A stretch of 46,612 nucleotides of DNA. It comes from Pseudomonadota bacterium. GTDB taxonomy: Bacteria; Desulfobacterota; Desulfobacteria; Desulfobacterales; JBDRRP01. The translations under genes were made by a program, and so were the position numbers. This document shows, in pieces, positions 1 to 46,612 of the stretch; within the stretch, counting starts at the first letter, position 1; each line of letters opens with the position of its first letter. The DNA lies in assembly GCA_043825735.1 (NCBI GenBank), contig JBDRRP010000152.1, positions 62,001 to 108,612 of the forward strand, written 5' to 3'. The notes under the pieces were generated by a model, which worked only from the letters and a program-made list of their open reading frames with translations, did no database searches and was not told the origin of the DNA.

Positions 1-3000
1 ATTTTGCGCTCGTACATACCGGGCCCCACCAGCAGCTCGGTGGTGAAATTCCCCTTGAATCCGGTGAACCCGACGATGAGCGACTGGCGCAGCACCTGAA
101 TTTTTTCGTGATGGGTGACTTCATGAATCAATGTTTCCAGATACGGCACCACCGCGTCCCCTTCGATGGTGGCGGTGAGCTGGTTGGCCATACCGCCCAG
201 CTCGGCTTCCTTTTCAACCAGCACGGTCTCATAGCCCTGGTTGGCGAGCCCCAGGGCGGCGTTCATACCGGCCACGCCGCCACCGATCACCAGCGCCCGC
301 TTGATGACCGGGATTTTTTCCTCATGAAGGGGGTAGAGCGTGGCGACTCTGGCCACCGCCCCCTTGATCAGGTTTTTGGCCTTGCTGGTGGCTGCATCCG
401 GCTGGCTGGAGTGGGCCCAGGAATCCTGGTTTCGGATATTGGCCATTTCAAAGAGATACTTGTTGAGCCCGCAGCTCTCCAGGGTGTCCATGAAAATGGG
501 CTCATGGGTCTTGGGGGTGCAGGCCGCCACCACGATGCGGTTGAGATTGTGCTCCTTGATCAGCGCCTTCATCTGGTCCTGGGCATCCTGGGAGCAGGTG
601 AAAAGGTTCTGCCGGGAAAAGACGACACCGGGAAGCTTTAGGGCGTAATCTTCCACGGACTTGCAGTCCACGGTGCCGGCGATATTGATGCCGCAGTTGC
701 ACACGAAGACGCCCACCCGCGGTTCCACGCCGGAGACGTTGATCTCCTCGGGTCTTTCCACCTTTTGACTCAGGGTGTTGCGCGCAGCGCTGAGCCGTCC
801 GCCGGCCAGGCAGGCCGCGGCACTGGCCTCCATGACCGAAAAGGGGATGTCCTTTGGTCCCTGGAAGACGCCGCAGGCGTAAACGCCCGGACGGCTCGTC
901 TCCACCGGCATGAACGTCTTCGATTCGGCAAAATTGTAGTGGTTGGTTTTGATCTCGAGGCGCTCTGCCAGCGCTTTCACCGATGCCGGTATCTGCAACC
1001 CCACCGAAAGCACCACCATGTCGAAGATCTCCTCCTGCATGGTGCCGGAGGCATCGGCATAGCGGATGGCCAAGTCGTCTGAGCCGTGAATGGGGTCGAT
1101 GGTGTGGACCCTGGCCTTCACGAACCGGACCCCTTCCTTGTCTTTGGCGCGGTTGTAGTAGCGCTCGTAGTCTTTGCCGAAGGAGCGGATGTCCATGTAG
1201 AACACCGCACAGTCCAGGTCGTAATCGGCATGCTCCTTGGCGATCATGGACTCCTTGATGGCATACATGCAGCATACCGAGGAGCAGTAGCCGTTGCCGC
1301 ATTTGTTCTGGTCGCGGCTGCCCACACACTGAAGCCAGGCGATCTTGCGGGGTTCCTTTTTGTCGGAGGGCCGCACCAAATGCCCCATGGTCGGTCCCGA
1401 AGCACTCAGAATCCGCTCAAACTCCAGGCTGGTGACCACGTTCGGGTGGCTGTTGTACTTGTAGATGAGTTCCATGGAACCGGGGTCGAAGGGCTCGCTG
1501 CCCGGGCATAGCACCACCGAGCCCACCGAGAGTTCCTTTTCGCTGGCTTGCTGGGAGTGATCCACCGCATGGGCCAGGCAGGCGTCCACACACTGCAGAC
1601 ACTCGCAGCAGTAGCCGCAGTTCAGACACCGGCCGGCCTCGGCCTTTCCTTCGGTTTCGTTGTAGCCAAGCTCCACTTCATCGAAATTGCCAGTACGCGC
1701 GGCCACGGCCAACTCGGGCATCCGGGCCCTTGCCGCTGTCGGCATGTCTTTAGGAATGGGGCAGTATTCATAATCGTCCTTTTTGATGGCTTCGCGCCCT
1801 TCGGCCATATCCCGGCCGTCCAGGTAGCGTACGATGGATTCAGCCGCCTCCTTTCCAGCGGCAATGGCGCCGATAGCGACCCAGGGGCCGGTCTGAAGAT
1901 CGCCACCGGCGAACACGCCCTCACGGCCCGTGGCAAAGGTGACCGGATTCACTTCGGTGGTCCCCCACCGGGTGAACTCGAGACCGGCCACCTCCTCCAG
2001 CGCGGAAAGATCCGGTCGCTGTCCGATGGCCGGGATCACCATGTCCACGTCCATATCGTATTCGCTGCCGGGAATGGGCACCGGCCGCCGGCGTCCGGAG
2101 GAATCCGGCTCGGTCAGTTCCATCCGAATGCAGCGAAGCCCCGTCACCCTTCCGTCGCCGGTGAGAATCTCCTGAGGGGCGGCCAGATAGGTAATCCGCG
2201 CGCCTTCCACCTCTGCAGCGTGAATTTCTTCCTCCCACGCCGGCATTTCCGTACGCGTACGTCGGTATACGATCTGCACGTCTTCGGCACCGAGCCGCAG
2301 GGCGGAGCGGGCCACATCGATGGCCACGTTGCCGCCGCCGATGATGGCCACCCGCTTGCCGACGGCCGCGGTGCCCGTGAGATTGACTTCCTGCAGAAAA
2401 CCGACTCCCTGGCGCACGCCACCGGATTTTTCCCCGGGGATGCCCAGTTCGATCCCCTTGTGCGCGCCCATCGCAAGATAGACGGCCTTGTACCCGTCCT
2501 CAAAAAGCGTGTCCACGCTGAGATCCGGCCCCAGCGGGGTATTGAGCCGCAAGTCCACGCCCATGTTGGTGATCAGCTCGATTTCCTTGTCCAGCACCGC
2601 CGGTGGCAGCCGGTGATCCGGAATGCCGACACGAAGCATACCGCCGGCGACCGGCAGCGCTTCGAAGATGGTGGACAGGATGCCTTTTCGGGCCAGATGA
2701 TAGGCCGCCGAGAGACCGGCCGGCCCGCTGCCCACGATGGCCACTGTCTCCGGACGCGCCGGATCTCGGGGAATCACGATTTCCCGCGGGTCGAATTGGT
2801 CTGCCGCCAGGCGTTTCAGGTCCCGAATGGCCACGGGCGCGTCCACCTCGCACCGCCGGCAGGCGTCCTCGCAGCCGTGGGGACAGATGCGCCCCAGCAC
2901 GCCCGGCAGTGGCAGATCTTCCATGATGATCTGCAGGGCTTCCTTGTATTTGCCCATCTTGACCATCTGCACGTAGCCCTGCACGTTCAGTCCTGCCGGG

Positions 3001-3497
3001 CAGGCGAGACGGCACGGGGCCTTGTCCGCCTTCTGAATGGCAAAGGCTCCTGGGATCGCCTGGGGGTATTTCTTGAAGGTGGCCTTCCGCGTGGACAGGT
3101 TCTCATCATATCCGTTGGGCAGATCCACCGGGCAGACCTTGGCGCAATCGCCGCAGCTGGTGCACTTGGAAAGATCGATAAAGCGGGGCTGCTGCCGGAT
3201 CCGGGCAGAAAAATGCCCAGGGGTGCCGCTGAGATCAATCAGTTCGGTATTGGTCAGTAACTCGATGTTCAGGTGCCGGCCGACCTCGACCAGTTTCGGT
3301 GAGATCACTCACATGGCACAGTCGTTGGTTGGAAATGTCTTATCGAGCTGGCTCATCATGCCGCCGATAGCGGCCGATGGCTCCACGAGATAGACATAAT
3401 AGCCGGAATTGGCCAGATCCAGTGCCGATTGCATTCCCGCAATTCCGCCGCCCACGACCATAACGGAACCGACGGGCGCCGTGCCGCTCGTCTCCAT
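1..3497 (-). CDS. hdrL: HdrL-type large HdrA-family flavoprotein (HdrA module with inserted GltD/NfnB-like NAD(P)H-binding domain); selenoprotein; 3' end outside window
   Basis: ATG at 3497 after GGGAG. N-terminus reads [18 protein letters not shown]...[12 protein letters not shown], then in-frame TGA at 3309-3311, then [16 protein letters not shown]. The frame stays open to the window edge (no stop-terminated ORF in this frame in the track). It contains [39 protein letters not shown] and [14 protein letters not shown] (GltD-like insert), then [13 protein letters not shown] and [12 protein letters not shown] (HdrA). Confidence 0.9.
3276..3293 (-). promoter_or_regulatory. Bacterial SECIS hairpin for Sec codon 3309-3311
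   Basis: CUGGUCG-AGGU-CGGCCGG starts 15 nt after the UGA and is identical in all three hdrA-family genes. Confidence 0.8.
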
Positions 3498-3532
3498 GAA
3501 CTTGCTCCCTTGTTGTGTCTGTGGCATCGTTT

Positions 3533-4408
3533 TCACCTCTGCACGCGTTCTAGAATATCTGCCAACCGGTTTTCCCAGCCAAGGGTCGCCAGCATGACGC
3601 CGGGATATCCGGCCCGCTTGATGCTGGTGATCACTTCAGCGGTGATCTGTATGCATTCACGCACCTTGTCGCCGGCGCCCTGAATCCGTTCGATAAAGCG
3701 CTCGGGGATGCGAATGTGGCTCATGTTGCGGGCCATGTAGCGTGCCATGCCCAAAGATTTGAGCAGCAGCACCGTGGGGATGATGGCGGGCTGTGAGGCT
3801 TTCAGCTTCATCATATAGGGTTCCATGGCCGAGACGTCGAACAGGGGCGGTGTGATGAAAAAGCTGGCGCCGGCGGCCATTTTCTGATTCAGCGCCTCGA
3901 TTTCCAACTCAGGCGATTTGCCCACGGCGCCGAATTGGCAGGTGGATCCCACCAGGAAACTGGGCGCGCCACTCAGCTCGATACCCGCCATGTCCTTGCC
4001 CTGCTTGAGACCGGCGATGACCTTCAACAGTTCGGGCAGATCGATGTCATTGACCGTCCGGGCCTGATGGTGATCACCGTAGCTGGTATCTTCGCCGGTA
4101 ACGGCCATGACGTTTTCCACCCCGCAAGCGCCGGCCGCCAGCAGATCGGCCTGAAGCGCCAGGCGGTTGCGGTCCCGGCAGTTGACCTGCATCACGGTGG
4201 GCATGCCCTTGGACTGGAGGATCATCGCCCCGCCCAGGGCACTCATGCGCATGACCGCGTTGCTCATTTCCGGAACAATGAACGCATCCACCATGCCCTT
4301 GACCCGTGTGGCATTGTTGACCATGGCGGAAACATCCACCCCTTTGGGCGGCTCCATCTCAGCCAAAACCACAAAATCACCGGCATCCAATTTAGTATTC
4401 AGTGGCAT
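3533..4408 (-). CDS. Divergent MetF-like (methylenetetrahydrofolate reductase family) flavoprotein
   Basis: [28 protein letters not shown] and GDHHQA motifs align with the metF at 22248-23201. The canonical GD and TQ motifs read GED and TPP here. Confidence 0.85.
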
Positions 4409-4555
4409 CGGGATTCCTTTTCTGGCTTTTTGTTATTGTCAGTCCGATCTCGGGCAACGACACGCCTACCACGACACCGCCCCGCAAACGAAAGGGATTT
4501 CCTGCGTCAATAATCATGGGGCGAATAAGTACTCAGGTTGGTCGTCGGTTTAGAG

Positions 4556-4571
4556 AGCAATCCCTATGCCA
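4556..4571 (-). promoter_or_regulatory. Sigma54 (-24/-12) promoter for the metF-like/hdrL operon
   Basis: TGGCATAGGGATTGCT on the minus strand has exact GG-N10-GC spacing. There is an IHF-like AAACAATCGGTTA at 4600-4612 and an adjacent divergent sigma54 activator. Confidence 0.8.
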
Positions 4572-4685
4572 TAGCTCTGATATTCGCGGCTACAGATCAT
4601 AACCGATTGTTTTTATTTTATTTTCAATAGATGCGCCAAGAAATGACATAGTCGGTTAAAAGGTCTAGGACGGCATGGACAACTA

Positions 4686-4759
4686 TTCCAAAATGGACTA
4701 TACAGACAATTAGTCAGGAAATTTCAGAAGGTTATGAGGCTTCGTGCCATTTTGGGACA
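4686..4759. promoter_or_regulatory. Candidate enhancer (UAS) sites for an NtrC-family activator
   Basis: Two inversely oriented CCAAAATGG-containing boxes (4686-4698 ttccaaaatggac; 4744-4759 gtgccattttgggaca) lie upstream of the sigma54 promoter. Confidence 0.45.
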
Positions 4760-4856
4760 GGCCATTCCGGCATAGCTGTCTCCTCAATGGCGTGTTCGCG
4801 GACGCGTTACCGTTCAGGCTGGTAATAAACAGGGCGCCGGTGGTGAGAAAATAACG

Positions 4857-6239
4857 ATGAATAGCCGCATTATAGTGGTCGATGACGACCGGGATTTTCT
4901 TGAAGTACTGGGAAGGAAACTGACCGCCTTCGGTTATCGGAACATCAGGCTTGAGGATGATCCGTTGAAGGTGTCGGCAGACACGGAAAACGGCGTATTC
5001 TTCGATCTGGCCCTTATCGACATGACCATGCCGGAAATGGACGGCATCGCACTGCTCGATCAGATCAAAAACGCCAGCCCGGGGACTGAATGCATCATGG
5101 TCACCGCCGTAAACCAGGCACGCGTGGCTGTTGAATGCATCCAGAAAGGCGCTTACGATTATCTGCTCAAACCGGTGGCCAACGACAAACTCGCGCTCAC
5201 CCTCCGGCGGGCCCTCGAACGCAAACGCCTTTTGGACATTCTCAACCTGGACAAACCCGGTATCCTGCCGGCGCTGTCCAACCCTGAACCGTTCAGACCC
5301 TTTGTCACCCGCTCACCGGTGGTTGCAAGATTGCTCCGGGAGGCGGAACTGCATGCCCAGAGCGATGTCCCGGTACTCATTACCGGCGAAAGCGGCACGG
5401 GCAAGGAATTGCTGGCCCGGGCCATCCACGGCGCCAGCCCGCGCACCGGACAGCCCTTTACCCCCATCAACATGGCCTCGGTAACCGGCAGCCTCTTCGA
5501 AGGGGAGTTCTTCGGTCACATCAAAGGTGCCTTCACCGGTGCCGAGCAAAACCGCATGGGCTATCTGGAGCATACCCACCGGGGCACCCTGTTTCTAGAC
5601 GAAATCAGTGATCTGCCCCTGGAGCTGCAGGGCAAACTGCTGCGGGTGCTCCAGGACGGCGAGTTCACCAAACTCGGCAGCACCACTCCTCACCGGGTGG
5701 ACATCCGCCTCATCGCAGCCACCAATGAGGACTTGAGCCAGATGATGGCCCAGAAAAAATTCCGAAAGGACCTTTACTACCGTATTCGTGGCGGGTGGCT
5801 GCACCTGCCGCCGCTGCGGACCCGGGAAGGGGACGTCCCGGTGCTGGTTCAGCACTTCTTAAATAAGGAAGGACGGCGGCGGACCGGACCAGCCATCGAT
5901 GAAGCGGCCCTGCGGGTGCTGGCGGACTACGACTACCCCGGCAACGTCCGGGAACTCAAAACCATTCTTCAGACCGCCGTCAATCTGGCCCAGGGGGGAC
6001 CGGTGACGGTGGCCTGTCTGCCGCCGCAGGTCAAAACACGCGCGGCATCCCTGGCAAAAGATGCCTGCCGCTGCGCTCCCGAAGACGGCCCCATCCAACC
6101 ACTGGCCGCCATGGAAAAAAAACACATCCTCAAGACCTATCAGCACACCGGCCGAAACAAATCCAGCACGGCCCGGCTCCTGGGCATCGGCCTCAATACC
6201 TTGCGCCGCAAGCTGCAGTCCTATGGGGAAACCGATTAG
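4857..6239 (+). CDS. Sigma54-dependent NtrC-family response regulator (REC-AAA+-HTH)
   Basis: REC (VVDDD, LIDMTMPEMDG, KP), Walker A GESGTGKE, GAFTGA, LFLDEI, YPGNVREL and a C-terminal Fis-type HTH. Confidence 0.95.
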   Translation: MNSRIIVVDDDRDFLEVLGRKLTAFGYRNIRLEDDPLKVSADTENGVFFDLALIDMTMPEMDGIALLDQIKNASPGTECIMVTAVNQARVAVECIQKGAYDYLLKPVANDKLALTLRRALERKRLLDILNLDKPGILPALSNPEPFRPFVTRSPVVARLLREAELHAQSDVPVLITGESGTGKELLARAIHGASPRTGQPFTPINMASVTGSLFEGEFFGHIKGAFTGAEQNRMGYLEHTHRGTLFLDEISDLPLELQGKLLRVLQDGEFTKLGSTTPHRVDIRLIAATNEDLSQMMAQKKFRKDLYYRIRGGWLHLPPLRTREGDVPVLVQHFLNKEGRRRTGPAIDEAALRVLADYDYPGNVRELKTILQTAVNLAQGGPVTVACLPPQVKTRAASLAKDACRCAPEDGPIQPLAAMEKKHILKTYQHTGRNKSSTARLLGIGLNTLRRKLQSYGETD

Positions 6240-6380
6240 CGTCCATGAACCGGCGCCGGTAAAACCTGTCGCCGCGAAAAGAGCCTAATGAACTACCAAA
6301 AACGGGTGCTCAAGAAATCGCCGCGGCTGGCGATATGATCATCACTGCTTGGCAGTAATTCAAAAAAAAGGAGATCTTCC

Positions 6381-8141
6381 GTGAATGCCCTTTGGCTCTG
6401 CCTGCTGGCCCTGGTGTGGTTCGTGATCGGTTATCACCTCTACGGACGGTTCATCGAAAGGACCCTGGTCAAACCCGACGACGCTCACGTCACCCCTGCC
6501 CACGCCATGAACGACGGTGTGGACTTCGTGGTGGGCCGGCGGATCTACCTCTGGGGCAACCACTTTGCATCCATCGCCGGGGCCGGGCCCATCATCGGTC
6601 CCATTGTGGCGGTGTCCGTGTTCGGATGGGGGCCTGTATTCGCGTGGGTGCTGGTGGGGGCGCTGTTCATGGGGGCCGTCCACGACTACCTGTCGCTGAT
6701 GATTTCGGCGCGGCACCGCGGCGCGGGTATCGCCGAACTGGCCGAGTCGCTGCTGGGAAGAACGGTAAGAATGGTGTTCGCGCTGCTGCTTTACATCGTG
6801 CTGGTGCTGCTCATCGCGGTGTTCATGGTCAGCGTGGCCCAGGCCTTCATCAACATGCCGGCCCTGGTGGTGCCCACCCTGGGGCTCATTGGCATCGCAG
6901 TAGTGATGGGCCTCGCCATGGAGCGATGGCACGTTCCCGAGGTGCCGGCGGCCACCGCGGCGGTGGCCGCGGCCTATTTTCTGATCTGGGTGGGCTACCA
7001 TCTGCCGGTTTCACTGCCGTCTTTCTGGGGAGACACGGTGGTGCTGGCCGCATGGTGCCTGGTGCTCACCGCTTACTGTTTGTCTGCGTCCATAGCGCCC
7101 ATGTGGCTACTGCTCCGGCCGCGGGATTTCATCTCGTCGGTGAAACTGGTGGTGGGCATGCTGTTGGGGCTCGCGGCCATCGCGGTGGTACAGCCCACGA
7201 TGTCCGCGCCAATAACGTCCGGCGGCTTCGTCTCCCATGGGAAACCCCTGTGGCCCATCCTGTTCATCCTGGTGGCGTGCGGCGCCATCAGCGGGTTTCA
7301 CGCCATCGTCTCCACCGGCACCACTGCCCGACAGCTTGACCGGGAGTCCGACGGCCGCCCCATCGCCTTCGGCGGCATGCTCACGGAAGGGTTGCTGGCG
7401 GTGGTGGTGATCGTGGTGGTGTCCGGCGGGCTCACCTGGGGGGCGGCGCCCGTCGGCGTGACCGGCGCAGCGGCCAATCTGTATTTCGCCACGGCCTTGA
7501 AACACAGCTGGATCGTTGCCTTCGGCAGCGGTTTCGGACACCTGGTTGGAGAGATGGGCATTCCGCTGCTCACATCCAGCCTGGCGGCGCTTCTGGGGGC
7601 GGTGATGGTTAAATCCTTCATTCTCACCACTCTGGACGCCGGCACCCGGCTGGCGCGGTTTCTGGTGGTGGAAACCCTGGGCGAAAAGGTCCCCGTGCTC
7701 AGAGGCCACCTGGCAGCCAGCCTGGTGGTGGTGCTTCCCGCGCTGGTCATCGCAGTGACCAACACCTACCATGAAGTGTGGAAGCTTTTCGGCGCGGCCA
7801 ACCAGCTCATCGCGTCTGTGGCCCTGGTGACGATCAGCGCATACCTGGCCCACGACCGGCTCCCCAAACGATACACCCTGATCCCGGCGGTGTTCATGCT
7901 GGCCACCACCGTGGGCGCCCTGCTATGGGAAAGTTTTGGCGGCGCCACGGGTTACCTCACGTCCGCCACCCCCGACTGGCCGCTGGGCATCCTCGCTTGT
8001 GTGCTGGTAGTACTGGCCGCCGTCATCGTGGCCGGAGGTGTGAAAGCGCTGGCCCGGGAGGGCGGATGGAAGCCCTCTTTTCACTGGAAATCCAGAACCA
8101 AGACAGCCGAACGCCTCGGGGATCACCGACTGAGCATGTAG
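6381..8141 (+). CDS. cstA: Carbon starvation protein A family transporter
   Basis: TPAHAMNDGVDF, HFASIAGAGPIIGP, GAVHDY, ACGAISGFH, GGMLTEG, TTLDAGTRLARF and FGAANQLIA. GTG start after GGAG. Confidence 0.93.
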   Translation: MNALWLCLLALVWFVIGYHLYGRFIERTLVKPDDAHVTPAHAMNDGVDFVVGRRIYLWGNHFASIAGAGPIIGPIVAVSVFGWGPVFAWVLVGALFMGAVHDYLSLMISARHRGAGIAELAESLLGRTVRMVFALLLYIVLVLLIAVFMVSVAQAFINMPALVVPTLGLIGIAVVMGLAMERWHVPEVPAATAAVAAAYFLIWVGYHLPVSLPSFWGDTVVLAAWCLVLTAYCLSASIAPMWLLLRPRDFISSVKLVVGMLLGLAAIAVVQPTMSAPITSGGFVSHGKPLWPILFILVACGAISGFHAIVSTGTTARQLDRESDGRPIAFGGMLTEGLLAVVVIVVVSGGLTWGAAPVGVTGAAANLYFATALKHSWIVAFGSGFGHLVGEMGIPLLTSSLAALLGAVMVKSFILTTLDAGTRLARFLVVETLGEKVPVLRGHLAASLVVVLPALVIAVTNTYHEVWKLFGAANQLIASVALVTISAYLAHDRLPKRYTLIPAVFMLATTVGALLWESFGGATGYLTSATPDWPLGILACVLVVLAAVIVAGGVKALAREGGWKPSFHWKSRTKTAERLGDHRLSM

Positions 8142-8846
8142 CGGGATGCCCGTCCTTGACGACACGCACATTGAATGTTCTAGGCGCCCATCCATCCAGA
8201 AGAAATGCATTGTTTGTGGTGTATCTCGTCCCCTTTTTTCATTTTGGGAGCGTCGCCATGAAATGGGATGGCTACGAAGGGCACTCTGCGCGGCCCAATA
8301 ATCGCGAAAGGGCTCAAGAGTGGGTTGTTATTCGGTCTCACTTGATATGGCTATGTAATAACGTGCTTTATTTCCATGGCAGCCGATCTGGAGCACGTTT
8401 GGTTGCACTGGAGGCCAGGACGGTTCCCCGAGGCGCTATCGCCTGTCTCGGCAAACAGGAGTTTTCCCGCTGGTATCAATTTCGTATGATACTAAAGCAA
8501 TCGCCGACTTTTGCCGAAAACACCACTTCACGCGGTTTGCGTTTTTCGGATCGTCCTCAGCACTAAAAGCAGGCCGAACCCGCTGGCTGCCTGCGACATC
8601 ACTCTTGAATGTCCCTTTGTGAATATGATAGGGCATTCGTGTACATGTAGCATCTTTGGGAAAAATGATGGTTCCCATGATTCACGACTTTGAGGCCCCT
8701 TATTATCAACAATCAAGGTGCTCCAATCGTTGGTCCTAATTTTAAGTATCACGATCCTAAATGAAGCTCCAGTGAGGTCGTCGTATGACCGTATCTGTCA
8801 CCAGGCAGTGTTATGACAGTCTCAACACCAACCAACGGAGGCTGCC

Positions 8847-9865
8847 ATGACCGAGTTCACGGTCATCGAGGACTTCCCCGAATCTGAGATTGAGTTTCAT
8901 GCACGATTTTCAGACCCGAAGTCCTGCTACGATTTACTGTTTCAACATAAATGGCCTGAAGGCTTTGCCTGCAAAATGTGCAGTCAGCAAGGTTGACAGC
9001 CCCGTAAAAAGTCCATTTTTATGCATTTTTTAGTAGCTAACCTATTGATATTACAGGACTCGAATTTCCAATTATCGACTTTTTACGGACTCATCAAGTT
9101 TACTGGCTGAGCAAACGGAATTTGTACATTTGCACCGAATGCGAGCATCAGCATTCACTGACCACCGGAAGCATCATGGATAGCTCCAATTCGCCGATTA
9201 CTCTCCGGTTCAAGGCTATGTGGTGGTTCACCACCAGAAAATCAGGCATCAATGCCGTGAATCTCAAAGAACTAATGGGCTTTGGCAGCTAGGACACTGC
9301 GTGGACCTGGCTCCAGAAGCTCAGAAGTTGCACCATACGAGACGATCGCGGAAAACTTTCTGGGCTCATTTAAGTCGATGAGTTTTTCATCGGCGTACAA
9401 CACTCAGGCAAGCGAGGCCGCGGGGCTGAAGGAAAGGCCATTGTCACGGTTTCTGTGGAAAGATGAAACGAGAAAAAACGAATGATCGCATTCGCCTTCT
9501 TGTTGCACTTGATTGAACAGCTTACTCATTAGAGACTTAAATCCCCGACAACATTGAGCCCGGGGCTAAAATCGCTACGGATCCATGGCAAAGCTATAAC
9601 GTCCTTGACAAAGAGCAGTTCCAACACGAGCAAATGAATCAACTCAAAAACCACGGCAGCGGCAAACTATATAGTGTTCACTTGATAACGACCCTAATAA
9701 GGCGTCTCATCATTGGCACCTAACAGGGTCGGTTTAAACCAAAGTATCTTCAGAACTACCTCGATGAGATTGTCTTACGGTTCAATCGCCGGAAATCAAA
9801 TAACATCGGGAAAAAATTGATGCGCACCGTTCAGCAGGCAACACGTTCTTGCAAGATTCCCTAAG
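8847..9865 (+). pseudogene. IS1595-family (ISXO2-like) transposase pseudogene
   Basis: GGAGG then ATG at 8847. Fragments read KWPEGFACKMC...YICTEC (Zn ribbon), TAWTWLQKLR, VDEFFIG, IATD and KYLQNYLDEIVLRFNRR. It carries an internal insertion, in-frame stops and frameshifts; the 3' end is approximate. Confidence 0.85.
8994..9096. mobile_element. MITE-like non-autonomous element inserted in the transposase
   Basis: Ends tgacagccccgtaaaaagtc / gactttttacggactcatca are inverted repeats. Removing 8994-9100 restores the transposase frame (QQG-YWLS). Flanks aggt/agtt resemble a 4-bp duplication with one mismatch. Confidence 0.75.
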
Positions 9866-9955
9866 ATGCAACCACATGGGATATAGGCCCCATCTTAGAA
9901 TATTTTTTTACAACTGGAGCTTCGTAGAGAAGCGTATTAAGATTTAGGTGTATGA

Positions 9956-10945
9956 ATGGCTAGAGCGGACATTTTATTGAGTATAGTTAAATCCGCGATT
10001 GGCAATGACAGCCTGTCTCTTCGAAAAGCTGTTGAAGCGATGGCAGCTGATGAACGCTCGAAAAACCATCGTATCCTGGCCAATCGTCTTGAAGAACTTC
10101 TCGCGGGACAGGCCAATCAGATCAACAGAACCACCCCCTTCATCCAAAATGGCGCAAGAGACCTGGTATTCGAAACGACACCCGAAAAGCGATTTTCGGA
10201 TCTTATACTTGAGCAGGGTGTATTGGACCTATGCAGTGAGTTGATCGAGGAACATCATCGAGCCGATCTGCTTGGATCATATGGCCTCGAACCACGCCAC
10301 CGACTGCTATTTGTCGGCCCGCCAGGAAATGGGAAAACGACTTTGGCTGAGGCGGTCGCGTCTGAATTGATGTACCCCTTTATAGTAGTTCGTTACGAAA
10401 ACATTATTGGCAGTTATTTGGGCGAAACAGCGTCCAGGCTGCAAAAGGTATTCGATGTGGCCCGGTCGAGAAAGTGTGTCATTTTTTTGGATGAATTCGA
10501 GACATTGGGTAAGGAGCGAGGGGACACGAGAGAAACTGGAGAGATCAAGCGTGTCGTTAGTTCCCTGTTACTTCAGATAGACCGCTTACCATCTCATACG
10601 GTTGTCATCACCGCCAGTAACCACCCTGAATTGCTCGACAGGGCCGTTTGGCGTAGATTTCAGATTAAAGTAAGATTATCGCCGCCCACAAGAGAACAAT
10701 GTATTCTGTTTATCAAGAAATTCGAACAACGGGCAGGCTTCAGCTTCGATACATCTCCCAAAACTCTGGCTGATAAATTAGTCGGTATAAGTTTTTCCGA
10801 AATAGAGGAATTCTGTATTGACGTGTTGCGACGCTGCATCCTGAGCCATGCACAGGACAATCCGCATGAGATCATCAAAAGCCGGATAAAGAACCTTGAA
10901 AGTAGGTACATACTTGGCAAGCAAGAGGCTGAAAATGCCGGATAA
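9956..10945 (+). CDS. ietA: AAA ATPase, IetA-like
   Basis: GPPGNGKT, IGSYLGETASRL, IFLDEFETLGKERGDTRETGEIKRVVSSLL and LDRAVWRRF. It overlaps the downstream S8 protease gene. Confidence 0.85.
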   Translation: MARADILLSIVKSAIGNDSLSLRKAVEAMAADERSKNHRILANRLEELLAGQANQINRTTPFIQNGARDLVFETTPEKRFSDLILEQGVLDLCSELIEEHHRADLLGSYGLEPRHRLLFVGPPGNGKTTLAEAVASELMYPFIVVRYENIIGSYLGETASRLQKVFDVARSRKCVIFLDEFETLGKERGDTRETGEIKRVVSSLLLQIDRLPSHTVVITASNHPELLDRAVWRRFQIKVRLSPPTREQCILFIKKFEQRAGFSFDTSPKTLADKLVGISFSEIEEFCIDVLRRCILSHAQDNPHEIIKSRIKNLESRYILGKQEAENAG

Positions 10946-13685
10946 ACCGCTCCTTATACTGCCTCGTTCAGCCCCACTGCCGAGAGAGACACAACGCAGG
11001 ATAATTAAAAGTAATTATAGACTGCCGGATCGAATGCACCAAGGCAGAAGGATAGGTCCGCAACTTACGTCTATGTTGGGTGCTTTTGTTTCCGAATCGC
11101 CTGCTGGAACAAGCACCGAAAACATTTTGGTTCTTGAAACAATCGGACGCACCGAAAATTTTCACACGGCTGTTGCTGCGATCCCCGGCCTGACATGGCT
11201 CGCGGAGATCGATACCGATGACATTGAAGCTGACACTCAATTTTTTGAGCTTCCTAAAATTGGGGCGCGCTTCTTCAAAGATCGGATTTCCGCTTTTAAC
11301 GCTAAAAACTCTCGCGAAATTGTAGATTCATTTGCAGCTAATGGAATTGTAGATAAATTCGGAATCTTGCTAAAATCCGTCTCCGATGATGCCATTCGAT
11401 CGGCTATTCCACAAGATTACAAGGAATATGCAAAAGAGATCCTACAGGCTATTGATCAAAAAAAGAAGGAGCCTTTGCCGGGCAGGATGTATTTAAGCCT
11501 CAGCAATCGCCAAGCGTTGAGGGAGATAAAGACCCTGTTTGATGCCTGGGAGCGAGAGGGGAGACTCAGGCACGGTGCCGGAGTTTGGAGTGATATTTTT
11601 TCACATCTTCGAACTGTTCGGTTTTGGAATGTCAAGGACAGAGTGACCGATACTGGCATCCTGGAATATTGGCGTGAAGAAGTGGAGTGTAAAAGAGGCA
11701 CGGCTTCAATGGTTGCTTTTGAAATCGAACTTTCATACGATGATAATAATCGGGGGAGGCAGCAACGGCAACAGCATGTTGAAGAACTTGTTAGCCATGA
11801 GGGCGGCTTAATTATTTCTTCGTGCGATATCAAAGAGATAAAATTCCACGCGGTTAAAGTTGAACTGCCTGTCTCGAATATTGAACGGGTGTTGGGTGAG
11901 GATTACAGTGCTCTCTTTCAAGAAGGTGGCATCCTATTTTTCCGCCCTTCTCCTCAATGTTTGGTCGAATCATTCGCGGATGGCACCACAGAAGAATGCC
12001 CTCCCGTACCTGCGCCGGAGGCGCCCCCGGTTGTTGCTGTTTTGGATGGCCTCCCCTTTTCCCGGCATAAGCTCCTCGATGGGTTCCTTATTATCGATGA
12101 CCCTGACGACTTTGCGGCCAACTACAGACCCCGCGAGATGAATCATGGCACGGCCATGCTGTCGCTAATCTGTCATGGTGAGTTGGATGCGGGTGAGGGC
12201 CGGATTACTCGTAAAGTATATGTTAGACCGATCCTGCAACCCGACACAGAATCGCCGCTGGAAAGACGCCCTGAGCGAATACCCAAGGAAGTCTTTTTTG
12301 AAGATCTTGTCGAAAGGGCGGTTCGTAAGATGTTCGACGGAGATGTTGGTGAGCCCCCTTCTGCCCCGACGATTAAAATTATCAATCTTTCCGTAGCCGA
12401 CCCCGACCGAATGTTTCATCATTTTCCAGGACCCACGGCCAGGCTGTTGGACTGGCTTTCATATAAATACAGAGTCTTGTTCTGTGTCAGTGCTGGAAAT
12501 ATAAAGGATCAAATTCAACTGGGTATCGAATCAGCGGAATTTTCCTCGCTTACGGATGATGAGAAAATTTCTGTCGTCCTCTCATCGTTATATAGCAACC
12601 GGAGAAATCGAAGGATTTTGACCCCGTCAGAATCAATAAACTCGATAACAGTCGGCGCACTTCATGATGACGAATCAACTCCGGTGATTCTCGATGGCTG
12701 TGTTGACATTCTTCCATCCTCAAGGCTCCCATCACCACTTTCGCCTTTTGGGCATGGATTTCGATCTTCTATTAAGCCGGATATATTACTTCCCGGCGGC
12801 CGTCAACTTTTCACGCATTTTGGTGGCGGTGAGTACGGGATTCCTTCAATAGCACAACGATCAGGTCAAAAGGTCGCTGGTGTACCTGTTATGCCTGGCG
12901 ATAGGACTCGGACACTCTATACCTGCGGTACCAGCAATGCGAATGCGCTTGCCGTGCGAGGAGCTTCTTTCATTTACGATGCTGTGATAGCGGTCCTTGA
13001 GGATCATGGGCAGGAAAATGCTGAGGACTCTATTGCCGCGCTCATTAAAGCATTGATTGTGCACGGAGCGTCATGGGGGGCAGGAGCTGAGATCATCGAG
13101 GCCGCCCTTCTTGTCGGTTTCCACTGGACTGAGGCAAAGAAGGGCATTGCCCGATGCCTTGGTTACGGGCGCCCTAATTTCGCCAAAGCAATTGAATGTG
13201 CCCCCACCAGGGCTACTGCTTTTGGCTATGGAGTTATCTCCAAGGATCAACGGCATGAATACAGGTTGCCACTTCCGCCGAGCCTGAGCGGTCTTGATTG
13301 CTGGCGGAAATTGACCATCACCTTGGCTTGGCTGTCACCCATCAGTGTGGATAACCGTAAATATAGAAAGGCCTCACTGGCATTCGAGGCCACCGAACCG
13401 GCAGCGGCAATCGGAGGAAAAAGGGCAGAGGCCCAGCACCAGCAGGTTAGGAACGGGACTTTGCAACACGAGATTATCGAAGGTGAGGAAGTTCGTGCGT
13501 TTCAAAAAGGTGAAAACCTTATGATCCCAGTTCAGTGCCGCGAGGACGCCGGGCCATTGGATGTGGATGTGCCATATGGTTTGGCCATTTCACTGGAGGT
13601 TAAGGAGGAAGTGGGGATTCCTCTTTATGCGGAAATTCAGAGCTTGATTGATATTTCAATACGAGAATCTGTTCGTGCTGTATAA
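10935..13685 (+). CDS. ietS: S8 (subtilisin-like) serine peptidase, IetS-like
   Basis: Triad motifs VAVLDG, HGTAM and GTSNA, plus IINLS, VSAGN, IKPD and LGYG. ATG at 10935 is preferred over TTG at 10896. Confidence 0.85.
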   Translation: MPDKPLLILPRSAPLPRETQRRIIKSNYRLPDRMHQGRRIGPQLTSMLGAFVSESPAGTSTENILVLETIGRTENFHTAVAAIPGLTWLAEIDTDDIEADTQFFELPKIGARFFKDRISAFNAKNSREIVDSFAANGIVDKFGILLKSVSDDAIRSAIPQDYKEYAKEILQAIDQKKKEPLPGRMYLSLSNRQALREIKTLFDAWEREGRLRHGAGVWSDIFSHLRTVRFWNVKDRVTDTGILEYWREEVECKRGTASMVAFEIELSYDDNNRGRQQRQQHVEELVSHEGGLIISSCDIKEIKFHAVKVELPVSNIERVLGEDYSALFQEGGILFFRPSPQCLVESFADGTTEECPPVPAPEAPPVVAVLDGLPFSRHKLLDGFLIIDDPDDFAANYRPREMNHGTAMLSLICHGELDAGEGRITRKVYVRPILQPDTESPLERRPERIPKEVFFEDLVERAVRKMFDGDVGEPPSAPTIKIINLSVADPDRMFHHFPGPTARLLDWLSYKYRVLFCVSAGNIKDQIQLGIESAEFSSLTDDEKISVVLSSLYSNRRNRRILTPSESINSITVGALHDDESTPVILDGCVDILPSSRLPSPLSPFGHGFRSSIKPDILLPGGRQLFTHFGGGEYGIPSIAQRSGQKVAGVPVMPGDRTRTLYTCGTSNANALAVRGASFIYDAVIAVLEDHGQENAEDSIAALIKALIVHGASWGAGAEIIEAALLVGFHWTEAKKGIARCLGYGRPNFAKAIECAPTRATAFGYGVISKDQRHEYRLPLPPSLSGLDCWRKLTITLAWLSPISVDNRKYRKASLAFEATEPAAAIGGKRAEAQHQQVRNGTLQHEIIEGEEVRAFQKGENLMIPVQCREDAGPLDVDVPYGLAISLEVKEEVGIPLYAEIQSLIDISIRESVRAV

Positions 13686-13846
13686 GAAGTGTATTTATAT
13701 AGCCGATACAATGGGAATGGAGATCCGGTGTCATCACATCTTGCGATGTTAATTAGACGGGTAACAATCAGGTTTATTCGCTATGCAAGATGAGACGCAG
13801 GAAATTTTAGTTATGTAAGTTAGTCAAGAATGCCCCAACGTTCCTT

Positions 13847-14599
13847 ATGAAATCAATTTTAGAGATTAAAAACATATATAAATCCTTTGGGGATAGAGTA
13901 ATACTATCGGGTGTAGATTTTCACTTGGAACAGGGTTGTATCTATACGCTGATGGGTGCAAATGGTTCCGGCAAAACAACTTTGTTCAATATTATTTCGG
14001 GTTTTCTTAAAGCTGAAGATGGAACAGTAATATTCAAAAATAAAACGCTTACTAATTTGTCGCCCGTTGCTGTTAATTCATGCGGTATTACAAGAACTTT
14101 TCAAAATTTAAGGTTAATAAATGGACTAACGGTAAGGGAGAATATTCACCTTGCCTTCAAAGGAAACAAGGGAGAAAAAATATGGAACGCTCTATTGCCA
14201 GGAGCTTTCTTTAAAGAACACCAAATAGGTTTTAAGCGAAGTGCTGATGATATTATTAATAAGGTCTTTTTAGATGATGTGGCAGATAACAAGGCTGGGA
14301 AAATATCGTACGGGCAACAAAAACTGCTTACTTTGGGATGTTGCATAGCCAATGATGCTGAGTTGTTTCTTTTAGATGAACCTGTTGCTGGGATTAATCC
14401 TCTCTACAAGAAAAAGATAGTCACTTTAGTAAAAGGTTTTAAAGCCGCCGGGAAAACTATTTTATTAATAGAGCATAATGCAGATTTTATAGCTGCGGTT
14501 AGCGACAAATTGTTTTTTTTGGCCAATGGAATAATAGATACGTTTGAAGATTACCAACAGCTAAAAGACAATTTGAAGGTGCAAGAAGCATATCTATGA
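13847..14599 (+). CDS. livG: ABC transporter ATP-binding protein, LivG-like
   Basis: GANGSGKT, TRTFQNLRL, ISYGQQKLL, LLDEPVAG and IEH. Confidence 0.85.
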   Translation: MKSILEIKNIYKSFGDRVILSGVDFHLEQGCIYTLMGANGSGKTTLFNIISGFLKAEDGTVIFKNKTLTNLSPVAVNSCGITRTFQNLRLINGLTVRENIHLAFKGNKGEKIWNALLPGAFFKEHQIGFKRSADDIINKVFLDDVADNKAGKISYGQQKLLTLGCCIANDAELFLLDEPVAGINPLYKKKIVTLVKGFKAAGKTILLIEHNADFIAAVSDKLFFLANGIIDTFEDYQQLKDNLKVQEAYL

Positions 14600-15294
14600 T
14601 TTTGTTAAAATTAGAACACATAGATGCAGGGTATGGAAAAAAGCAGGTACTATTCGATATTTCTTTTAATTTACTTAAAGGTGAAACTGCTATCTTAATA
14701 GGCGCCAACGGCAGTGGAAAAAGCACTTTGATTAAAACCGTATACGGATTGATAGAACCATGGAATAGCAAGGGCAAAATATGGTTTAGAGATGGAGAAA
14801 TAAACAAAAGCAAAACCTCACATTTGATTAAAAAAGGAATAATATATATACCTCAGCTAAATGAACTGTTTGATGATCTCACCGTAAACGAAAACCTGGA
14901 GCTTAGCTGTATTCACAATGTTCCCCAAAAAGGATTAAAAAAGCGGATAGATGAGGTTTTAGAGCAAATCCCGACTTTGAAATCACTTTTAAAGCAAGAA
15001 TGCTATCGACTAAGTGGTGGTGAACGTAAGCAACTGAGTTTTGGGATGGCATTGACAAATAGACCTGAGTTAATCATGTTTGATGAGCCATTATCAGGGA
15101 CAAGTCCGAAAAATACTGAAGACATCATTCAACTACTAATTGGTTTAAAGAAAAAGGGTATCACACTTTTGGTTGTGGAACACAGGGTTAAAAAAGTCTT
15201 TGAATTAGCGGATAGGATTATTGGCTTAAAGTTTGGTAGACTATTTAATAAAACAATTGAAAGTTTAAACGATATCTCGGAGGTTATGTTGTGA
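14596..15294 (+). CDS. livF: ABC transporter ATP-binding protein, LivF-like
   Basis: AGYGKKQVL, GANGSGKST, LSGGERKQL and MFDEP. ATGA overlap with the upstream gene. Confidence 0.85.
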   Translation: MILLKLEHIDAGYGKKQVLFDISFNLLKGETAILIGANGSGKSTLIKTVYGLIEPWNSKGKIWFRDGEINKSKTSHLIKKGIIYIPQLNELFDDLTVNENLELSCIHNVPQKGLKKRIDEVLEQIPTLKSLLKQECYRLSGGERKQLSFGMALTNRPELIMFDEPLSGTSPKNTEDIIQLLIGLKKKGITLLVVEHRVKKVFELADRIIGLKFGRLFNKTIESLNDISEVML

Positions 15295-16451
15295 AAAAAA
15301 CATACATTATAATAATATCGATATTAATTATAATAGCCGGTTTTGGTTTATATCTTTGGCGCGAGCTTCAGGAAAACCATAGCATTGATAATAACGTGAT
15401 TAAAATTGGTGTCATTTTACCGTTGACCGGTCCGGTAGCTGAACCTGGAATAAATGCTTTAAGAGGTGTTGAATTGTCTGTGGCAAAATTTAATGCTGAG
15501 CATAAACATCAAATCCAACTAATTTTGGAAGATTCAAAATCAAATTCTAAGGATGCTATTTCCGCAATCAACAAACTGATCACAGTAGATAAAGTCAAAA
15601 TAGTTATTGGGGACATTATGAGTTCCGTAGTTTTGGCGATTGCTCCCATAGCAGAAAGAAATAGAGTTTTATTAATTTCCCCTGGGGCATCAAGTCCGGA
15701 TGTAAGAAATGCAGGCGACTATATTTTTAGAATTTATTCTTCCGATGATTACGATGGCCAGGTGATGGCAAAATATATCTTGGAGAAATTGCACAAAACC
15801 AAAGCAGCTATTATTATTATAAATAATGATTATGGAATAGGTGTTAAAAATATTTTTATAAAAAGTTTTACTGCATTGAAGGGCCAAGTTGTATTAAGTG
15901 AGTTCTACACACAGGGCCAAACCGATTTTCGAAATATTATTGTAAAAATCAAAAATTCTAACCCTGAAGTACTTTACATTGTAGGGAATCCGACGGAGAA
16001 CGGTAATTTAGTTAAACAACTAAAAGAACTCAATGTAAATATCCCTCTAACCGGCAACATATCTTTTGAACATGAAGGTTTTTTGAAAGTAGCTAAAAAT
16101 TCTTTTGATTCAGTTATATTTAGTGCACCATTTTTTAATATCGATTCGGATAAAACGTTAGTCAAATCGTTTGTTTCGAAATACAGTGAAAAATATGGAA
16201 GTAAACCAGATATTGCCGCTGCACTTGGCTTCGATACTGCTCAAATTATTTCAACCACAATTGATGAGACTGATTTCAATGTCGACGATTTAAAAGAAAA
16301 GCTATACAAAGTTAAGAATTTTGATGGTATCACAGGTAACATGAGTTTTGATTCTAATGGTGATGTTCAAAAAGATATCTTCATCAAACGCATTAAAGGC
16401 GATGGCAAAATTGATATTATTGAGTTGTTTTCTATCAAAAGTAATTATTGA
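15291..16451 (+). CDS. Type I periplasmic substrate-binding protein (LivK/LivJ-like) with N-terminal membrane anchor
   Basis: Hydrophobic N-terminus, IKIGVILPLTG, ISPGASSP, GDYIFR, NDYG, GQTDFR and FDGITGNMSFDSNGD. Confidence 0.88.
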   Translation: MKKTYIIIISILIIIAGFGLYLWRELQENHSIDNNVIKIGVILPLTGPVAEPGINALRGVELSVAKFNAEHKHQIQLILEDSKSNSKDAISAINKLITVDKVKIVIGDIMSSVVLAIAPIAERNRVLLISPGASSPDVRNAGDYIFRIYSSDDYDGQVMAKYILEKLHKTKAAIIIINNDYGIGVKNIFIKSFTALKGQVVLSEFYTQGQTDFRNIIVKIKNSNPEVLYIVGNPTENGNLVKQLKELNVNIPLTGNISFEHEGFLKVAKNSFDSVIFSAPFFNIDSDKTLVKSFVSKYSEKYGSKPDIAAALGFDTAQIISTTIDETDFNVDDLKEKLYKVKNFDGITGNMSFDSNGDVQKDIFIKRIKGDGKIDIIELFSIKSNY

Positions 16452-16474
16452 TTCTTTTGTTTGGAGGTAATTCT

Positions 16475-17704
16475 GTGAAAACATTAAAGTTTAGTGGACC
16501 ATATTTATTCGACAGCTTGATCAACCGTAACGAATATTCAAACGACATCCAAGGGTGTATTAAGCGAACATTTCTCAATAATAATCTCAATGTAATCAAT
16601 CATAAATATTTTTATTATTCATTTAGCAGTACTATCAATTATTTAAAAGCAATTCGTTTCGATGATTATACACCTGAATATAACGATGAGTTTAAAACAG
16701 AAGTTCATTGTTTCCTAGAATGGTGTCGCTCTGGGATAGATAACAATTTTGAATTTGGGAAACCTATTGCCTATTTTAGTTTGGGATGTGGTGATGGTGA
16801 AAAGGATAAAGAAATAATTGACGGCCTCCAATCCAAATTCCAAAGTAAGATAGACTATTTCCCAATTGATTTTAGTTATTTCTTATTGAATATGACGGTG
16901 GGAAAAATACAAAAACTTAATGATATGGGTGGAATTTTTCCATATAATATCGATTTTAATTGCATGGGCTCTTTAATGAACGGAGTAAATCCTTCGGATA
17001 AAACTACAATTTTTTCTCTCCTCGGCAATACTATAGGCAATTATAAAGAAGAATTATTGCTATCACAAATCTCAGCTATTATGAAATCTGGAGACTATCT
17101 ATTAATTGGGCATAGAATAATATCAGATGAAACTGTGACATCTGTTAGCAATGAAGGAAACTCAGCTTTCTTGCTGCAGCCATTGAAGTATTTTATAAAA
17201 GGCAATTTAAATAAAAAGAAAATATCAACTGAATTCGTTAATAATAAATCGCTATCAAATATAGAAAACAGCAAGTCTGCAATTGTTTATTATATACAAA
17301 ACCAAAATGATATAATCAGACTTACGTACTCAACTAGATATGAAAAAAACTCTTTTGTGATCTATTTAAATGGTGATAACAAGTTTAATTTGAAATTTAT
17401 TGATCAGTTTTACAATGAAGATACTAATCCTTCATATTCATTAGTTTTATATGAAAAGGCTGAAGATATTCAATCATTATTTAAATCAATTTTACAGAAA
17501 TTGGAAAAATGGTTGACTATTAATTTATCTTCGGATGAGAAGGTGCGACTTAAAAACATTCAGAATAACATGAATAAAAATCCTATAACTGAAGTTACCT
17601 TTCTAACAAATATCAATGACTGTCAGAATCCATTTCAATTTATTAAATTATTTAGCTACAATCATAATTATAAAAGTTATTTAAAGGAATTGTTGATAAA
17701 ATGA
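16475..17704 (+). CDS. EgtD/histidine-specific-like SAM-dependent methyltransferase with C-terminal extension
   Basis: GTG at 16475 after GGAGG. HKYFY, SLGCGDGEKD, YFPIDFS, LLGNTIGNY and MKSGDYLLIG match the EgtD-family motif order. Extremely AT-rich. Confidence 0.7.
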   Translation: MKTLKFSGPYLFDSLINRNEYSNDIQGCIKRTFLNNNLNVINHKYFYYSFSSTINYLKAIRFDDYTPEYNDEFKTEVHCFLEWCRSGIDNNFEFGKPIAYFSLGCGDGEKDKEIIDGLQSKFQSKIDYFPIDFSYFLLNMTVGKIQKLNDMGGIFPYNIDFNCMGSLMNGVNPSDKTTIFSLLGNTIGNYKEELLLSQISAIMKSGDYLLIGHRIISDETVTSVSNEGNSAFLLQPLKYFIKGNLNKKKISTEFVNNKSLSNIENSKSAIVYYIQNQNDIIRLTYSTRYEKNSFVIYLNGDNKFNLKFIDQFYNEDTNPSYSLVLYEKAEDIQSLFKSILQKLEKWLTINLSSDEKVRLKNIQNNMNKNPITEVTFLTNINDCQNPFQFIKLFSYNHNYKSYLKELLIK

Positions 17705-18087
17705 TCAAGAGAGAATTTGTTATAAAAATTTTTACTATTTTAGGGAAAAATTCATTATTTAGATTATATGACATATTTACAATACTATTATTTTCTCTTT
17801 ATACAAACATATTGGCTCAAGAAAAAATTAACAATAATCTGCCAATTGATTTGATTTTATTATCTAAGTATACCACAAGCTTATTATCGATTATTTTCTT
17901 CTATTTAATATACCACAAATATAAAGAGAATTTTGAGAGTGCATGTAGATTAATTAACGATACGCCACAAGCTCCTTCTGAACTTTATAAAGATGCGCTT
18001 GATAATGATATGAATAAATATGTTATATATTACATATGTTTCATATTTTTTACTGTAGCGTTTGTCATTTTAAAGTTGAAATTTTAA
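17701..18087 (+). CDS. Small membrane protein (about 3 hydrophobic segments), unknown function
   Basis: ATGA overlap with the methyltransferase. Hydrophobic stretches are IFTILLFSLY, LLSIIFFYLIY and YVIYYICFIFFTVAFVIL. Confidence 0.7.
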   Translation: MIKREFVIKIFTILGKNSLFRLYDIFTILLFSLYTNILAQEKINNNLPIDLILLSKYTTSLLSIIFFYLIYHKYKENFESACRLINDTPQAPSELYKDALDNDMNKYVIYYICFIFFTVAFVILKLKF

Positions 18088-18092
18088 CTATT

Positions 18093-18965
18093 ATGCAAAT
18101 CTTCATCAATGTCTTTATAACTACTTCCACTATTCTACTTATTTCTTTTTCGTTTTCAATTATTTATTCCAGCATAAAATTCTTTCATATTGCCCATGCC
18201 ATTACGATTACTATTGGTGCTTATTTAAACTTTCTCTTCTATATTCAAATGGGTTTGCACATATGGTTTTCGATACCCCTTGCTGTTACAGGGGCATCAT
18301 TTATAGCAGTTATTTTTGAATTATTAATTTTTAAAAAATTGCGCAAACGAAATGCATCTTCATGGAAAATTTTGATCGCTTCTCTTGGTATCTACGTTGT
18401 AATGCAAAATCTTATTTCTTTAATATGGGGTGATGAGACCAAAAGCATCCGGACTTGGTCTGTAAAAACAGGGCATAATATTTTAGGTGCTTATATTACG
18501 GATGCACAAATCGCTTCAATTGTAATCAGCATCATACTATTGATTGGTGGTATAATGTTTTTACATCTCACATCACTGGGAAAACAAATCAAAGCCGTTT
18601 CATCCAATCCGGAATTGAGCAATATATTTGGCATTTCATCGAATAAAATTATCCTTTCCAGTTTTATTATAGGATCGGCCTTGGCTTCAATTGGGGGGAT
18701 CCTAATTACTTTGGATACGGATATGAACCCCTCCATGGGTTTTCGGATTCTCCTTTATGCGGCAGTGGTCATGATCATTGGCGGAGTAGGCAGTTATAAA
18801 GGGCTTATAGGCGGAGCCTTATTACTTTCAACAGCACAGCATCTCTCTGCTTATTACATTGATGGAAGGTGGATGGAAGCCACGTCTTATGTTATTTTAG
18901 TTCTTTTTTTAGTCTGGAAACCACTGGGTTTCAGTGGTAAGCGCTCTAAAAAATTAGAGATATGA
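18093..18965 (+). CDS. livH: Branched-chain amino acid-type ABC permease, LivH-like
   Basis: FFHIAHA, LIASLG, LGKQIKAVSSNPELSNIFGI and IIGGVGS. ATG at 18093 preferred. Confidence 0.85.
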   Translation: MQIFINVFITTSTILLISFSFSIIYSSIKFFHIAHAITITIGAYLNFLFYIQMGLHIWFSIPLAVTGASFIAVIFELLIFKKLRKRNASSWKILIASLGIYVVMQNLISLIWGDETKSIRTWSVKTGHNILGAYITDAQIASIVISIILLIGGIMFLHLTSLGKQIKAVSSNPELSNIFGISSNKIILSSFIIGSALASIGGILITLDTDMNPSMGFRILLYAAVVMIIGGVGSYKGLIGGALLLSTAQHLSAYYIDGRWMEATSYVILVLFLVWKPLGFSGKRSKKLEI

Positions 18966-18966
18966 A

Positions 18967-19821
18967 ATGGAATACCTCCTGCATCTACTAATATTCATAT
19001 CACTTTACACCATCCTGTCACAAAGCTTAAGTCTGACGGCCGGATATTCCGGATTGATGTCCATCGCCCATGCCGCATTTTATGGCATCGGCGCTTATAC
19101 GACTGCAATCTTAACTGTAAACTATGGCTTACCATTTTTGTTTACCCTGCCTTTAGCCATTATTGTTTCCGGTTTAACCGCCTTAATCATTTCCATAATT
19201 TCAATCAGGACAGTAGATGACTATTTTATTGTTATCACCCTTGGCATCCAGGTTGTTGTGTTTTCCATTATGAACAACTGGCAGGCATTTACGAGAGGCC
19301 CTCTTGGAATACCGGGTATTCCTCCAATAACTATTTTAGGATTTCCAATTGATAATCATCTCTCTTTTTTTGTATTTAGTTTGTTTTTTGTGGTCCTGAT
19401 TTGGTTCATATTAAACAATATAGTCTGTTCGCCATTTGGGAAAATTTTAATAGCATTGAGTGAAGATGAGATATTTACAAAAAGCCTTGGCAAAAATGTA
19501 TACAAGGCAAAAGTTATTTCATTTGTCATCAGTGCTATGTTCGCCTCAGTAGCCGGCGTTTTATATGCGCATTACATCAGTTATATTGACCCGACAAGCT
19601 TCACTATCGATGAATCTATTTTCATCCTGAGTATTGTTATCATTGGAGGTATGCGCGATTTAAAAAGAATCGCAATTATAGCCGCTTTGTTAGTACTTCT
19701 TCCTGAAGCATTACGTTTCGTTGGTATACCAAATAGTATAGCCGCTAATTTGCGCCAAATTTTTTACGGCACGGGGTTGATTGTGTTTATGTTTCGAAAT
19801 AATGACCAATTGCGCACTTAG
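18967..19821 (+). CDS. livM: Branched-chain amino acid-type ABC permease, LivM-like
   Basis: GYSGLMSIAHAAFYGIGAY, DYFIVITLG, TRGPLGIPGIP, SPFG, YIDPTSF and LPEALRF. Confidence 0.88.
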   Translation: MEYLLHLLIFISLYTILSQSLSLTAGYSGLMSIAHAAFYGIGAYTTAILTVNYGLPFLFTLPLAIIVSGLTALIISIISIRTVDDYFIVITLGIQVVVFSIMNNWQAFTRGPLGIPGIPPITILGFPIDNHLSFFVFSLFFVVLIWFILNNIVCSPFGKILIALSEDEIFTKSLGKNVYKAKVISFVISAMFASVAGVLYAHYISYIDPTSFTIDESIFILSIVIIGGMRDLKRIAIIAALLVLLPEALRFVGIPNSIAANLRQIFYGTGLIVFMFRNNDQLRT

Positions 19822-19975
19822 TTGTAATTGGAAAATAGAAAAAAGGCCGATAACTTTTATTCTTAGTATTTTTAATTGTTCTATCTGACAATTAGAATAA
19901 GCCAAACTAAAAAATTATGGGCATCCTTTCATTCCAATCTCAAGTACGACCTCACCCTCAACGGGAACCAGTTCA

Positions 19976-21853
19976 ATGTCAATAGGGAAACCGGGAGCCC
20001 CACGCGTAGCGCTTTTAAATATGCCGTTTTCTACATCCCGCCGACCGTCTATTCAAACCGGTCTACTCCAGGCGATTATTGAAAAAAACGGTTATTACGT
20101 AAAAACTCACTACTTAAATTTGAAGTTTGGCGCTCGCATTGGTTGGGATCTAAATGAAAAAATTTGTCAGGGATTTTATCGTCACCTGCTGGGCGAATGG
20201 ATTTTTTCATATGCTGCATTTGGAAACGAATCGATCGAAAGTAGCCGTTACCTTGGAGCCTATGCCAACCACCTTACCGGATATTGTGAAACGCTTGGGT
20301 GCAACACTGAATTCCTAACCGAACTACGTATGCGAGTAGCGCCGGCTTTTATCCAGGAATGTCTTGAAACAGTAGCTTGGGAAGATTACGATGTCATTGG
20401 TTTCAGTTCAGTGTTCCAACAAAACTGCGCCGCCTTAGCCTTGGCGCATCTTTTAAAAAATCATTTCCCACAAATCTTTATTGTTTTTGGGGGCGCTAAT
20501 TTCGAAGATGAGATGGCTCTGGAATATGTGCAGACTCTTGCGTGGATTGATTATGCTATCATCGGTGAAGGGGATGAGGCTTTCCCAATGCTGTTGGAGC
20601 GTTTGACAGCCGGTGATCTAAAACCCGACATGCCTGGCATTGCTTACAGGAAGGGTGAAGAGATTTTTTATCGTGGCCGTTCACCAATGGTTAAAGATCT
20701 TAACGCCTTGCCAGAGCCTAATTACGATGACTTTTTTGCCACTGCGCTGGCGGTGGAACTCCCAGGTACTGTGGTAGGCTGTGAAGTTGCGCTGCTTTTT
20801 GAATCATCACGTGGTTGTTGGTGGGGGGCGAAGCACCATTGCACCTTCTGTGGGCTTAATGGACTATGCATGACCTTCAGACCCAAATCTCCTGAGCGAG
20901 TTTTGGCAGGTATTGACGAACTCTCGCGCCGGTATGGTGAAAATTCTTTCGCAGCAGTGGATAACATTTTAGATAATCGATATATACGTGCGGTTTTTGA
21001 CCCATTATCTAAACAAAAGACTGACTACACCTTCTTTTATGAGGTGAAAGCCAACCTCACACCGACTCAGCTTCGCCGCATGGCACAAGGTGGTGTCCGC
21101 TTTATACAGCCGGGTATTGAGAGTCTTAGTACCCACACACTCAAATTGATGCAAAAAGGGACGACCGGCATTCAAAACGTGCTGCTTTTGAAATGGGCGG
21201 TCTATTATGGAATGTCTGTAAACTGGAATATCCTTTACGGTGTACCAGGGGAGAACCCGGAAGACTTTGAAACACAATACGAAACAATGAAACTTATTCC
21301 GCATTTACCTCCCCCCCGAGGATTGATACACATTTGGCTTGAGCGGTTTAGTCCAAACTATATTAAAGCTGAAGAAATGGGCTTTCAAAACATACGCCCC
21401 TTCGGGTCATATGCCTGTATTTACCCGGAATATATATCACCACACAAAATTGCGTATTTTTTTGATTACGACCTAACGAAAAACTATTCTGATGAGGCCC
21501 TTAAACCAATGAGCGATTATATCAGATGGTGGCGGGGCGCATGGGATAATCAGAAAAAGCCTTATTTGGTCTATCTCCGTGGTGCTGACCGAATGACGGT
21601 CATTGACGGCCGCAGGCCCGATATGCCAAAATCATATATATTCCATGAACCGGCTGTGCTAATCTATGAGTACTGCAATTTAAAATACAAAAGTGCCCGA
21701 TTGATTTCAAAGCACCTTCGTAGTAGGTTCGGCTTAGACACTGATGAATGCAATGTGCAATCTGATTTAGATAAATTCATAATGCTTGGCCTTATAATGA
21801 AAGAAGATTCTAATTATCTTAGCTTGGCCCTGCCGGCTAACCCCCATTGGTAG
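19976..21853 (+). CDS. RiPP-maturation B12-binding/radical SAM enzyme (TIGR03975-like C-methyltransferase family)
   Basis: NMPF..RPSIQTGLL, LLGEWIF, FQQNCAALALA, GGANF, GEGD, ESSRGCWWGAKHHCTFCGLNG (Cx7Cx2C), VDNIL, YEVKANL, QPGIESLS, WNILYGVPGE and ERFSP, with a C-terminal wHTH/RRE-like region. Confidence 0.9.
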   Translation: MSIGKPGAPRVALLNMPFSTSRRPSIQTGLLQAIIEKNGYYVKTHYLNLKFGARIGWDLNEKICQGFYRHLLGEWIFSYAAFGNESIESSRYLGAYANHLTGYCETLGCNTEFLTELRMRVAPAFIQECLETVAWEDYDVIGFSSVFQQNCAALALAHLLKNHFPQIFIVFGGANFEDEMALEYVQTLAWIDYAIIGEGDEAFPMLLERLTAGDLKPDMPGIAYRKGEEIFYRGRSPMVKDLNALPEPNYDDFFATALAVELPGTVVGCEVALLFESSRGCWWGAKHHCTFCGLNGLCMTFRPKSPERVLAGIDELSRRYGENSFAAVDNILDNRYIRAVFDPLSKQKTDYTFFYEVKANLTPTQLRRMAQGGVRFIQPGIESLSTHTLKLMQKGTTGIQNVLLLKWAVYYGMSVNWNILYGVPGENPEDFETQYETMKLIPHLPPPRGLIHIWLERFSPNYIKAEEMGFQNIRPFGSYACIYPEYISPHKIAYFFDYDLTKNYSDEALKPMSDYIRWWRGAWDNQKKPYLVYLRGADRMTVIDGRRPDMPKSYIFHEPAVLIYEYCNLKYKSARLISKHLRSRFGLDTDECNVQSDLDKFIMLGLIMKEDSNYLSLALPANPHW

Positions 21854-21889
21854 AACCTGACAAGTGACATAAAATGATGGAGTTATGAT

Positions 21890-22123
21890 ATGCAGAAAAA
21901 TCAGCTGAAAGAAATTATTGCTCTGGATACAGTGAAATCATCGGATTTCACCGATGAATTACCGGCTTCTGAGCAACTCGCTCTGAGATGGGTTTTAGAA
22001 CGTGCAAAAACAAAGTATACACAATCGCATTCATTCAATCGGGCTTGCAATTCGTCACCTTGTGCAGAACTGCGCTTTGGGCCTCCCGGTCGTGAGCTTG
22101 CATGGTCTGAAGACCCATACTAA
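21890..22123 (+). CDS. Candidate RiPP precursor peptide (77 aa)
   Basis: GGAG RBS at 21879-21882, starting 36 nt after the rSAM stop. The N-terminal IIA....K...F..EL......AL pattern resembles NHLP-type leaders. The C-terminal part has 2 Cys and several aromatic residues. Confidence 0.55.
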   Translation: MQKNQLKEIIALDTVKSSDFTDELPASEQLALRWVLERAKTKYTQSHSFNRACNSSPCAELRFGPPGRELAWSEDPY

Positions 22124-22180
22124 GGTGTAGTAATTCAGACTTGATCTGATAGTCATTGATTTCTCGAAGGTGCCTGTCGC

Positions 22181-22226
22181 ATAAAACGGCCCGATGCGCG
22201 CGTCACGCATCGGGCCGTAGCTTTTT
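22181..22226. terminator. Intrinsic terminator, probably bidirectional
   Basis: Perfect 13-bp stem ACGGCCCGATGCG (22186-22198) / CGCATCGGGCCGT (22206-22218), with an A-run on the left and a T-run on the right, between convergent genes. Confidence 0.85.
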
Positions 22227-22247
22227 CAGTTGACGATCTCGGACGGC

Positions 22248-23201
22248 TCAGTCCACCACGGGCCTCGGCAGCACCTTGGCCTGCGCGGCGATCTCGGGGA
22301 CCTTGTGCTCCCACTCGATGGCCATGAGATGAACCCCGTGCACGCCCTTCATCTCCTTGAACTCGGCGATCTGCTCACAGGCGATGTTGATCCCCTCCTG
22401 GGCCACGTTCTCTTTGCCGGCCCCCTGGAGCCGCTTGATGATCTCATCGGGAACGTCCATCCCGGGCACCTTGCTTTTCATGTACTTGGCCATACCGACG
22501 CTCTTCATGGGCGTAACGCCGGCGAGGATGTACACCTTTTCGGTGAGACCCATGTCGTTGGCCTGGCGGATGTACTCCCTGAACTTCTCCATATTGTAAA
22601 TACACTGGGTCTGGATGAAGTCCACGCCCGCTTCGATTTTCTTGGCCAGCCGGTGTACCCGCCATTCAAAAGGATCGGCAAAGGGATTGGCCGCCGCACC
22701 GATAAACATTTTCGGCGCCTCGTCGATATCGCCGCCGCTGAGAAACTTACCCTCGTCTCTCATGGTCTTGACCATGTTGATCAGCTGGGTGGAATCGATG
22801 TCGAACACGCCTTTGGCCGTGGGGTGGTCACCGAAAAGGCAGTGGTCGCCCGACAGGCACAGCATGTTTCTCACGCCATGGGCGTAGGCGCCCAGGATGT
22901 CACCCTGCATGGCCAGCCGGTTGCGGTCACGGCAGACCATCTGGTAGTTGGGTTCCAGCCCCTCCTGAATGGCGATGATGGCGGCGGCCCAACTGGACAT
23001 GCGCACCACGGCGGTCTGGTTGTCGGTGATGTTGACCGAATCCACATTCCCCTTGAGAAACCCTGCCTTGTGCCTGACCTCTGCCGCATTGGCGCCGCGC
23101 GGCGGTCCCAGTTCGCCGGTAAATGCGAAGTGACCTGCCTTGAGAATTTTTTCCAGGTTGCTTCCTGCTTTATAACCGTTTGGCTCTGTCATCTGCGTCA
23201 C
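22248..23201 (-). CDS. metF: Methylenetetrahydrofolate reductase large subunit
   Basis: [52 protein letters not shown] and GVHLMAI. Confidence 0.93.
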   Translation of the reverse strand: MTQMTEPNGYKAGSNLEKILKAGHFAFTGELGPPRGANAAEVRHKAGFLKGNVDSVNITDNQTAVVRMSSWAAAIIAIQEGLEPNYQMVCRDRNRLAMQGDILGAYAHGVRNMLCLSGDHCLFGDHPTAKGVFDIDSTQLINMVKTMRDEGKFLSGGDIDEAPKMFIGAAANPFADPFEWRVHRLAKKIEAGVDFIQTQCIYNMEKFREYIRQANDMGLTEKVYILAGVTPMKSVGMAKYMKSKVPGMDVPDEIIKRLQGAGKENVAQEGINIACEQIAEFKEMKGVHGVHLMAIEWEHKVPEIAAQAKVLPRPVVD

Positions 23202-23275
23202 CTTGATCTTATGGATTCATGTCCCCGGGTGTCGACTGTCTTTCGCAGTGTTGTCTCCCGTATCGTCCCGGATCC

Positions 23276-23950
23276 CTATTCCACTTTTTCCGGCTTCTTG
23301 TAACCGGGCTGGATGAGAGTCCGCGGGACACTGTCTTTCCAGCCGGTTACGGCATAGATCTTCTTGATGTTGTCCAGCCGCCCCTGAGCGGAAAGCCGCT
23401 CATAGATCTTGAACCAGGCGCACGGCTGCTCCTGGCTGATCTCGCACTTGCCCTTGTTGGTGCCGCCGCAGGGGCCGTTGTAGAGCCCCTTGGCGCACAT
23501 GGTCACCGGGCAGATGCCGCCGGTCCAGCCCAGCACGCAGCTCTGGCAGGAACGGCAGCGCTCTTCATACCAGCCCACCGCCTGGTTGACGGCCAGACCC
23601 GAAGTGTTGACGCCCGGAAACACCGGCGTGTCCGGGAACCGCTCGGCCAGAAACTGGATACCGACCCCGCAGGCCATGGAGATGAGCGCATCATAGCCGC
23701 CGACCTTGTCATCCAGTGCCGCCAGGTACTCCCGGTCGCATTGGCGCTCCACCGTGTGGGCGGCAATTTCGATAGGGTTGTCTGCCAGTTTTCTGGCCAT
23801 CTCCAGTTCGGCGTTGAGCACGGCCACCTCTTTCTCGCCGCCCGCCAGGCAGACCGATACACAGGTGCCGCACCCTACGTTCAGGACGCGCTTGTAGTCC
23901 TTGAGCATTTCCATTATTTCATCAAAGGGTTTCCGTTCTGCAACTATCAT
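23276..23950 (-). CDS. metV: Methylene-THF reductase small Fe-S/Zn subunit
   Basis: GCGTCVSVCLAGG, RQC, MACGVG and CRSCQSCVLGWTGGICPVTMCAKGLYNGPCGG..GKCE...CAW. It lies directly upstream of metF. Confidence 0.92.
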   Translation of the reverse strand: MIVAERKPFDEIMEMLKDYKRVLNVGCGTCVSVCLAGGEKEVAVLNAELEMARKLADNPIEIAAHTVERQCDREYLAALDDKVGGYDALISMACGVGIQFLAERFPDTPVFPGVNTSGLAVNQAVGWYEERCRSCQSCVLGWTGGICPVTMCAKGLYNGPCGGTNKGKCEISQEQPCAWFKIYERLSAQGRLDNIKKIYAVTGWKDSVPRTLIQPGYKKPEKVE

Positions 23951-24003
23951 GGTTCCTCCTGTCGCGTGGATGGGTGCTCCGTCAGAACCTCGCGGGTGGA
24001 TCG

Positions 24004-25317
24004 TTATTCCTGTTCCGGGTGAAAAACCAGTACGTCCTTGAGATCGTCACCGAGATATTCGCGCTCCTTGGGACCGAGGATGCCCAAAGACAGGCACATC
24101 AGTGTCCACAGATGCACGGTCTGCCAGGGATGATCGCGCACATCGCTCAAATCGTGGATCTGGGCGTGGCAGTTATGGCACGGTGCGATGCAGTAAGCGG
24201 CACCGGTGGCCAGGATCTGCTCGGCTTTGAGCCGGCCGTATTCACGGCGCTCCTCGTTGAAACCCGACTGCAGAAATCCGCCGCCGCCGCCGCAGCAGTA
24301 GTTGTTGCAGCGGTTGGGCGTCATATCGATAAAGTTCTCTTCCCCCACCACCGATTTGACCACAAAGCGCAGGTCCTCGGCAATGGGATCGCCGTAACTT
24401 TTTCGCACGATCTGGCAGGGGTCCTGAACCGTGAACTTGATCTTGAGATCCTTGTTCCAGTCGCTGTTGACCTTGAGCCTGCCCTCGCGGATCCATTTGG
24501 CATAATACTCGTAGATATTCTTGACTTCGAACTTGTGCGCGATGTTGAATTTTTTCAGTCCGGCCCGGACTGAGAAAGTGACATGCCCTCACTCGGTGTT
24601 GAGAAATGTCTTGCACCCCAGCGCATCGGCCTGCCCCGCCGTGGTGCGAGTGATGTGCTCCCAGGCGGCGTTGTCGGCGAGAAACAGGCAGTAATTCTCA
24701 CCGGCCCATCCCTTGCTGCCGTACGTCCAGTCGACACCGGCCAGGTGAAGGAGCTTCCACAGCGGCACCATCTCGTCCGGCTCGGTCACCGGCTCACGGC
24801 TGTTCTGGTTCAAGAAGAATTCGGCGCCCTCTTTGTCGATGGGTGCCTGCATGTCGGCAAATTCCGGCTGAGCCTCCTGGTATTCGGCCAGCACGTCTTC
24901 CACCACGAAGCGAAAATCCTCCGGTGTGGCGCCCATGGCGCTGGTGCTGTCGTTTCGAAGCGCCATGTCGCAGGAGTCGAGAATCCCCTTGGGGCGCGTC
25001 TCCCGCGGCCAGCTAGCCCGGACGTTGAAAACGAGCTGCGGGATATCGATTTTCATAGGGCAGACGTAGATGCAGCGCTGGCACATGCTGCACATCCAGA
25101 CCCATTTTGTTGATTTGATTTCTTTGTCCATCCCCAACGCCGCCATTCTCAAAAACTTGCGCGGGTCCATGCCCTCCAGGCCCGAGGCCGGGCAACCCGC
25201 CGTACAGGCGCCGCAGGTCAGGCACAGGTTCAGGTTGCCGCCCTCGGGCAGCAATGCCTTGACCGTGTCGATGAACGGGCTTTTGTTCTTTGTCAGCGTG
25301 ATGGCTGTATCATCCAT
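24004..25317 (-). CDS. HdrD/DsrK-like Fe-S oxidoreductase (HdrC-like 2x[4Fe-4S] plus CCG domains), selenoprotein, 437 aa
   Basis: CLTCGACTAGCP and CSMCQRCIYVCP, then FLNTE-TGA(24589-24591)-GHVTFSV, which is the ECGH motif with Sec. The same frame continues into QDPCQI, NYCCGGGGG and PCHNC of track ORF 24004-24408. Confidence 0.88.
24555..24573 (-). promoter_or_regulatory. Bacterial SECIS hairpin for Sec codon 24589-24591
   Basis: Perfect 8-bp stem UCAGUCCG-GGC-CGGACUGA starts 15 nt after the UGA. Confidence 0.8.
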
Positions 25318-25340
25318 GGCATCCTCCGGACAGTGAGGCG

Positions 25341-25754
25341 TTATTTCCCTTTCAGCGGATTGGGGCCCAGCGCCGTGATATGCTCGGTCATCTCCTTGGC
25401 ATAGGCCGCAAAGGTGGGGCCTTCACCGGAGGAAAGGTTGTACATTCTGACCCGATCCCCCTCGATGCCGATCTCTTCAAGAAGCATTCGGACGTGGTTC
25501 ACCCGCTCACGGCAACGCAGGTTGCCCTCGTTGTAGTGGCAGGCGCCTTCAAGGCAGCCCACGCAATAGGCACCGTCGGCCCCTTTCTGGATCGCGCGCA
25601 GCAAATGCATCACATCTACTTTTCCGGTACAGGGGACCCGGATGATCTTGACGTTCGTCGGGTAATTCAGTCGCATGGAACCTGCCAGGTCCGCTGCGGA
25701 ATACCCTCAGTATTCGCAGCAAAACGCGATGATGGTGGGTTCAAATTCCGCCAT
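25341..25754 (-). CDS. mvhD: MvhD/FlxD-like [2Fe-2S] protein, selenoprotein (Sec16), 137 aa
   Basis: ATG at 25754 overlaps the hdrA stop (TAATG). It reads MAEFEPTIIAFCCEY-TGA(25707-25709)-GYSAADLAGSMRLNYP...VPCTGKVD...VGCLEGACHY. Confidence 0.9.
25677..25692 (-). promoter_or_regulatory. Bacterial SECIS hairpin for Sec codon 25707-25709
   Basis: GGACCU-GGC-AGGUUCC lies 14-15 nt after the UGA. The stem is shorter than in the other five. Confidence 0.6.
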
Positions 25755-28700
25755 TACACCCCCTCCGCCAGCAAGGCATCAATTTTACAGGTTAGCTGAT
25801 CGTCTTCGTAGAAACTCAACTGAATGGTCTGGCGCGGGCACACGGCGGTACAAACGCCGCACCCGTGGCAGAGGGCCTCGTTGATTTCGATGACTTTTTT
25901 CTCGGCATTCCACTGAGGAACCCCGAACGGGCAGGACCGCACACAGGTGAGGCACTTGACGCAGTAATCCGTGTCGACCTTGGCGGTGATGGCCGAAAGT
26001 TTGATGACGTCATTGGCCAGGAATGTGGTGGCCCGCGCCGCCGCGGCCTGGGCCTGGGCGATGGTCTCGCTGATCAGTTTGGGGCCATGGGCCGTGCCGC
26101 ACAGAAACACCCCGTCACTGGGCATGTCCACAGGCCGGAGCTTGACGTGGGCTTCCAGGAAAAAGCCCTCGGGGTTGCGGTTGAACTTCATAATGCCGCT
26201 CAATTGATCGGTATCCGCGGCGGTAAGACCGGCGCTGAGCACCAGTTTATCGGCGCTGATGGCCAGCGGCTGCTGCAGGATATGGTCTTTTACCGATACC
26301 ACGAGCACGCCGCCGTCCACCGATACAACTGGCGGAGCGGTCTCGTCAAACCGGATGAAGATCACGCCTTTTTCCCGCGCTTCCTTGTAGTAATCCTCGA
26401 GCAGGCCGTATGTGCGGATATCCCGATAAAGAATGAAAACCTGAGCATCGGGGTTTTTCTTCTTGAGGGTCAGGGCGTTTTTGACCGCCGCCTGACAGCA
26501 GATCCGCGAACAATTTTCATTTTCCGCGTTGCGTGAGCCCACGCACTGGATCATCACGACCGAATCCAGACCTTCGGCACCGGTTTCCTCAAGGATATCG
26601 GTCAACCCGACCTGGGTCACCACCCGCGGGTCCTGGCCGTAGAGAAACTCGGTGGGCTGATATTCATTGGCGCCGGTGGCGACGATGATCACGCCGTGAT
26701 CGATCTTCTGGGGCTCGCCCTCGGCGCCCACGCGCACCTCGGTAGTAAAACTCCCCTTGAACCCTTCGAACCCGGTGATGGTCGCATCGGTGAGCACCGA
26801 GATCTTGTCATTGGCGGTGACATCACCGATGAGCTGTTTGAGATAGGCCTGGACGTCCGCACCCTCGATGGTGTGGTGAAGCTTCCGGGCGAATCCGCCG
26901 AGCGCGGTATCCTTTTCCACCAGGGCGACCTCAAATCCCTGTCTGCCCAGCCCCAGGGCCGCATTCATCCCGGCGATGCCGCCGCCGATGACCAGGGCGC
27001 GCTTGTTGATGGGCACCACCTTGCCTTCGAGCTGCTTGAGCGTGCCGGCCCGGGCCACGGCCATGCGTACCAGGTGCTTGGCTTTCACGGTGGCGGCAGT
27101 GTGATCGTTGGAATGAATCCACGAGTTCTGGTTGCGGATATTGGCCATCTCAAAAAGGTATTTGTTAAGTCCGCAAGCCTCCAGGGTCTCCATGAACATG
27201 GCTTCATGGGTCTTGGGGCTGCAGGAGGCCACCACCACCCGGTTGAGCTGCTCCTTGATGATGATTTCCTTGATCTTGTCCTGGGTATCCTGGCTGCAGG
27301 TAAACAGGTTCTGATCGGAAAAGACCACACCTGGCAGACTGGCGGCATATTTGGTGACGTCCGGCACATCGACGATGCCGCCGATGTTGATCCCGCAGTT
27401 GCACACGAATACGCCGATGCGCGGGGCTTCCCCGCTGACGTCCTTTTGCTCGGGCAGCTCGATTTTCTCGATGTCGTTGCCTCTAGCCCCGGCCAAAGCG
27501 CCTCCGGCCAGACAGGCGGCCGCACTGGCCTCGGTCACCGAACTGGGAATGTCCTTAGGGCCCTGCATCACGCCGCAGGTGTAAAATCCCGGCCGTGAGG
27601 TGGCGACAGGATCAAAGGGGCTGGATTTGGCGAAGTTGTATTTGTCGAGTTCAATGCCCATGCGCGCGGCCAGCTGGGCGGCATCGGGCTGAACCTGCAG
27701 TCCCACCGAAAGCACCACCATGCTGAAGACCTCTACATGCATGGCCCCGGCTTCATCCACATATTTCACTTCGAGATCGCCGCTGCCGGGCAACTCGGTG
27801 ATGGTGTGGATCCTTGCCTTGACAAACCGCACGCCGTCCTTGTTCTTGGCGCGCAGGTAGTACTTTTCGTAGTCTTTGCCGAAGGTCCGGATGTCCATGT
27901 TGAAAATGGTGCAGTCCAGATCGCCGTGGATGTGTTCCTTGGCGATCATGGCCTCCTTGACGGCGTACATGCAGCACACCGAGGAGCAGTACCCGTTGCC
28001 GCACCGGTTGGTGTCCCTGGAGCCCACGCACTGGAACCAGGCGATGCGCCGCGGCTCCTCACGGTCCAGGGGGCGCATGACATGGCCGAAATAGGGGCCG
28101 GAAGCGCTCAGAATGCGCTCGAACTCCTCGCTGGTGACCACGTTGGCATATTTGCCGTAGCCCCAGAAATCGAGACCCGAGGGATCATAGCCCTCACTGC
28201 CGGTGGCCATGATCACCGAGCCCACCGTTATCTGGGTCTCCCGGCGCTGGTCGCTGTAGTTGACCGCCTTGGCGATACACATATTTTCGCACAGGCCGCA
28301 GCCGATGCAGGTGTCGGTGTCGATGGCAAAGGCCAGCGGCACGGCCTGGGCGTATTCGATATACGTGGCCCGGCGGTCGTCGAGCTTCTTGTTGTAGGCA
28401 TTGACGGCGGTCACCGGGCAGTGACGGGCGCACTCGCCGCAGCCGGTGCACGCGACCGGGTCGATGTAGCGCGGGTGGTTGACCAACGTCACCTGGAAGT
28501 CTCCGGGCTTGCCGTCCACGCGATCTACTTCACTGCACATGACCAATTCGATGTTAGGGTGCCGGCCGACCTCGACCAGTTTGGGCGAGATCACTCACAT
28601 GGCGCAGTCATTGGTTGGAAAGGTCTTGTCCAGCCGGGACATCATCCCGCCGACGGTGGGCGATTTGTCCACCAGGTAAACCTTGTACCCGGCATTGCCC

Positions 28701-28783
28701 AGATCCAACGAGGCCTGCATACCGGCGATACCGGCACCGACCACCAGCACCGAACCGCTTGTTTTGCCTTGCGCTGCTCCCAT
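25754..28783 (-). CDS. hdrA: Tandem-module HdrA-family flavoprotein, selenoprotein (Sec63), 1009 aa
   Basis: Track ORFs 28595-28783 and 25754-28594 share a frame across [23 protein letters not shown]. There are two FAD-binding GxGxAG modules and ferredoxin CxxCxxCxxxC motifs. Confidence 0.93.
28562..28579 (-). promoter_or_regulatory. Bacterial SECIS hairpin for Sec codon 28595-28597
   Basis: CUGGUCG-AGGU-CGGCCGG starts 15 nt after the UGA. Confidence 0.8.
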
Positions 28784-28792
28784 GACAACTCC

Positions 28793-29542
28793 TTATCGTG
28801 CCACAAAAATGGGTTTATGGTCTTCCATTCCTTTGTACTCGACCATACTTCGCTTTTCCATATCGGCCAGAAGGTAGGAAATCTGTTTGAGCGCCAGACC
28901 GATATTGGCGTTGATCTCCCGCGGCGATTTGCAGCCGCCCTTGATGGCCTGCAGGATCAACTGGATGTGGTATTCGCGCTCCAGTATCCCGTCGAGAATG
29001 CATTCAAACGTGTCCGCATCCCACCGGCGGCCGTAGACGTCGCCCTTGGCGGTGATCTTGACTTCCTTTCCCACGGTCCAGCGCAGGGTCTCTCCACTGA
29101 GCGCCGCTTCGATGGCGTCCAGTTCAAGTCGGTAAGTCGCAGGGTCGAACTTGCCCAGACTGCGGATGGTGTCGGTGACCGTGGTGGCGATCTCGGCAAA
29201 CCGCTGAGCTTCGGCCGACGAACACCAATAAAGGTGCAGCCGGTCTTTCCCGATACCGGAAACGGCCAACAGGTTTCGGGTCATGCGGATCTTCTTTTCG
29301 GCTTGGACATTACCTTCCAGGTAATGGCAGTCACCGATGTGTCAGCCGGCGACCAACACGCCGTCGGCGCCCTCCTTGAGCGCCTTGACCACAAACAGCG
29401 GATCCACCCGGCCCGAGCACATCACCCGGACCGTTCTCAGGTTGGGCGGATATTGCAGACGGGACACGCCCGCCAGATCGGCGCCGCCGTAAGCGCACCA
29501 GTTACATAAAAAAGCGACAATCTTCGGTTCAAAATCTCCCAT
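28793..29542 (-). CDS. mvhD: MvhD/FlxD-like protein with C-terminal extension, selenoprotein (Sec67), 249 aa
   Basis: [15 protein letters not shown]...VMCSGRVD...GVLVAG-TGA(29342-29344)[11 protein letters not shown], in frame with track ORF 28793-29284. Confidence 0.9.
29308..29326 (-). promoter_or_regulatory. Bacterial SECIS hairpin for Sec codon 29342-29344
   Basis: Perfect 8-bp stem CAUUACCU-GGA-AGGUAAUG starts 15 nt after the UGA. Confidence 0.8.
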
Positions 29543-29593
29543 CGATGCACCTGCCTCTATACGCGGTTACAGGTTGTGTTTCCCTGGGGCCGT

Positions 29594-32500
29594 TTAGCTC
29601 ATGACGGCACAGACGGTGGCGCCGATCTGCGCGTCTCTGAAATGGAGCATGTCTATGGCTTTCTGCGGACAGGTGGCAGCGCACAGCCCGCAGCCCTTGC
29701 ACGATGCCGCAATGTTTCTCGCACGCAGCCCCTTGCCCTCGGTCTCGTCCATGGTGATCGCCCCGAAGGGGCACACCTCGGCGCACAGACCGCATCCGAT
29801 GCATTTTTCCGTATCGATCTGGGATACCGTGGGGGCGATGTCGATGGCCGCGCGGGAAAGTACGGTCGCCGCCCGACTGGCCGCGGCCATGGCCTGGGCG
29901 ATACTCTCATCAAGGGCCTTGGGATAGTGGGCGATGCCGCACATGAAAATCCCGTCGGTGGCAAATTCCACCGGCCGCAGCTTGGCATGGGCCTCCATGA
30001 AAAAGCGCTCCGCGTTCATGGGGACCTTGTAAAGCTCTGAGATGGTGGTGCCGTCGGCCGGCTCAATCGCCGTGGCCAGGTTCACCAGGTCGGCCGCGAT
30101 GGTGACTTCCTGCTGAAGGATCGGCTCAAAGACCGACACTTGCAGGCGATCGCCCGCCGGGGTGACCACCGGCTTGCGATCGAGGGTGTAGCGGATAAAG
30201 ATGACTCCCAGTGCGCGGGCTTTTTTGTAAAGCAGTTCGCGCTCGGCGTAAGTCCGGATGTCCCGGTACAGGACATAGACGCCGGCCTCCGGGTTTTGCT
30301 CTTTCACCCAGATGGCCTGGGATACGGCGGTGGTGCAGCAGATCCGCGAGCAGTAGGGGCGCTTGTCATCCCTGGAGCCGACACACTGAATAAAGACCAC
30401 GCTTTCCGCGGCCTTCACCCGTTCGAGGTCATGTTCGATGTCGTGCCACCGACCCACCCGGTCGCTTTTGCCAAAGCCGTACTCCTCGGTCGTTGTGGCC
30501 TGGCCGCCGGTGGCCACGATTACCGCCCCGTGGCTGATGGTCCGGGCGTCCGCGCCGTCCATGATGACGGTGGTCTCGAAATTGCCGACAAATCCCAAGG
30601 CCGCCGTGGGCGATGCATTGAGCAGCACCTCGATCTTGGGGTGGTTCTCTACGCGATTGACCAGATCGGCCACAAAGGGTGCCACCGCAGTGCCGCTCCA
30701 GGTTTTGGAAACGTCCAAGGCGGCGCCCCCGAGCTTGCCGGAGCGCTCTACGATAACCGCCGGAAACCCCTGATCGGCCAGATTGATCGCGCTGGTCATG
30801 CCCGCCACGCCGCCGCCGATGATCAGAGCCGTCTTGTTGACCGCCACGGACAGCTCCGGAATCGACTCCAGCAGAGCGGCCCGGGACACGGCCATGCGCA
30901 CCAGGTCCTTGGCCTTGCCGGTGGCCGTGGCCTTGTCGGTGGAATGGACCCAGGTGCACTGATTGCGGATATTGGCCATCTCGAACAGGTACGGGTTCAG
31001 GCCGGCGCCGCGGATGGTTTCCTGAAACAGCGGCTCGTGGGTTCTGGGTGTGCAGGCCGCCACCACGATTCGGTTGAGGTTCTGCGCCTTGATCACTTCG
31101 ATCATCTTGTCCTGAGTGTCCTGGCTGCAGGTGAAGAGGTTTTCCTCCACATAGGCCACACCGGGCAACTGTCTGGCGTATTCCGCAATGGCAGGGACAT
31201 CGGCAAATCCGCCGATGTTCACGCCGCAATTGCACACGAACACGCCGATGCGCGGCCCCTGCCCGGCAACGTCTGTCTGTGTGGGAAAGGCGGCGCTTTT
31301 TACCAGAGTATCCCGGGCCGAGGCCAGACTCACGCCGGCGCAGCAGGCCGCCGCACTCGCCTCCATTACCGACTGAGGAATGTCCTTACAGCCCTGAATG
31401 ACGCCGGCCACGTAAATGCCGGGTCTGGATGTGGACACCGGCGTGGTATCATTAGTTTTCACAAACCGGTGCTCGTTGAGCTCCAGACCCAGTGTTTTGG
31501 CCCCTTCCAGCGCCTTGATCGAGGGCTCCATCCCGACGGACAAAACAACCATGTCGTAGGTTTCCACGACCCGTCGGCCATCATCTGAGGCATATTCCAG
31601 ATTCAGGGTACCGCTGGGATCGGCCTGGGTGATGGAGTGCACCCGGGAGCGGATGAACCGCACGCCGTCGCTTTTGGCACGATTGTAATATTTTTCGAAA
31701 TCCTTGCCGTGGGTGCGCATGTCCATGAAAAAAATGGTGGACTCGAAATCGCCGCCGATGTGCTCCTTGGCGATAATCGCCTCCTTGATGGCGTACATGC
31801 AGCATACCGACGAGCAATACGAATTGTCGCAGCGGTTGAGATCCCTGGAGCCCACACACTGGAGCCAGGCAATCTTCTTGGGCTCGGCCTCGTCGGAGGG
31901 CCTGAAGATATGCCCGCCCGAGGGCCCCCCGGCAGACAGGATCCGCTCGAACTCGAGGCTGGTGACCACGTTGGGCAGCTTTGCGTACTGGTAATGATCG
32001 AACGCCGAGGGGTCAAAGGCCTGAAGTCCGGCGGTAAATATTACCGAGCCCACCGCCACGGTGACCGCTTCGGGTTTTTCATCGAATTTGATAGCAGCCG
32101 TGGGGCAGAACTTTTCGCAGGCCTTGCACTTGCCTTTTTTGAAATAAATGCAGTGCGCGGCGTCGATGGCGTACTTCAGCGGCACCGCCTGGGGATAGGG
32201 CACGTAGATGGCTTTGCGCTTGGCAAGGCCTTCATCATAGGCATTGTCGACTTTCGCCGGGCATTTCTCGGCGCAGGTGCCGCAGGCGATGCACTTGTCC
32301 ATGTCGACGTATCTGGGGTGCTTGGTGATGGAAACGGTAAAGTTGCCCTCTTGCCCGTCGATATGGGTCACTTCCGAAAGGGTGAGCAGCTCAATGTTCG
32401 TGTGCCGGCCGACCTCGACCAGTTTGGGTGAAATAATTCACATCGCGCAGTCGTTGGTGGGAAAGGTCTTGTCCAGCTGGCTCATCACGCCGCCGATGGC

Positions 32501-32617
32501 GGGCGACTGTTCCACCAGGTAGACGTAGAAACCGGAATTGGCGAGGTCGAGCGCAGACTGCATGCCTGCAATCCCCCCGCCGACAACCATTACCGCTCCA
32601 TTGACGTTGGTGGCCAT
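29594..32617 (-). CDS. hdrA: Tandem-module HdrA-family flavoprotein, selenoprotein (Sec60), 1007 aa
   Basis: ATG at 32617 after [18 protein letters not shown](32438-32440)[16 protein letters not shown] is in frame with track ORF 29594-32371. Confidence 0.93.
32405..32422 (-). promoter_or_regulatory. Bacterial SECIS hairpin for Sec codon 32438-32440
   Basis: CUGGUCG-AGGU-CGGCCGG starts 15 nt after the UGA. Confidence 0.8.
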
Positions 32618-32855
32618 CGAAGTCTCCTTTGAAGTTTCGGTCGCCTGAAGACAGGCAAAAAAATACCGCCGGTTCCAGCAGGCAACGGCAGAAAAGTACT
32701 CCGGCAACACGTACTGAACATCATTTAGTTGCTACGGGCCCAATTAGTTGATAACCTGCCTGGAGTCAAGGGTAAAACCGGCCCTGCGTCACACGCAATG
32801 GCGCCCGGTGCCCGTCTTCCAGCGGCCGCCGACGCGTCCCGCTGGGGAAAAAACC

Positions 32856-34412
32856 ATGACCGCTCGCGCTCAACCCCCGATTATCAACATCGGCCTCGTC
32901 GGCGGCGGCCCACTGTGCCTGGAGCTGCTGGAGAAAACACGGTTCAATTATCACGCCGCCGGTGTTCAGACCCCCATCCTGGCCGTTGCCGATCCTGAGG
33001 ACGACGCTCAGGGAAAACGGATGGCCGATGAAATGGGGCTGCTCACCTTCTCGGACTACCACGATCTTTACGACCGGCGTTACAACATCCACCTGATCAT
33101 CGTTCTCACCCCCGATGCGAATATTCTCGAGGATATCCTCAATACCCGCCCCCAACGGATCCGAATCCTGTCCTATCACGTGTTCAAGATTTTCTGGGAA
33201 ACCATCGCCCAGGAGGAGCGCAAACTCAGAGAACAGAAAACGGCCATGAAGACCATTCTCAACGGCATCCAGGACTTCATCCTGGTTATCACACCGGAGA
33301 TGGAGATCGTCGAAGCCAATGAGGCGTTCTTCGAAAAAATGGACTTTACCCGGGAGGAGGTCATCGGGAAAACCTGCCATGGCATCTTAGAAAACCGAGA
33401 CCACCCGTGCCCTCCCCCGCTTTTCGAGTGTCCCCTGAAGCGGGTAGTGCGCGACAAGCGCCAAGCCTGTCAGGTGCGTACCCGTACCGATAAACATGGC
33501 GACCAGCGGCACTTTGAAGTCAACGTCTACCCCGTCTGGGAAAAGGACGGGAAAATCTCTAAATTCATTCACATCAGCCGTGACATCACCCAAAGGGTAA
33601 AAGCCGAGGAAGAGATCACCCGCCGTCTCGAACAGATGGTGCAGGACCGCACGCGGGAACTCAAACAGACCCATGAACAATTGCTGCACCAGGACAAGAT
33701 GGCCTCGCTGGGAAAACTGTCAGCGTCCGTCGTCCATGAAATCAACAACCCCATCGCCGGCATCTTAAACCTGATCATGCTGATGAAACGGGTGATGGCT
33801 GAAGAGAAGATTCCGGAGGCCGAAGCGCTGAAACCGTTTCACGGCTACATGGATCTCATGGAGACGGAAACCCGGCGCATCAGCCGGATCGTCTCCAACC
33901 TGCTGGCCTTCTCCCGCCAGTCCCCCTTGGCGATGCGCACGCTCAATGTGAACCGCCTCATCGAGCGCACCCTGATTCTCAATGCCAACCTGCTGAAACT
34001 CAACAAGGTCAAGGTAGAGACCACACCGTTTGGCGAAATCCCCGACATCATGGGCTCCGAGGATCAGCTCCAGCAGGTATTCATGAACCTGGTGTCCAAC
34101 GCGGCCGAAGCCATGGAAGGCAACCGCGGCGGCCGTCTGGTCATCCGCACGACACATCGACCCGAGACCGCGCAGGTCTTGGTCGCATTCAGTGATACGG
34201 GGCCGGGCATCCCGCCGGAACATCGGCAACGGCTGTTCGAACCGTTTTTTACCACCAAGAAAAAAGGCAAGGGGGTCGGTCTCGGCCTGTCCGTGGCCTA
34301 CGGCATCATCCAGGAGCATCACGGACAGATCACCGTTGACAGCTCGCCTGACGGTGCGATCTTCACCGTGTCGCTCCCCGTGGAGGGAAAATGGGAACCA
34401 CCAGTATTCTGA
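32856..34412 (+). CDS. Cytoplasmic sensor histidine kinase with N-terminal Rossmann-like and PAS domains
   Basis: INIGLVGGG...ILAVAD (Rossmann-like), PAS (ANEAF..EVIGKTCH, RDIT), H-box VHEINNP, N-box NAAEA, DTGPGI and GVGLGL. No TM segment seen. ATG at 32856 preferred. Confidence 0.92.
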   Translation: MTARAQPPIINIGLVGGGPLCLELLEKTRFNYHAAGVQTPILAVADPEDDAQGKRMADEMGLLTFSDYHDLYDRRYNIHLIIVLTPDANILEDILNTRPQRIRILSYHVFKIFWETIAQEERKLREQKTAMKTILNGIQDFILVITPEMEIVEANEAFFEKMDFTREEVIGKTCHGILENRDHPCPPPLFECPLKRVVRDKRQACQVRTRTDKHGDQRHFEVNVYPVWEKDGKISKFIHISRDITQRVKAEEEITRRLEQMVQDRTRELKQTHEQLLHQDKMASLGKLSASVVHEINNPIAGILNLIMLMKRVMAEEKIPEAEALKPFHGYMDLMETETRRISRIVSNLLAFSRQSPLAMRTLNVNRLIERTLILNANLLKLNKVKVETTPFGEIPDIMGSEDQLQQVFMNLVSNAAEAMEGNRGGRLVIRTTHRPETAQVLVAFSDTGPGIPPEHRQRLFEPFFTTKKKGKGVGLGLSVAYGIIQEHHGQITVDSSPDGAIFTVSLPVEGKWEPPVF

Positions 34413-35734
34413 TCGTCGACGACGAGCGCATCATGAGAGAATCCCTGGCCGGCTGGCTGGAACGCGACGGTCACAGCGTCAAGACCGCCGCCAGTGGTGA
34501 GGAGGCACTGGAACGGTTCCAGAAGGAGCGATTTCAGATTCTGCTGGTAGATATTAAAATGGAGGGCATCAGCGGTCTGGAGGTGCTCAAGGCCGTCAAG
34601 GAGCAGGAACCCGACACGGCCGTCGTCATGATCACCGCCTACGGCGCGATTTCCACAGCCATCGATGCCATGAAAAACGGCGCGTGGGATTATCTGCTCA
34701 AACCTTTCGACCCCAACGAGCTCGGGGTGCTCATTGACAAGATCCTCGATCATCAGGCCCAGGCCAGGGAGAACCTCTACCTGCGGGAGCAGTGGAAGGA
34801 GCAGACCCGTTTCGAAAGCATGATCGGCCAGGCCGAACCCATGCAGCGGGTGTTTGACATGATCCGCGACGTGTCGCCCACCGATGCCACAGTGCTCATC
34901 ACCGGTGAGACCGGAACCGGAAAGGGCCTGGCCGCCAAGGCCATCCACTCCAACAGCCCCCGGTGCGAAGGGCCGTTTGTGGTTGTCAACTGCGGCGCCG
35001 TACCCGAGCACCTCATGGAAAGCGAACTTTTCGGCCACCAGAAAGGCGCGTTCACCGATGCCCGGGAAACCCGCAAGGGGCGCCTGGAGCTGGTCCATGG
35101 GGGGACCCTGTTTCTCGATGAAATCGGTGAAATCAGCATGCGGATGCAGATCGATCTGCTCCGGGTGCTGGAAGATAGGGTGTTTTACCGGGTGGGGGGC
35201 ACCCAGCCCATCGACGCCGATTTCCGGGTCATCGCCGCCACCAACCGGGATCTGGCATCGGCCATCCGGGAGCGCAGATTCCGGCAGGATCTCTTCTACC
35301 GGCTCAACGTCGTCCAAATGCACATGCCGCCCCTGAAGTCGCGCAAGGCCGACATCCCCCTGCTGGCCGACCACTTTTTGCGCCGCTTTGCCCAGGAAAC
35401 CAACAAACCCGTGGACGGATTCACCCGGGATGCCATCGATGAGCTGATGCTCTACGACTGGCCCGGCAACGTGCGGGAACTGGAAAATGCCATCGAGCGC
35501 TCGGTAGTGGTCGGCAAGGGCCGAAAAATCACACCGGCCGATCTGCCGATTCTGTGTGCGATCACACCGCCCGCATCGACCGGCACCGCTCTGAAAGATG
35601 TGGAGCGCACCCATATCGCCCGCATTCTGGATGAGTCCCAGTGGAACATTTCACGGTGCGCGAAGCTGCTGGGTGTCGATCGATCCACCCTGTATCAGAA
35701 GATCAAACGATACGGACTCGAGAAGCCGGACTGA
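34391..35734 (+). CDS. Sigma54-dependent response regulator (NtrC/AtoC family)
   Basis: REC domain, GETGTGKG, ESELFGHQKGAFTDA, LFLDEI, WPGNVRELEN and HTH. It overlaps the kinase gene. Confidence 0.95.
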   Translation: MGTTSILIVDDERIMRESLAGWLERDGHSVKTAASGEEALERFQKERFQILLVDIKMEGISGLEVLKAVKEQEPDTAVVMITAYGAISTAIDAMKNGAWDYLLKPFDPNELGVLIDKILDHQAQARENLYLREQWKEQTRFESMIGQAEPMQRVFDMIRDVSPTDATVLITGETGTGKGLAAKAIHSNSPRCEGPFVVVNCGAVPEHLMESELFGHQKGAFTDARETRKGRLELVHGGTLFLDEIGEISMRMQIDLLRVLEDRVFYRVGGTQPIDADFRVIAATNRDLASAIRERRFRQDLFYRLNVVQMHMPPLKSRKADIPLLADHFLRRFAQETNKPVDGFTRDAIDELMLYDWPGNVRELENAIERSVVVGKGRKITPADLPILCAITPPASTGTALKDVERTHIARILDESQWNISRCAKLLGVDRSTLYQKIKRYGLEKPD

Positions 35735-35816
35735 TGAGCCTTAGACAGCCTCATGCCTCAATGCGCCGCGGCGCCGCGGCGCCGTTCTCCCGGGCCGGGC
35801 GCCAGACTGGCGGCCT

Positions 35817-36377
35817 ATGACGCGGGCAAACGGCACCATGGTCCTGTCGCCCATCGGACTGCTGCCCGAGGAGCTCCTTTCCGAAGTGGCAACAGCGGTC
35901 ACCCGGGCCTTTGGTTGCCACACGGCGGTGGTCTACCTCCTTGAAAATGCGGATTTCGCATTTGACGCACTGCGCCACCAGTACCATTCCACCGCCATTT
36001 TGGAGCGCCTTGCCGCCAGCAGCCCGGTTCACGCAGACAAGATCCTTGGCCTGACCACGGTGGACCTGTTCATCCCCATCCTCACCCACGTTTTCGGCGA
36101 GGCGCAGCTCGGCGGCAGGGCCTGCGTGGTGTCCACCTGCAGGTTGCTGCTGCCCGCGTCACCACTGCCGGGCGGCAGCCGGTACCAGCGGATCAGCAAG
36201 GAAGCGATCCACGAACTGGGCCACACCTTTGATCTGCGGCACTGCCGGGACCCGGCCTGCGTCATGCATTTCTGCCGCAGTGAAAATGACGTGGACCGCA
36301 AATCGAGCCGGTTCTGCCGCTACTGCCAGGTGCTTTTGGATGACGTTTTGACACTGCACCGCAGCAACCCCGGCTGA
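35817..36377 (+). CDS. Archaemetzincin (peptidase M54) zinc metalloprotease
   Basis: RHQY, VFGEA, KEAIHELGHTFDLRHC...CVM..DVDRK..FCRYC. Confidence 0.9.
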   Translation: MTRANGTMVLSPIGLLPEELLSEVATAVTRAFGCHTAVVYLLENADFAFDALRHQYHSTAILERLAASSPVHADKILGLTTVDLFIPILTHVFGEAQLGGRACVVSTCRLLLPASPLPGGSRYQRISKEAIHELGHTFDLRHCRDPACVMHFCRSENDVDRKSSRFCRYCQVLLDDVLTLHRSNPG

Positions 36378-36404
36378 CCGTGTGCAGATCACATCCGATG
36401 AAGG

Positions 36405-36620
36405 GGTGTCGCAGGTATCCGCTTTTTCGGCCCCGACTTCTTCCGATGATCGCTGTTAGCACCCAGCCGCCGCAGCGTGACCGGACCCGGCGCAAAGAAT
36501 CGGCGGCATGAACGACGATGGTCGTCGACTGCCGACGGTCAAATCCTTTATCCCGGCGCCGGCGGCGGTGCTCAGGTGCCTTTTGTTGTCGGGGCCGAAA
36601 AAGCGGATGCCTGCGACGCC
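36405..36620. repeat. 216-bp element bounded by 33-bp inverted repeats (REP-doublet/MITE-like or structured RNA)
   Basis: Arms 36405-36437 and 36588-36620 are reverse complements at 31 of 33 positions. It lies between convergent genes. Confidence 0.8.
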
Positions 36621-36759
36621 GATGACACTTGGAAACATGATTTTCGGCGACAATTCCGTCCGGTAATGTCAGCCGCGCCCCGACTGCCAACGCACACCCA
36701 GATCCCGTCGCCGCCTTTCATGCGAAATGGCCCAGAGGCCCGGACTGCGGCGCGCGCGT

Positions 36760-37686
36760 CTATTGCAGATACCGGCGCACCAGGTTGTTCCAGCCCAGCT
36801 CGGGCAAGCTGCCGTAGATATCTTTTCCCAGAAAACCGCCGTCCGCCGCCAGCGGCATGATGGCCTCGATGTCTTCGTATAGATGGTCGATATCCTCTGT
36901 AAACAGGGCGGCGGCGGCGGTGCCTATGAAAAGCCGCTTCAGATCCTGCCGGATGGCGCTAGGATGCATGCGCAAAATCCATCCTTCTCCGTATGGATCA
37001 ACGGCGGCCAGCGCACCGTTATCGGCCACCCGCGGGTTGGTTTCAGTCACTACCCCGGCGATGGGCATCAACAGGTGGGCCTCCCGGCCGCCCCGCTCGA
37101 TTCGGATGCCCGCGTCCCCCCGGTTAAAGGCTTTTCCCATAAGCGGCGCCGCGACCCGGTCCGGCGGACCCAAAAGCCGCCAGGCGAAATCATCCACCCC
37201 CACCCGCACCATGCCCCCCTCCTCAATCGTCATCCAGGTATGGCACGGATGCAGGTAGTAGCCTTGGGGGATGGCAAACCCGCTCACATGCATCAGCGCC
37301 ACCGGGCGGACAGCGGCAAACACGGTATGCTGGTCGAGAAAGTACTGGTCGAATTCGCAATCCGCGCAGCCATAGTCGTGGGTGCAGGAGCGAAACGCGA
37401 TACGGCCCCTGAGGTGATGAAGGCATGGCCGACGGCGCGGCGGCAGACTCATGATCGCCTGCCGCCAGTGCACCAGTCGCCCCCGGTTTCCGGCAGACCG
37501 CAGGCCGGACCGGGCCATCAAGCGGTTATATCGGGTTTGCCGGGTCAACACGCGATCGTATCGGCAGTCGGCGCAATGGAACTGTTTTAGGCAGTTTTTT
37601 TTCCGCACCACCCCGGCGACCACCCACGGGCACTGTATCCCGGTCTCCGCTGGGTTTTGATCGTTTCTGAAGATTGCTTCTGGCAC
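36760..37686 (-). CDS. GcvH-like protein with two N-terminal Cx12Cx5Cx2C repeats, no lipoyl Lys
   Basis: GTG at 37686 after GGAGG. HTW, VRVGVDDFA, PIAGVVTETNP and DPYGEGWI match the H-protein fold. The ESVK position reads ERGG. Confidence 0.85.
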   Translation of the reverse strand: MPEAIFRNDQNPAETGIQCPWVVAGVVRKKNCLKQFHCADCRYDRVLTRQTRYNRLMARSGLRSAGNRGRLVHWRQAIMSLPPRRRPCLHHLRGRIAFRSCTHDYGCADCEFDQYFLDQHTVFAAVRPVALMHVSGFAIPQGYYLHPCHTWMTIEEGGMVRVGVDDFAWRLLGPPDRVAAPLMGKAFNRGDAGIRIERGGREAHLLMPIAGVVTETNPRVADNGALAAVDPYGEGWILRMHPSAIRQDLKRLFIGTAAAALFTEDIDHLYEDIEAIMPLAADGGFLGKDIYGSLPELGWNNLVRRYLQ

Positions 37687-37732
37687 GGCGCCACCTCCTC
37701 GCCACGGCATTACGGATACGCACCTGATCGGG

Positions 37733-38719
37733 CTATCCTGTTTTCAGGAAGGTACGGGCCAGTTGCGACCACCCCAGCTGCGGCAGAACACCGAAAATAT
37801 CGTTGGCGAGAAACCCGCCGTCCGTAGCCATGGGGCCTGCGGTCTCTTCGATCAAACGCTCCAACCGGACGATTTCTCCTGTCATCCAGGCGGCGCCATC
37901 GGCGTCGGCCATGAGCTGCCGGAGGGTGCCCTTGACATCGGGCGTGCGCACGGTAAACAGCCAGCCGTCCTCGTATGGGGATCGGCTGACCGCGCCGGGC
38001 TGTTCGCGGATCCGGGGATTGACATCGACGATCACACCGCCAACCGGTGAGAGCACATCGGCATCGTGGTCCTTACGGCGCAGGCCCCAACCGGCTTTGC
38101 CGGGATCCAGCTCTTTTCCCATGAGGGGCAACTCGAAAGCGTCGGCCGGCCCGAACACTTTCCCGGAAAAATCGTCCATCCCGATACGGATGAAGCCGCC
38201 GCTTTCCACCCTGGCCCAGGCATGACCGGCATGGTAGTGGCACTCAAGGGGCATTGCGAACCCTCTGATTTGCTGCGTCTCGCCGGTTGCCGGCACGCTG
38301 CGGTAGGCCAGCAGGTCTTCCAGCGCCTGGTCGAAATCGCACCGCTCGCAGCGGTAGTCGTAGGCACACGCGCGGGCATCGATACGCCCGGTCAGGCTGT
38401 GACGGCAGATGCGGTCTTTGTCAGCGCGCAGCCTCATGGCATCCTGCCATCGCATCTGTTTTCCGGTGGCCACCTTGCGCTGCATTCCCTGGTCGTATCG
38501 GCATGCCGTGCAGTCGTAGTAATTGCTGCAGTTTTTGTTCTTTACCACGCCCGCCCGGGTCCACAGACAGGGGTGCGCAAGGGTGCGGGTCTCGTCCGGG
38601 GTCACGCGCCACACGTGGCCGCCCAGCACCGCACCGATGCCCTCGTGATCCCCGCCCCTGCCATAGGTCGAACCGTAACCGACGCTGCTGCGGCTTGCAT
38701 TTCGTGTCTGTGCTGACAT
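37733..38719 (-). CDS. GcvH-like protein with two N-terminal Cx12Cx5Cx2C repeats, canonical lipoyl motif absent
   Basis: ATG at 38719 with AAAGGAG RBS. HAW, IRIGMDDF, SPVGGVIVDVNP and SPYEDGWL. The ESVK position reads RRKD. Confidence 0.85.
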   Translation of the reverse strand: MSAQTRNASRSSVGYGSTYGRGGDHEGIGAVLGGHVWRVTPDETRTLAHPCLWTRAGVVKNKNCSNYYDCTACRYDQGMQRKVATGKQMRWQDAMRLRADKDRICRHSLTGRIDARACAYDYRCERCDFDQALEDLLAYRSVPATGETQQIRGFAMPLECHYHAGHAWARVESGGFIRIGMDDFSGKVFGPADAFELPLMGKELDPGKAGWGLRRKDHDADVLSPVGGVIVDVNPRIREQPGAVSRSPYEDGWLFTVRTPDVKGTLRQLMADADGAAWMTGEIVRLERLIEETAGPMATDGGFLANDIFGVLPQLGWSQLARTFLKTG

Positions 38720-38775
38720 GGCCATCTCCTTTTCTGAATTGTGAGCGCGTTCATTCTCGATTGACCTAAATTATG

Positions 38776-38791
38776 AGCAAGTCGCATGCCA
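38776..38791 (-). promoter_or_regulatory. Sigma54 (-24/-12) promoter for the gcvH-like pair
   Basis: TGGCATGCGACTTGCT on the minus strand has GG-N10-GC spacing. There is an IHF-like AAACAGTCTGTTA at 38819-38831. Confidence 0.85.
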
Positions 38792-38878
38792 TCATTGACA
38801 GCGCTCCGAACGTGGGGCTAACAGACTGTTTTTTTAGTATTTTTTGTATTTTGAGAAAACCTATGCCGCAGGACGCGG

Positions 38879-38994
38879 TGTGGTAGAATCCGCCATCCAT
38901 CGGCGATTCTGAGGAAAAGGGATGGATTCTTGTGCAATTACGGGAAGATGAAGTAATGTTGGATTTTACGACACTATTGTCGGAAAATTCATCA
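38879..38994. promoter_or_regulatory. Three candidate activator-binding palindromes (TGTCG-N7-CGACA-like)
   Basis: TGTGGTAGAATCCGCCA (38879-38895), TGTTGGATTTTACGACA (38957-38973) and TGTCGGAAAATTCATCA (38978-38994). The last two start 21 bp apart. Confidence 0.55.
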
Positions 38995-39972
38995 CTTTAC
39001 GGACTGCGTGACTTCCGATGCACTCAGGAGACGATCCAGAAGCACTTTGGTCAGCAGGGATGTGGCGTCTTGGCGCAGAGACCGCGTGAGCGGAAGCCGG
39101 ATGTCTTCGAAAGGCTTAACACTCTCGGGCCGCTTTTCGAGTTGCTGGATGAGGTGATATCCGAGCGGCGTGCTCACCACATCGCTGATCTCACCCGGAG
39201 CCAGAGCAAAAGCGGCATCGGCAAAACTCTTGGCCACATCGTCCCGGGAGAAGAAACCGATATCGCCGCCGTTTTCCGCGGAAATGTCCTGGGAATGGGC
39301 CGCGGCCACAGAAGAAAAGTCGGCGCCGCTGCCCAGCAGGTCCTTGATGTGCAGCAGCAGCCCGCGAATCTCCTTCTTTTTTGCACTATCGGCGTCTTCG
39401 GGCACCCGCAGCAGGATATGGCGCACCCGGACTTTCTCCGGGACCAAAAAGTACTGCGGGTTGCTCTCGTAGTAATAGCGCACGTCCTCATCGGTGATGT
39501 GGACCTGGGGGATTACCGTATCCTGGATCAGCTTGAAGACCAAGATGTCCTTTGCCACCTGGCGTTGCAGCGCAGCGCTGGAAATACCGTTTCGCTCTAA
39601 AACGTCTTGAAATTTTCCCCTGTTTTCAAACCGCGCCTGAAGGGATGCGATATGGGCATCCACTTCGTCCAGACGTGCACTGTACCCGCGCCGCGTTGCC
39701 TCCTGGACTGCCGCCGCCCGTCGCATGAGATTGCGCACCGCCTCCGAGCGCAGATCCGCCGCTGGCGTGTCGGTGGGAGAAAAAATCTTGGCCAGTCGCA
39801 GGGCGTCATTGAGCTCTTCAATGCTGATGACGGTACCATTCACGGTAGCGGCGATGCCGGCGGGCGTTGTTGCCTGTGCGGTGCCATTTATGATCGCGCA
39901 GCCGGCGAAAAGTACGAGCACGAGCCATGAGACGGGGCGGCGGCGAATGGGAAGCACGATACGTGTGCGCAT
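38992..39972 (-). CDS. SurA/PrsA-like parvulin (PpiC-type) peptidyl-prolyl isomerase, exported
   Basis: N-terminal hydrophobic signal, AATVNG, VRVRHILL, HSQD.SAENGGDIG, FADAAFAL and GYHLI. Confidence 0.9.
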   Translation of the reverse strand: MRTRIVLPIRRRPVSWLVLVLFAGCAIINGTAQATTPAGIAATVNGTVISIEELNDALRLAKIFSPTDTPAADLRSEAVRNLMRRAAAVQEATRRGYSARLDEVDAHIASLQARFENRGKFQDVLERNGISSAALQRQVAKDILVFKLIQDTVIPQVHITDEDVRYYYESNPQYFLVPEKVRVRHILLRVPEDADSAKKKEIRGLLLHIKDLLGSGADFSSVAAAHSQDISAENGGDIGFFSRDDVAKSFADAAFALAPGEISDVVSTPLGYHLIQQLEKRPESVKPFEDIRLPLTRSLRQDATSLLTKVLLDRLLSASEVTQSVK

Positions 39973-40166
39973 AGGCGTTCAAGGTTCCTGGATTGGTGGC
40001 AGGATGCCGCCACCGGACAGGCGGCGGCTGTCAGGCTATAGCACGATCACCGTTCGCCCGCAAACCCAATCCGCCAGCGCAATCATGGCTTGGCAGGATC
40101 GCCGGCGCGTGTTAGGACGTGACCGTCCATATCGTCGGATGGCTTTTTCAACCCGCGAGATCGCCC

Positions 40167-41822
40167 ATGAACCTCAAGCACCCCAGCATCGTTCCGCCCC
40201 AACGTCTCGTGGCCGACTGGACGGCCTTGATGCGCACCTTCATCCAGCCTGAAGACGCCGCAACCCGCCAGCGCCTGGTCAAATACATGGAGCAGATCCT
40301 CTTCGGCCTCCAGAACTTTCTGAGCGAGCACGTGGGCATCACCGAAGAGGCCAGCCTGGTCGATCTGGCCGCCCGGCACATGGATACCCAGATCCCGGAA
40401 ACCCCGGGGAAAAAACTGGCTGAAGTCATCTCCGATCTCATCGAAGACATCGCCCCCCATGCGGTTAATGTGGCCTCGCCCTATTTTATCGGCCACATGA
40501 CCTCGGCCATCCCATTTTTCATGATTCACTTGAAAACCATCGTCGCCGCCTTGAACCAGAATGTGGTTAAAGTGGAAACCTCCAAGATCGCCAGCATTGT
40601 TGAAAAACAGGTTCTGGCGCGGGTCCACCGCCTGATCTATGAAAAAGACGAAGCCTTCTACGCGCGGCATGTGCAAAACGTCCACACGACCCTGGGCAGT
40701 TTTGTCGAAGACGGCACCCTGGCCAACCTGAGCGCCCTCTGGGTCGCCAGAAACCGGCTTTTTGCCGGCAGCGGCGTGGACATCGAAGGCGACGGACTGG
40801 CCGCGGCCTGCCGGATTTCAGGCATCGATCGATGCGTGGTGCTGGTGTCCAGGATGGCCCACTACTCGCTTCAAAAAGCCGCCGGCATTCTGGGCATCGG
40901 CAACCGCAACGTGATCCCCATCGACACGGATGCACGGTTTCGGCTGGACATGAAATGCCTGAAGCGGACAATCAGCGGCCTGCAGCGCGACGCCCCCGGC
41001 ACACGGGTGCTGGCGGTGGTGGGCATCGCCGGCACAACGGAGACCGGCTCCGTGGATCCTCTCGAAGAGATGGCGGCGCTGTGCCGCCAGCACCGCATCC
41101 ATTTTCACGTGGATGCGGCATGGGGAGGACCGAGCCTCATGTCCCCCCGGCACCGACATATCCTGGCAGGCGTTGCGGAAGCCGATTCGGTGACCATTGA
41201 CGGCCACAAACAGTTTTACATGCCCATGACCTGCGGCATGGTACTTTTCAGCGACCCCTGCGCCATGGACTGCGTGGCCTATCACGCCCGCTACATCAAC
41301 CGCCCGGGCTCGGTGGATTTAGGCATCAAATCGCTGTCGGGCTCCCGTGAAGCGGTCTCGCTGATTCTGGATAGCGCGCTCAAAATCATGGGCAGTCGCG
41401 GGTATGCCCTGCTGATCGATCACGGCATCGATCTGGCAACGGCCTTTGCCGCAGAGATCCATGCCCGAGTTGGCCTGGAACTGACCTCCGCACCCGAACT
41501 CAACATCCTCACCTACCGGCTGATCCCCCCGGCCCTGGATCCGCGTCACCCGCGCCTTGCCGCTCTGGAAAAAGAACGGCGCCTGGCCGCCCTCAATCAT
41601 CTCAACGAACGGGTGCAGCGGCTGCAACGCGAGGCCGGCAAAAGCTTCGTTTCCCGGACAACCCTCCGGTTGCCTGATTTCCCTGAAGCGGAAACCGTCG
41701 TCCTGCGGTGCGTTCTGATGAACCCGCTCACCACCATGGCCATCCTCAAAGACATCCTCGATGAGCAGGAGGCGCTGGCCGAAGGCGTGCTTGCAGACAT
41801 TCTGGCCGAAGGCGCTGCGTGA
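40167..41822 (+). CDS. panP: PLP-dependent group II decarboxylase, PanP-like aspartate 1-decarboxylase
   Basis: FIGHMTSA, LNQNVVKVETSK, GTLANLSALWVARN, HYSL, GTTETGSVDPL, HVDAAWGG, DSVTIDGHKQ and GKSFVSRT. Start uncertain (40119 or 40167). Confidence 0.8.
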   Translation: MNLKHPSIVPPQRLVADWTALMRTFIQPEDAATRQRLVKYMEQILFGLQNFLSEHVGITEEASLVDLAARHMDTQIPETPGKKLAEVISDLIEDIAPHAVNVASPYFIGHMTSAIPFFMIHLKTIVAALNQNVVKVETSKIASIVEKQVLARVHRLIYEKDEAFYARHVQNVHTTLGSFVEDGTLANLSALWVARNRLFAGSGVDIEGDGLAAACRISGIDRCVVLVSRMAHYSLQKAAGILGIGNRNVIPIDTDARFRLDMKCLKRTISGLQRDAPGTRVLAVVGIAGTTETGSVDPLEEMAALCRQHRIHFHVDAAWGGPSLMSPRHRHILAGVAEADSVTIDGHKQFYMPMTCGMVLFSDPCAMDCVAYHARYINRPGSVDLGIKSLSGSREAVSLILDSALKIMGSRGYALLIDHGIDLATAFAAEIHARVGLELTSAPELNILTYRLIPPALDPRHPRLAALEKERRLAALNHLNERVQRLQREAGKSFVSRTTLRLPDFPEAETVVLRCVLMNPLTTMAILKDILDEQEALAEGVLADILAEGAA

Positions 41823-41823
41823 C

Positions 41824-41851
41824 TTGACGCGCCATCGGCGACGGGTATAGT
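41824..41851 (+). promoter_or_regulatory. Sigma70-type promoter for the ECF sigma gene
   Basis: TTGACG-16 nt-TATAGT. Confidence 0.55.
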
Positions 41852-41912
41852 TTTTCACCGATAACCGTCACACTCGGTTGAGGCAATCACACCGCCACAC
41901 AGGACACCCCCC

Positions 41913-42521
41913 ATGAACAACGATCCGTCGACCACCGCATCCGGGCCTGAAACACTGACCGAGTGGGTGGATCGATACGGCAGCTACCTTTACCGGTTTG
42001 CCCTGACGCGGGTCAAGTCTCCCCAGACGGCTGAAGACCTGGTTCAGGAGACGTTTCTGGCGGCATTGAAAGGCTGGGACGGGTTTGAAAAACGGGCTTC
42101 GGGAAAGACATGGCTCACCGCGATTTTAAAGCACAAGATCATCGATTTCATTCGTAAAGACGTGCGGGAAACGCCATCGGACCGTATCGAGGCGATGGTG
42201 GACGCCACCGATGCGCTGTTCTCGCCCAAGGGGGAGTGGTCCATGGCCCCCAAACACTGGGAAATCGATCCCGGACGCATCCTCGAGCAAAAAGAGTTCA
42301 TGACCCAGTTGGATCATTGCCTGGCGGATCTGCCCGAGCGAATGGCCCGGGCCTTCACCCTGCGAGAAATGGATGGCCTGAGCACTCCGGAGATCTGCGA
42401 GATTCTCAATATCTCCGAATCCAACAGCTGGGTCATCCTCTACCGGGCACGCATGGCCCTGAGAAAATGCCTGGAAGCAAGATGGCAAACACCGGCGCCG
42501 GCGACAGGATCGGCGGCCTGA
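41913..42521 (+). CDS. ECF RNA polymerase sigma factor
   Basis: AEDLVQETFLAA, TWLTAILKHKIID and CLADLP..FTLREMDGLSTPEIC..LYRARMAL. Confidence 0.95.
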   Translation: MNNDPSTTASGPETLTEWVDRYGSYLYRFALTRVKSPQTAEDLVQETFLAALKGWDGFEKRASGKTWLTAILKHKIIDFIRKDVRETPSDRIEAMVDATDALFSPKGEWSMAPKHWEIDPGRILEQKEFMTQLDHCLADLPERMARAFTLREMDGLSTPEICEILNISESNSWVILYRARMALRKCLEARWQTPAPATGSAA

Positions 42522-42652
42522 GCCGAGCAGACCGACGTCGATCAGATCAACGGACGCCCGGACGCGCTGTAAGGAATGGCCGCCAGCCGCGACAGAAGGC
42601 ACAGAAAGACTCAAAGAACGCCGCCCGCTGAGCGGCCGCGCGAGATGATCCA

Positions 42653-42925
42653 ATGGCAATGATGCCCACCTGCAAAGAAATGAGTGAACTGGTCTCAGGC
42701 GCCATGGAGCGAAAGCCGCCGTTTTTAAAACGCCTTTTCATGCGGCTTCATTTGCTCATGTGCCCCAACTGCGTGTCAGCACGAGAACAGGTTCGTCTGC
42801 TCCATGAAGCCGCCGGCCGGTTTGACGACTTTTGCACCCTGGAAGACCCGAATCGCAGGCTCCCCCCGGAAGTGGCCGAAAGGATCAAGGCCATGCTCAA
42901 CTGCCCGCCCACCGCGTCCGATTAG
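42653..42925 (+). CDS. Zinc-finger (zf-HC2) anti-sigma factor-like protein
   Basis: TCKE...HLLMCPNC (HxxxCxxC), downstream of the ECF sigma gene. Confidence 0.8.
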   Translation: MAMMPTCKEMSELVSGAMERKPPFLKRLFMRLHLLMCPNCVSAREQVRLLHEAAGRFDDFCTLEDPNRRLPPEVAERIKAMLNCPPTASD

Positions 42926-42938
42926 CTCCGCCTAACTC

Positions 42939-43083
42939 TGATGCCTTCGTAAAAAGTCGGAAATCACCACAGAGGACACAGAGAGCGCAGAGATAACTTG
43001 CTAATTATTATGCATATTCTCTGCGGTGCTCTGCGGTGCTCTGCGGCCTCTGTGGTCCAGAATCACTTTTTACGGTTTTATCA
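42939..43083. mobile_element. MITE-like element, same end family as 8994-9096, containing a nested inverted repeat
   Basis: Ends are tgatgccttcgtaaaaagt / actttttacggttttatca. The inner arms are accacagaggacacagagagcgcagaga / tctctgcggtgctctgcggtgctctgcggcctctgtggt. Confidence 0.7.
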
Positions 43084-43148
43084 ATCTTGGTTTGACGGGA
43101 ACCGACGCGGCGCACCAGTGCAGCGACAGTGGCTCGCCCTTAAGACGT

Positions 43149-43913
43149 TCACCCCGTCAGACGGTAGGCCAGTATTCCCAGGTATTCGTGAAGGTATCGG
43201 GCGGTGGCGTCGTAGGAGGACGGAAGAAAATCGGACCATCGGTACTCCCGGGCAACCGCCTCGAGGCCGGTGTCGCCCACGGGTCGAATCGCCAGTCCCG
43301 TAGGACCGAATGCCATCACGGCACGCTTGAGATGATCGCTCGAGGAGACCAGCAGCACCCGACCAAAACCCTTTTCCCGGCAGATGTCACTGACAAATCG
43401 TGCATTTTCGCCGGTATCCCGGGCGCGCCCTTCGGTGATGATCGCGTCCCGGGGCACCCCCAGGTCCACCAGATATCGCGCCGCCACGTCAGCCTCGGTG
43501 ATGCGCTCCCCCAGAGGGACGCCGCCGGTGACAATAATGGGTGCGCCCAGACGCCCATAGAGCTGCACGGCCGTAACGATGCGCCGGGCCATACTTTCCG
43601 AGACCACCCCCACCGCGCCGAACGGATCTCTGACGCGATCGTCCGCGCCGCCGCCCAGCACCACGATGACATCACCGGCAAGGGGGTCACCCGCGCCGGG
43701 AATATTGGAGATCAGTCCCTGTCGCATCAGATCCGACACCGGCCCGATGGCCGGCAGCCACAGTGCCACTGCAACAACGGCAGCAACCAGGGCCTGGCGC
43801 CACTTTCGCCGCACCGCCAGCACGACGGCCAGGGCAATGGCCGAAAAGACAAACACGCCCGGTGGCTTGAGGAAGGCGGCAATGATCTTTTTCAGGAAAA
43901 ACATGGTCGTCAC
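43149..43913 (-). CDS. YdcF/ElyC-like DUF218 membrane protein
   Basis: N-terminal TM segments, IVVLGGG, IIVTGG, EA, EGRARDTGENA, LVSSSDHLKRA and LHEYLG. Confidence 0.88.
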   Translation of the reverse strand: MTTMFFLKKIIAAFLKPPGVFVFSAIALAVVLAVRRKWRQALVAAVVAVALWLPAIGPVSDLMRQGLISNIPGAGDPLAGDVIVVLGGGADDRVRDPFGAVGVVSESMARRIVTAVQLYGRLGAPIIVTGGVPLGERITEADVAARYLVDLGVPRDAIITEGRARDTGENARFVSDICREKGFGRVLLVSSSDHLKRAVMAFGPTGLAIRPVGDTGLEAVAREYRWSDFLPSSYDATARYLHEYLGILAYRLTG

Positions 43914-43916
43914 CGG

Positions 43917-44867
43917 TTATATCTGCGAGTCATTGGCCACCGCCGGCACCACCCGCCGCTTCAGCCACATCAGGCCGGCGGCGAGATGCACCGCTACCAC
44001 CGCGGCCACCAATCGCGGCACCCACAACCAGAACGCCGGCAGTCCCAGGATCAAAAAGAGTGCCGGGTCCTCCACCATGGCGTGGTTGATACCGATTGAA
44101 AGATGCAAACGGTCGAGTTCTCCCGCGGGAATCCTGCCGGTGCGGGATTCCTCGACAATGACGGCGCCCCCGTAGGAAATGCCGAATATGGCTGCCGCCA
44201 GCCACATCATGCCCACGGTGTCACTCAGGCCCAGAAGGCGCAGCAGCGGACTGATCAACCGCAGGGCATCGTCGATGAGACGGTAGGCTTTCATCAGTTC
44301 GAGCACCACCATGAGCGCGGTAACGATGAAAAGAATCTTGAGGCACAGCCACGCCATTTCCCCTGCCCACTGGCGGCATGCGCTAAGAAAGGGGACGGCC
44401 ACCACGGTGAGTGCCGCCGCCGCGCTCTCGCCCAACGGCGGTAGCGTCAGAAAGGGGGCCACCGCCAGCACGGTCACCACCGATGCGCTCAACCGGACCA
44501 GAGTGGCCTTGAGCGCCGACATGCCGGATTTTCCCTGGATGATCCCTTCCTGGATCAGCGCGTGGGATATCAATAAAAAGATGGCGATCAGAATCATCTG
44601 CCCTTCGGCCAAGGGCAGCACCGCCATGGCGGCAATGGCCCCGTAGATTCCGGTGAGTATGCCGATGATCAGCGGCAGCGCGGCTTCCGGCGGCAAATGG
44701 ATCCAGCCCATGATCGGCACCAGCAGAAAGTCCATTCTGGCGAGCAGGCCGCTGGCCTGAAGGACGAACGTAAAAAAGGAGACGGGAATCAGGATCTTCA
44801 GGATCCAGAAAAAACCGCTGATTCCCCGAACGGTCCCCCGGCGAAGATGATCGATAAAAGTGCCCAT
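43917..44867 (-). CDS. Nucleoside-recognition (Gate) domain membrane protein
   Basis: Multi-TM protein with PIMGWIHLPPEA, ISHALIQE, FGISYGGAVI and HAMVEDP. Confidence 0.75.
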   Translation of the reverse strand: MGTFIDHLRRGTVRGISGFFWILKILIPVSFFTFVLQASGLLARMDFLLVPIMGWIHLPPEAALPLIIGILTGIYGAIAAMAVLPLAEGQMILIAIFLLISHALIQEGIIQGKSGMSALKATLVRLSASVVTVLAVAPFLTLPPLGESAAAALTVVAVPFLSACRQWAGEMAWLCLKILFIVTALMVVLELMKAYRLIDDALRLISPLLRLLGLSDTVGMMWLAAAIFGISYGGAVIVEESRTGRIPAGELDRLHLSIGINHAMVEDPALFLILGLPAFWLWVPRLVAAVVAVHLAAGLMWLKRRVVPAVANDSQI

Positions 44868-45762
44868 TATTTTGTCGCCCTGCGCCGCATCAAGTCCATT
44901 AAAGGCATTGTGTCATGCCCTGGCAGTGATACCTCGTCACCGCCGCGCCCGGGTGTAATGAGGTCTATCCCAAGCCGGCATCTTATACACCGAACCGCCG
45001 GAGGTGTCGACAATGACACGACCAAGGCCTGTAAGACACTGAATTAAACCGCCACCCAAAAGCGGCCCGCCCGGGGATCACCATCACTCACAATACAAAG
45101 GGGCTGTCGATGACGGTTGCCTCAAAATTGATAAATGACTATGATTACCCAAAATCCCAGCGGTGCCATTCAATCTGAAAAATGCGGTGTGTCTCTGATA
45201 AGCACATTTACAGCAGTCGTTTACACGGTGACCAAATCAACAACGAGGCGAATTTGGTTTTAAGTTCGAGCATCAGGATGGTGGAGAAAATCCCGTCGCC
45301 GCAGTCCTAGCCGCCTGCCCATGACAACGCCGCCGGCAGCAGCATGGCGGCACACGTCAACCATAGAATCGTTCTTTTAAGATGCATCCGCAGACCTGTG
45401 GTTTGTGGGTTGTATTGAATTAAAATGGTTGATTATTTTCGTTTAATTAAAAGCACTTTTTCCTGAATTTTTAAATTTTAAAAGCGTCCCCAAAGGGCCC
45501 AAAATGTCAATGCGCTCTGGCCATGAAAACGCTATATCCTCTTTTTTGGCATCAAAAAACTCATTATTGGCCCGTTTCTTGGGGGTATTTTCTTATCTTT
45601 TATCGTGATTACTTCTACTTGGCTTGGTGCGACCCCATTCCACCATTCCAGTTGGTAAAATGCCACTGCATTGCCATACTCGGTCATTGGTGCTATTTTT
45701 TACCATAAAACGATCACCCAGATGCTGATTCTCGCATCTATGTCCATTTTTGGAGGCATTCC

Positions 45763-45966
45763 ATGGGAAACATTCAATATATTTCGGATGAAACGAACGA
45801 AGTGACCGGGGTCATCGTGCCGATTGACCTTTGGCGCGAAATTATCTCTGAAAAGGAAACGGCCTACCTGCTTGGAAGCGAGGCCATGAAGCAAAGACTG
45901 CTTGCGGCAAAAAGCCGCAAAGGGGGTATTGCGTTTGACGAAGCGGTCCAAAAGCTTGGTATTTGA
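45763..45966 (+). CDS. Antitoxin (YefM/Phd-like C-terminal segment)
   Basis: GGAGG RBS and [16 protein letters not shown]. It overlaps the toxin gene. Confidence 0.8.
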
Positions 45967-46204
45967 TCAATCGGCATTCGAGGATCTTGCCTGGTGGGTT
46001 GACAAAGATCGGAAGAAAGCCGTTCGCATCATAAAGCTGATTCGAGATATTCAGCGAGACCCTTTTTCAGGCCGTGGTAAACCCGAGCCACTAAAGCATG
46101 AATTGTCCGGCTGCTGGTCACGCCGCATAGACGATGAGCACCGCATAGTTTACCAAATTGAAAACGACTCCATAAGAATTCTTGCCTGCCGATACCACTA
46201 TTAG
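45935..46204 (+). CDS. yoeB: Txe/YoeB family mRNA interferase toxin
   Basis: [43 protein letters not shown] and CRYHY. TTG at 45935 after AGGGGG preferred. Confidence 0.93.
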
Positions 46205-46222
46205 CCCACTCAGATAACAGCA

Positions 46223-46543
46223 TCATTCCGTTGGCGCACTCAACGCCTTGCCGCCGGGCGTGGCGGCAGAGTCGGAAAGGGGCATCCGGGTGAGCAGGTT
46301 GCCGGCCTTCACCTTGATGTAGGCGCGCGTGATTTTCACCACCTCGGCCCTTTCGCTGCCGATGGCATCGCCCACCGTGACGGTGGCCGTGGCGCCGCTT
46401 CTATCCATCACCACGGCGGTGCCGGCCGCCTTGTCGGTGGCCACCACGCTCAAGGTTTCCAGATCGAAGGCCGTCAGCACTGCGCCGGCATGGGCGCTCG
46501 CAGCCAGAAAAAATACCAGCAATATGAAAATCATCTTCCGCAT
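46223..46543 (-). CDS. Small exported protein, PilP-like beta domain
   Basis: Signal peptide ending AHA, then AVVMDRSG...VTVGDAIG.E.AEVVKI, which resembles PilP. GGAGG RBS. Confidence 0.55.
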   Translation of the reverse strand: MRKMIFILLVFFLAASAHAGAVLTAFDLETLSVVATDKAAGTAVVMDRSGATATVTVGDAIGSERAEVVKITRAYIKVKAGNLLTRMPLSDSAATPGGKALSAPTE

Positions 46544-46612
46544 GGTGTCGCCCTCCAGGTTAACCGGTATTTTATAACAAGCAGTATTTCTTCAGGACAC
46601 AGTCTATTGGAC

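Follow-up and report, generated by a model that had tools for sequence, protein, structure and literature searches.

Two hdr-mvh-met gene clusters

The window, that is, the whole 46,612-nucleotide stretch of contig JBDRRP010000152.1 analysed here, carries two gene clusters on the minus strand, both of which terminate in metV-metF. Their genes and one neighbouring repeat are listed below, with in-frame TGA codons translated as U.

3..3497, minus strand: hdrL, about 1480 aa, fused HdrA dimer with an inserted GltD-like NAD(P)H/FAD module, U63
3533..4408, minus strand: metF-like gene (MTHFR family), directly upstream of hdrL
22186..22218, strand unassigned (listed on plus): 13-bp inverted repeat, terminator-like, just downstream of metF
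22248..23201, minus strand: metF (methylene-THF reductase)
23276..23950, minus strand: metV (PF12225)
24004..25317, minus strand: hdrD/GlpC-like Fe-S oxidoreductase, 4Fe-4S dicluster and CCG domains, 437 aa, U243 in E-U-G-H
25341..25754, minus strand: mvhD (PF02662), 137 aa, U16 in C-x-x-U
25754..28783, minus strand: hdrA, fused-dimer (BamE-like) type, 1009 aa, C60-x-x-U63
28793..29542, minus strand: extended mvhD, 249 aa, U67 in G-U-H-x-G-D-C-H-Y
29594..32617, minus strand: hdrA, fused-dimer type, 1007 aa from ATG 32617, C57-x-x-U60

The hdrL gene starts at ATG 3497 (alternatives 3527 and 3536) and runs past the left window edge to G000:C152:61055. The extended MvhD has a C-terminal extension of about 118 aa, which looks winged-helix-like and is of BamF-like length. 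All three HdrA-type proteins contain D-C-A-M-U, the CxxU motif of HdrA selenoproteins, in a TrxR-like domain. NF040770 is the best model for them, yet they score under its whole-protein cut-off because their architecture is different. Based on motif reading, the Glu and Lys of the bifurcating HdrA signature (equivalent to E356/K409) are both present in the first, putatively Sec-bearing TrxR domain of all three, while the second TrxR domain has only one of them in hdrA 25754 and hdrA 29594, and the Lys in hdrL, where the Glu site has no clear alignment. Both MvhD proteins match PF02662 and have U at one of the two known Sec positions. The GlpC/HdrD-like protein combines U-G-H with 4Fe-4S and CCG domains, an assignment made from motif and domains rather than by a scan with the PANTHER family itself. 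HdrA CxxU, MvhD CxxU and Fe-S oxidoreductase UGH are all catalogued selenoproteins in the available part of PMC13188914 (Table 1), and Desulfobacterium autotrophicum is reported to have HdrA, HdrL, HdrD and MvhD in Sec form in that of PMC2702500. The three protein families, like the hairpin rule discussed below, are already known.

The hdrA, mvhD, metV and metF genes occur together in one cluster, as in Hdr-type methylene-THF reductases. Separate hdrB and hdrC genes were sought in both clusters and none was found; the right cluster has one fused HdrD-like gene and the left has none. Judged by gene content, both clusters are variants of the Moorella-type methylene-THF reductase, not plain members.

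Six in-frame minus-strand TGAs, denoted elsewhere by the low coordinate of the codon, lie in the three HdrA-type genes, the two mvhD genes and the HdrD/GlpC-like gene.

3309-3311, minus strand: TGA of hdrL, C-x-x-U motif, NDCAM-U-VISP
24589-24591, minus strand: TGA of hdrD, LNTE-U-GHVT
25707-25709, minus strand: TGA of mvhD, FCCEY-U-GYS
28595-28597, minus strand: TGA of hdrA, NDCAM-U-VISP
29342-29344, minus strand: TGA of extended mvhD, LVAG-U-HIGDCHY
32438-32440, minus strand: TGA of hdrA, NDCAM-U-IISP

The first-pass annotation had placed these codons at conserved Cys positions within continuing frames, and our coordinates, frames and domain matches agree: when read through, every gene is a single long frame interrupted by only one TGA, with unbroken domain matches. 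The proposed alignment with Cys homologues also agrees: paralogues, relatives and solved structures carry Cys at the corresponding positions. One further Sec site, the seventh, lies just beyond the left edge of the window and had been overlooked.

The TGAs might instead be true stops, in pseudogenes, split genes or assembly errors. GTG directly follows the TGA in two hdrA frames, and gene callers do output the pieces. As the first-pass annotation had anticipated for standard annotation, the public protein collection lists three of five queried fragments as proteins in their own right: the two halves of MvhD 29342 (66 and 163 aa) and a 111-aa piece of MvhD 25707; the three read-through forms, queried there with C in place of U, were absent. 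However, the same codon is TGA in many genomes and never TAA or TAG among the motif-matched rows, coding potential is high on both sides of the TGAs, and termination would remove the flavin-binding N-terminus or Fe-S ligands, which leaves true stops a negligible probability. The gain for annotation is mainly that six core redox genes (seven including one outside the window), split by ordinary callers, are intact. The terminal TGA of the metF-like gene at 3533..4408, which has no hairpin, is a true stop.

Hairpins downstream of the TGA codons

The hairpins found after the six TGAs are as follows.

3276..3293, minus strand: SECIS upper stem-loop of hdrL, 7 bp, loop AGGU at +23; shared 24-mer 3273-3296
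24555..24573, minus strand: SECIS upper stem-loop of hdrD, 8 bp, loop GGC at +24, covaries in relatives
25678..25692, minus strand: SECIS upper stem-loop of mvhD, 6 bp, loop GGC at +21, on a longer lower stem
28562..28579, minus strand: SECIS upper stem-loop of hdrA, 7 bp, loop AGGU at +23; 24-mer 28559-28582
29308..29326, minus strand: SECIS upper stem-loop of extended mvhD, 8 bp, loop GGA at +24
32405..32422, minus strand: SECIS upper stem-loop of hdrA, 7 bp, loop AGGU at +23; 24-mer 32402-32425

The upper stem starts at +16 at five sites and at +15 at mvhD 25707. All six hairpins claimed earlier, with the loop G-G at +24 in five and at +21 in one, were thus seen, on stems of 6-8 bp. Genome-wide, GG at +24 on a stem of at least 6 bp follows 590 of 226,938 TGA triplets (0.26%), and of the 589 triplets matched by the +24 form of the proposed pattern, 11 are on our list of Sec sites; the same hairpin follows none of the 139 Cys codons within the six genes and none of the 10 TGAs that terminate other genes of the window, the rule being tested here on the sites from which it was derived, of which the three in hdrA are not independent. 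Between 0.7 and 7% of synonymous recodings give a GG-loop stem equally long. Folding energy by itself is unremarkable at five of the six sites, where 11-44% of recodings fold as well; only at hdrD is the proportion 2.3%.

An Rfam search of the window gave no match to a SECIS family. The bacterial SECIS consensus (Zhang and Gladyshev, 2005), as given in the available part of PMC13188914, fits all six sites in its four criteria: an apical loop of 3-9 nt on an upper stem of 4-16 bp (here 3-4 nt and 6-8 bp), a G within the first two loop positions (AGGU three times, GGC twice, GGA once), 16-37 nt from UGA to loop (loop starts at +21 to +24), and an energy of -7.5 kcal/mol or lower (-8.1 to -12.3 kcal/mol, from our own constrained fold rather than bSECISearch). 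Compared with that consensus, the six hairpins show nothing outside it, and their narrow spacing is family-specific.

In this genome and its relatives, a GG-loop stem of at least 6 bp accompanies 75 of 78 TGA alleles versus 1 of 48 Cys alleles, counts that include this genome's own rows and relatives that are not independent of one another. The TGA and Cys proportions are 21/22 versus 0/8 for hdrA, 18/18 versus 0/9 for the second mvhD site, 29/31 versus 0/3 for hdrD, and 7/7 versus 1/28 for the first mvhD site. For the hdrD hairpin, 97.4% of cells are paired across 29 sequences versus 18-43% in slid controls, two-sided changes occur in four of the eight pairs, and the covariation score was reached by none of 500 shuffles (covarying cells count sequences, not events). 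The contrast between Sec and Cys alleles is a clean demonstration of selection on these coding hairpins.

The 24-mer reported as identical in the three hdrA paralogs is indeed the same at 24 of 24 bases and has exactly three copies genome-wide, at window positions 3273, 28559 and 32402. Such identity among three paralogues on a single contig could reflect recent gene conversion or duplication instead of selection on RNA structure. However, adjacent wobble positions differ on both flanks, the same core is found in unlinked paralogues, and 21 of 22 TGA alleles, drawn from about 20 families across the order, share the 18-nt core, which none of 7 Cys alleles has. This very improbable origin is consequently ruled out by the invariance of the core across families, which goes with the TGA allele. 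Several Cys alleles have lost the hairpin with the peptide unchanged. Selection on the hairpin accounts for the 24-mer, which is identical because it has to encode K-L-V-E-V-G-R-H and fold at once: the hairpin is kept by 384 of 18,432 synonymous encodings, and the core in use has the lowest energy of the 96 hairpin-keeping synonymous cores.

The first-pass annotation went further and took the window to define an organism-specific SECIS rule (UGA, 15 nt, stem, GG at +24), which would be set by the organism's own SelB. The +24 loop does occur in five of the six window sites and in 6 of 26 further ones, among at least 32 candidate Sec sites genome-wide. But the +24 sites are almost all hdrA, mvhD and hdrD paralogues; in other families of this genome the +24 loop is found at 1 of 17 candidate sites, the loop G spanning +18 to +27, with the other 16 at +18 to +23 or +27. 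A genome scan with the proposed pattern (UGA-15nt-stem-GG) caught only 12 of the 26 further sites, and 6 of the 17 outside the window's three families. The same hairpins recur throughout the order and fit the general consensus. The allele contrast corrects the idea, and the rule as stated, now highly unlikely, is refuted, being neither confined to this organism nor general for its selenoproteins.

Decoding of the UGA codons

In bacterial Sec insertion, SelB recognises the G-rich loop at the hairpin apex and brings in Sec-tRNA(UCA). The genome has selA, canonical selB, selC (tRNA-Sec) and two selD genes, each selD with its own TGA, so that the check proposed for Sec machinery came out positive. 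The Sec recoding suggested earlier is supported by this machinery, by Cys alleles of the same codons, by the association of the hairpin with TGA, and by the covariation. Because each TGA precedes a standard SECIS hairpin, the predicted target of canonical SelB, we consider it very likely (probability roughly 0.9) from the sequences that all six TGAs, which lie in frame within intact hdrA, mvhD and hdrD-like genes, are read as selenocysteine.

Could the same codons also be read in a second way? Outside the window, on contig C107, lies a selC*-selB*-cysS* locus overlooked by the first-pass annotation; its presence makes 'UGA = Sec' slightly less certain than was then stated, since the residue inserted at the six sites may be partly Cys. 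A UCA tRNA at C107 92540 has A1:U72, U73, an 8-bp acceptor stem and a 4-bp T stem with a bulged A, in an 8/4 fold read by hand (ARAGORN drew another). The selB* gene begins 20 bases after it and overlaps cysS*. CysRS* has an altered CP1 motif (M-R-D-A), lacks the anticodon-binding domain, and measures 389 aa between the CGxTVY motif and the stop versus 439-456 in the CysRS of relatives (17 motif-matched of 19 loci). The locus thus carries the defining tRNA, downstream selB* and CysRS* features described in the available part of Mukai et al. (PMC5389517), where Cys opal suppression is shown in E. coli.

Dual decoding, in which the selC* tRNA-Cys(UCA), charged by CysRS* and delivered via SelB*, would also read the UGA-hairpin sites, is a tentative possibility. 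It is compatible with Sec reading, and would yield Cys forms of the Hdr/Mvh proteins under selenium shortage. Besides the features of the locus, it is favoured by SECIS-dependent Cys decoding (Vargas-Rodriguez, 2018, as cited in the available part of PMC13582414) and by a G-Y-G-R variant of the SelB* RNA-binding helix conserved in most of 26 loci. However, in the winged helix that binds SECIS, SelB* has G-R-W-G in place of the S-R-K-Y motif (PF09107 31 bits versus 72), and its RNA target may differ. Moreover, selB* is present in just 25 of 251 sampled genomes of the order (about 10%), and was sought without a match in the sampled genome of the same genus; the hairpins are the same with or without selB*, and so were not shaped by it. 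Native CysRS* activity was not seen in E. coli in the available part of Mukai et al. (PMC5389517), and a second selD lies 6.5 kb downstream of the locus, so the system may mainly serve selD.

The broader proposal that every UGA of the Hdr/Mvh/MetVF bifurcation modules is decoded two ways, as Sec via SelB or as Cys via selC*-SelB*-CysRS*, with selenium supply switching the C-x-x-U relay next to the flavin between selenenylsulfide and disulfide in the product of a single gene, is rather doubtful. If true, seven Sec sites in two neighbouring clusters, within the genome-wide candidate set, would provide a natural system for measuring codon sharing by two decoders and the contribution of Sec to HdrA-type bifurcation. 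It would bear on how UGA is shared between tRNA-Sec and the Cys-inserting selC* tRNA, a partitioning called unclear in 2026 in the available text of PMC13582414.

Proposed function and comparison with known systems

In HdrA, the Sec would be the second residue of a redox pair beside the bifurcating flavin, forming a selenenylsulfide relay. In Methanococcus maripaludis HdrA, a Sec197-Cys bridge lies near FAD (PMC13518236), and our clusters bear on the role of this Cys-Sec pair, which the same 2026 structure paper calls unresolved. The Hdr/Mvh proteins may be the electron-transfer modules of MetV/MetF methylene-THF reductases, like those of Moorella/Sporomusa Hdr-type clusters, a link that rests on gene order. 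Of the 29 hdrD loci in relatives, 10 have metF and 7 have metV within 1.5 kb. The acetyl-CoA synthase marker was found only as two contig-end fragments.

The comparisons that follow concern the available portions of the cited papers. The C107 locus resembles the Desulfobacterales selC* tRNA-Cys (tRNA-ReC)/SelB*/CysRS* systems (PMC5389517; PMC7609411) in gene order, UCA anticodon, A1:U72 and U73, and in a CysRS* with altered CP1 and without the anticodon-binding domain; it differs in its CP1, M-R-D-A rather than P-T-V-S, and in being followed by a double-cubane protein pair and the second selD.

Like Desulfobacterium autotrophicum HRM2 (PMC2702500) and the Olavius symbionts (PMC1976440), this organism has the same Sec families, with hdrA clustered with mvhD and each mvhD using one of the two Sec positions. 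Here, however, five Sec genes form one run, the two mvhD paralogues each use a different one of these positions, and metV-metF closes each cluster.

The fused HdrA dimer, with its redox pair at 59-63 and a Lys near 280, the extended MvhD with a likely winged helix and the HdrBC-like fusion all recall BamE/BamF/BamD of class II benzoyl-CoA reductase (bioRxiv 10.64898/2026.04.10.717634). C59-C62, K280 and Q768 of BamE match C60-U63, K276 and K768 here. In contrast, the redox pair is C-x-x-U instead of Cys-Cys, and the cluster is without bamBC/bamGHI, its partner genes being metVF.

Finally, hdrA, mvhD, metV and metF are adjacent as in the MetVF-HdrCBA-MvhD clusters of Moorella thermoacetica and Sporomusa ovata (PMC9430772), and the 1480-aa HdrL matches the Moorella HdrA of 1487 aa, in which two TrxR domains are combined with a GltD insert. 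Unlike those clusters, ours are without separate hdrB/hdrC, the right one having the fused HdrD-like gene and two hdrA-mvhD pairs and the left having no HdrD-like gene, and have Sec at six to seven positions.

Six in-frame TGA codons in two Hdr gene clusters

The locus very probably adds new members to selenoprotein families that are already known, and their SECIS elements are of the standard type. All six in-frame TGA codons claimed by the first-pass annotation are found on the minus strand, in the peptide contexts it described, namely in hdrL (3309), hdrD (24589), mvhD (25707), hdrA (28595), an extended mvhD (29342) and a second hdrA (32438). On read-through, with one internal TGA each, they encode an HdrL of about 1480 aa (the window edge cuts the gene, and the rest was taken from the contig), a 437-aa protein of the HdrD/GlpC type, two MvhD proteins (137 and 249 aa) and two HdrA proteins in fused-dimer form (1009 and 1007 aa). 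Ordinary annotation does fragment such genes, as had been anticipated: split pieces occur in the public protein collection, and the split is visible in the locus tags of D. multivorans. The genes are arranged as follows.

Right cluster, minus strand: hdrA, extended mvhD, hdrA, mvhD, hdrD-like gene, metV, metF, then a terminator-like repeat
Left cluster: metF-like gene and hdrL; beyond the window, a further mvhD, metV and metF

The further mvhD is a seventh selenocysteine (Sec) gene, located at G000:C152:60630-61058 (G000 denotes the source genome of 6.8 Mb, and C numbers its contigs), some 990 bases beyond the left edge of the window, with its TGA at C152:61010. The window itself spans 62001-108612 of C152. 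It carries U16 and the same +21 hairpin (positions are counted from the TGA), and with the adjacent metV and metF it completes the hdrL cluster. Extended mvhD orthologues are flanked by hdrA genes in 10 of the 29 loci compared, and in 10 of 29 the distance from hdrD to metF is at most 1.5 kb. A search of the genome for acetyl-CoA synthase returned contig-end fragments only. As for RNA runs, the best contain at most 9% of the words; at 85% likeness they give short pieces from relatives, mostly less than 95% alike.

Between the two clusters lies a low-GC island (window about 8000-22000, 28-49% vs. about 60%) of unrelated genes. It includes an AAA ATPase together with an S8 protease, which are similar to IteA/IteS but score below the cut-offs, ABC genes of the branched-chain type, a gene with a methyltransferase domain and a B12 radical SAM enzyme that scores above the TIGR03975 cut-off. 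The minus strand at 36760-38725 encodes two proteins in tandem, each Cys-rich at the N-terminus and with a C-terminal domain like that of glycine-cleavage H protein. Three more metV-metF pairs are present on contigs C41, C88 and C129, the first two adjoining mvhD-like genes; mvhD and hdrA on C41 are Cys forms, which are possibly selenium-independent counterparts.

Hairpins downstream of the TGA codons

Every TGA is followed by a perfect stem of 6-8 bp, beginning at +15 or +16, with a loop of 3-4 nt. The loop GG is indeed at +24/+25 in five sites and at +21/+22 in one, and the 24-mer said to be common to three hdrA-type genes occurs three times in the genome, always within the window. The +24 pattern is found at 590 of 226,938 TGA triplets genome-wide, at none of 139 Cys codons of the same six genes and at none of 10 terminal TGA stops of other window genes. 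Folding energy compared with synonymous recodings is unusual for hdrD only and does not discriminate the other five sites; the hairpin signal is one of position and loop rather than stability. Rfam gave no match across the window at gathering scores, and none up to E 5 in 24400-29500.

The hairpin follows the TGA allele. In motif-matched sites from the best 30 loci per search, source-genome rows included and kin not being independent, a GG-loop stem of at least 6 bp accompanies 21/22 TGA alleles vs. 0/8 Cys alleles in hdrA, 29/31 vs. 0/3 in hdrD (the remaining two TGA alleles have a GU loop), 7/7 vs. 1/28 at the first mvhD site and 18/18 vs. 0/9 at the second. The hdrD stem shows two-sided changes in 4 of 8 pairs, some of which change the peptide, and shuffled or slid controls come nowhere near this. 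The hdrA stem is invariant, and of the 96 synonymous cores compatible with the hairpin the observed one has the lowest energy, which suffices to account for the identical 24-mer; therefore, gene conversion is not needed as its source.

The hairpins do not, however, define an organism-specific SECIS rule as had been proposed, since the same ones recur in about 20 families of the order, and all six agree with the published bacterial consensus on each of its four criteria (PMC13188914). The genome contains 26 further Sec-site candidates, of which 9 belong to the three families seen in the window and 17 to other families, and the list of 32 sites is a lower bound, chosen partly by a hairpin filter that favours the consensus. 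The 17 comprise selD, fdhA, DUF166, PrdB-like, rhodanese, HesB, CopZ-like, SO_0444, Prx-like and octaheme proteins and two without a family match; their loop G lies at +18 to +27, at +24 in one only, and the suggested scan pattern, even with +21 allowed, catches just 6 of them.

New families were sought genome-wide by coding potential and hairpin, and 20 of 40 shortlisted frames were compared with NCBIfam: 10 match known selenoprotein families across or around U, six have no match at 1e-8, and four match a family whose alignment does not clearly cross the TGA, these being probable true stops or ambiguous cases. Two of the six without a match, MerB-like C45:66289 and C57:138914, were retained as candidates by motif and hairpin. 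The latter is a small plus-strand frame ending in ...PRLGVPT-U-MSDACQV; its hairpin is strong (-14 kcal/mol) and has an AGGU loop at +17.

Selenocysteine machinery and a coexisting Cys-at-UGA system

The machinery that the reading presupposes is present in the genome: selA, a canonical selB, tRNA-Sec (75 bits) and two selD genes, each carrying one TGA. SelB binds the apical loop and delivers Sec-tRNA to UGA (PMC4605307), and in the canonical SelB here the SECIS-binding helix retains its S-R-K-Y motif. By motif position, U16 of the short MvhD would correspond to BamF Sec19. U67 of the long MvhD falls within a motif that reads G-C-H-x-G-D-C-H in MvhD chains of solved structure, which we take to be Fe-S ligating. 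In HdrA, Sec would be the second residue of the C-x-x-C pair in the first TrxR domain, which carries both residues of the bifurcation signature. It appears equivalent to Sec197 of M. maripaludis HdrA, for which a selenenylsulfide was seen near FAD (PMC13518236), and to Cys62 of BamE (bioRxiv 10.64898/2026.04.10.717634).

The same genome encodes a probable second means of reading UGA.

G000:C107:92540-97992: selC* tRNA(UCA), selB* and cysS* in one run; the second Sec-containing selD follows at 101127

The tRNA has A1:U72 and U73 and, by hand reading, an 8/4 structure with a bulged A, while the CysRS is about 60 aa short with an altered CP1 motif; such features define the selC*-selB*-cysS* system of Mukai et al. 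(PMC5389517, section 17). Of 251 genomes of the order, 25 were found to carry the system; the UCA tRNA stands immediately upstream in 23 of 26 selB* loci, and selA is also present in all five selB* genomes checked. Partial Cys insertion by selC* at the six UGA codons is a possible rival reading, and the one that matters. The RNA-binding helix of SelB*, though divergent, is conserved among SelB* proteins, so that SelB* may plausibly share the Sec hairpins. A literature search, not exhaustive, found no work on how Sec and Cys are partitioned in a native host, and the locus is of use for this open question solely because a Cys-at-UGA system coexists with it.

In the SECIS-binding helix, SelB* proteins have a common G-Y-G-R where canonical SelB has G-x-S-R-K-Y, and only 4 of 26 SelB* loci have cysS within 1.5 kb. 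Between cysS* and selD on C107 are a double-cubane-cluster reductase, which scores above the NF040772 cut-off, its activator and sugar-ABC-like genes. The genome has two other CysRS genes, at C121 (about 70800-73500) and at C53:31360. One of them forms a fusion in which a cysteine-synthase-like domain precedes the CysRS, and both are more distant from cysS* than the CysRS of relatives are.

Comparison with known selenoproteins and Hdr systems

The predicted selenoproteins join families already described. Sec forms of HdrA, HdrL, HdrD and MvhD were reported in 2009 (PMC2702500), and a 2026 prokaryotic catalogue includes HdrA (CxxU), MvhD (CxxU) and an Fe-S oxidoreductase (UGH), and notes their clustering in deltaproteobacteria (PMC13188914). 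For bacterial FrhD/MvhD, a 2007 paper describes a single Sec, one of two positions being used; in contrast, MvhD homologues in four other genomes have two TGA codons inside the match (G023:C317:9123, G020:C36:4187, G003:C7:154973 and G038:C156:3024).

The clusters differ from the Hdr-type reductases of Moorella and Sporomusa (PMC9430772) in being without separate hdrB and hdrC, but resemble them in the association of Hdr clusters with MetVF. By analogy, the Hdr clusters described here most likely feed MetVF.

Follow-up and report, generated by a model that had tools for sequence, protein, structure and literature searches.

The window (the whole stretch of DNA that was analysed: 46,612 nt, GCA_043825735.1, contig JBDRRP010000152.1, positions 62,001 to 108,612 of the forward strand) carries a putative operon of seven co-oriented genes on its minus strand, running from 32617 to 22248 in the order hdrA1-mvhD1-hdrA2-mvhD2-DsrK-like ('hdrD')-metV-metF (Table 1). 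The intergenic gaps from hdrA1 to metF are 51, 9, -1, 23, 53 and 83 nt, and the genes are thus as closely spaced as a preliminary description of this DNA had claimed. For metF, the ATG at 23192 is the likelier start and the GTG at 23201 a possible one. The same layout is common among relatives.

Table 1. Genes, selenocysteine codons and flanking features of the locus (positions within the window)
Feature	Position	Strand	Description
hdrA1	29594..32617	-	1007 aa double-module HdrA selenoprotein, Sec60
hdrA1 Sec60	32438-32440	-	TGA
mvhD1	28793..29542	-	249 aa MvhD, Sec67, ~115 aa C-terminal extension
mvhD1 Sec67	29342-29344	-	TGA
hdrA2	25754..28783	-	1009 aa double-module HdrA selenoprotein, Sec63
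hdrA2 Sec63	28595-28597	-	TGA
mvhD2	25341..25754	-	137 aa MvhD, Sec16
mvhD2 Sec16	25707-25709	-	TGA
DsrK-like gene	24004..25317	-	437 aa soluble DsrK/TmcB/HmcF-class Fe-S protein
DsrK-like Sec243	24589-24591	-	TGA
metV	23276..23950	-	224 aa, 13 invariant Cys
metF	22248..23192	-	314 aa methylene-THF reductase
13-bp hairpin	22186..22218		30 nt beyond metF; possibly a bidirectional terminator
PAS histidine kinase and sigma-54 response regulator	32748..35734	+	divergent from the operon

Five of the genes contain exactly one in-frame TGA each, at a Cys-equivalent site, and metV and metF contain none. In the 80 best MetV-related loci, counting the matches that cover the site, the same codon was TGA in 77/78 MvhD2, 71/71 HdrD-like, 60/60 HdrA2-type, 27/27 MvhD1 and 15/16 HdrA1-type sequences. 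Moreover, a SECIS-like hairpin lies 3' of each UGA and spans 5–7 codons with third positions at least 90% conserved (a level reached by 6% of third positions in a 140-codon stretch of metF), and the host genome encodes two tRNA-Sec and two SelB above cut-off. Chance read-through and broken genes were rejected because the TGA is kept at the same codon in nearly all related loci and is followed by conserved hairpins. With a conserved UGA at a Cys site, a 3' hairpin and the sel machinery all present, the five genes have the features of bacterial selenoprotein genes, as had been proposed for them.

The two HdrA proteins are 51% identical and do consist of about 1000 aa in a double module, as first described. 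HdrA1 comprises FAD module 1 with an inserted ferredoxin, an HdrA N-terminal-type domain, FAD module 2 and a C-terminal ferredoxin. The equivalents of E356/K409 (the bifurcation signature) were found in module 1 of all 78 HdrA proteins aligned, as E224/K278 in HdrA1 and E222/K276 in HdrA2. In module 2, HdrA1 has lost the Lys and HdrA2 the Glu, and these losses extend to 19/19 members of the HdrA1 lineage and, depending on the alignment, 59/59 of the HdrA2 lineage, respectively. The signature is therefore present in one of the two flavin domains per HdrA, and, judged by its sequence, each HdrA is an internal pseudo-dimer in which one flavin bears the signature. A GltD-like NAD(P)H insert, which the HdrA of many relatives carries (the HdrL form), is absent from both proteins: in a comparison with the neighbouring HdrL insert, only ferredoxin/FAD-fold scraps matched. 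The idea that the HdrL of five-gene operons is a fusion of two tandem HdrAs was not supported by the segment trees, three of four of which placed HdrA1 and the insert-bearing first HdrA apart from HdrA2 and the single HdrL; the short N-terminal segment alone grouped otherwise. The two MvhD adaptors are indeed different. The extension of MvhD1 probably ends in a winged helix, as suggested by HTH_24 matches in 9/26 members at E<=0.1; no solved structure matched the extension, and a single-sequence structure prediction of MvhD1 (pLDDT 37) was uninformative.

The protein encoded upstream of metV had been called a fused HdrD/DsrK-like subunit. It is DsrK-like and a single protein in the place of HdrB and HdrC; however, it is not a fused HdrCB, and the HdrD label is wrong because methanogen HdrD has two CCG motifs and this protein one. 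It contains two cubane motifs and a single complete CCG motif (C301, C341, C342, C380, C383), with Sec243 in a TEUGH motif that is invariant among its aligned relatives, 66 of which share the HdrC-like N-terminus and the single CCG motif. One CCG plus T/GECGH defines the DsrK/TmcB/HmcF motif class, and the Cys of T/GECGH has been proposed to be catalytic (PMC10861901 section 9); the operon protein has this combination with Sec in the position of the motif Cys. Sec at this proposed catalytic site points to DsrC, and the single CCG and TEUGH motifs thus back the earlier choice of DsrC as the likeliest, putative, thiol partner. With menadiol (about -70 mV) as electron donor, DsrK itself reduces the trisulfide of DsrC (PMC10861901). 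The best NCBIfam matches were TmcB, HmcF and DsrK, all far below their curated cut-offs (114 versus 400 bits for DsrK), so that the protein is not the DsrK ortholog of DsrMKJOP; a true DsrK is encoded elsewhere in the genome (C86), and no gene for a membrane DsrM-like or cytochrome b partner was found in the operon. A fold search with the predicted model (pLDDT 80) matched EtfD and HdrB, with no DsrK chain among the matches; this confirms the fold and is silent on the substrate. The subunit also has a life outside the operon, as the host encodes two stand-alone Sec paralogs with 74–81% identity.

Its gene content marks the host as a sulfate reducer of the Desulfobacterales type that also has Wood-Ljungdahl genes: it encodes dsrA, a two-Cys DsrC, acsB, fhs and selB. 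The Wood-Ljungdahl link drawn in the preliminary description is therefore borne out on the host side by acsB and fhs. Among 32 good genomes, acsB was present in 22/25 with this operon's MetF family and in 1/7 without it, counts that include non-independent kin. Since the host carries at least four further metVF loci and acsB does not adjoin the operon, this copy may not be the catabolic one. As in type IV (Hdr-type) methylene-THF reductases, metV and metF are adjacent, mvhD and hdrA lie in the cluster (two of each) and at least one HdrA flavin domain bears the E356/K409 signature, but where that type has HdrC and HdrB with two CCG (non-cubane) motifs, the operon offers one CCG.

Do the Hdr-type genes belong with metVF? 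The synteny survey that had been suggested was run on the 80 MetV-related loci, 78 of which were informative for the DsrK-like gene. The arrangement proved conserved, with the DsrK-like gene directly before metV in 71/78; it was missing from the other 7/78, including a genome of the same genus (G001). It also keeps company with orthologous metVF in three of four loci in which gene order and HdrA type differ. All 20 mvhD1 loci fetched, which partly overlap the genomes of the MetV set, lay within hdrA-mvhD1-hdrA-mvhD2-metVF operons, 18/20 with the DsrK-like gene. Such a tie between mvhD1 and metVF argues against co-regulated but separate enzymes, that is, MetVF acting by itself with ferredoxin or with an acceptor in the membrane while the HdrA, MvhD and DsrK-like proteins form independent ferredoxin:DsrC oxidoreductases under a shared promoter. 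This arrangement, which we regard as unlikely, would agree with the stand-alone DsrK-like paralogs and with orthologous metVF that have no hdr gene within the 20 kb fetched in some genomes (L050). Sporomusa ovata supplies evidence on both sides: its MetVF purified alone, as a ferredoxin-dependent 140 kDa species that took reduced ferredoxin directly, with neither co-reduction nor thiol stimulation observed, while Hdr/Mvh subunits bound in pull-downs only, through MetV-HdrA and MetF-HdrA/HdrB contacts (PMC9430772).

The transcription signals are less distinct. The operon had been described as ending at one terminator; a 13-bp hairpin does follow metF, but it scored as a terminator on the plus strand only, with a short T tail on the operon strand, and the scan found no excess over shuffled sequence (8 versus 10.8 terminators, 4 versus 3.6 promoters). 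A simple pattern found no sigma-54 promoter upstream of hdrA1, and neither Rfam nor tRNA searches matched anything in the window. The divergent kinase/regulator pair is a candidate regulator of the operon, as orthologs of the kinase (53–61%) and the regulator (69–75%) adjoin it in several relatives. Eleven RNA runs were listed, all with a small word share (<=0.08), and four were compared at 85% likeness. The RNA contigs covered 25–26 of 30 bins, nearly all inside the operon, and a few spanned gene junctions; since they were mostly <95% identical they come from relatives, and strand, co-transcription and expression in the host cannot be deduced from them.

We propose that the operon specifies the Hdr-linked ('type IV') methylene-THF reductase in a sulfate-reducer form. 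In acetyl-CoA oxidation by the reverse Wood-Ljungdahl pathway, MetF would oxidise methyl-THF, a reaction whose E0' of about -200 mV is too positive for the reduction of NAD+ or ferredoxin alone. Electrons would pass from MetV through MvhD2/HdrA2 to the soluble DsrK-like subunit, where Sec243 and the single non-cubane cluster would reduce oxidised DsrC. Because each HdrA is a pseudo-dimer with the signature on one flavin, there may be coupling between this downhill flow and a low-potential carrier. In this host the carrier might be ferredoxin or some partner that docks on HdrA1-MvhD1; in the GltD-insert relatives it would be NAD(P). We consider the chances about evenly balanced that the operon links the folate enzyme to a Sec-containing DsrC reductase in this manner, possibly with ferredoxin coupling. 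The synteny of the DsrK-like gene with metV, the TEUGH motif class, the dsr and acs genes of the host and the module 1 signature favour it; the related operons that lack the DsrK-like gene, the stand-alone paralogs, the sub-cut-off scores and the behaviour of the S. ovata enzyme (PMC9430772) weaken it.

Two other assignments seem improbable to us, and to a similar degree. First, the complex may be mainly reductive, with reduced ferredoxin plus reduced DsrC or NAD(P)H driving methylene-THF reduction for CO2 fixation or methyl supply. The characterised relatives are all acetogen enzymes assayed reductively, and HdrA-metF clusters of syntrophic sulfate reducers have been interpreted as carbon-fixation enzymes (PMC10553843); however, ferredoxin-driven reduction is already strongly downhill and has no need of a DsrK-like subunit. 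Second, the wiring may be the same and the acceptor different, the Sec subunit acting on a thiol or persulfide carrier other than DsrC, or electrons ending at quinone as proposed for S. ovata, whose enzyme has methyl-THF:AQDS activity (PMC9430772). The sub-cut-off score and the lack of a membrane DsrM-like gene in the operon agree with this, but it is the TECGH class that has been linked to DsrC (PMC10861901). A pair of GcvH-like proteins accompanies the locus in four fetched relatives and could be such a carrier, but in these proteins the lipoyl lysine seems to be missing from its usual position.

As to the energetics of methyl-THF oxidation with DsrC, by our own arithmetic, if methyl-THF electrons are split 1:1 with ferredoxin, the acceptor must lie above about +50 mV. 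A 3:1 split breaks even with a DsrC acceptor near -117 mV (calculated from -200 and -450 mV), where 1:1 fails. Conceivably, then, the seven gene products might form one selenoenzyme with the two HdrAs in series and tandem bifurcation, sending ~3 electrons to DsrC trisulfide per 1 to ferredoxin; this we hold to be the least probable of the schemes considered here. If true, it would provide a soluble, energy-saving link of the reverse Wood-Ljungdahl pathway to sulfite respiration in abundant sediment bacteria.

The locus bears on the fate of methyl-THF electrons in sulfate reducers that oxidise their substrates completely. To our knowledge, no second substrate of an Hdr-type methylene-THF reductase has yet been established, and the operon names DsrC, at a Sec-marked, putatively catalytic site, as a candidate. 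An answer would apply widely in sediments, as the long MvhD that marks the tandem-HdrA form occurs in 46/201 genomes sampled from the order. Natural variants of the operon differ in whether they have the NAD(P)H insert, in the number of HdrA (one or two) and in whether they include the DsrK-like gene; named cultured species that carry the five-gene form include Desulfopila aestuarii, Desulfoprunum benzoelyticum and Desulfosediminicola flagellatus.

Compared with known systems, the seven-gene operon is a putative variant of a complex that acetogens are known to have and no new type of system; the gene identities and the likeness to the Moorella and Sporomusa Hdr-type reductases that had been noted at the outset are borne out. 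The double-module HdrA, first presented as a distinguishing novelty, is known from both S. ovata and M. thermoacetica (PMC9430772). S. ovata HdrCBA-MvhD-MetVF shares metVF with mvhD, a double-TrxR HdrA without the GltD insert and the signature in one flavin domain, whereas the operon has two HdrA, two MvhD, five Sec codons, a sulfate-reducer host, a ferredoxin inserted in HdrA module 1 and one DsrK/TmcB-class protein in place of HdrC and HdrB (PMC9430772). Purification of MetVF without Hdr/Mvh, which the preliminary description had named as the outcome that would speak against its complex, is on record for S. ovata, another organism (PMC9430772). M. thermoacetica MetFV-HdrABC-MvhD follows the same module logic, and its GltD-insert HdrA matches the HdrL form of many relatives; the operon HdrAs, in contrast, have no NADH-oxidising insert and carry the signature in one flavin domain rather than both, and there is no HdrB (Mock 2014, as cited in PMC9430772 and PMC8760232). 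DsrK, TmcB and HmcF share with the operon protein two cubane motifs, a single CCG and the T/GECGH motif (PMC10861901), but in the latter Sec takes the place of the motif Cys and the scores are sub-cut-off, its operon includes no cytochrome b partner for the membrane, and the genome has a separate true DsrK. Sec forms of every subunit type (HdrA, HdrL, HdrD4 and MvhD) are already known in the order from Desulfobacterium autotrophicum HRM2, and the portion of that report consulted states no metVF link for them (PMC2702500). Finally, the hdrABD-mvhD-metVF operon of marine Chloroflexi likewise combines metVF with a fused Fe-S/CCG subunit for HdrB and HdrC, but that subunit is, by description, an HdrC-HdrB fusion and it is accompanied by one HdrA (PMC5736913).

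The preliminary description had proposed an operon of seven genes, five of them with Sec codons, and both points held. With TGA read as Sec, the minus-strand genes are separated by gaps of -1 to 83 nt, and hdrA1, mvhD1, hdrA2, mvhD2 and the DsrK-like gene each contain a single in-frame TGA. Among the best 80 of 164 MetV-related loci, the Sec codon was TGA in 15/16 HdrA1-type, 27/27 MvhD1, 60/60 HdrA2-type, 77/78 MvhD2 and 71/71 DsrK-like matches. A hairpin lies 3' of every operon UGA, where synonymous sites are frozen, and the genome carries two tRNA-Sec and two selB genes. Among the matches listed, MvhD1 homologs had Cys at the Sec position in 102 of 120 cases and Trp in 13 (no motif match in 5), and some DsrK-like paralogs are stop-free. 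The hairpin of the terminator proposed after metF is real, but its score was obtained on the plus strand only, in a scan that was overall at chance level.

The operon is genuine and conserved. In the same best 80 loci, two of which were left out for too short an upstream stretch, the DsrK-like gene preceded metV in 71/78 and was missing there in 7/78. The mark of the tandem form, mvhD1, was present in 29 of the 80; where their first HdrA was visible, 12 carried the GltD insert in it and 8, one of them frameshifted, did not and so match the layout of the window. About 30 of the 80 have a single insert-bearing HdrL. Long MvhD1 was matched in 46/201 genomes sampled from the order, and all 20 fetched places (of 51) are hdrA-mvhD1-hdrA-mvhD2-metVF operons, of which 18 include the DsrK-like gene (insert present in 3, absent in 14, not visible in 3); they overlap the best 80, several genomes being counted in both. 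The relatives' loci are mostly labelled Desulfobacterales, some Desulfobulbales. Some relatives have unrelated split hdrA genes after orthologous metVF, and the same Sec DsrK-like gene (76-83%) came next in 3/4 such loci examined. Six related operons (L081, L087, L089, L109, L121, L125) have mvhD2 in tandem duplicate.

The DsrK-like protein had first been described as a fused HdrD/DsrK-like subunit. According to PMC10861901, the CCG motif occurs twice in HdrB and in HdrD but once in DsrK, TmcB and HmcF, and these three also carry a T/GECGH Cys with a probable catalytic role. The window protein combines two cubane motifs and an invariant TE[U]GH with a single full CCG, which sets it apart from HdrD; it shares the one CCG with the DsrK group and has Sec for the T/GECGH Cys. 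Its closest families are TmcB, HmcF and DsrK, every score being far under cut-off, and its predicted model (pLDDT 80) resembles EtfD and HdrB, the fold search returning no DsrK chain among its matches. Because Sec sits exactly at the T/GECGH Cys, which is the best evidence here, the subunit may perform thiol chemistry on a DsrC-type substrate.

Counted in the alignment, the Sec of the window HdrAs corresponds to Cys197 of M. thermolithotrophicus HdrA, which we take to be a ligand of the partner subunit's cluster; if so, each double-module chain would be an internal pseudo-dimer. Module 1 keeps E and K of the flavin bifurcation signature in 78/78 HdrA proteins, both window HdrAs included, and module 2 has lost K in 19/19 HdrA1-lineage proteins and E in 59/59 HdrA2-lineage ones, the Glu call being alignment-dependent. 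Segment trees, from which partial proteins, frameshifted proteins and the divergent L085 were excluded, gave two lineages, one pairing with MvhD1 and the other with MvhD2, each with insert-bearing and insert-free members. The GltD insert was looked for in both window HdrAs and is absent from each, leaving the operon without an evident NAD(P)H site. The double module is present as first described but is not novel, because S. ovata HdrA (101 kDa) already has two TrxR domains, with the E356/K409 signature confined to one, as in the window; in M. thermoacetica HdrA both domains carry the signature and a GltD insert is present, whereas the window proteins have no insert and the signature in module 1 only (available passages of PMC9430772).

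The 6.8-Mb genome encodes dsrA, a true DsrK, two fhs, a DsrC retaining both C-terminal Cys and two copies of acsB, both under cut-off because contig ends cut them. The main operon does not adjoin acsB, and four further metV-metF loci lie on contigs C152, C41, C88 and C129. Of 32 genomes with a completeness of 90% or more, 25 had a MetF match (E<=1e-100); acsB was found in 22 of these and in 1 of the other 7, a count that includes paralogs and the own genome and in which kin are not independent.

Methyl-THF, at -200 mV, is too weak alone to reduce NAD+ or ferredoxin (PMC9430772). A menadiol-reducible acceptor should accept its electrons downhill, and DsrMKJOP reduces DsrC trisulfide with menadiol as donor, the potential of the trisulfide being given as not known in the available passages of PMC10861901. 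Since this acceptor is reducible by menadiol, we favour a path directed to DsrC: electrons would pass from methyl-THF through MetF, MetV, MvhD2/HdrA2 and the DsrK-like Sec site to DsrC, a proposal to which we give about an even chance. By arithmetic, 1:1 bifurcation with NAD+ as the low branch would need an acceptor above about -80 mV and is plausible in insert-bearing relatives; with ferredoxin it would need one above about +50 mV and is unlikely, and a tandem 3:1 split, which would need an acceptor at about -117 mV, seems to us quite improbable. The 7/78 operons without the DsrK-like gene count against the DsrC path and the bifurcation readings alike, as do two stand-alone DsrK-like paralogs in the own genome and the behaviour of S. 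ovata MetVF, which was obtained as MetVF alone on purification and used ferredoxin, with no co-reduction seen (PMC9430772).

A second metVF operon lies in the window; in the relatives' loci L038 and L045 this operon and the main one are arranged head to head. The block that separates the window's two metVF loci has 40% GC against 59-60% in the flanks and is probably an inserted island. In L037, L041, L046 and L101 the archaemetzincin/GcvH-like block occurs together with the metVF operon and the kinase/regulator. A Sec-free paralogous operon elsewhere in the genome, with a divergent sigma-54 activator beside it, is possibly a selenium-independent back-up.

Features of the window and of two further loci of the same genome
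Feature	Position	Strand	Length	Remarks
hdrA1	within 32617-22248	minus	1007 aa	Sec
mvhD1	within 32617-22248	minus	249 aa	Sec
hdrA2	within 32617-22248	minus	1009 aa	Sec
mvhD2	within 32617-22248	minus	137 aa	Sec
DsrK-like Fe-S/CCG protein	within 32617-22248	minus	437 aa	Sec
metV	within 32617-22248	minus	224 aa	
metF	within 32617-22248	minus	314 aa	
Second metVF operon	1-4408 (G000:C152:58963-66408)	minus		MetF-like (3533-4408), Sec HdrL with GltD insert, Sec MvhD, metV, metF
Low-GC block	about 9000-22000			
AAA ATPase and S8 peptidase	9956-13685	plus		like the IteA/IteS anti-phage pair, below cut-offs
Branched-chain-type ABC transporter genes	within 13847-21853	plus		interleaved EgtD-like methyltransferase and 128-aa unknown
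B12 radical SAM RiPP methyltransferase	within 13847-21853, after the ABC genes	plus		above TIGR03975 cut-off
Archaemetzincin-like gene	within 35817-38725			
Two GcvH-like proteins	within 35817-38725		316-330 aa	Cys-rich N-terminus and GcvH-like domain; what we take to be the usual lipoyl lysine motif seemingly absent from both
Sec-free paralogous operon	L136 7665-13854 (G000:C41)			MetF-like, double HdrA, MvhD, metV, metF
dsrC cluster	L140 6191-16319 (G000:C93)			NuoF-like, Sec HdrA, Sec MvhD and Flx-like genes, then canonical dsrC

Type IV reductases, the Hdr-linked methylene-THF reductases, have been defined (PMC8760232) and surveyed (PMC6085437). HdrA genes adjoin Wood-Ljungdahl genes in sulfate reducers (PMC10553843, whose S10 Fig may depict the window's layout). 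The passages available from PMC5109826 and PMC5947623 hold no mention of metF, and no published description of the tandem-HdrA, DsrK-like and MetVF layout was found in the part of the literature covered. Sec-containing HdrA, HdrL, HdrD and MvhD have already been reported (PMC2702500), and the window operon resembles these in having Sec in its HdrA, MvhD and HdrD-type subunits. A fused hdrCB occurs together with metVF (PMC5736913), whereas in the window it is a single-CCG DsrK-like gene that stands beside metVF.
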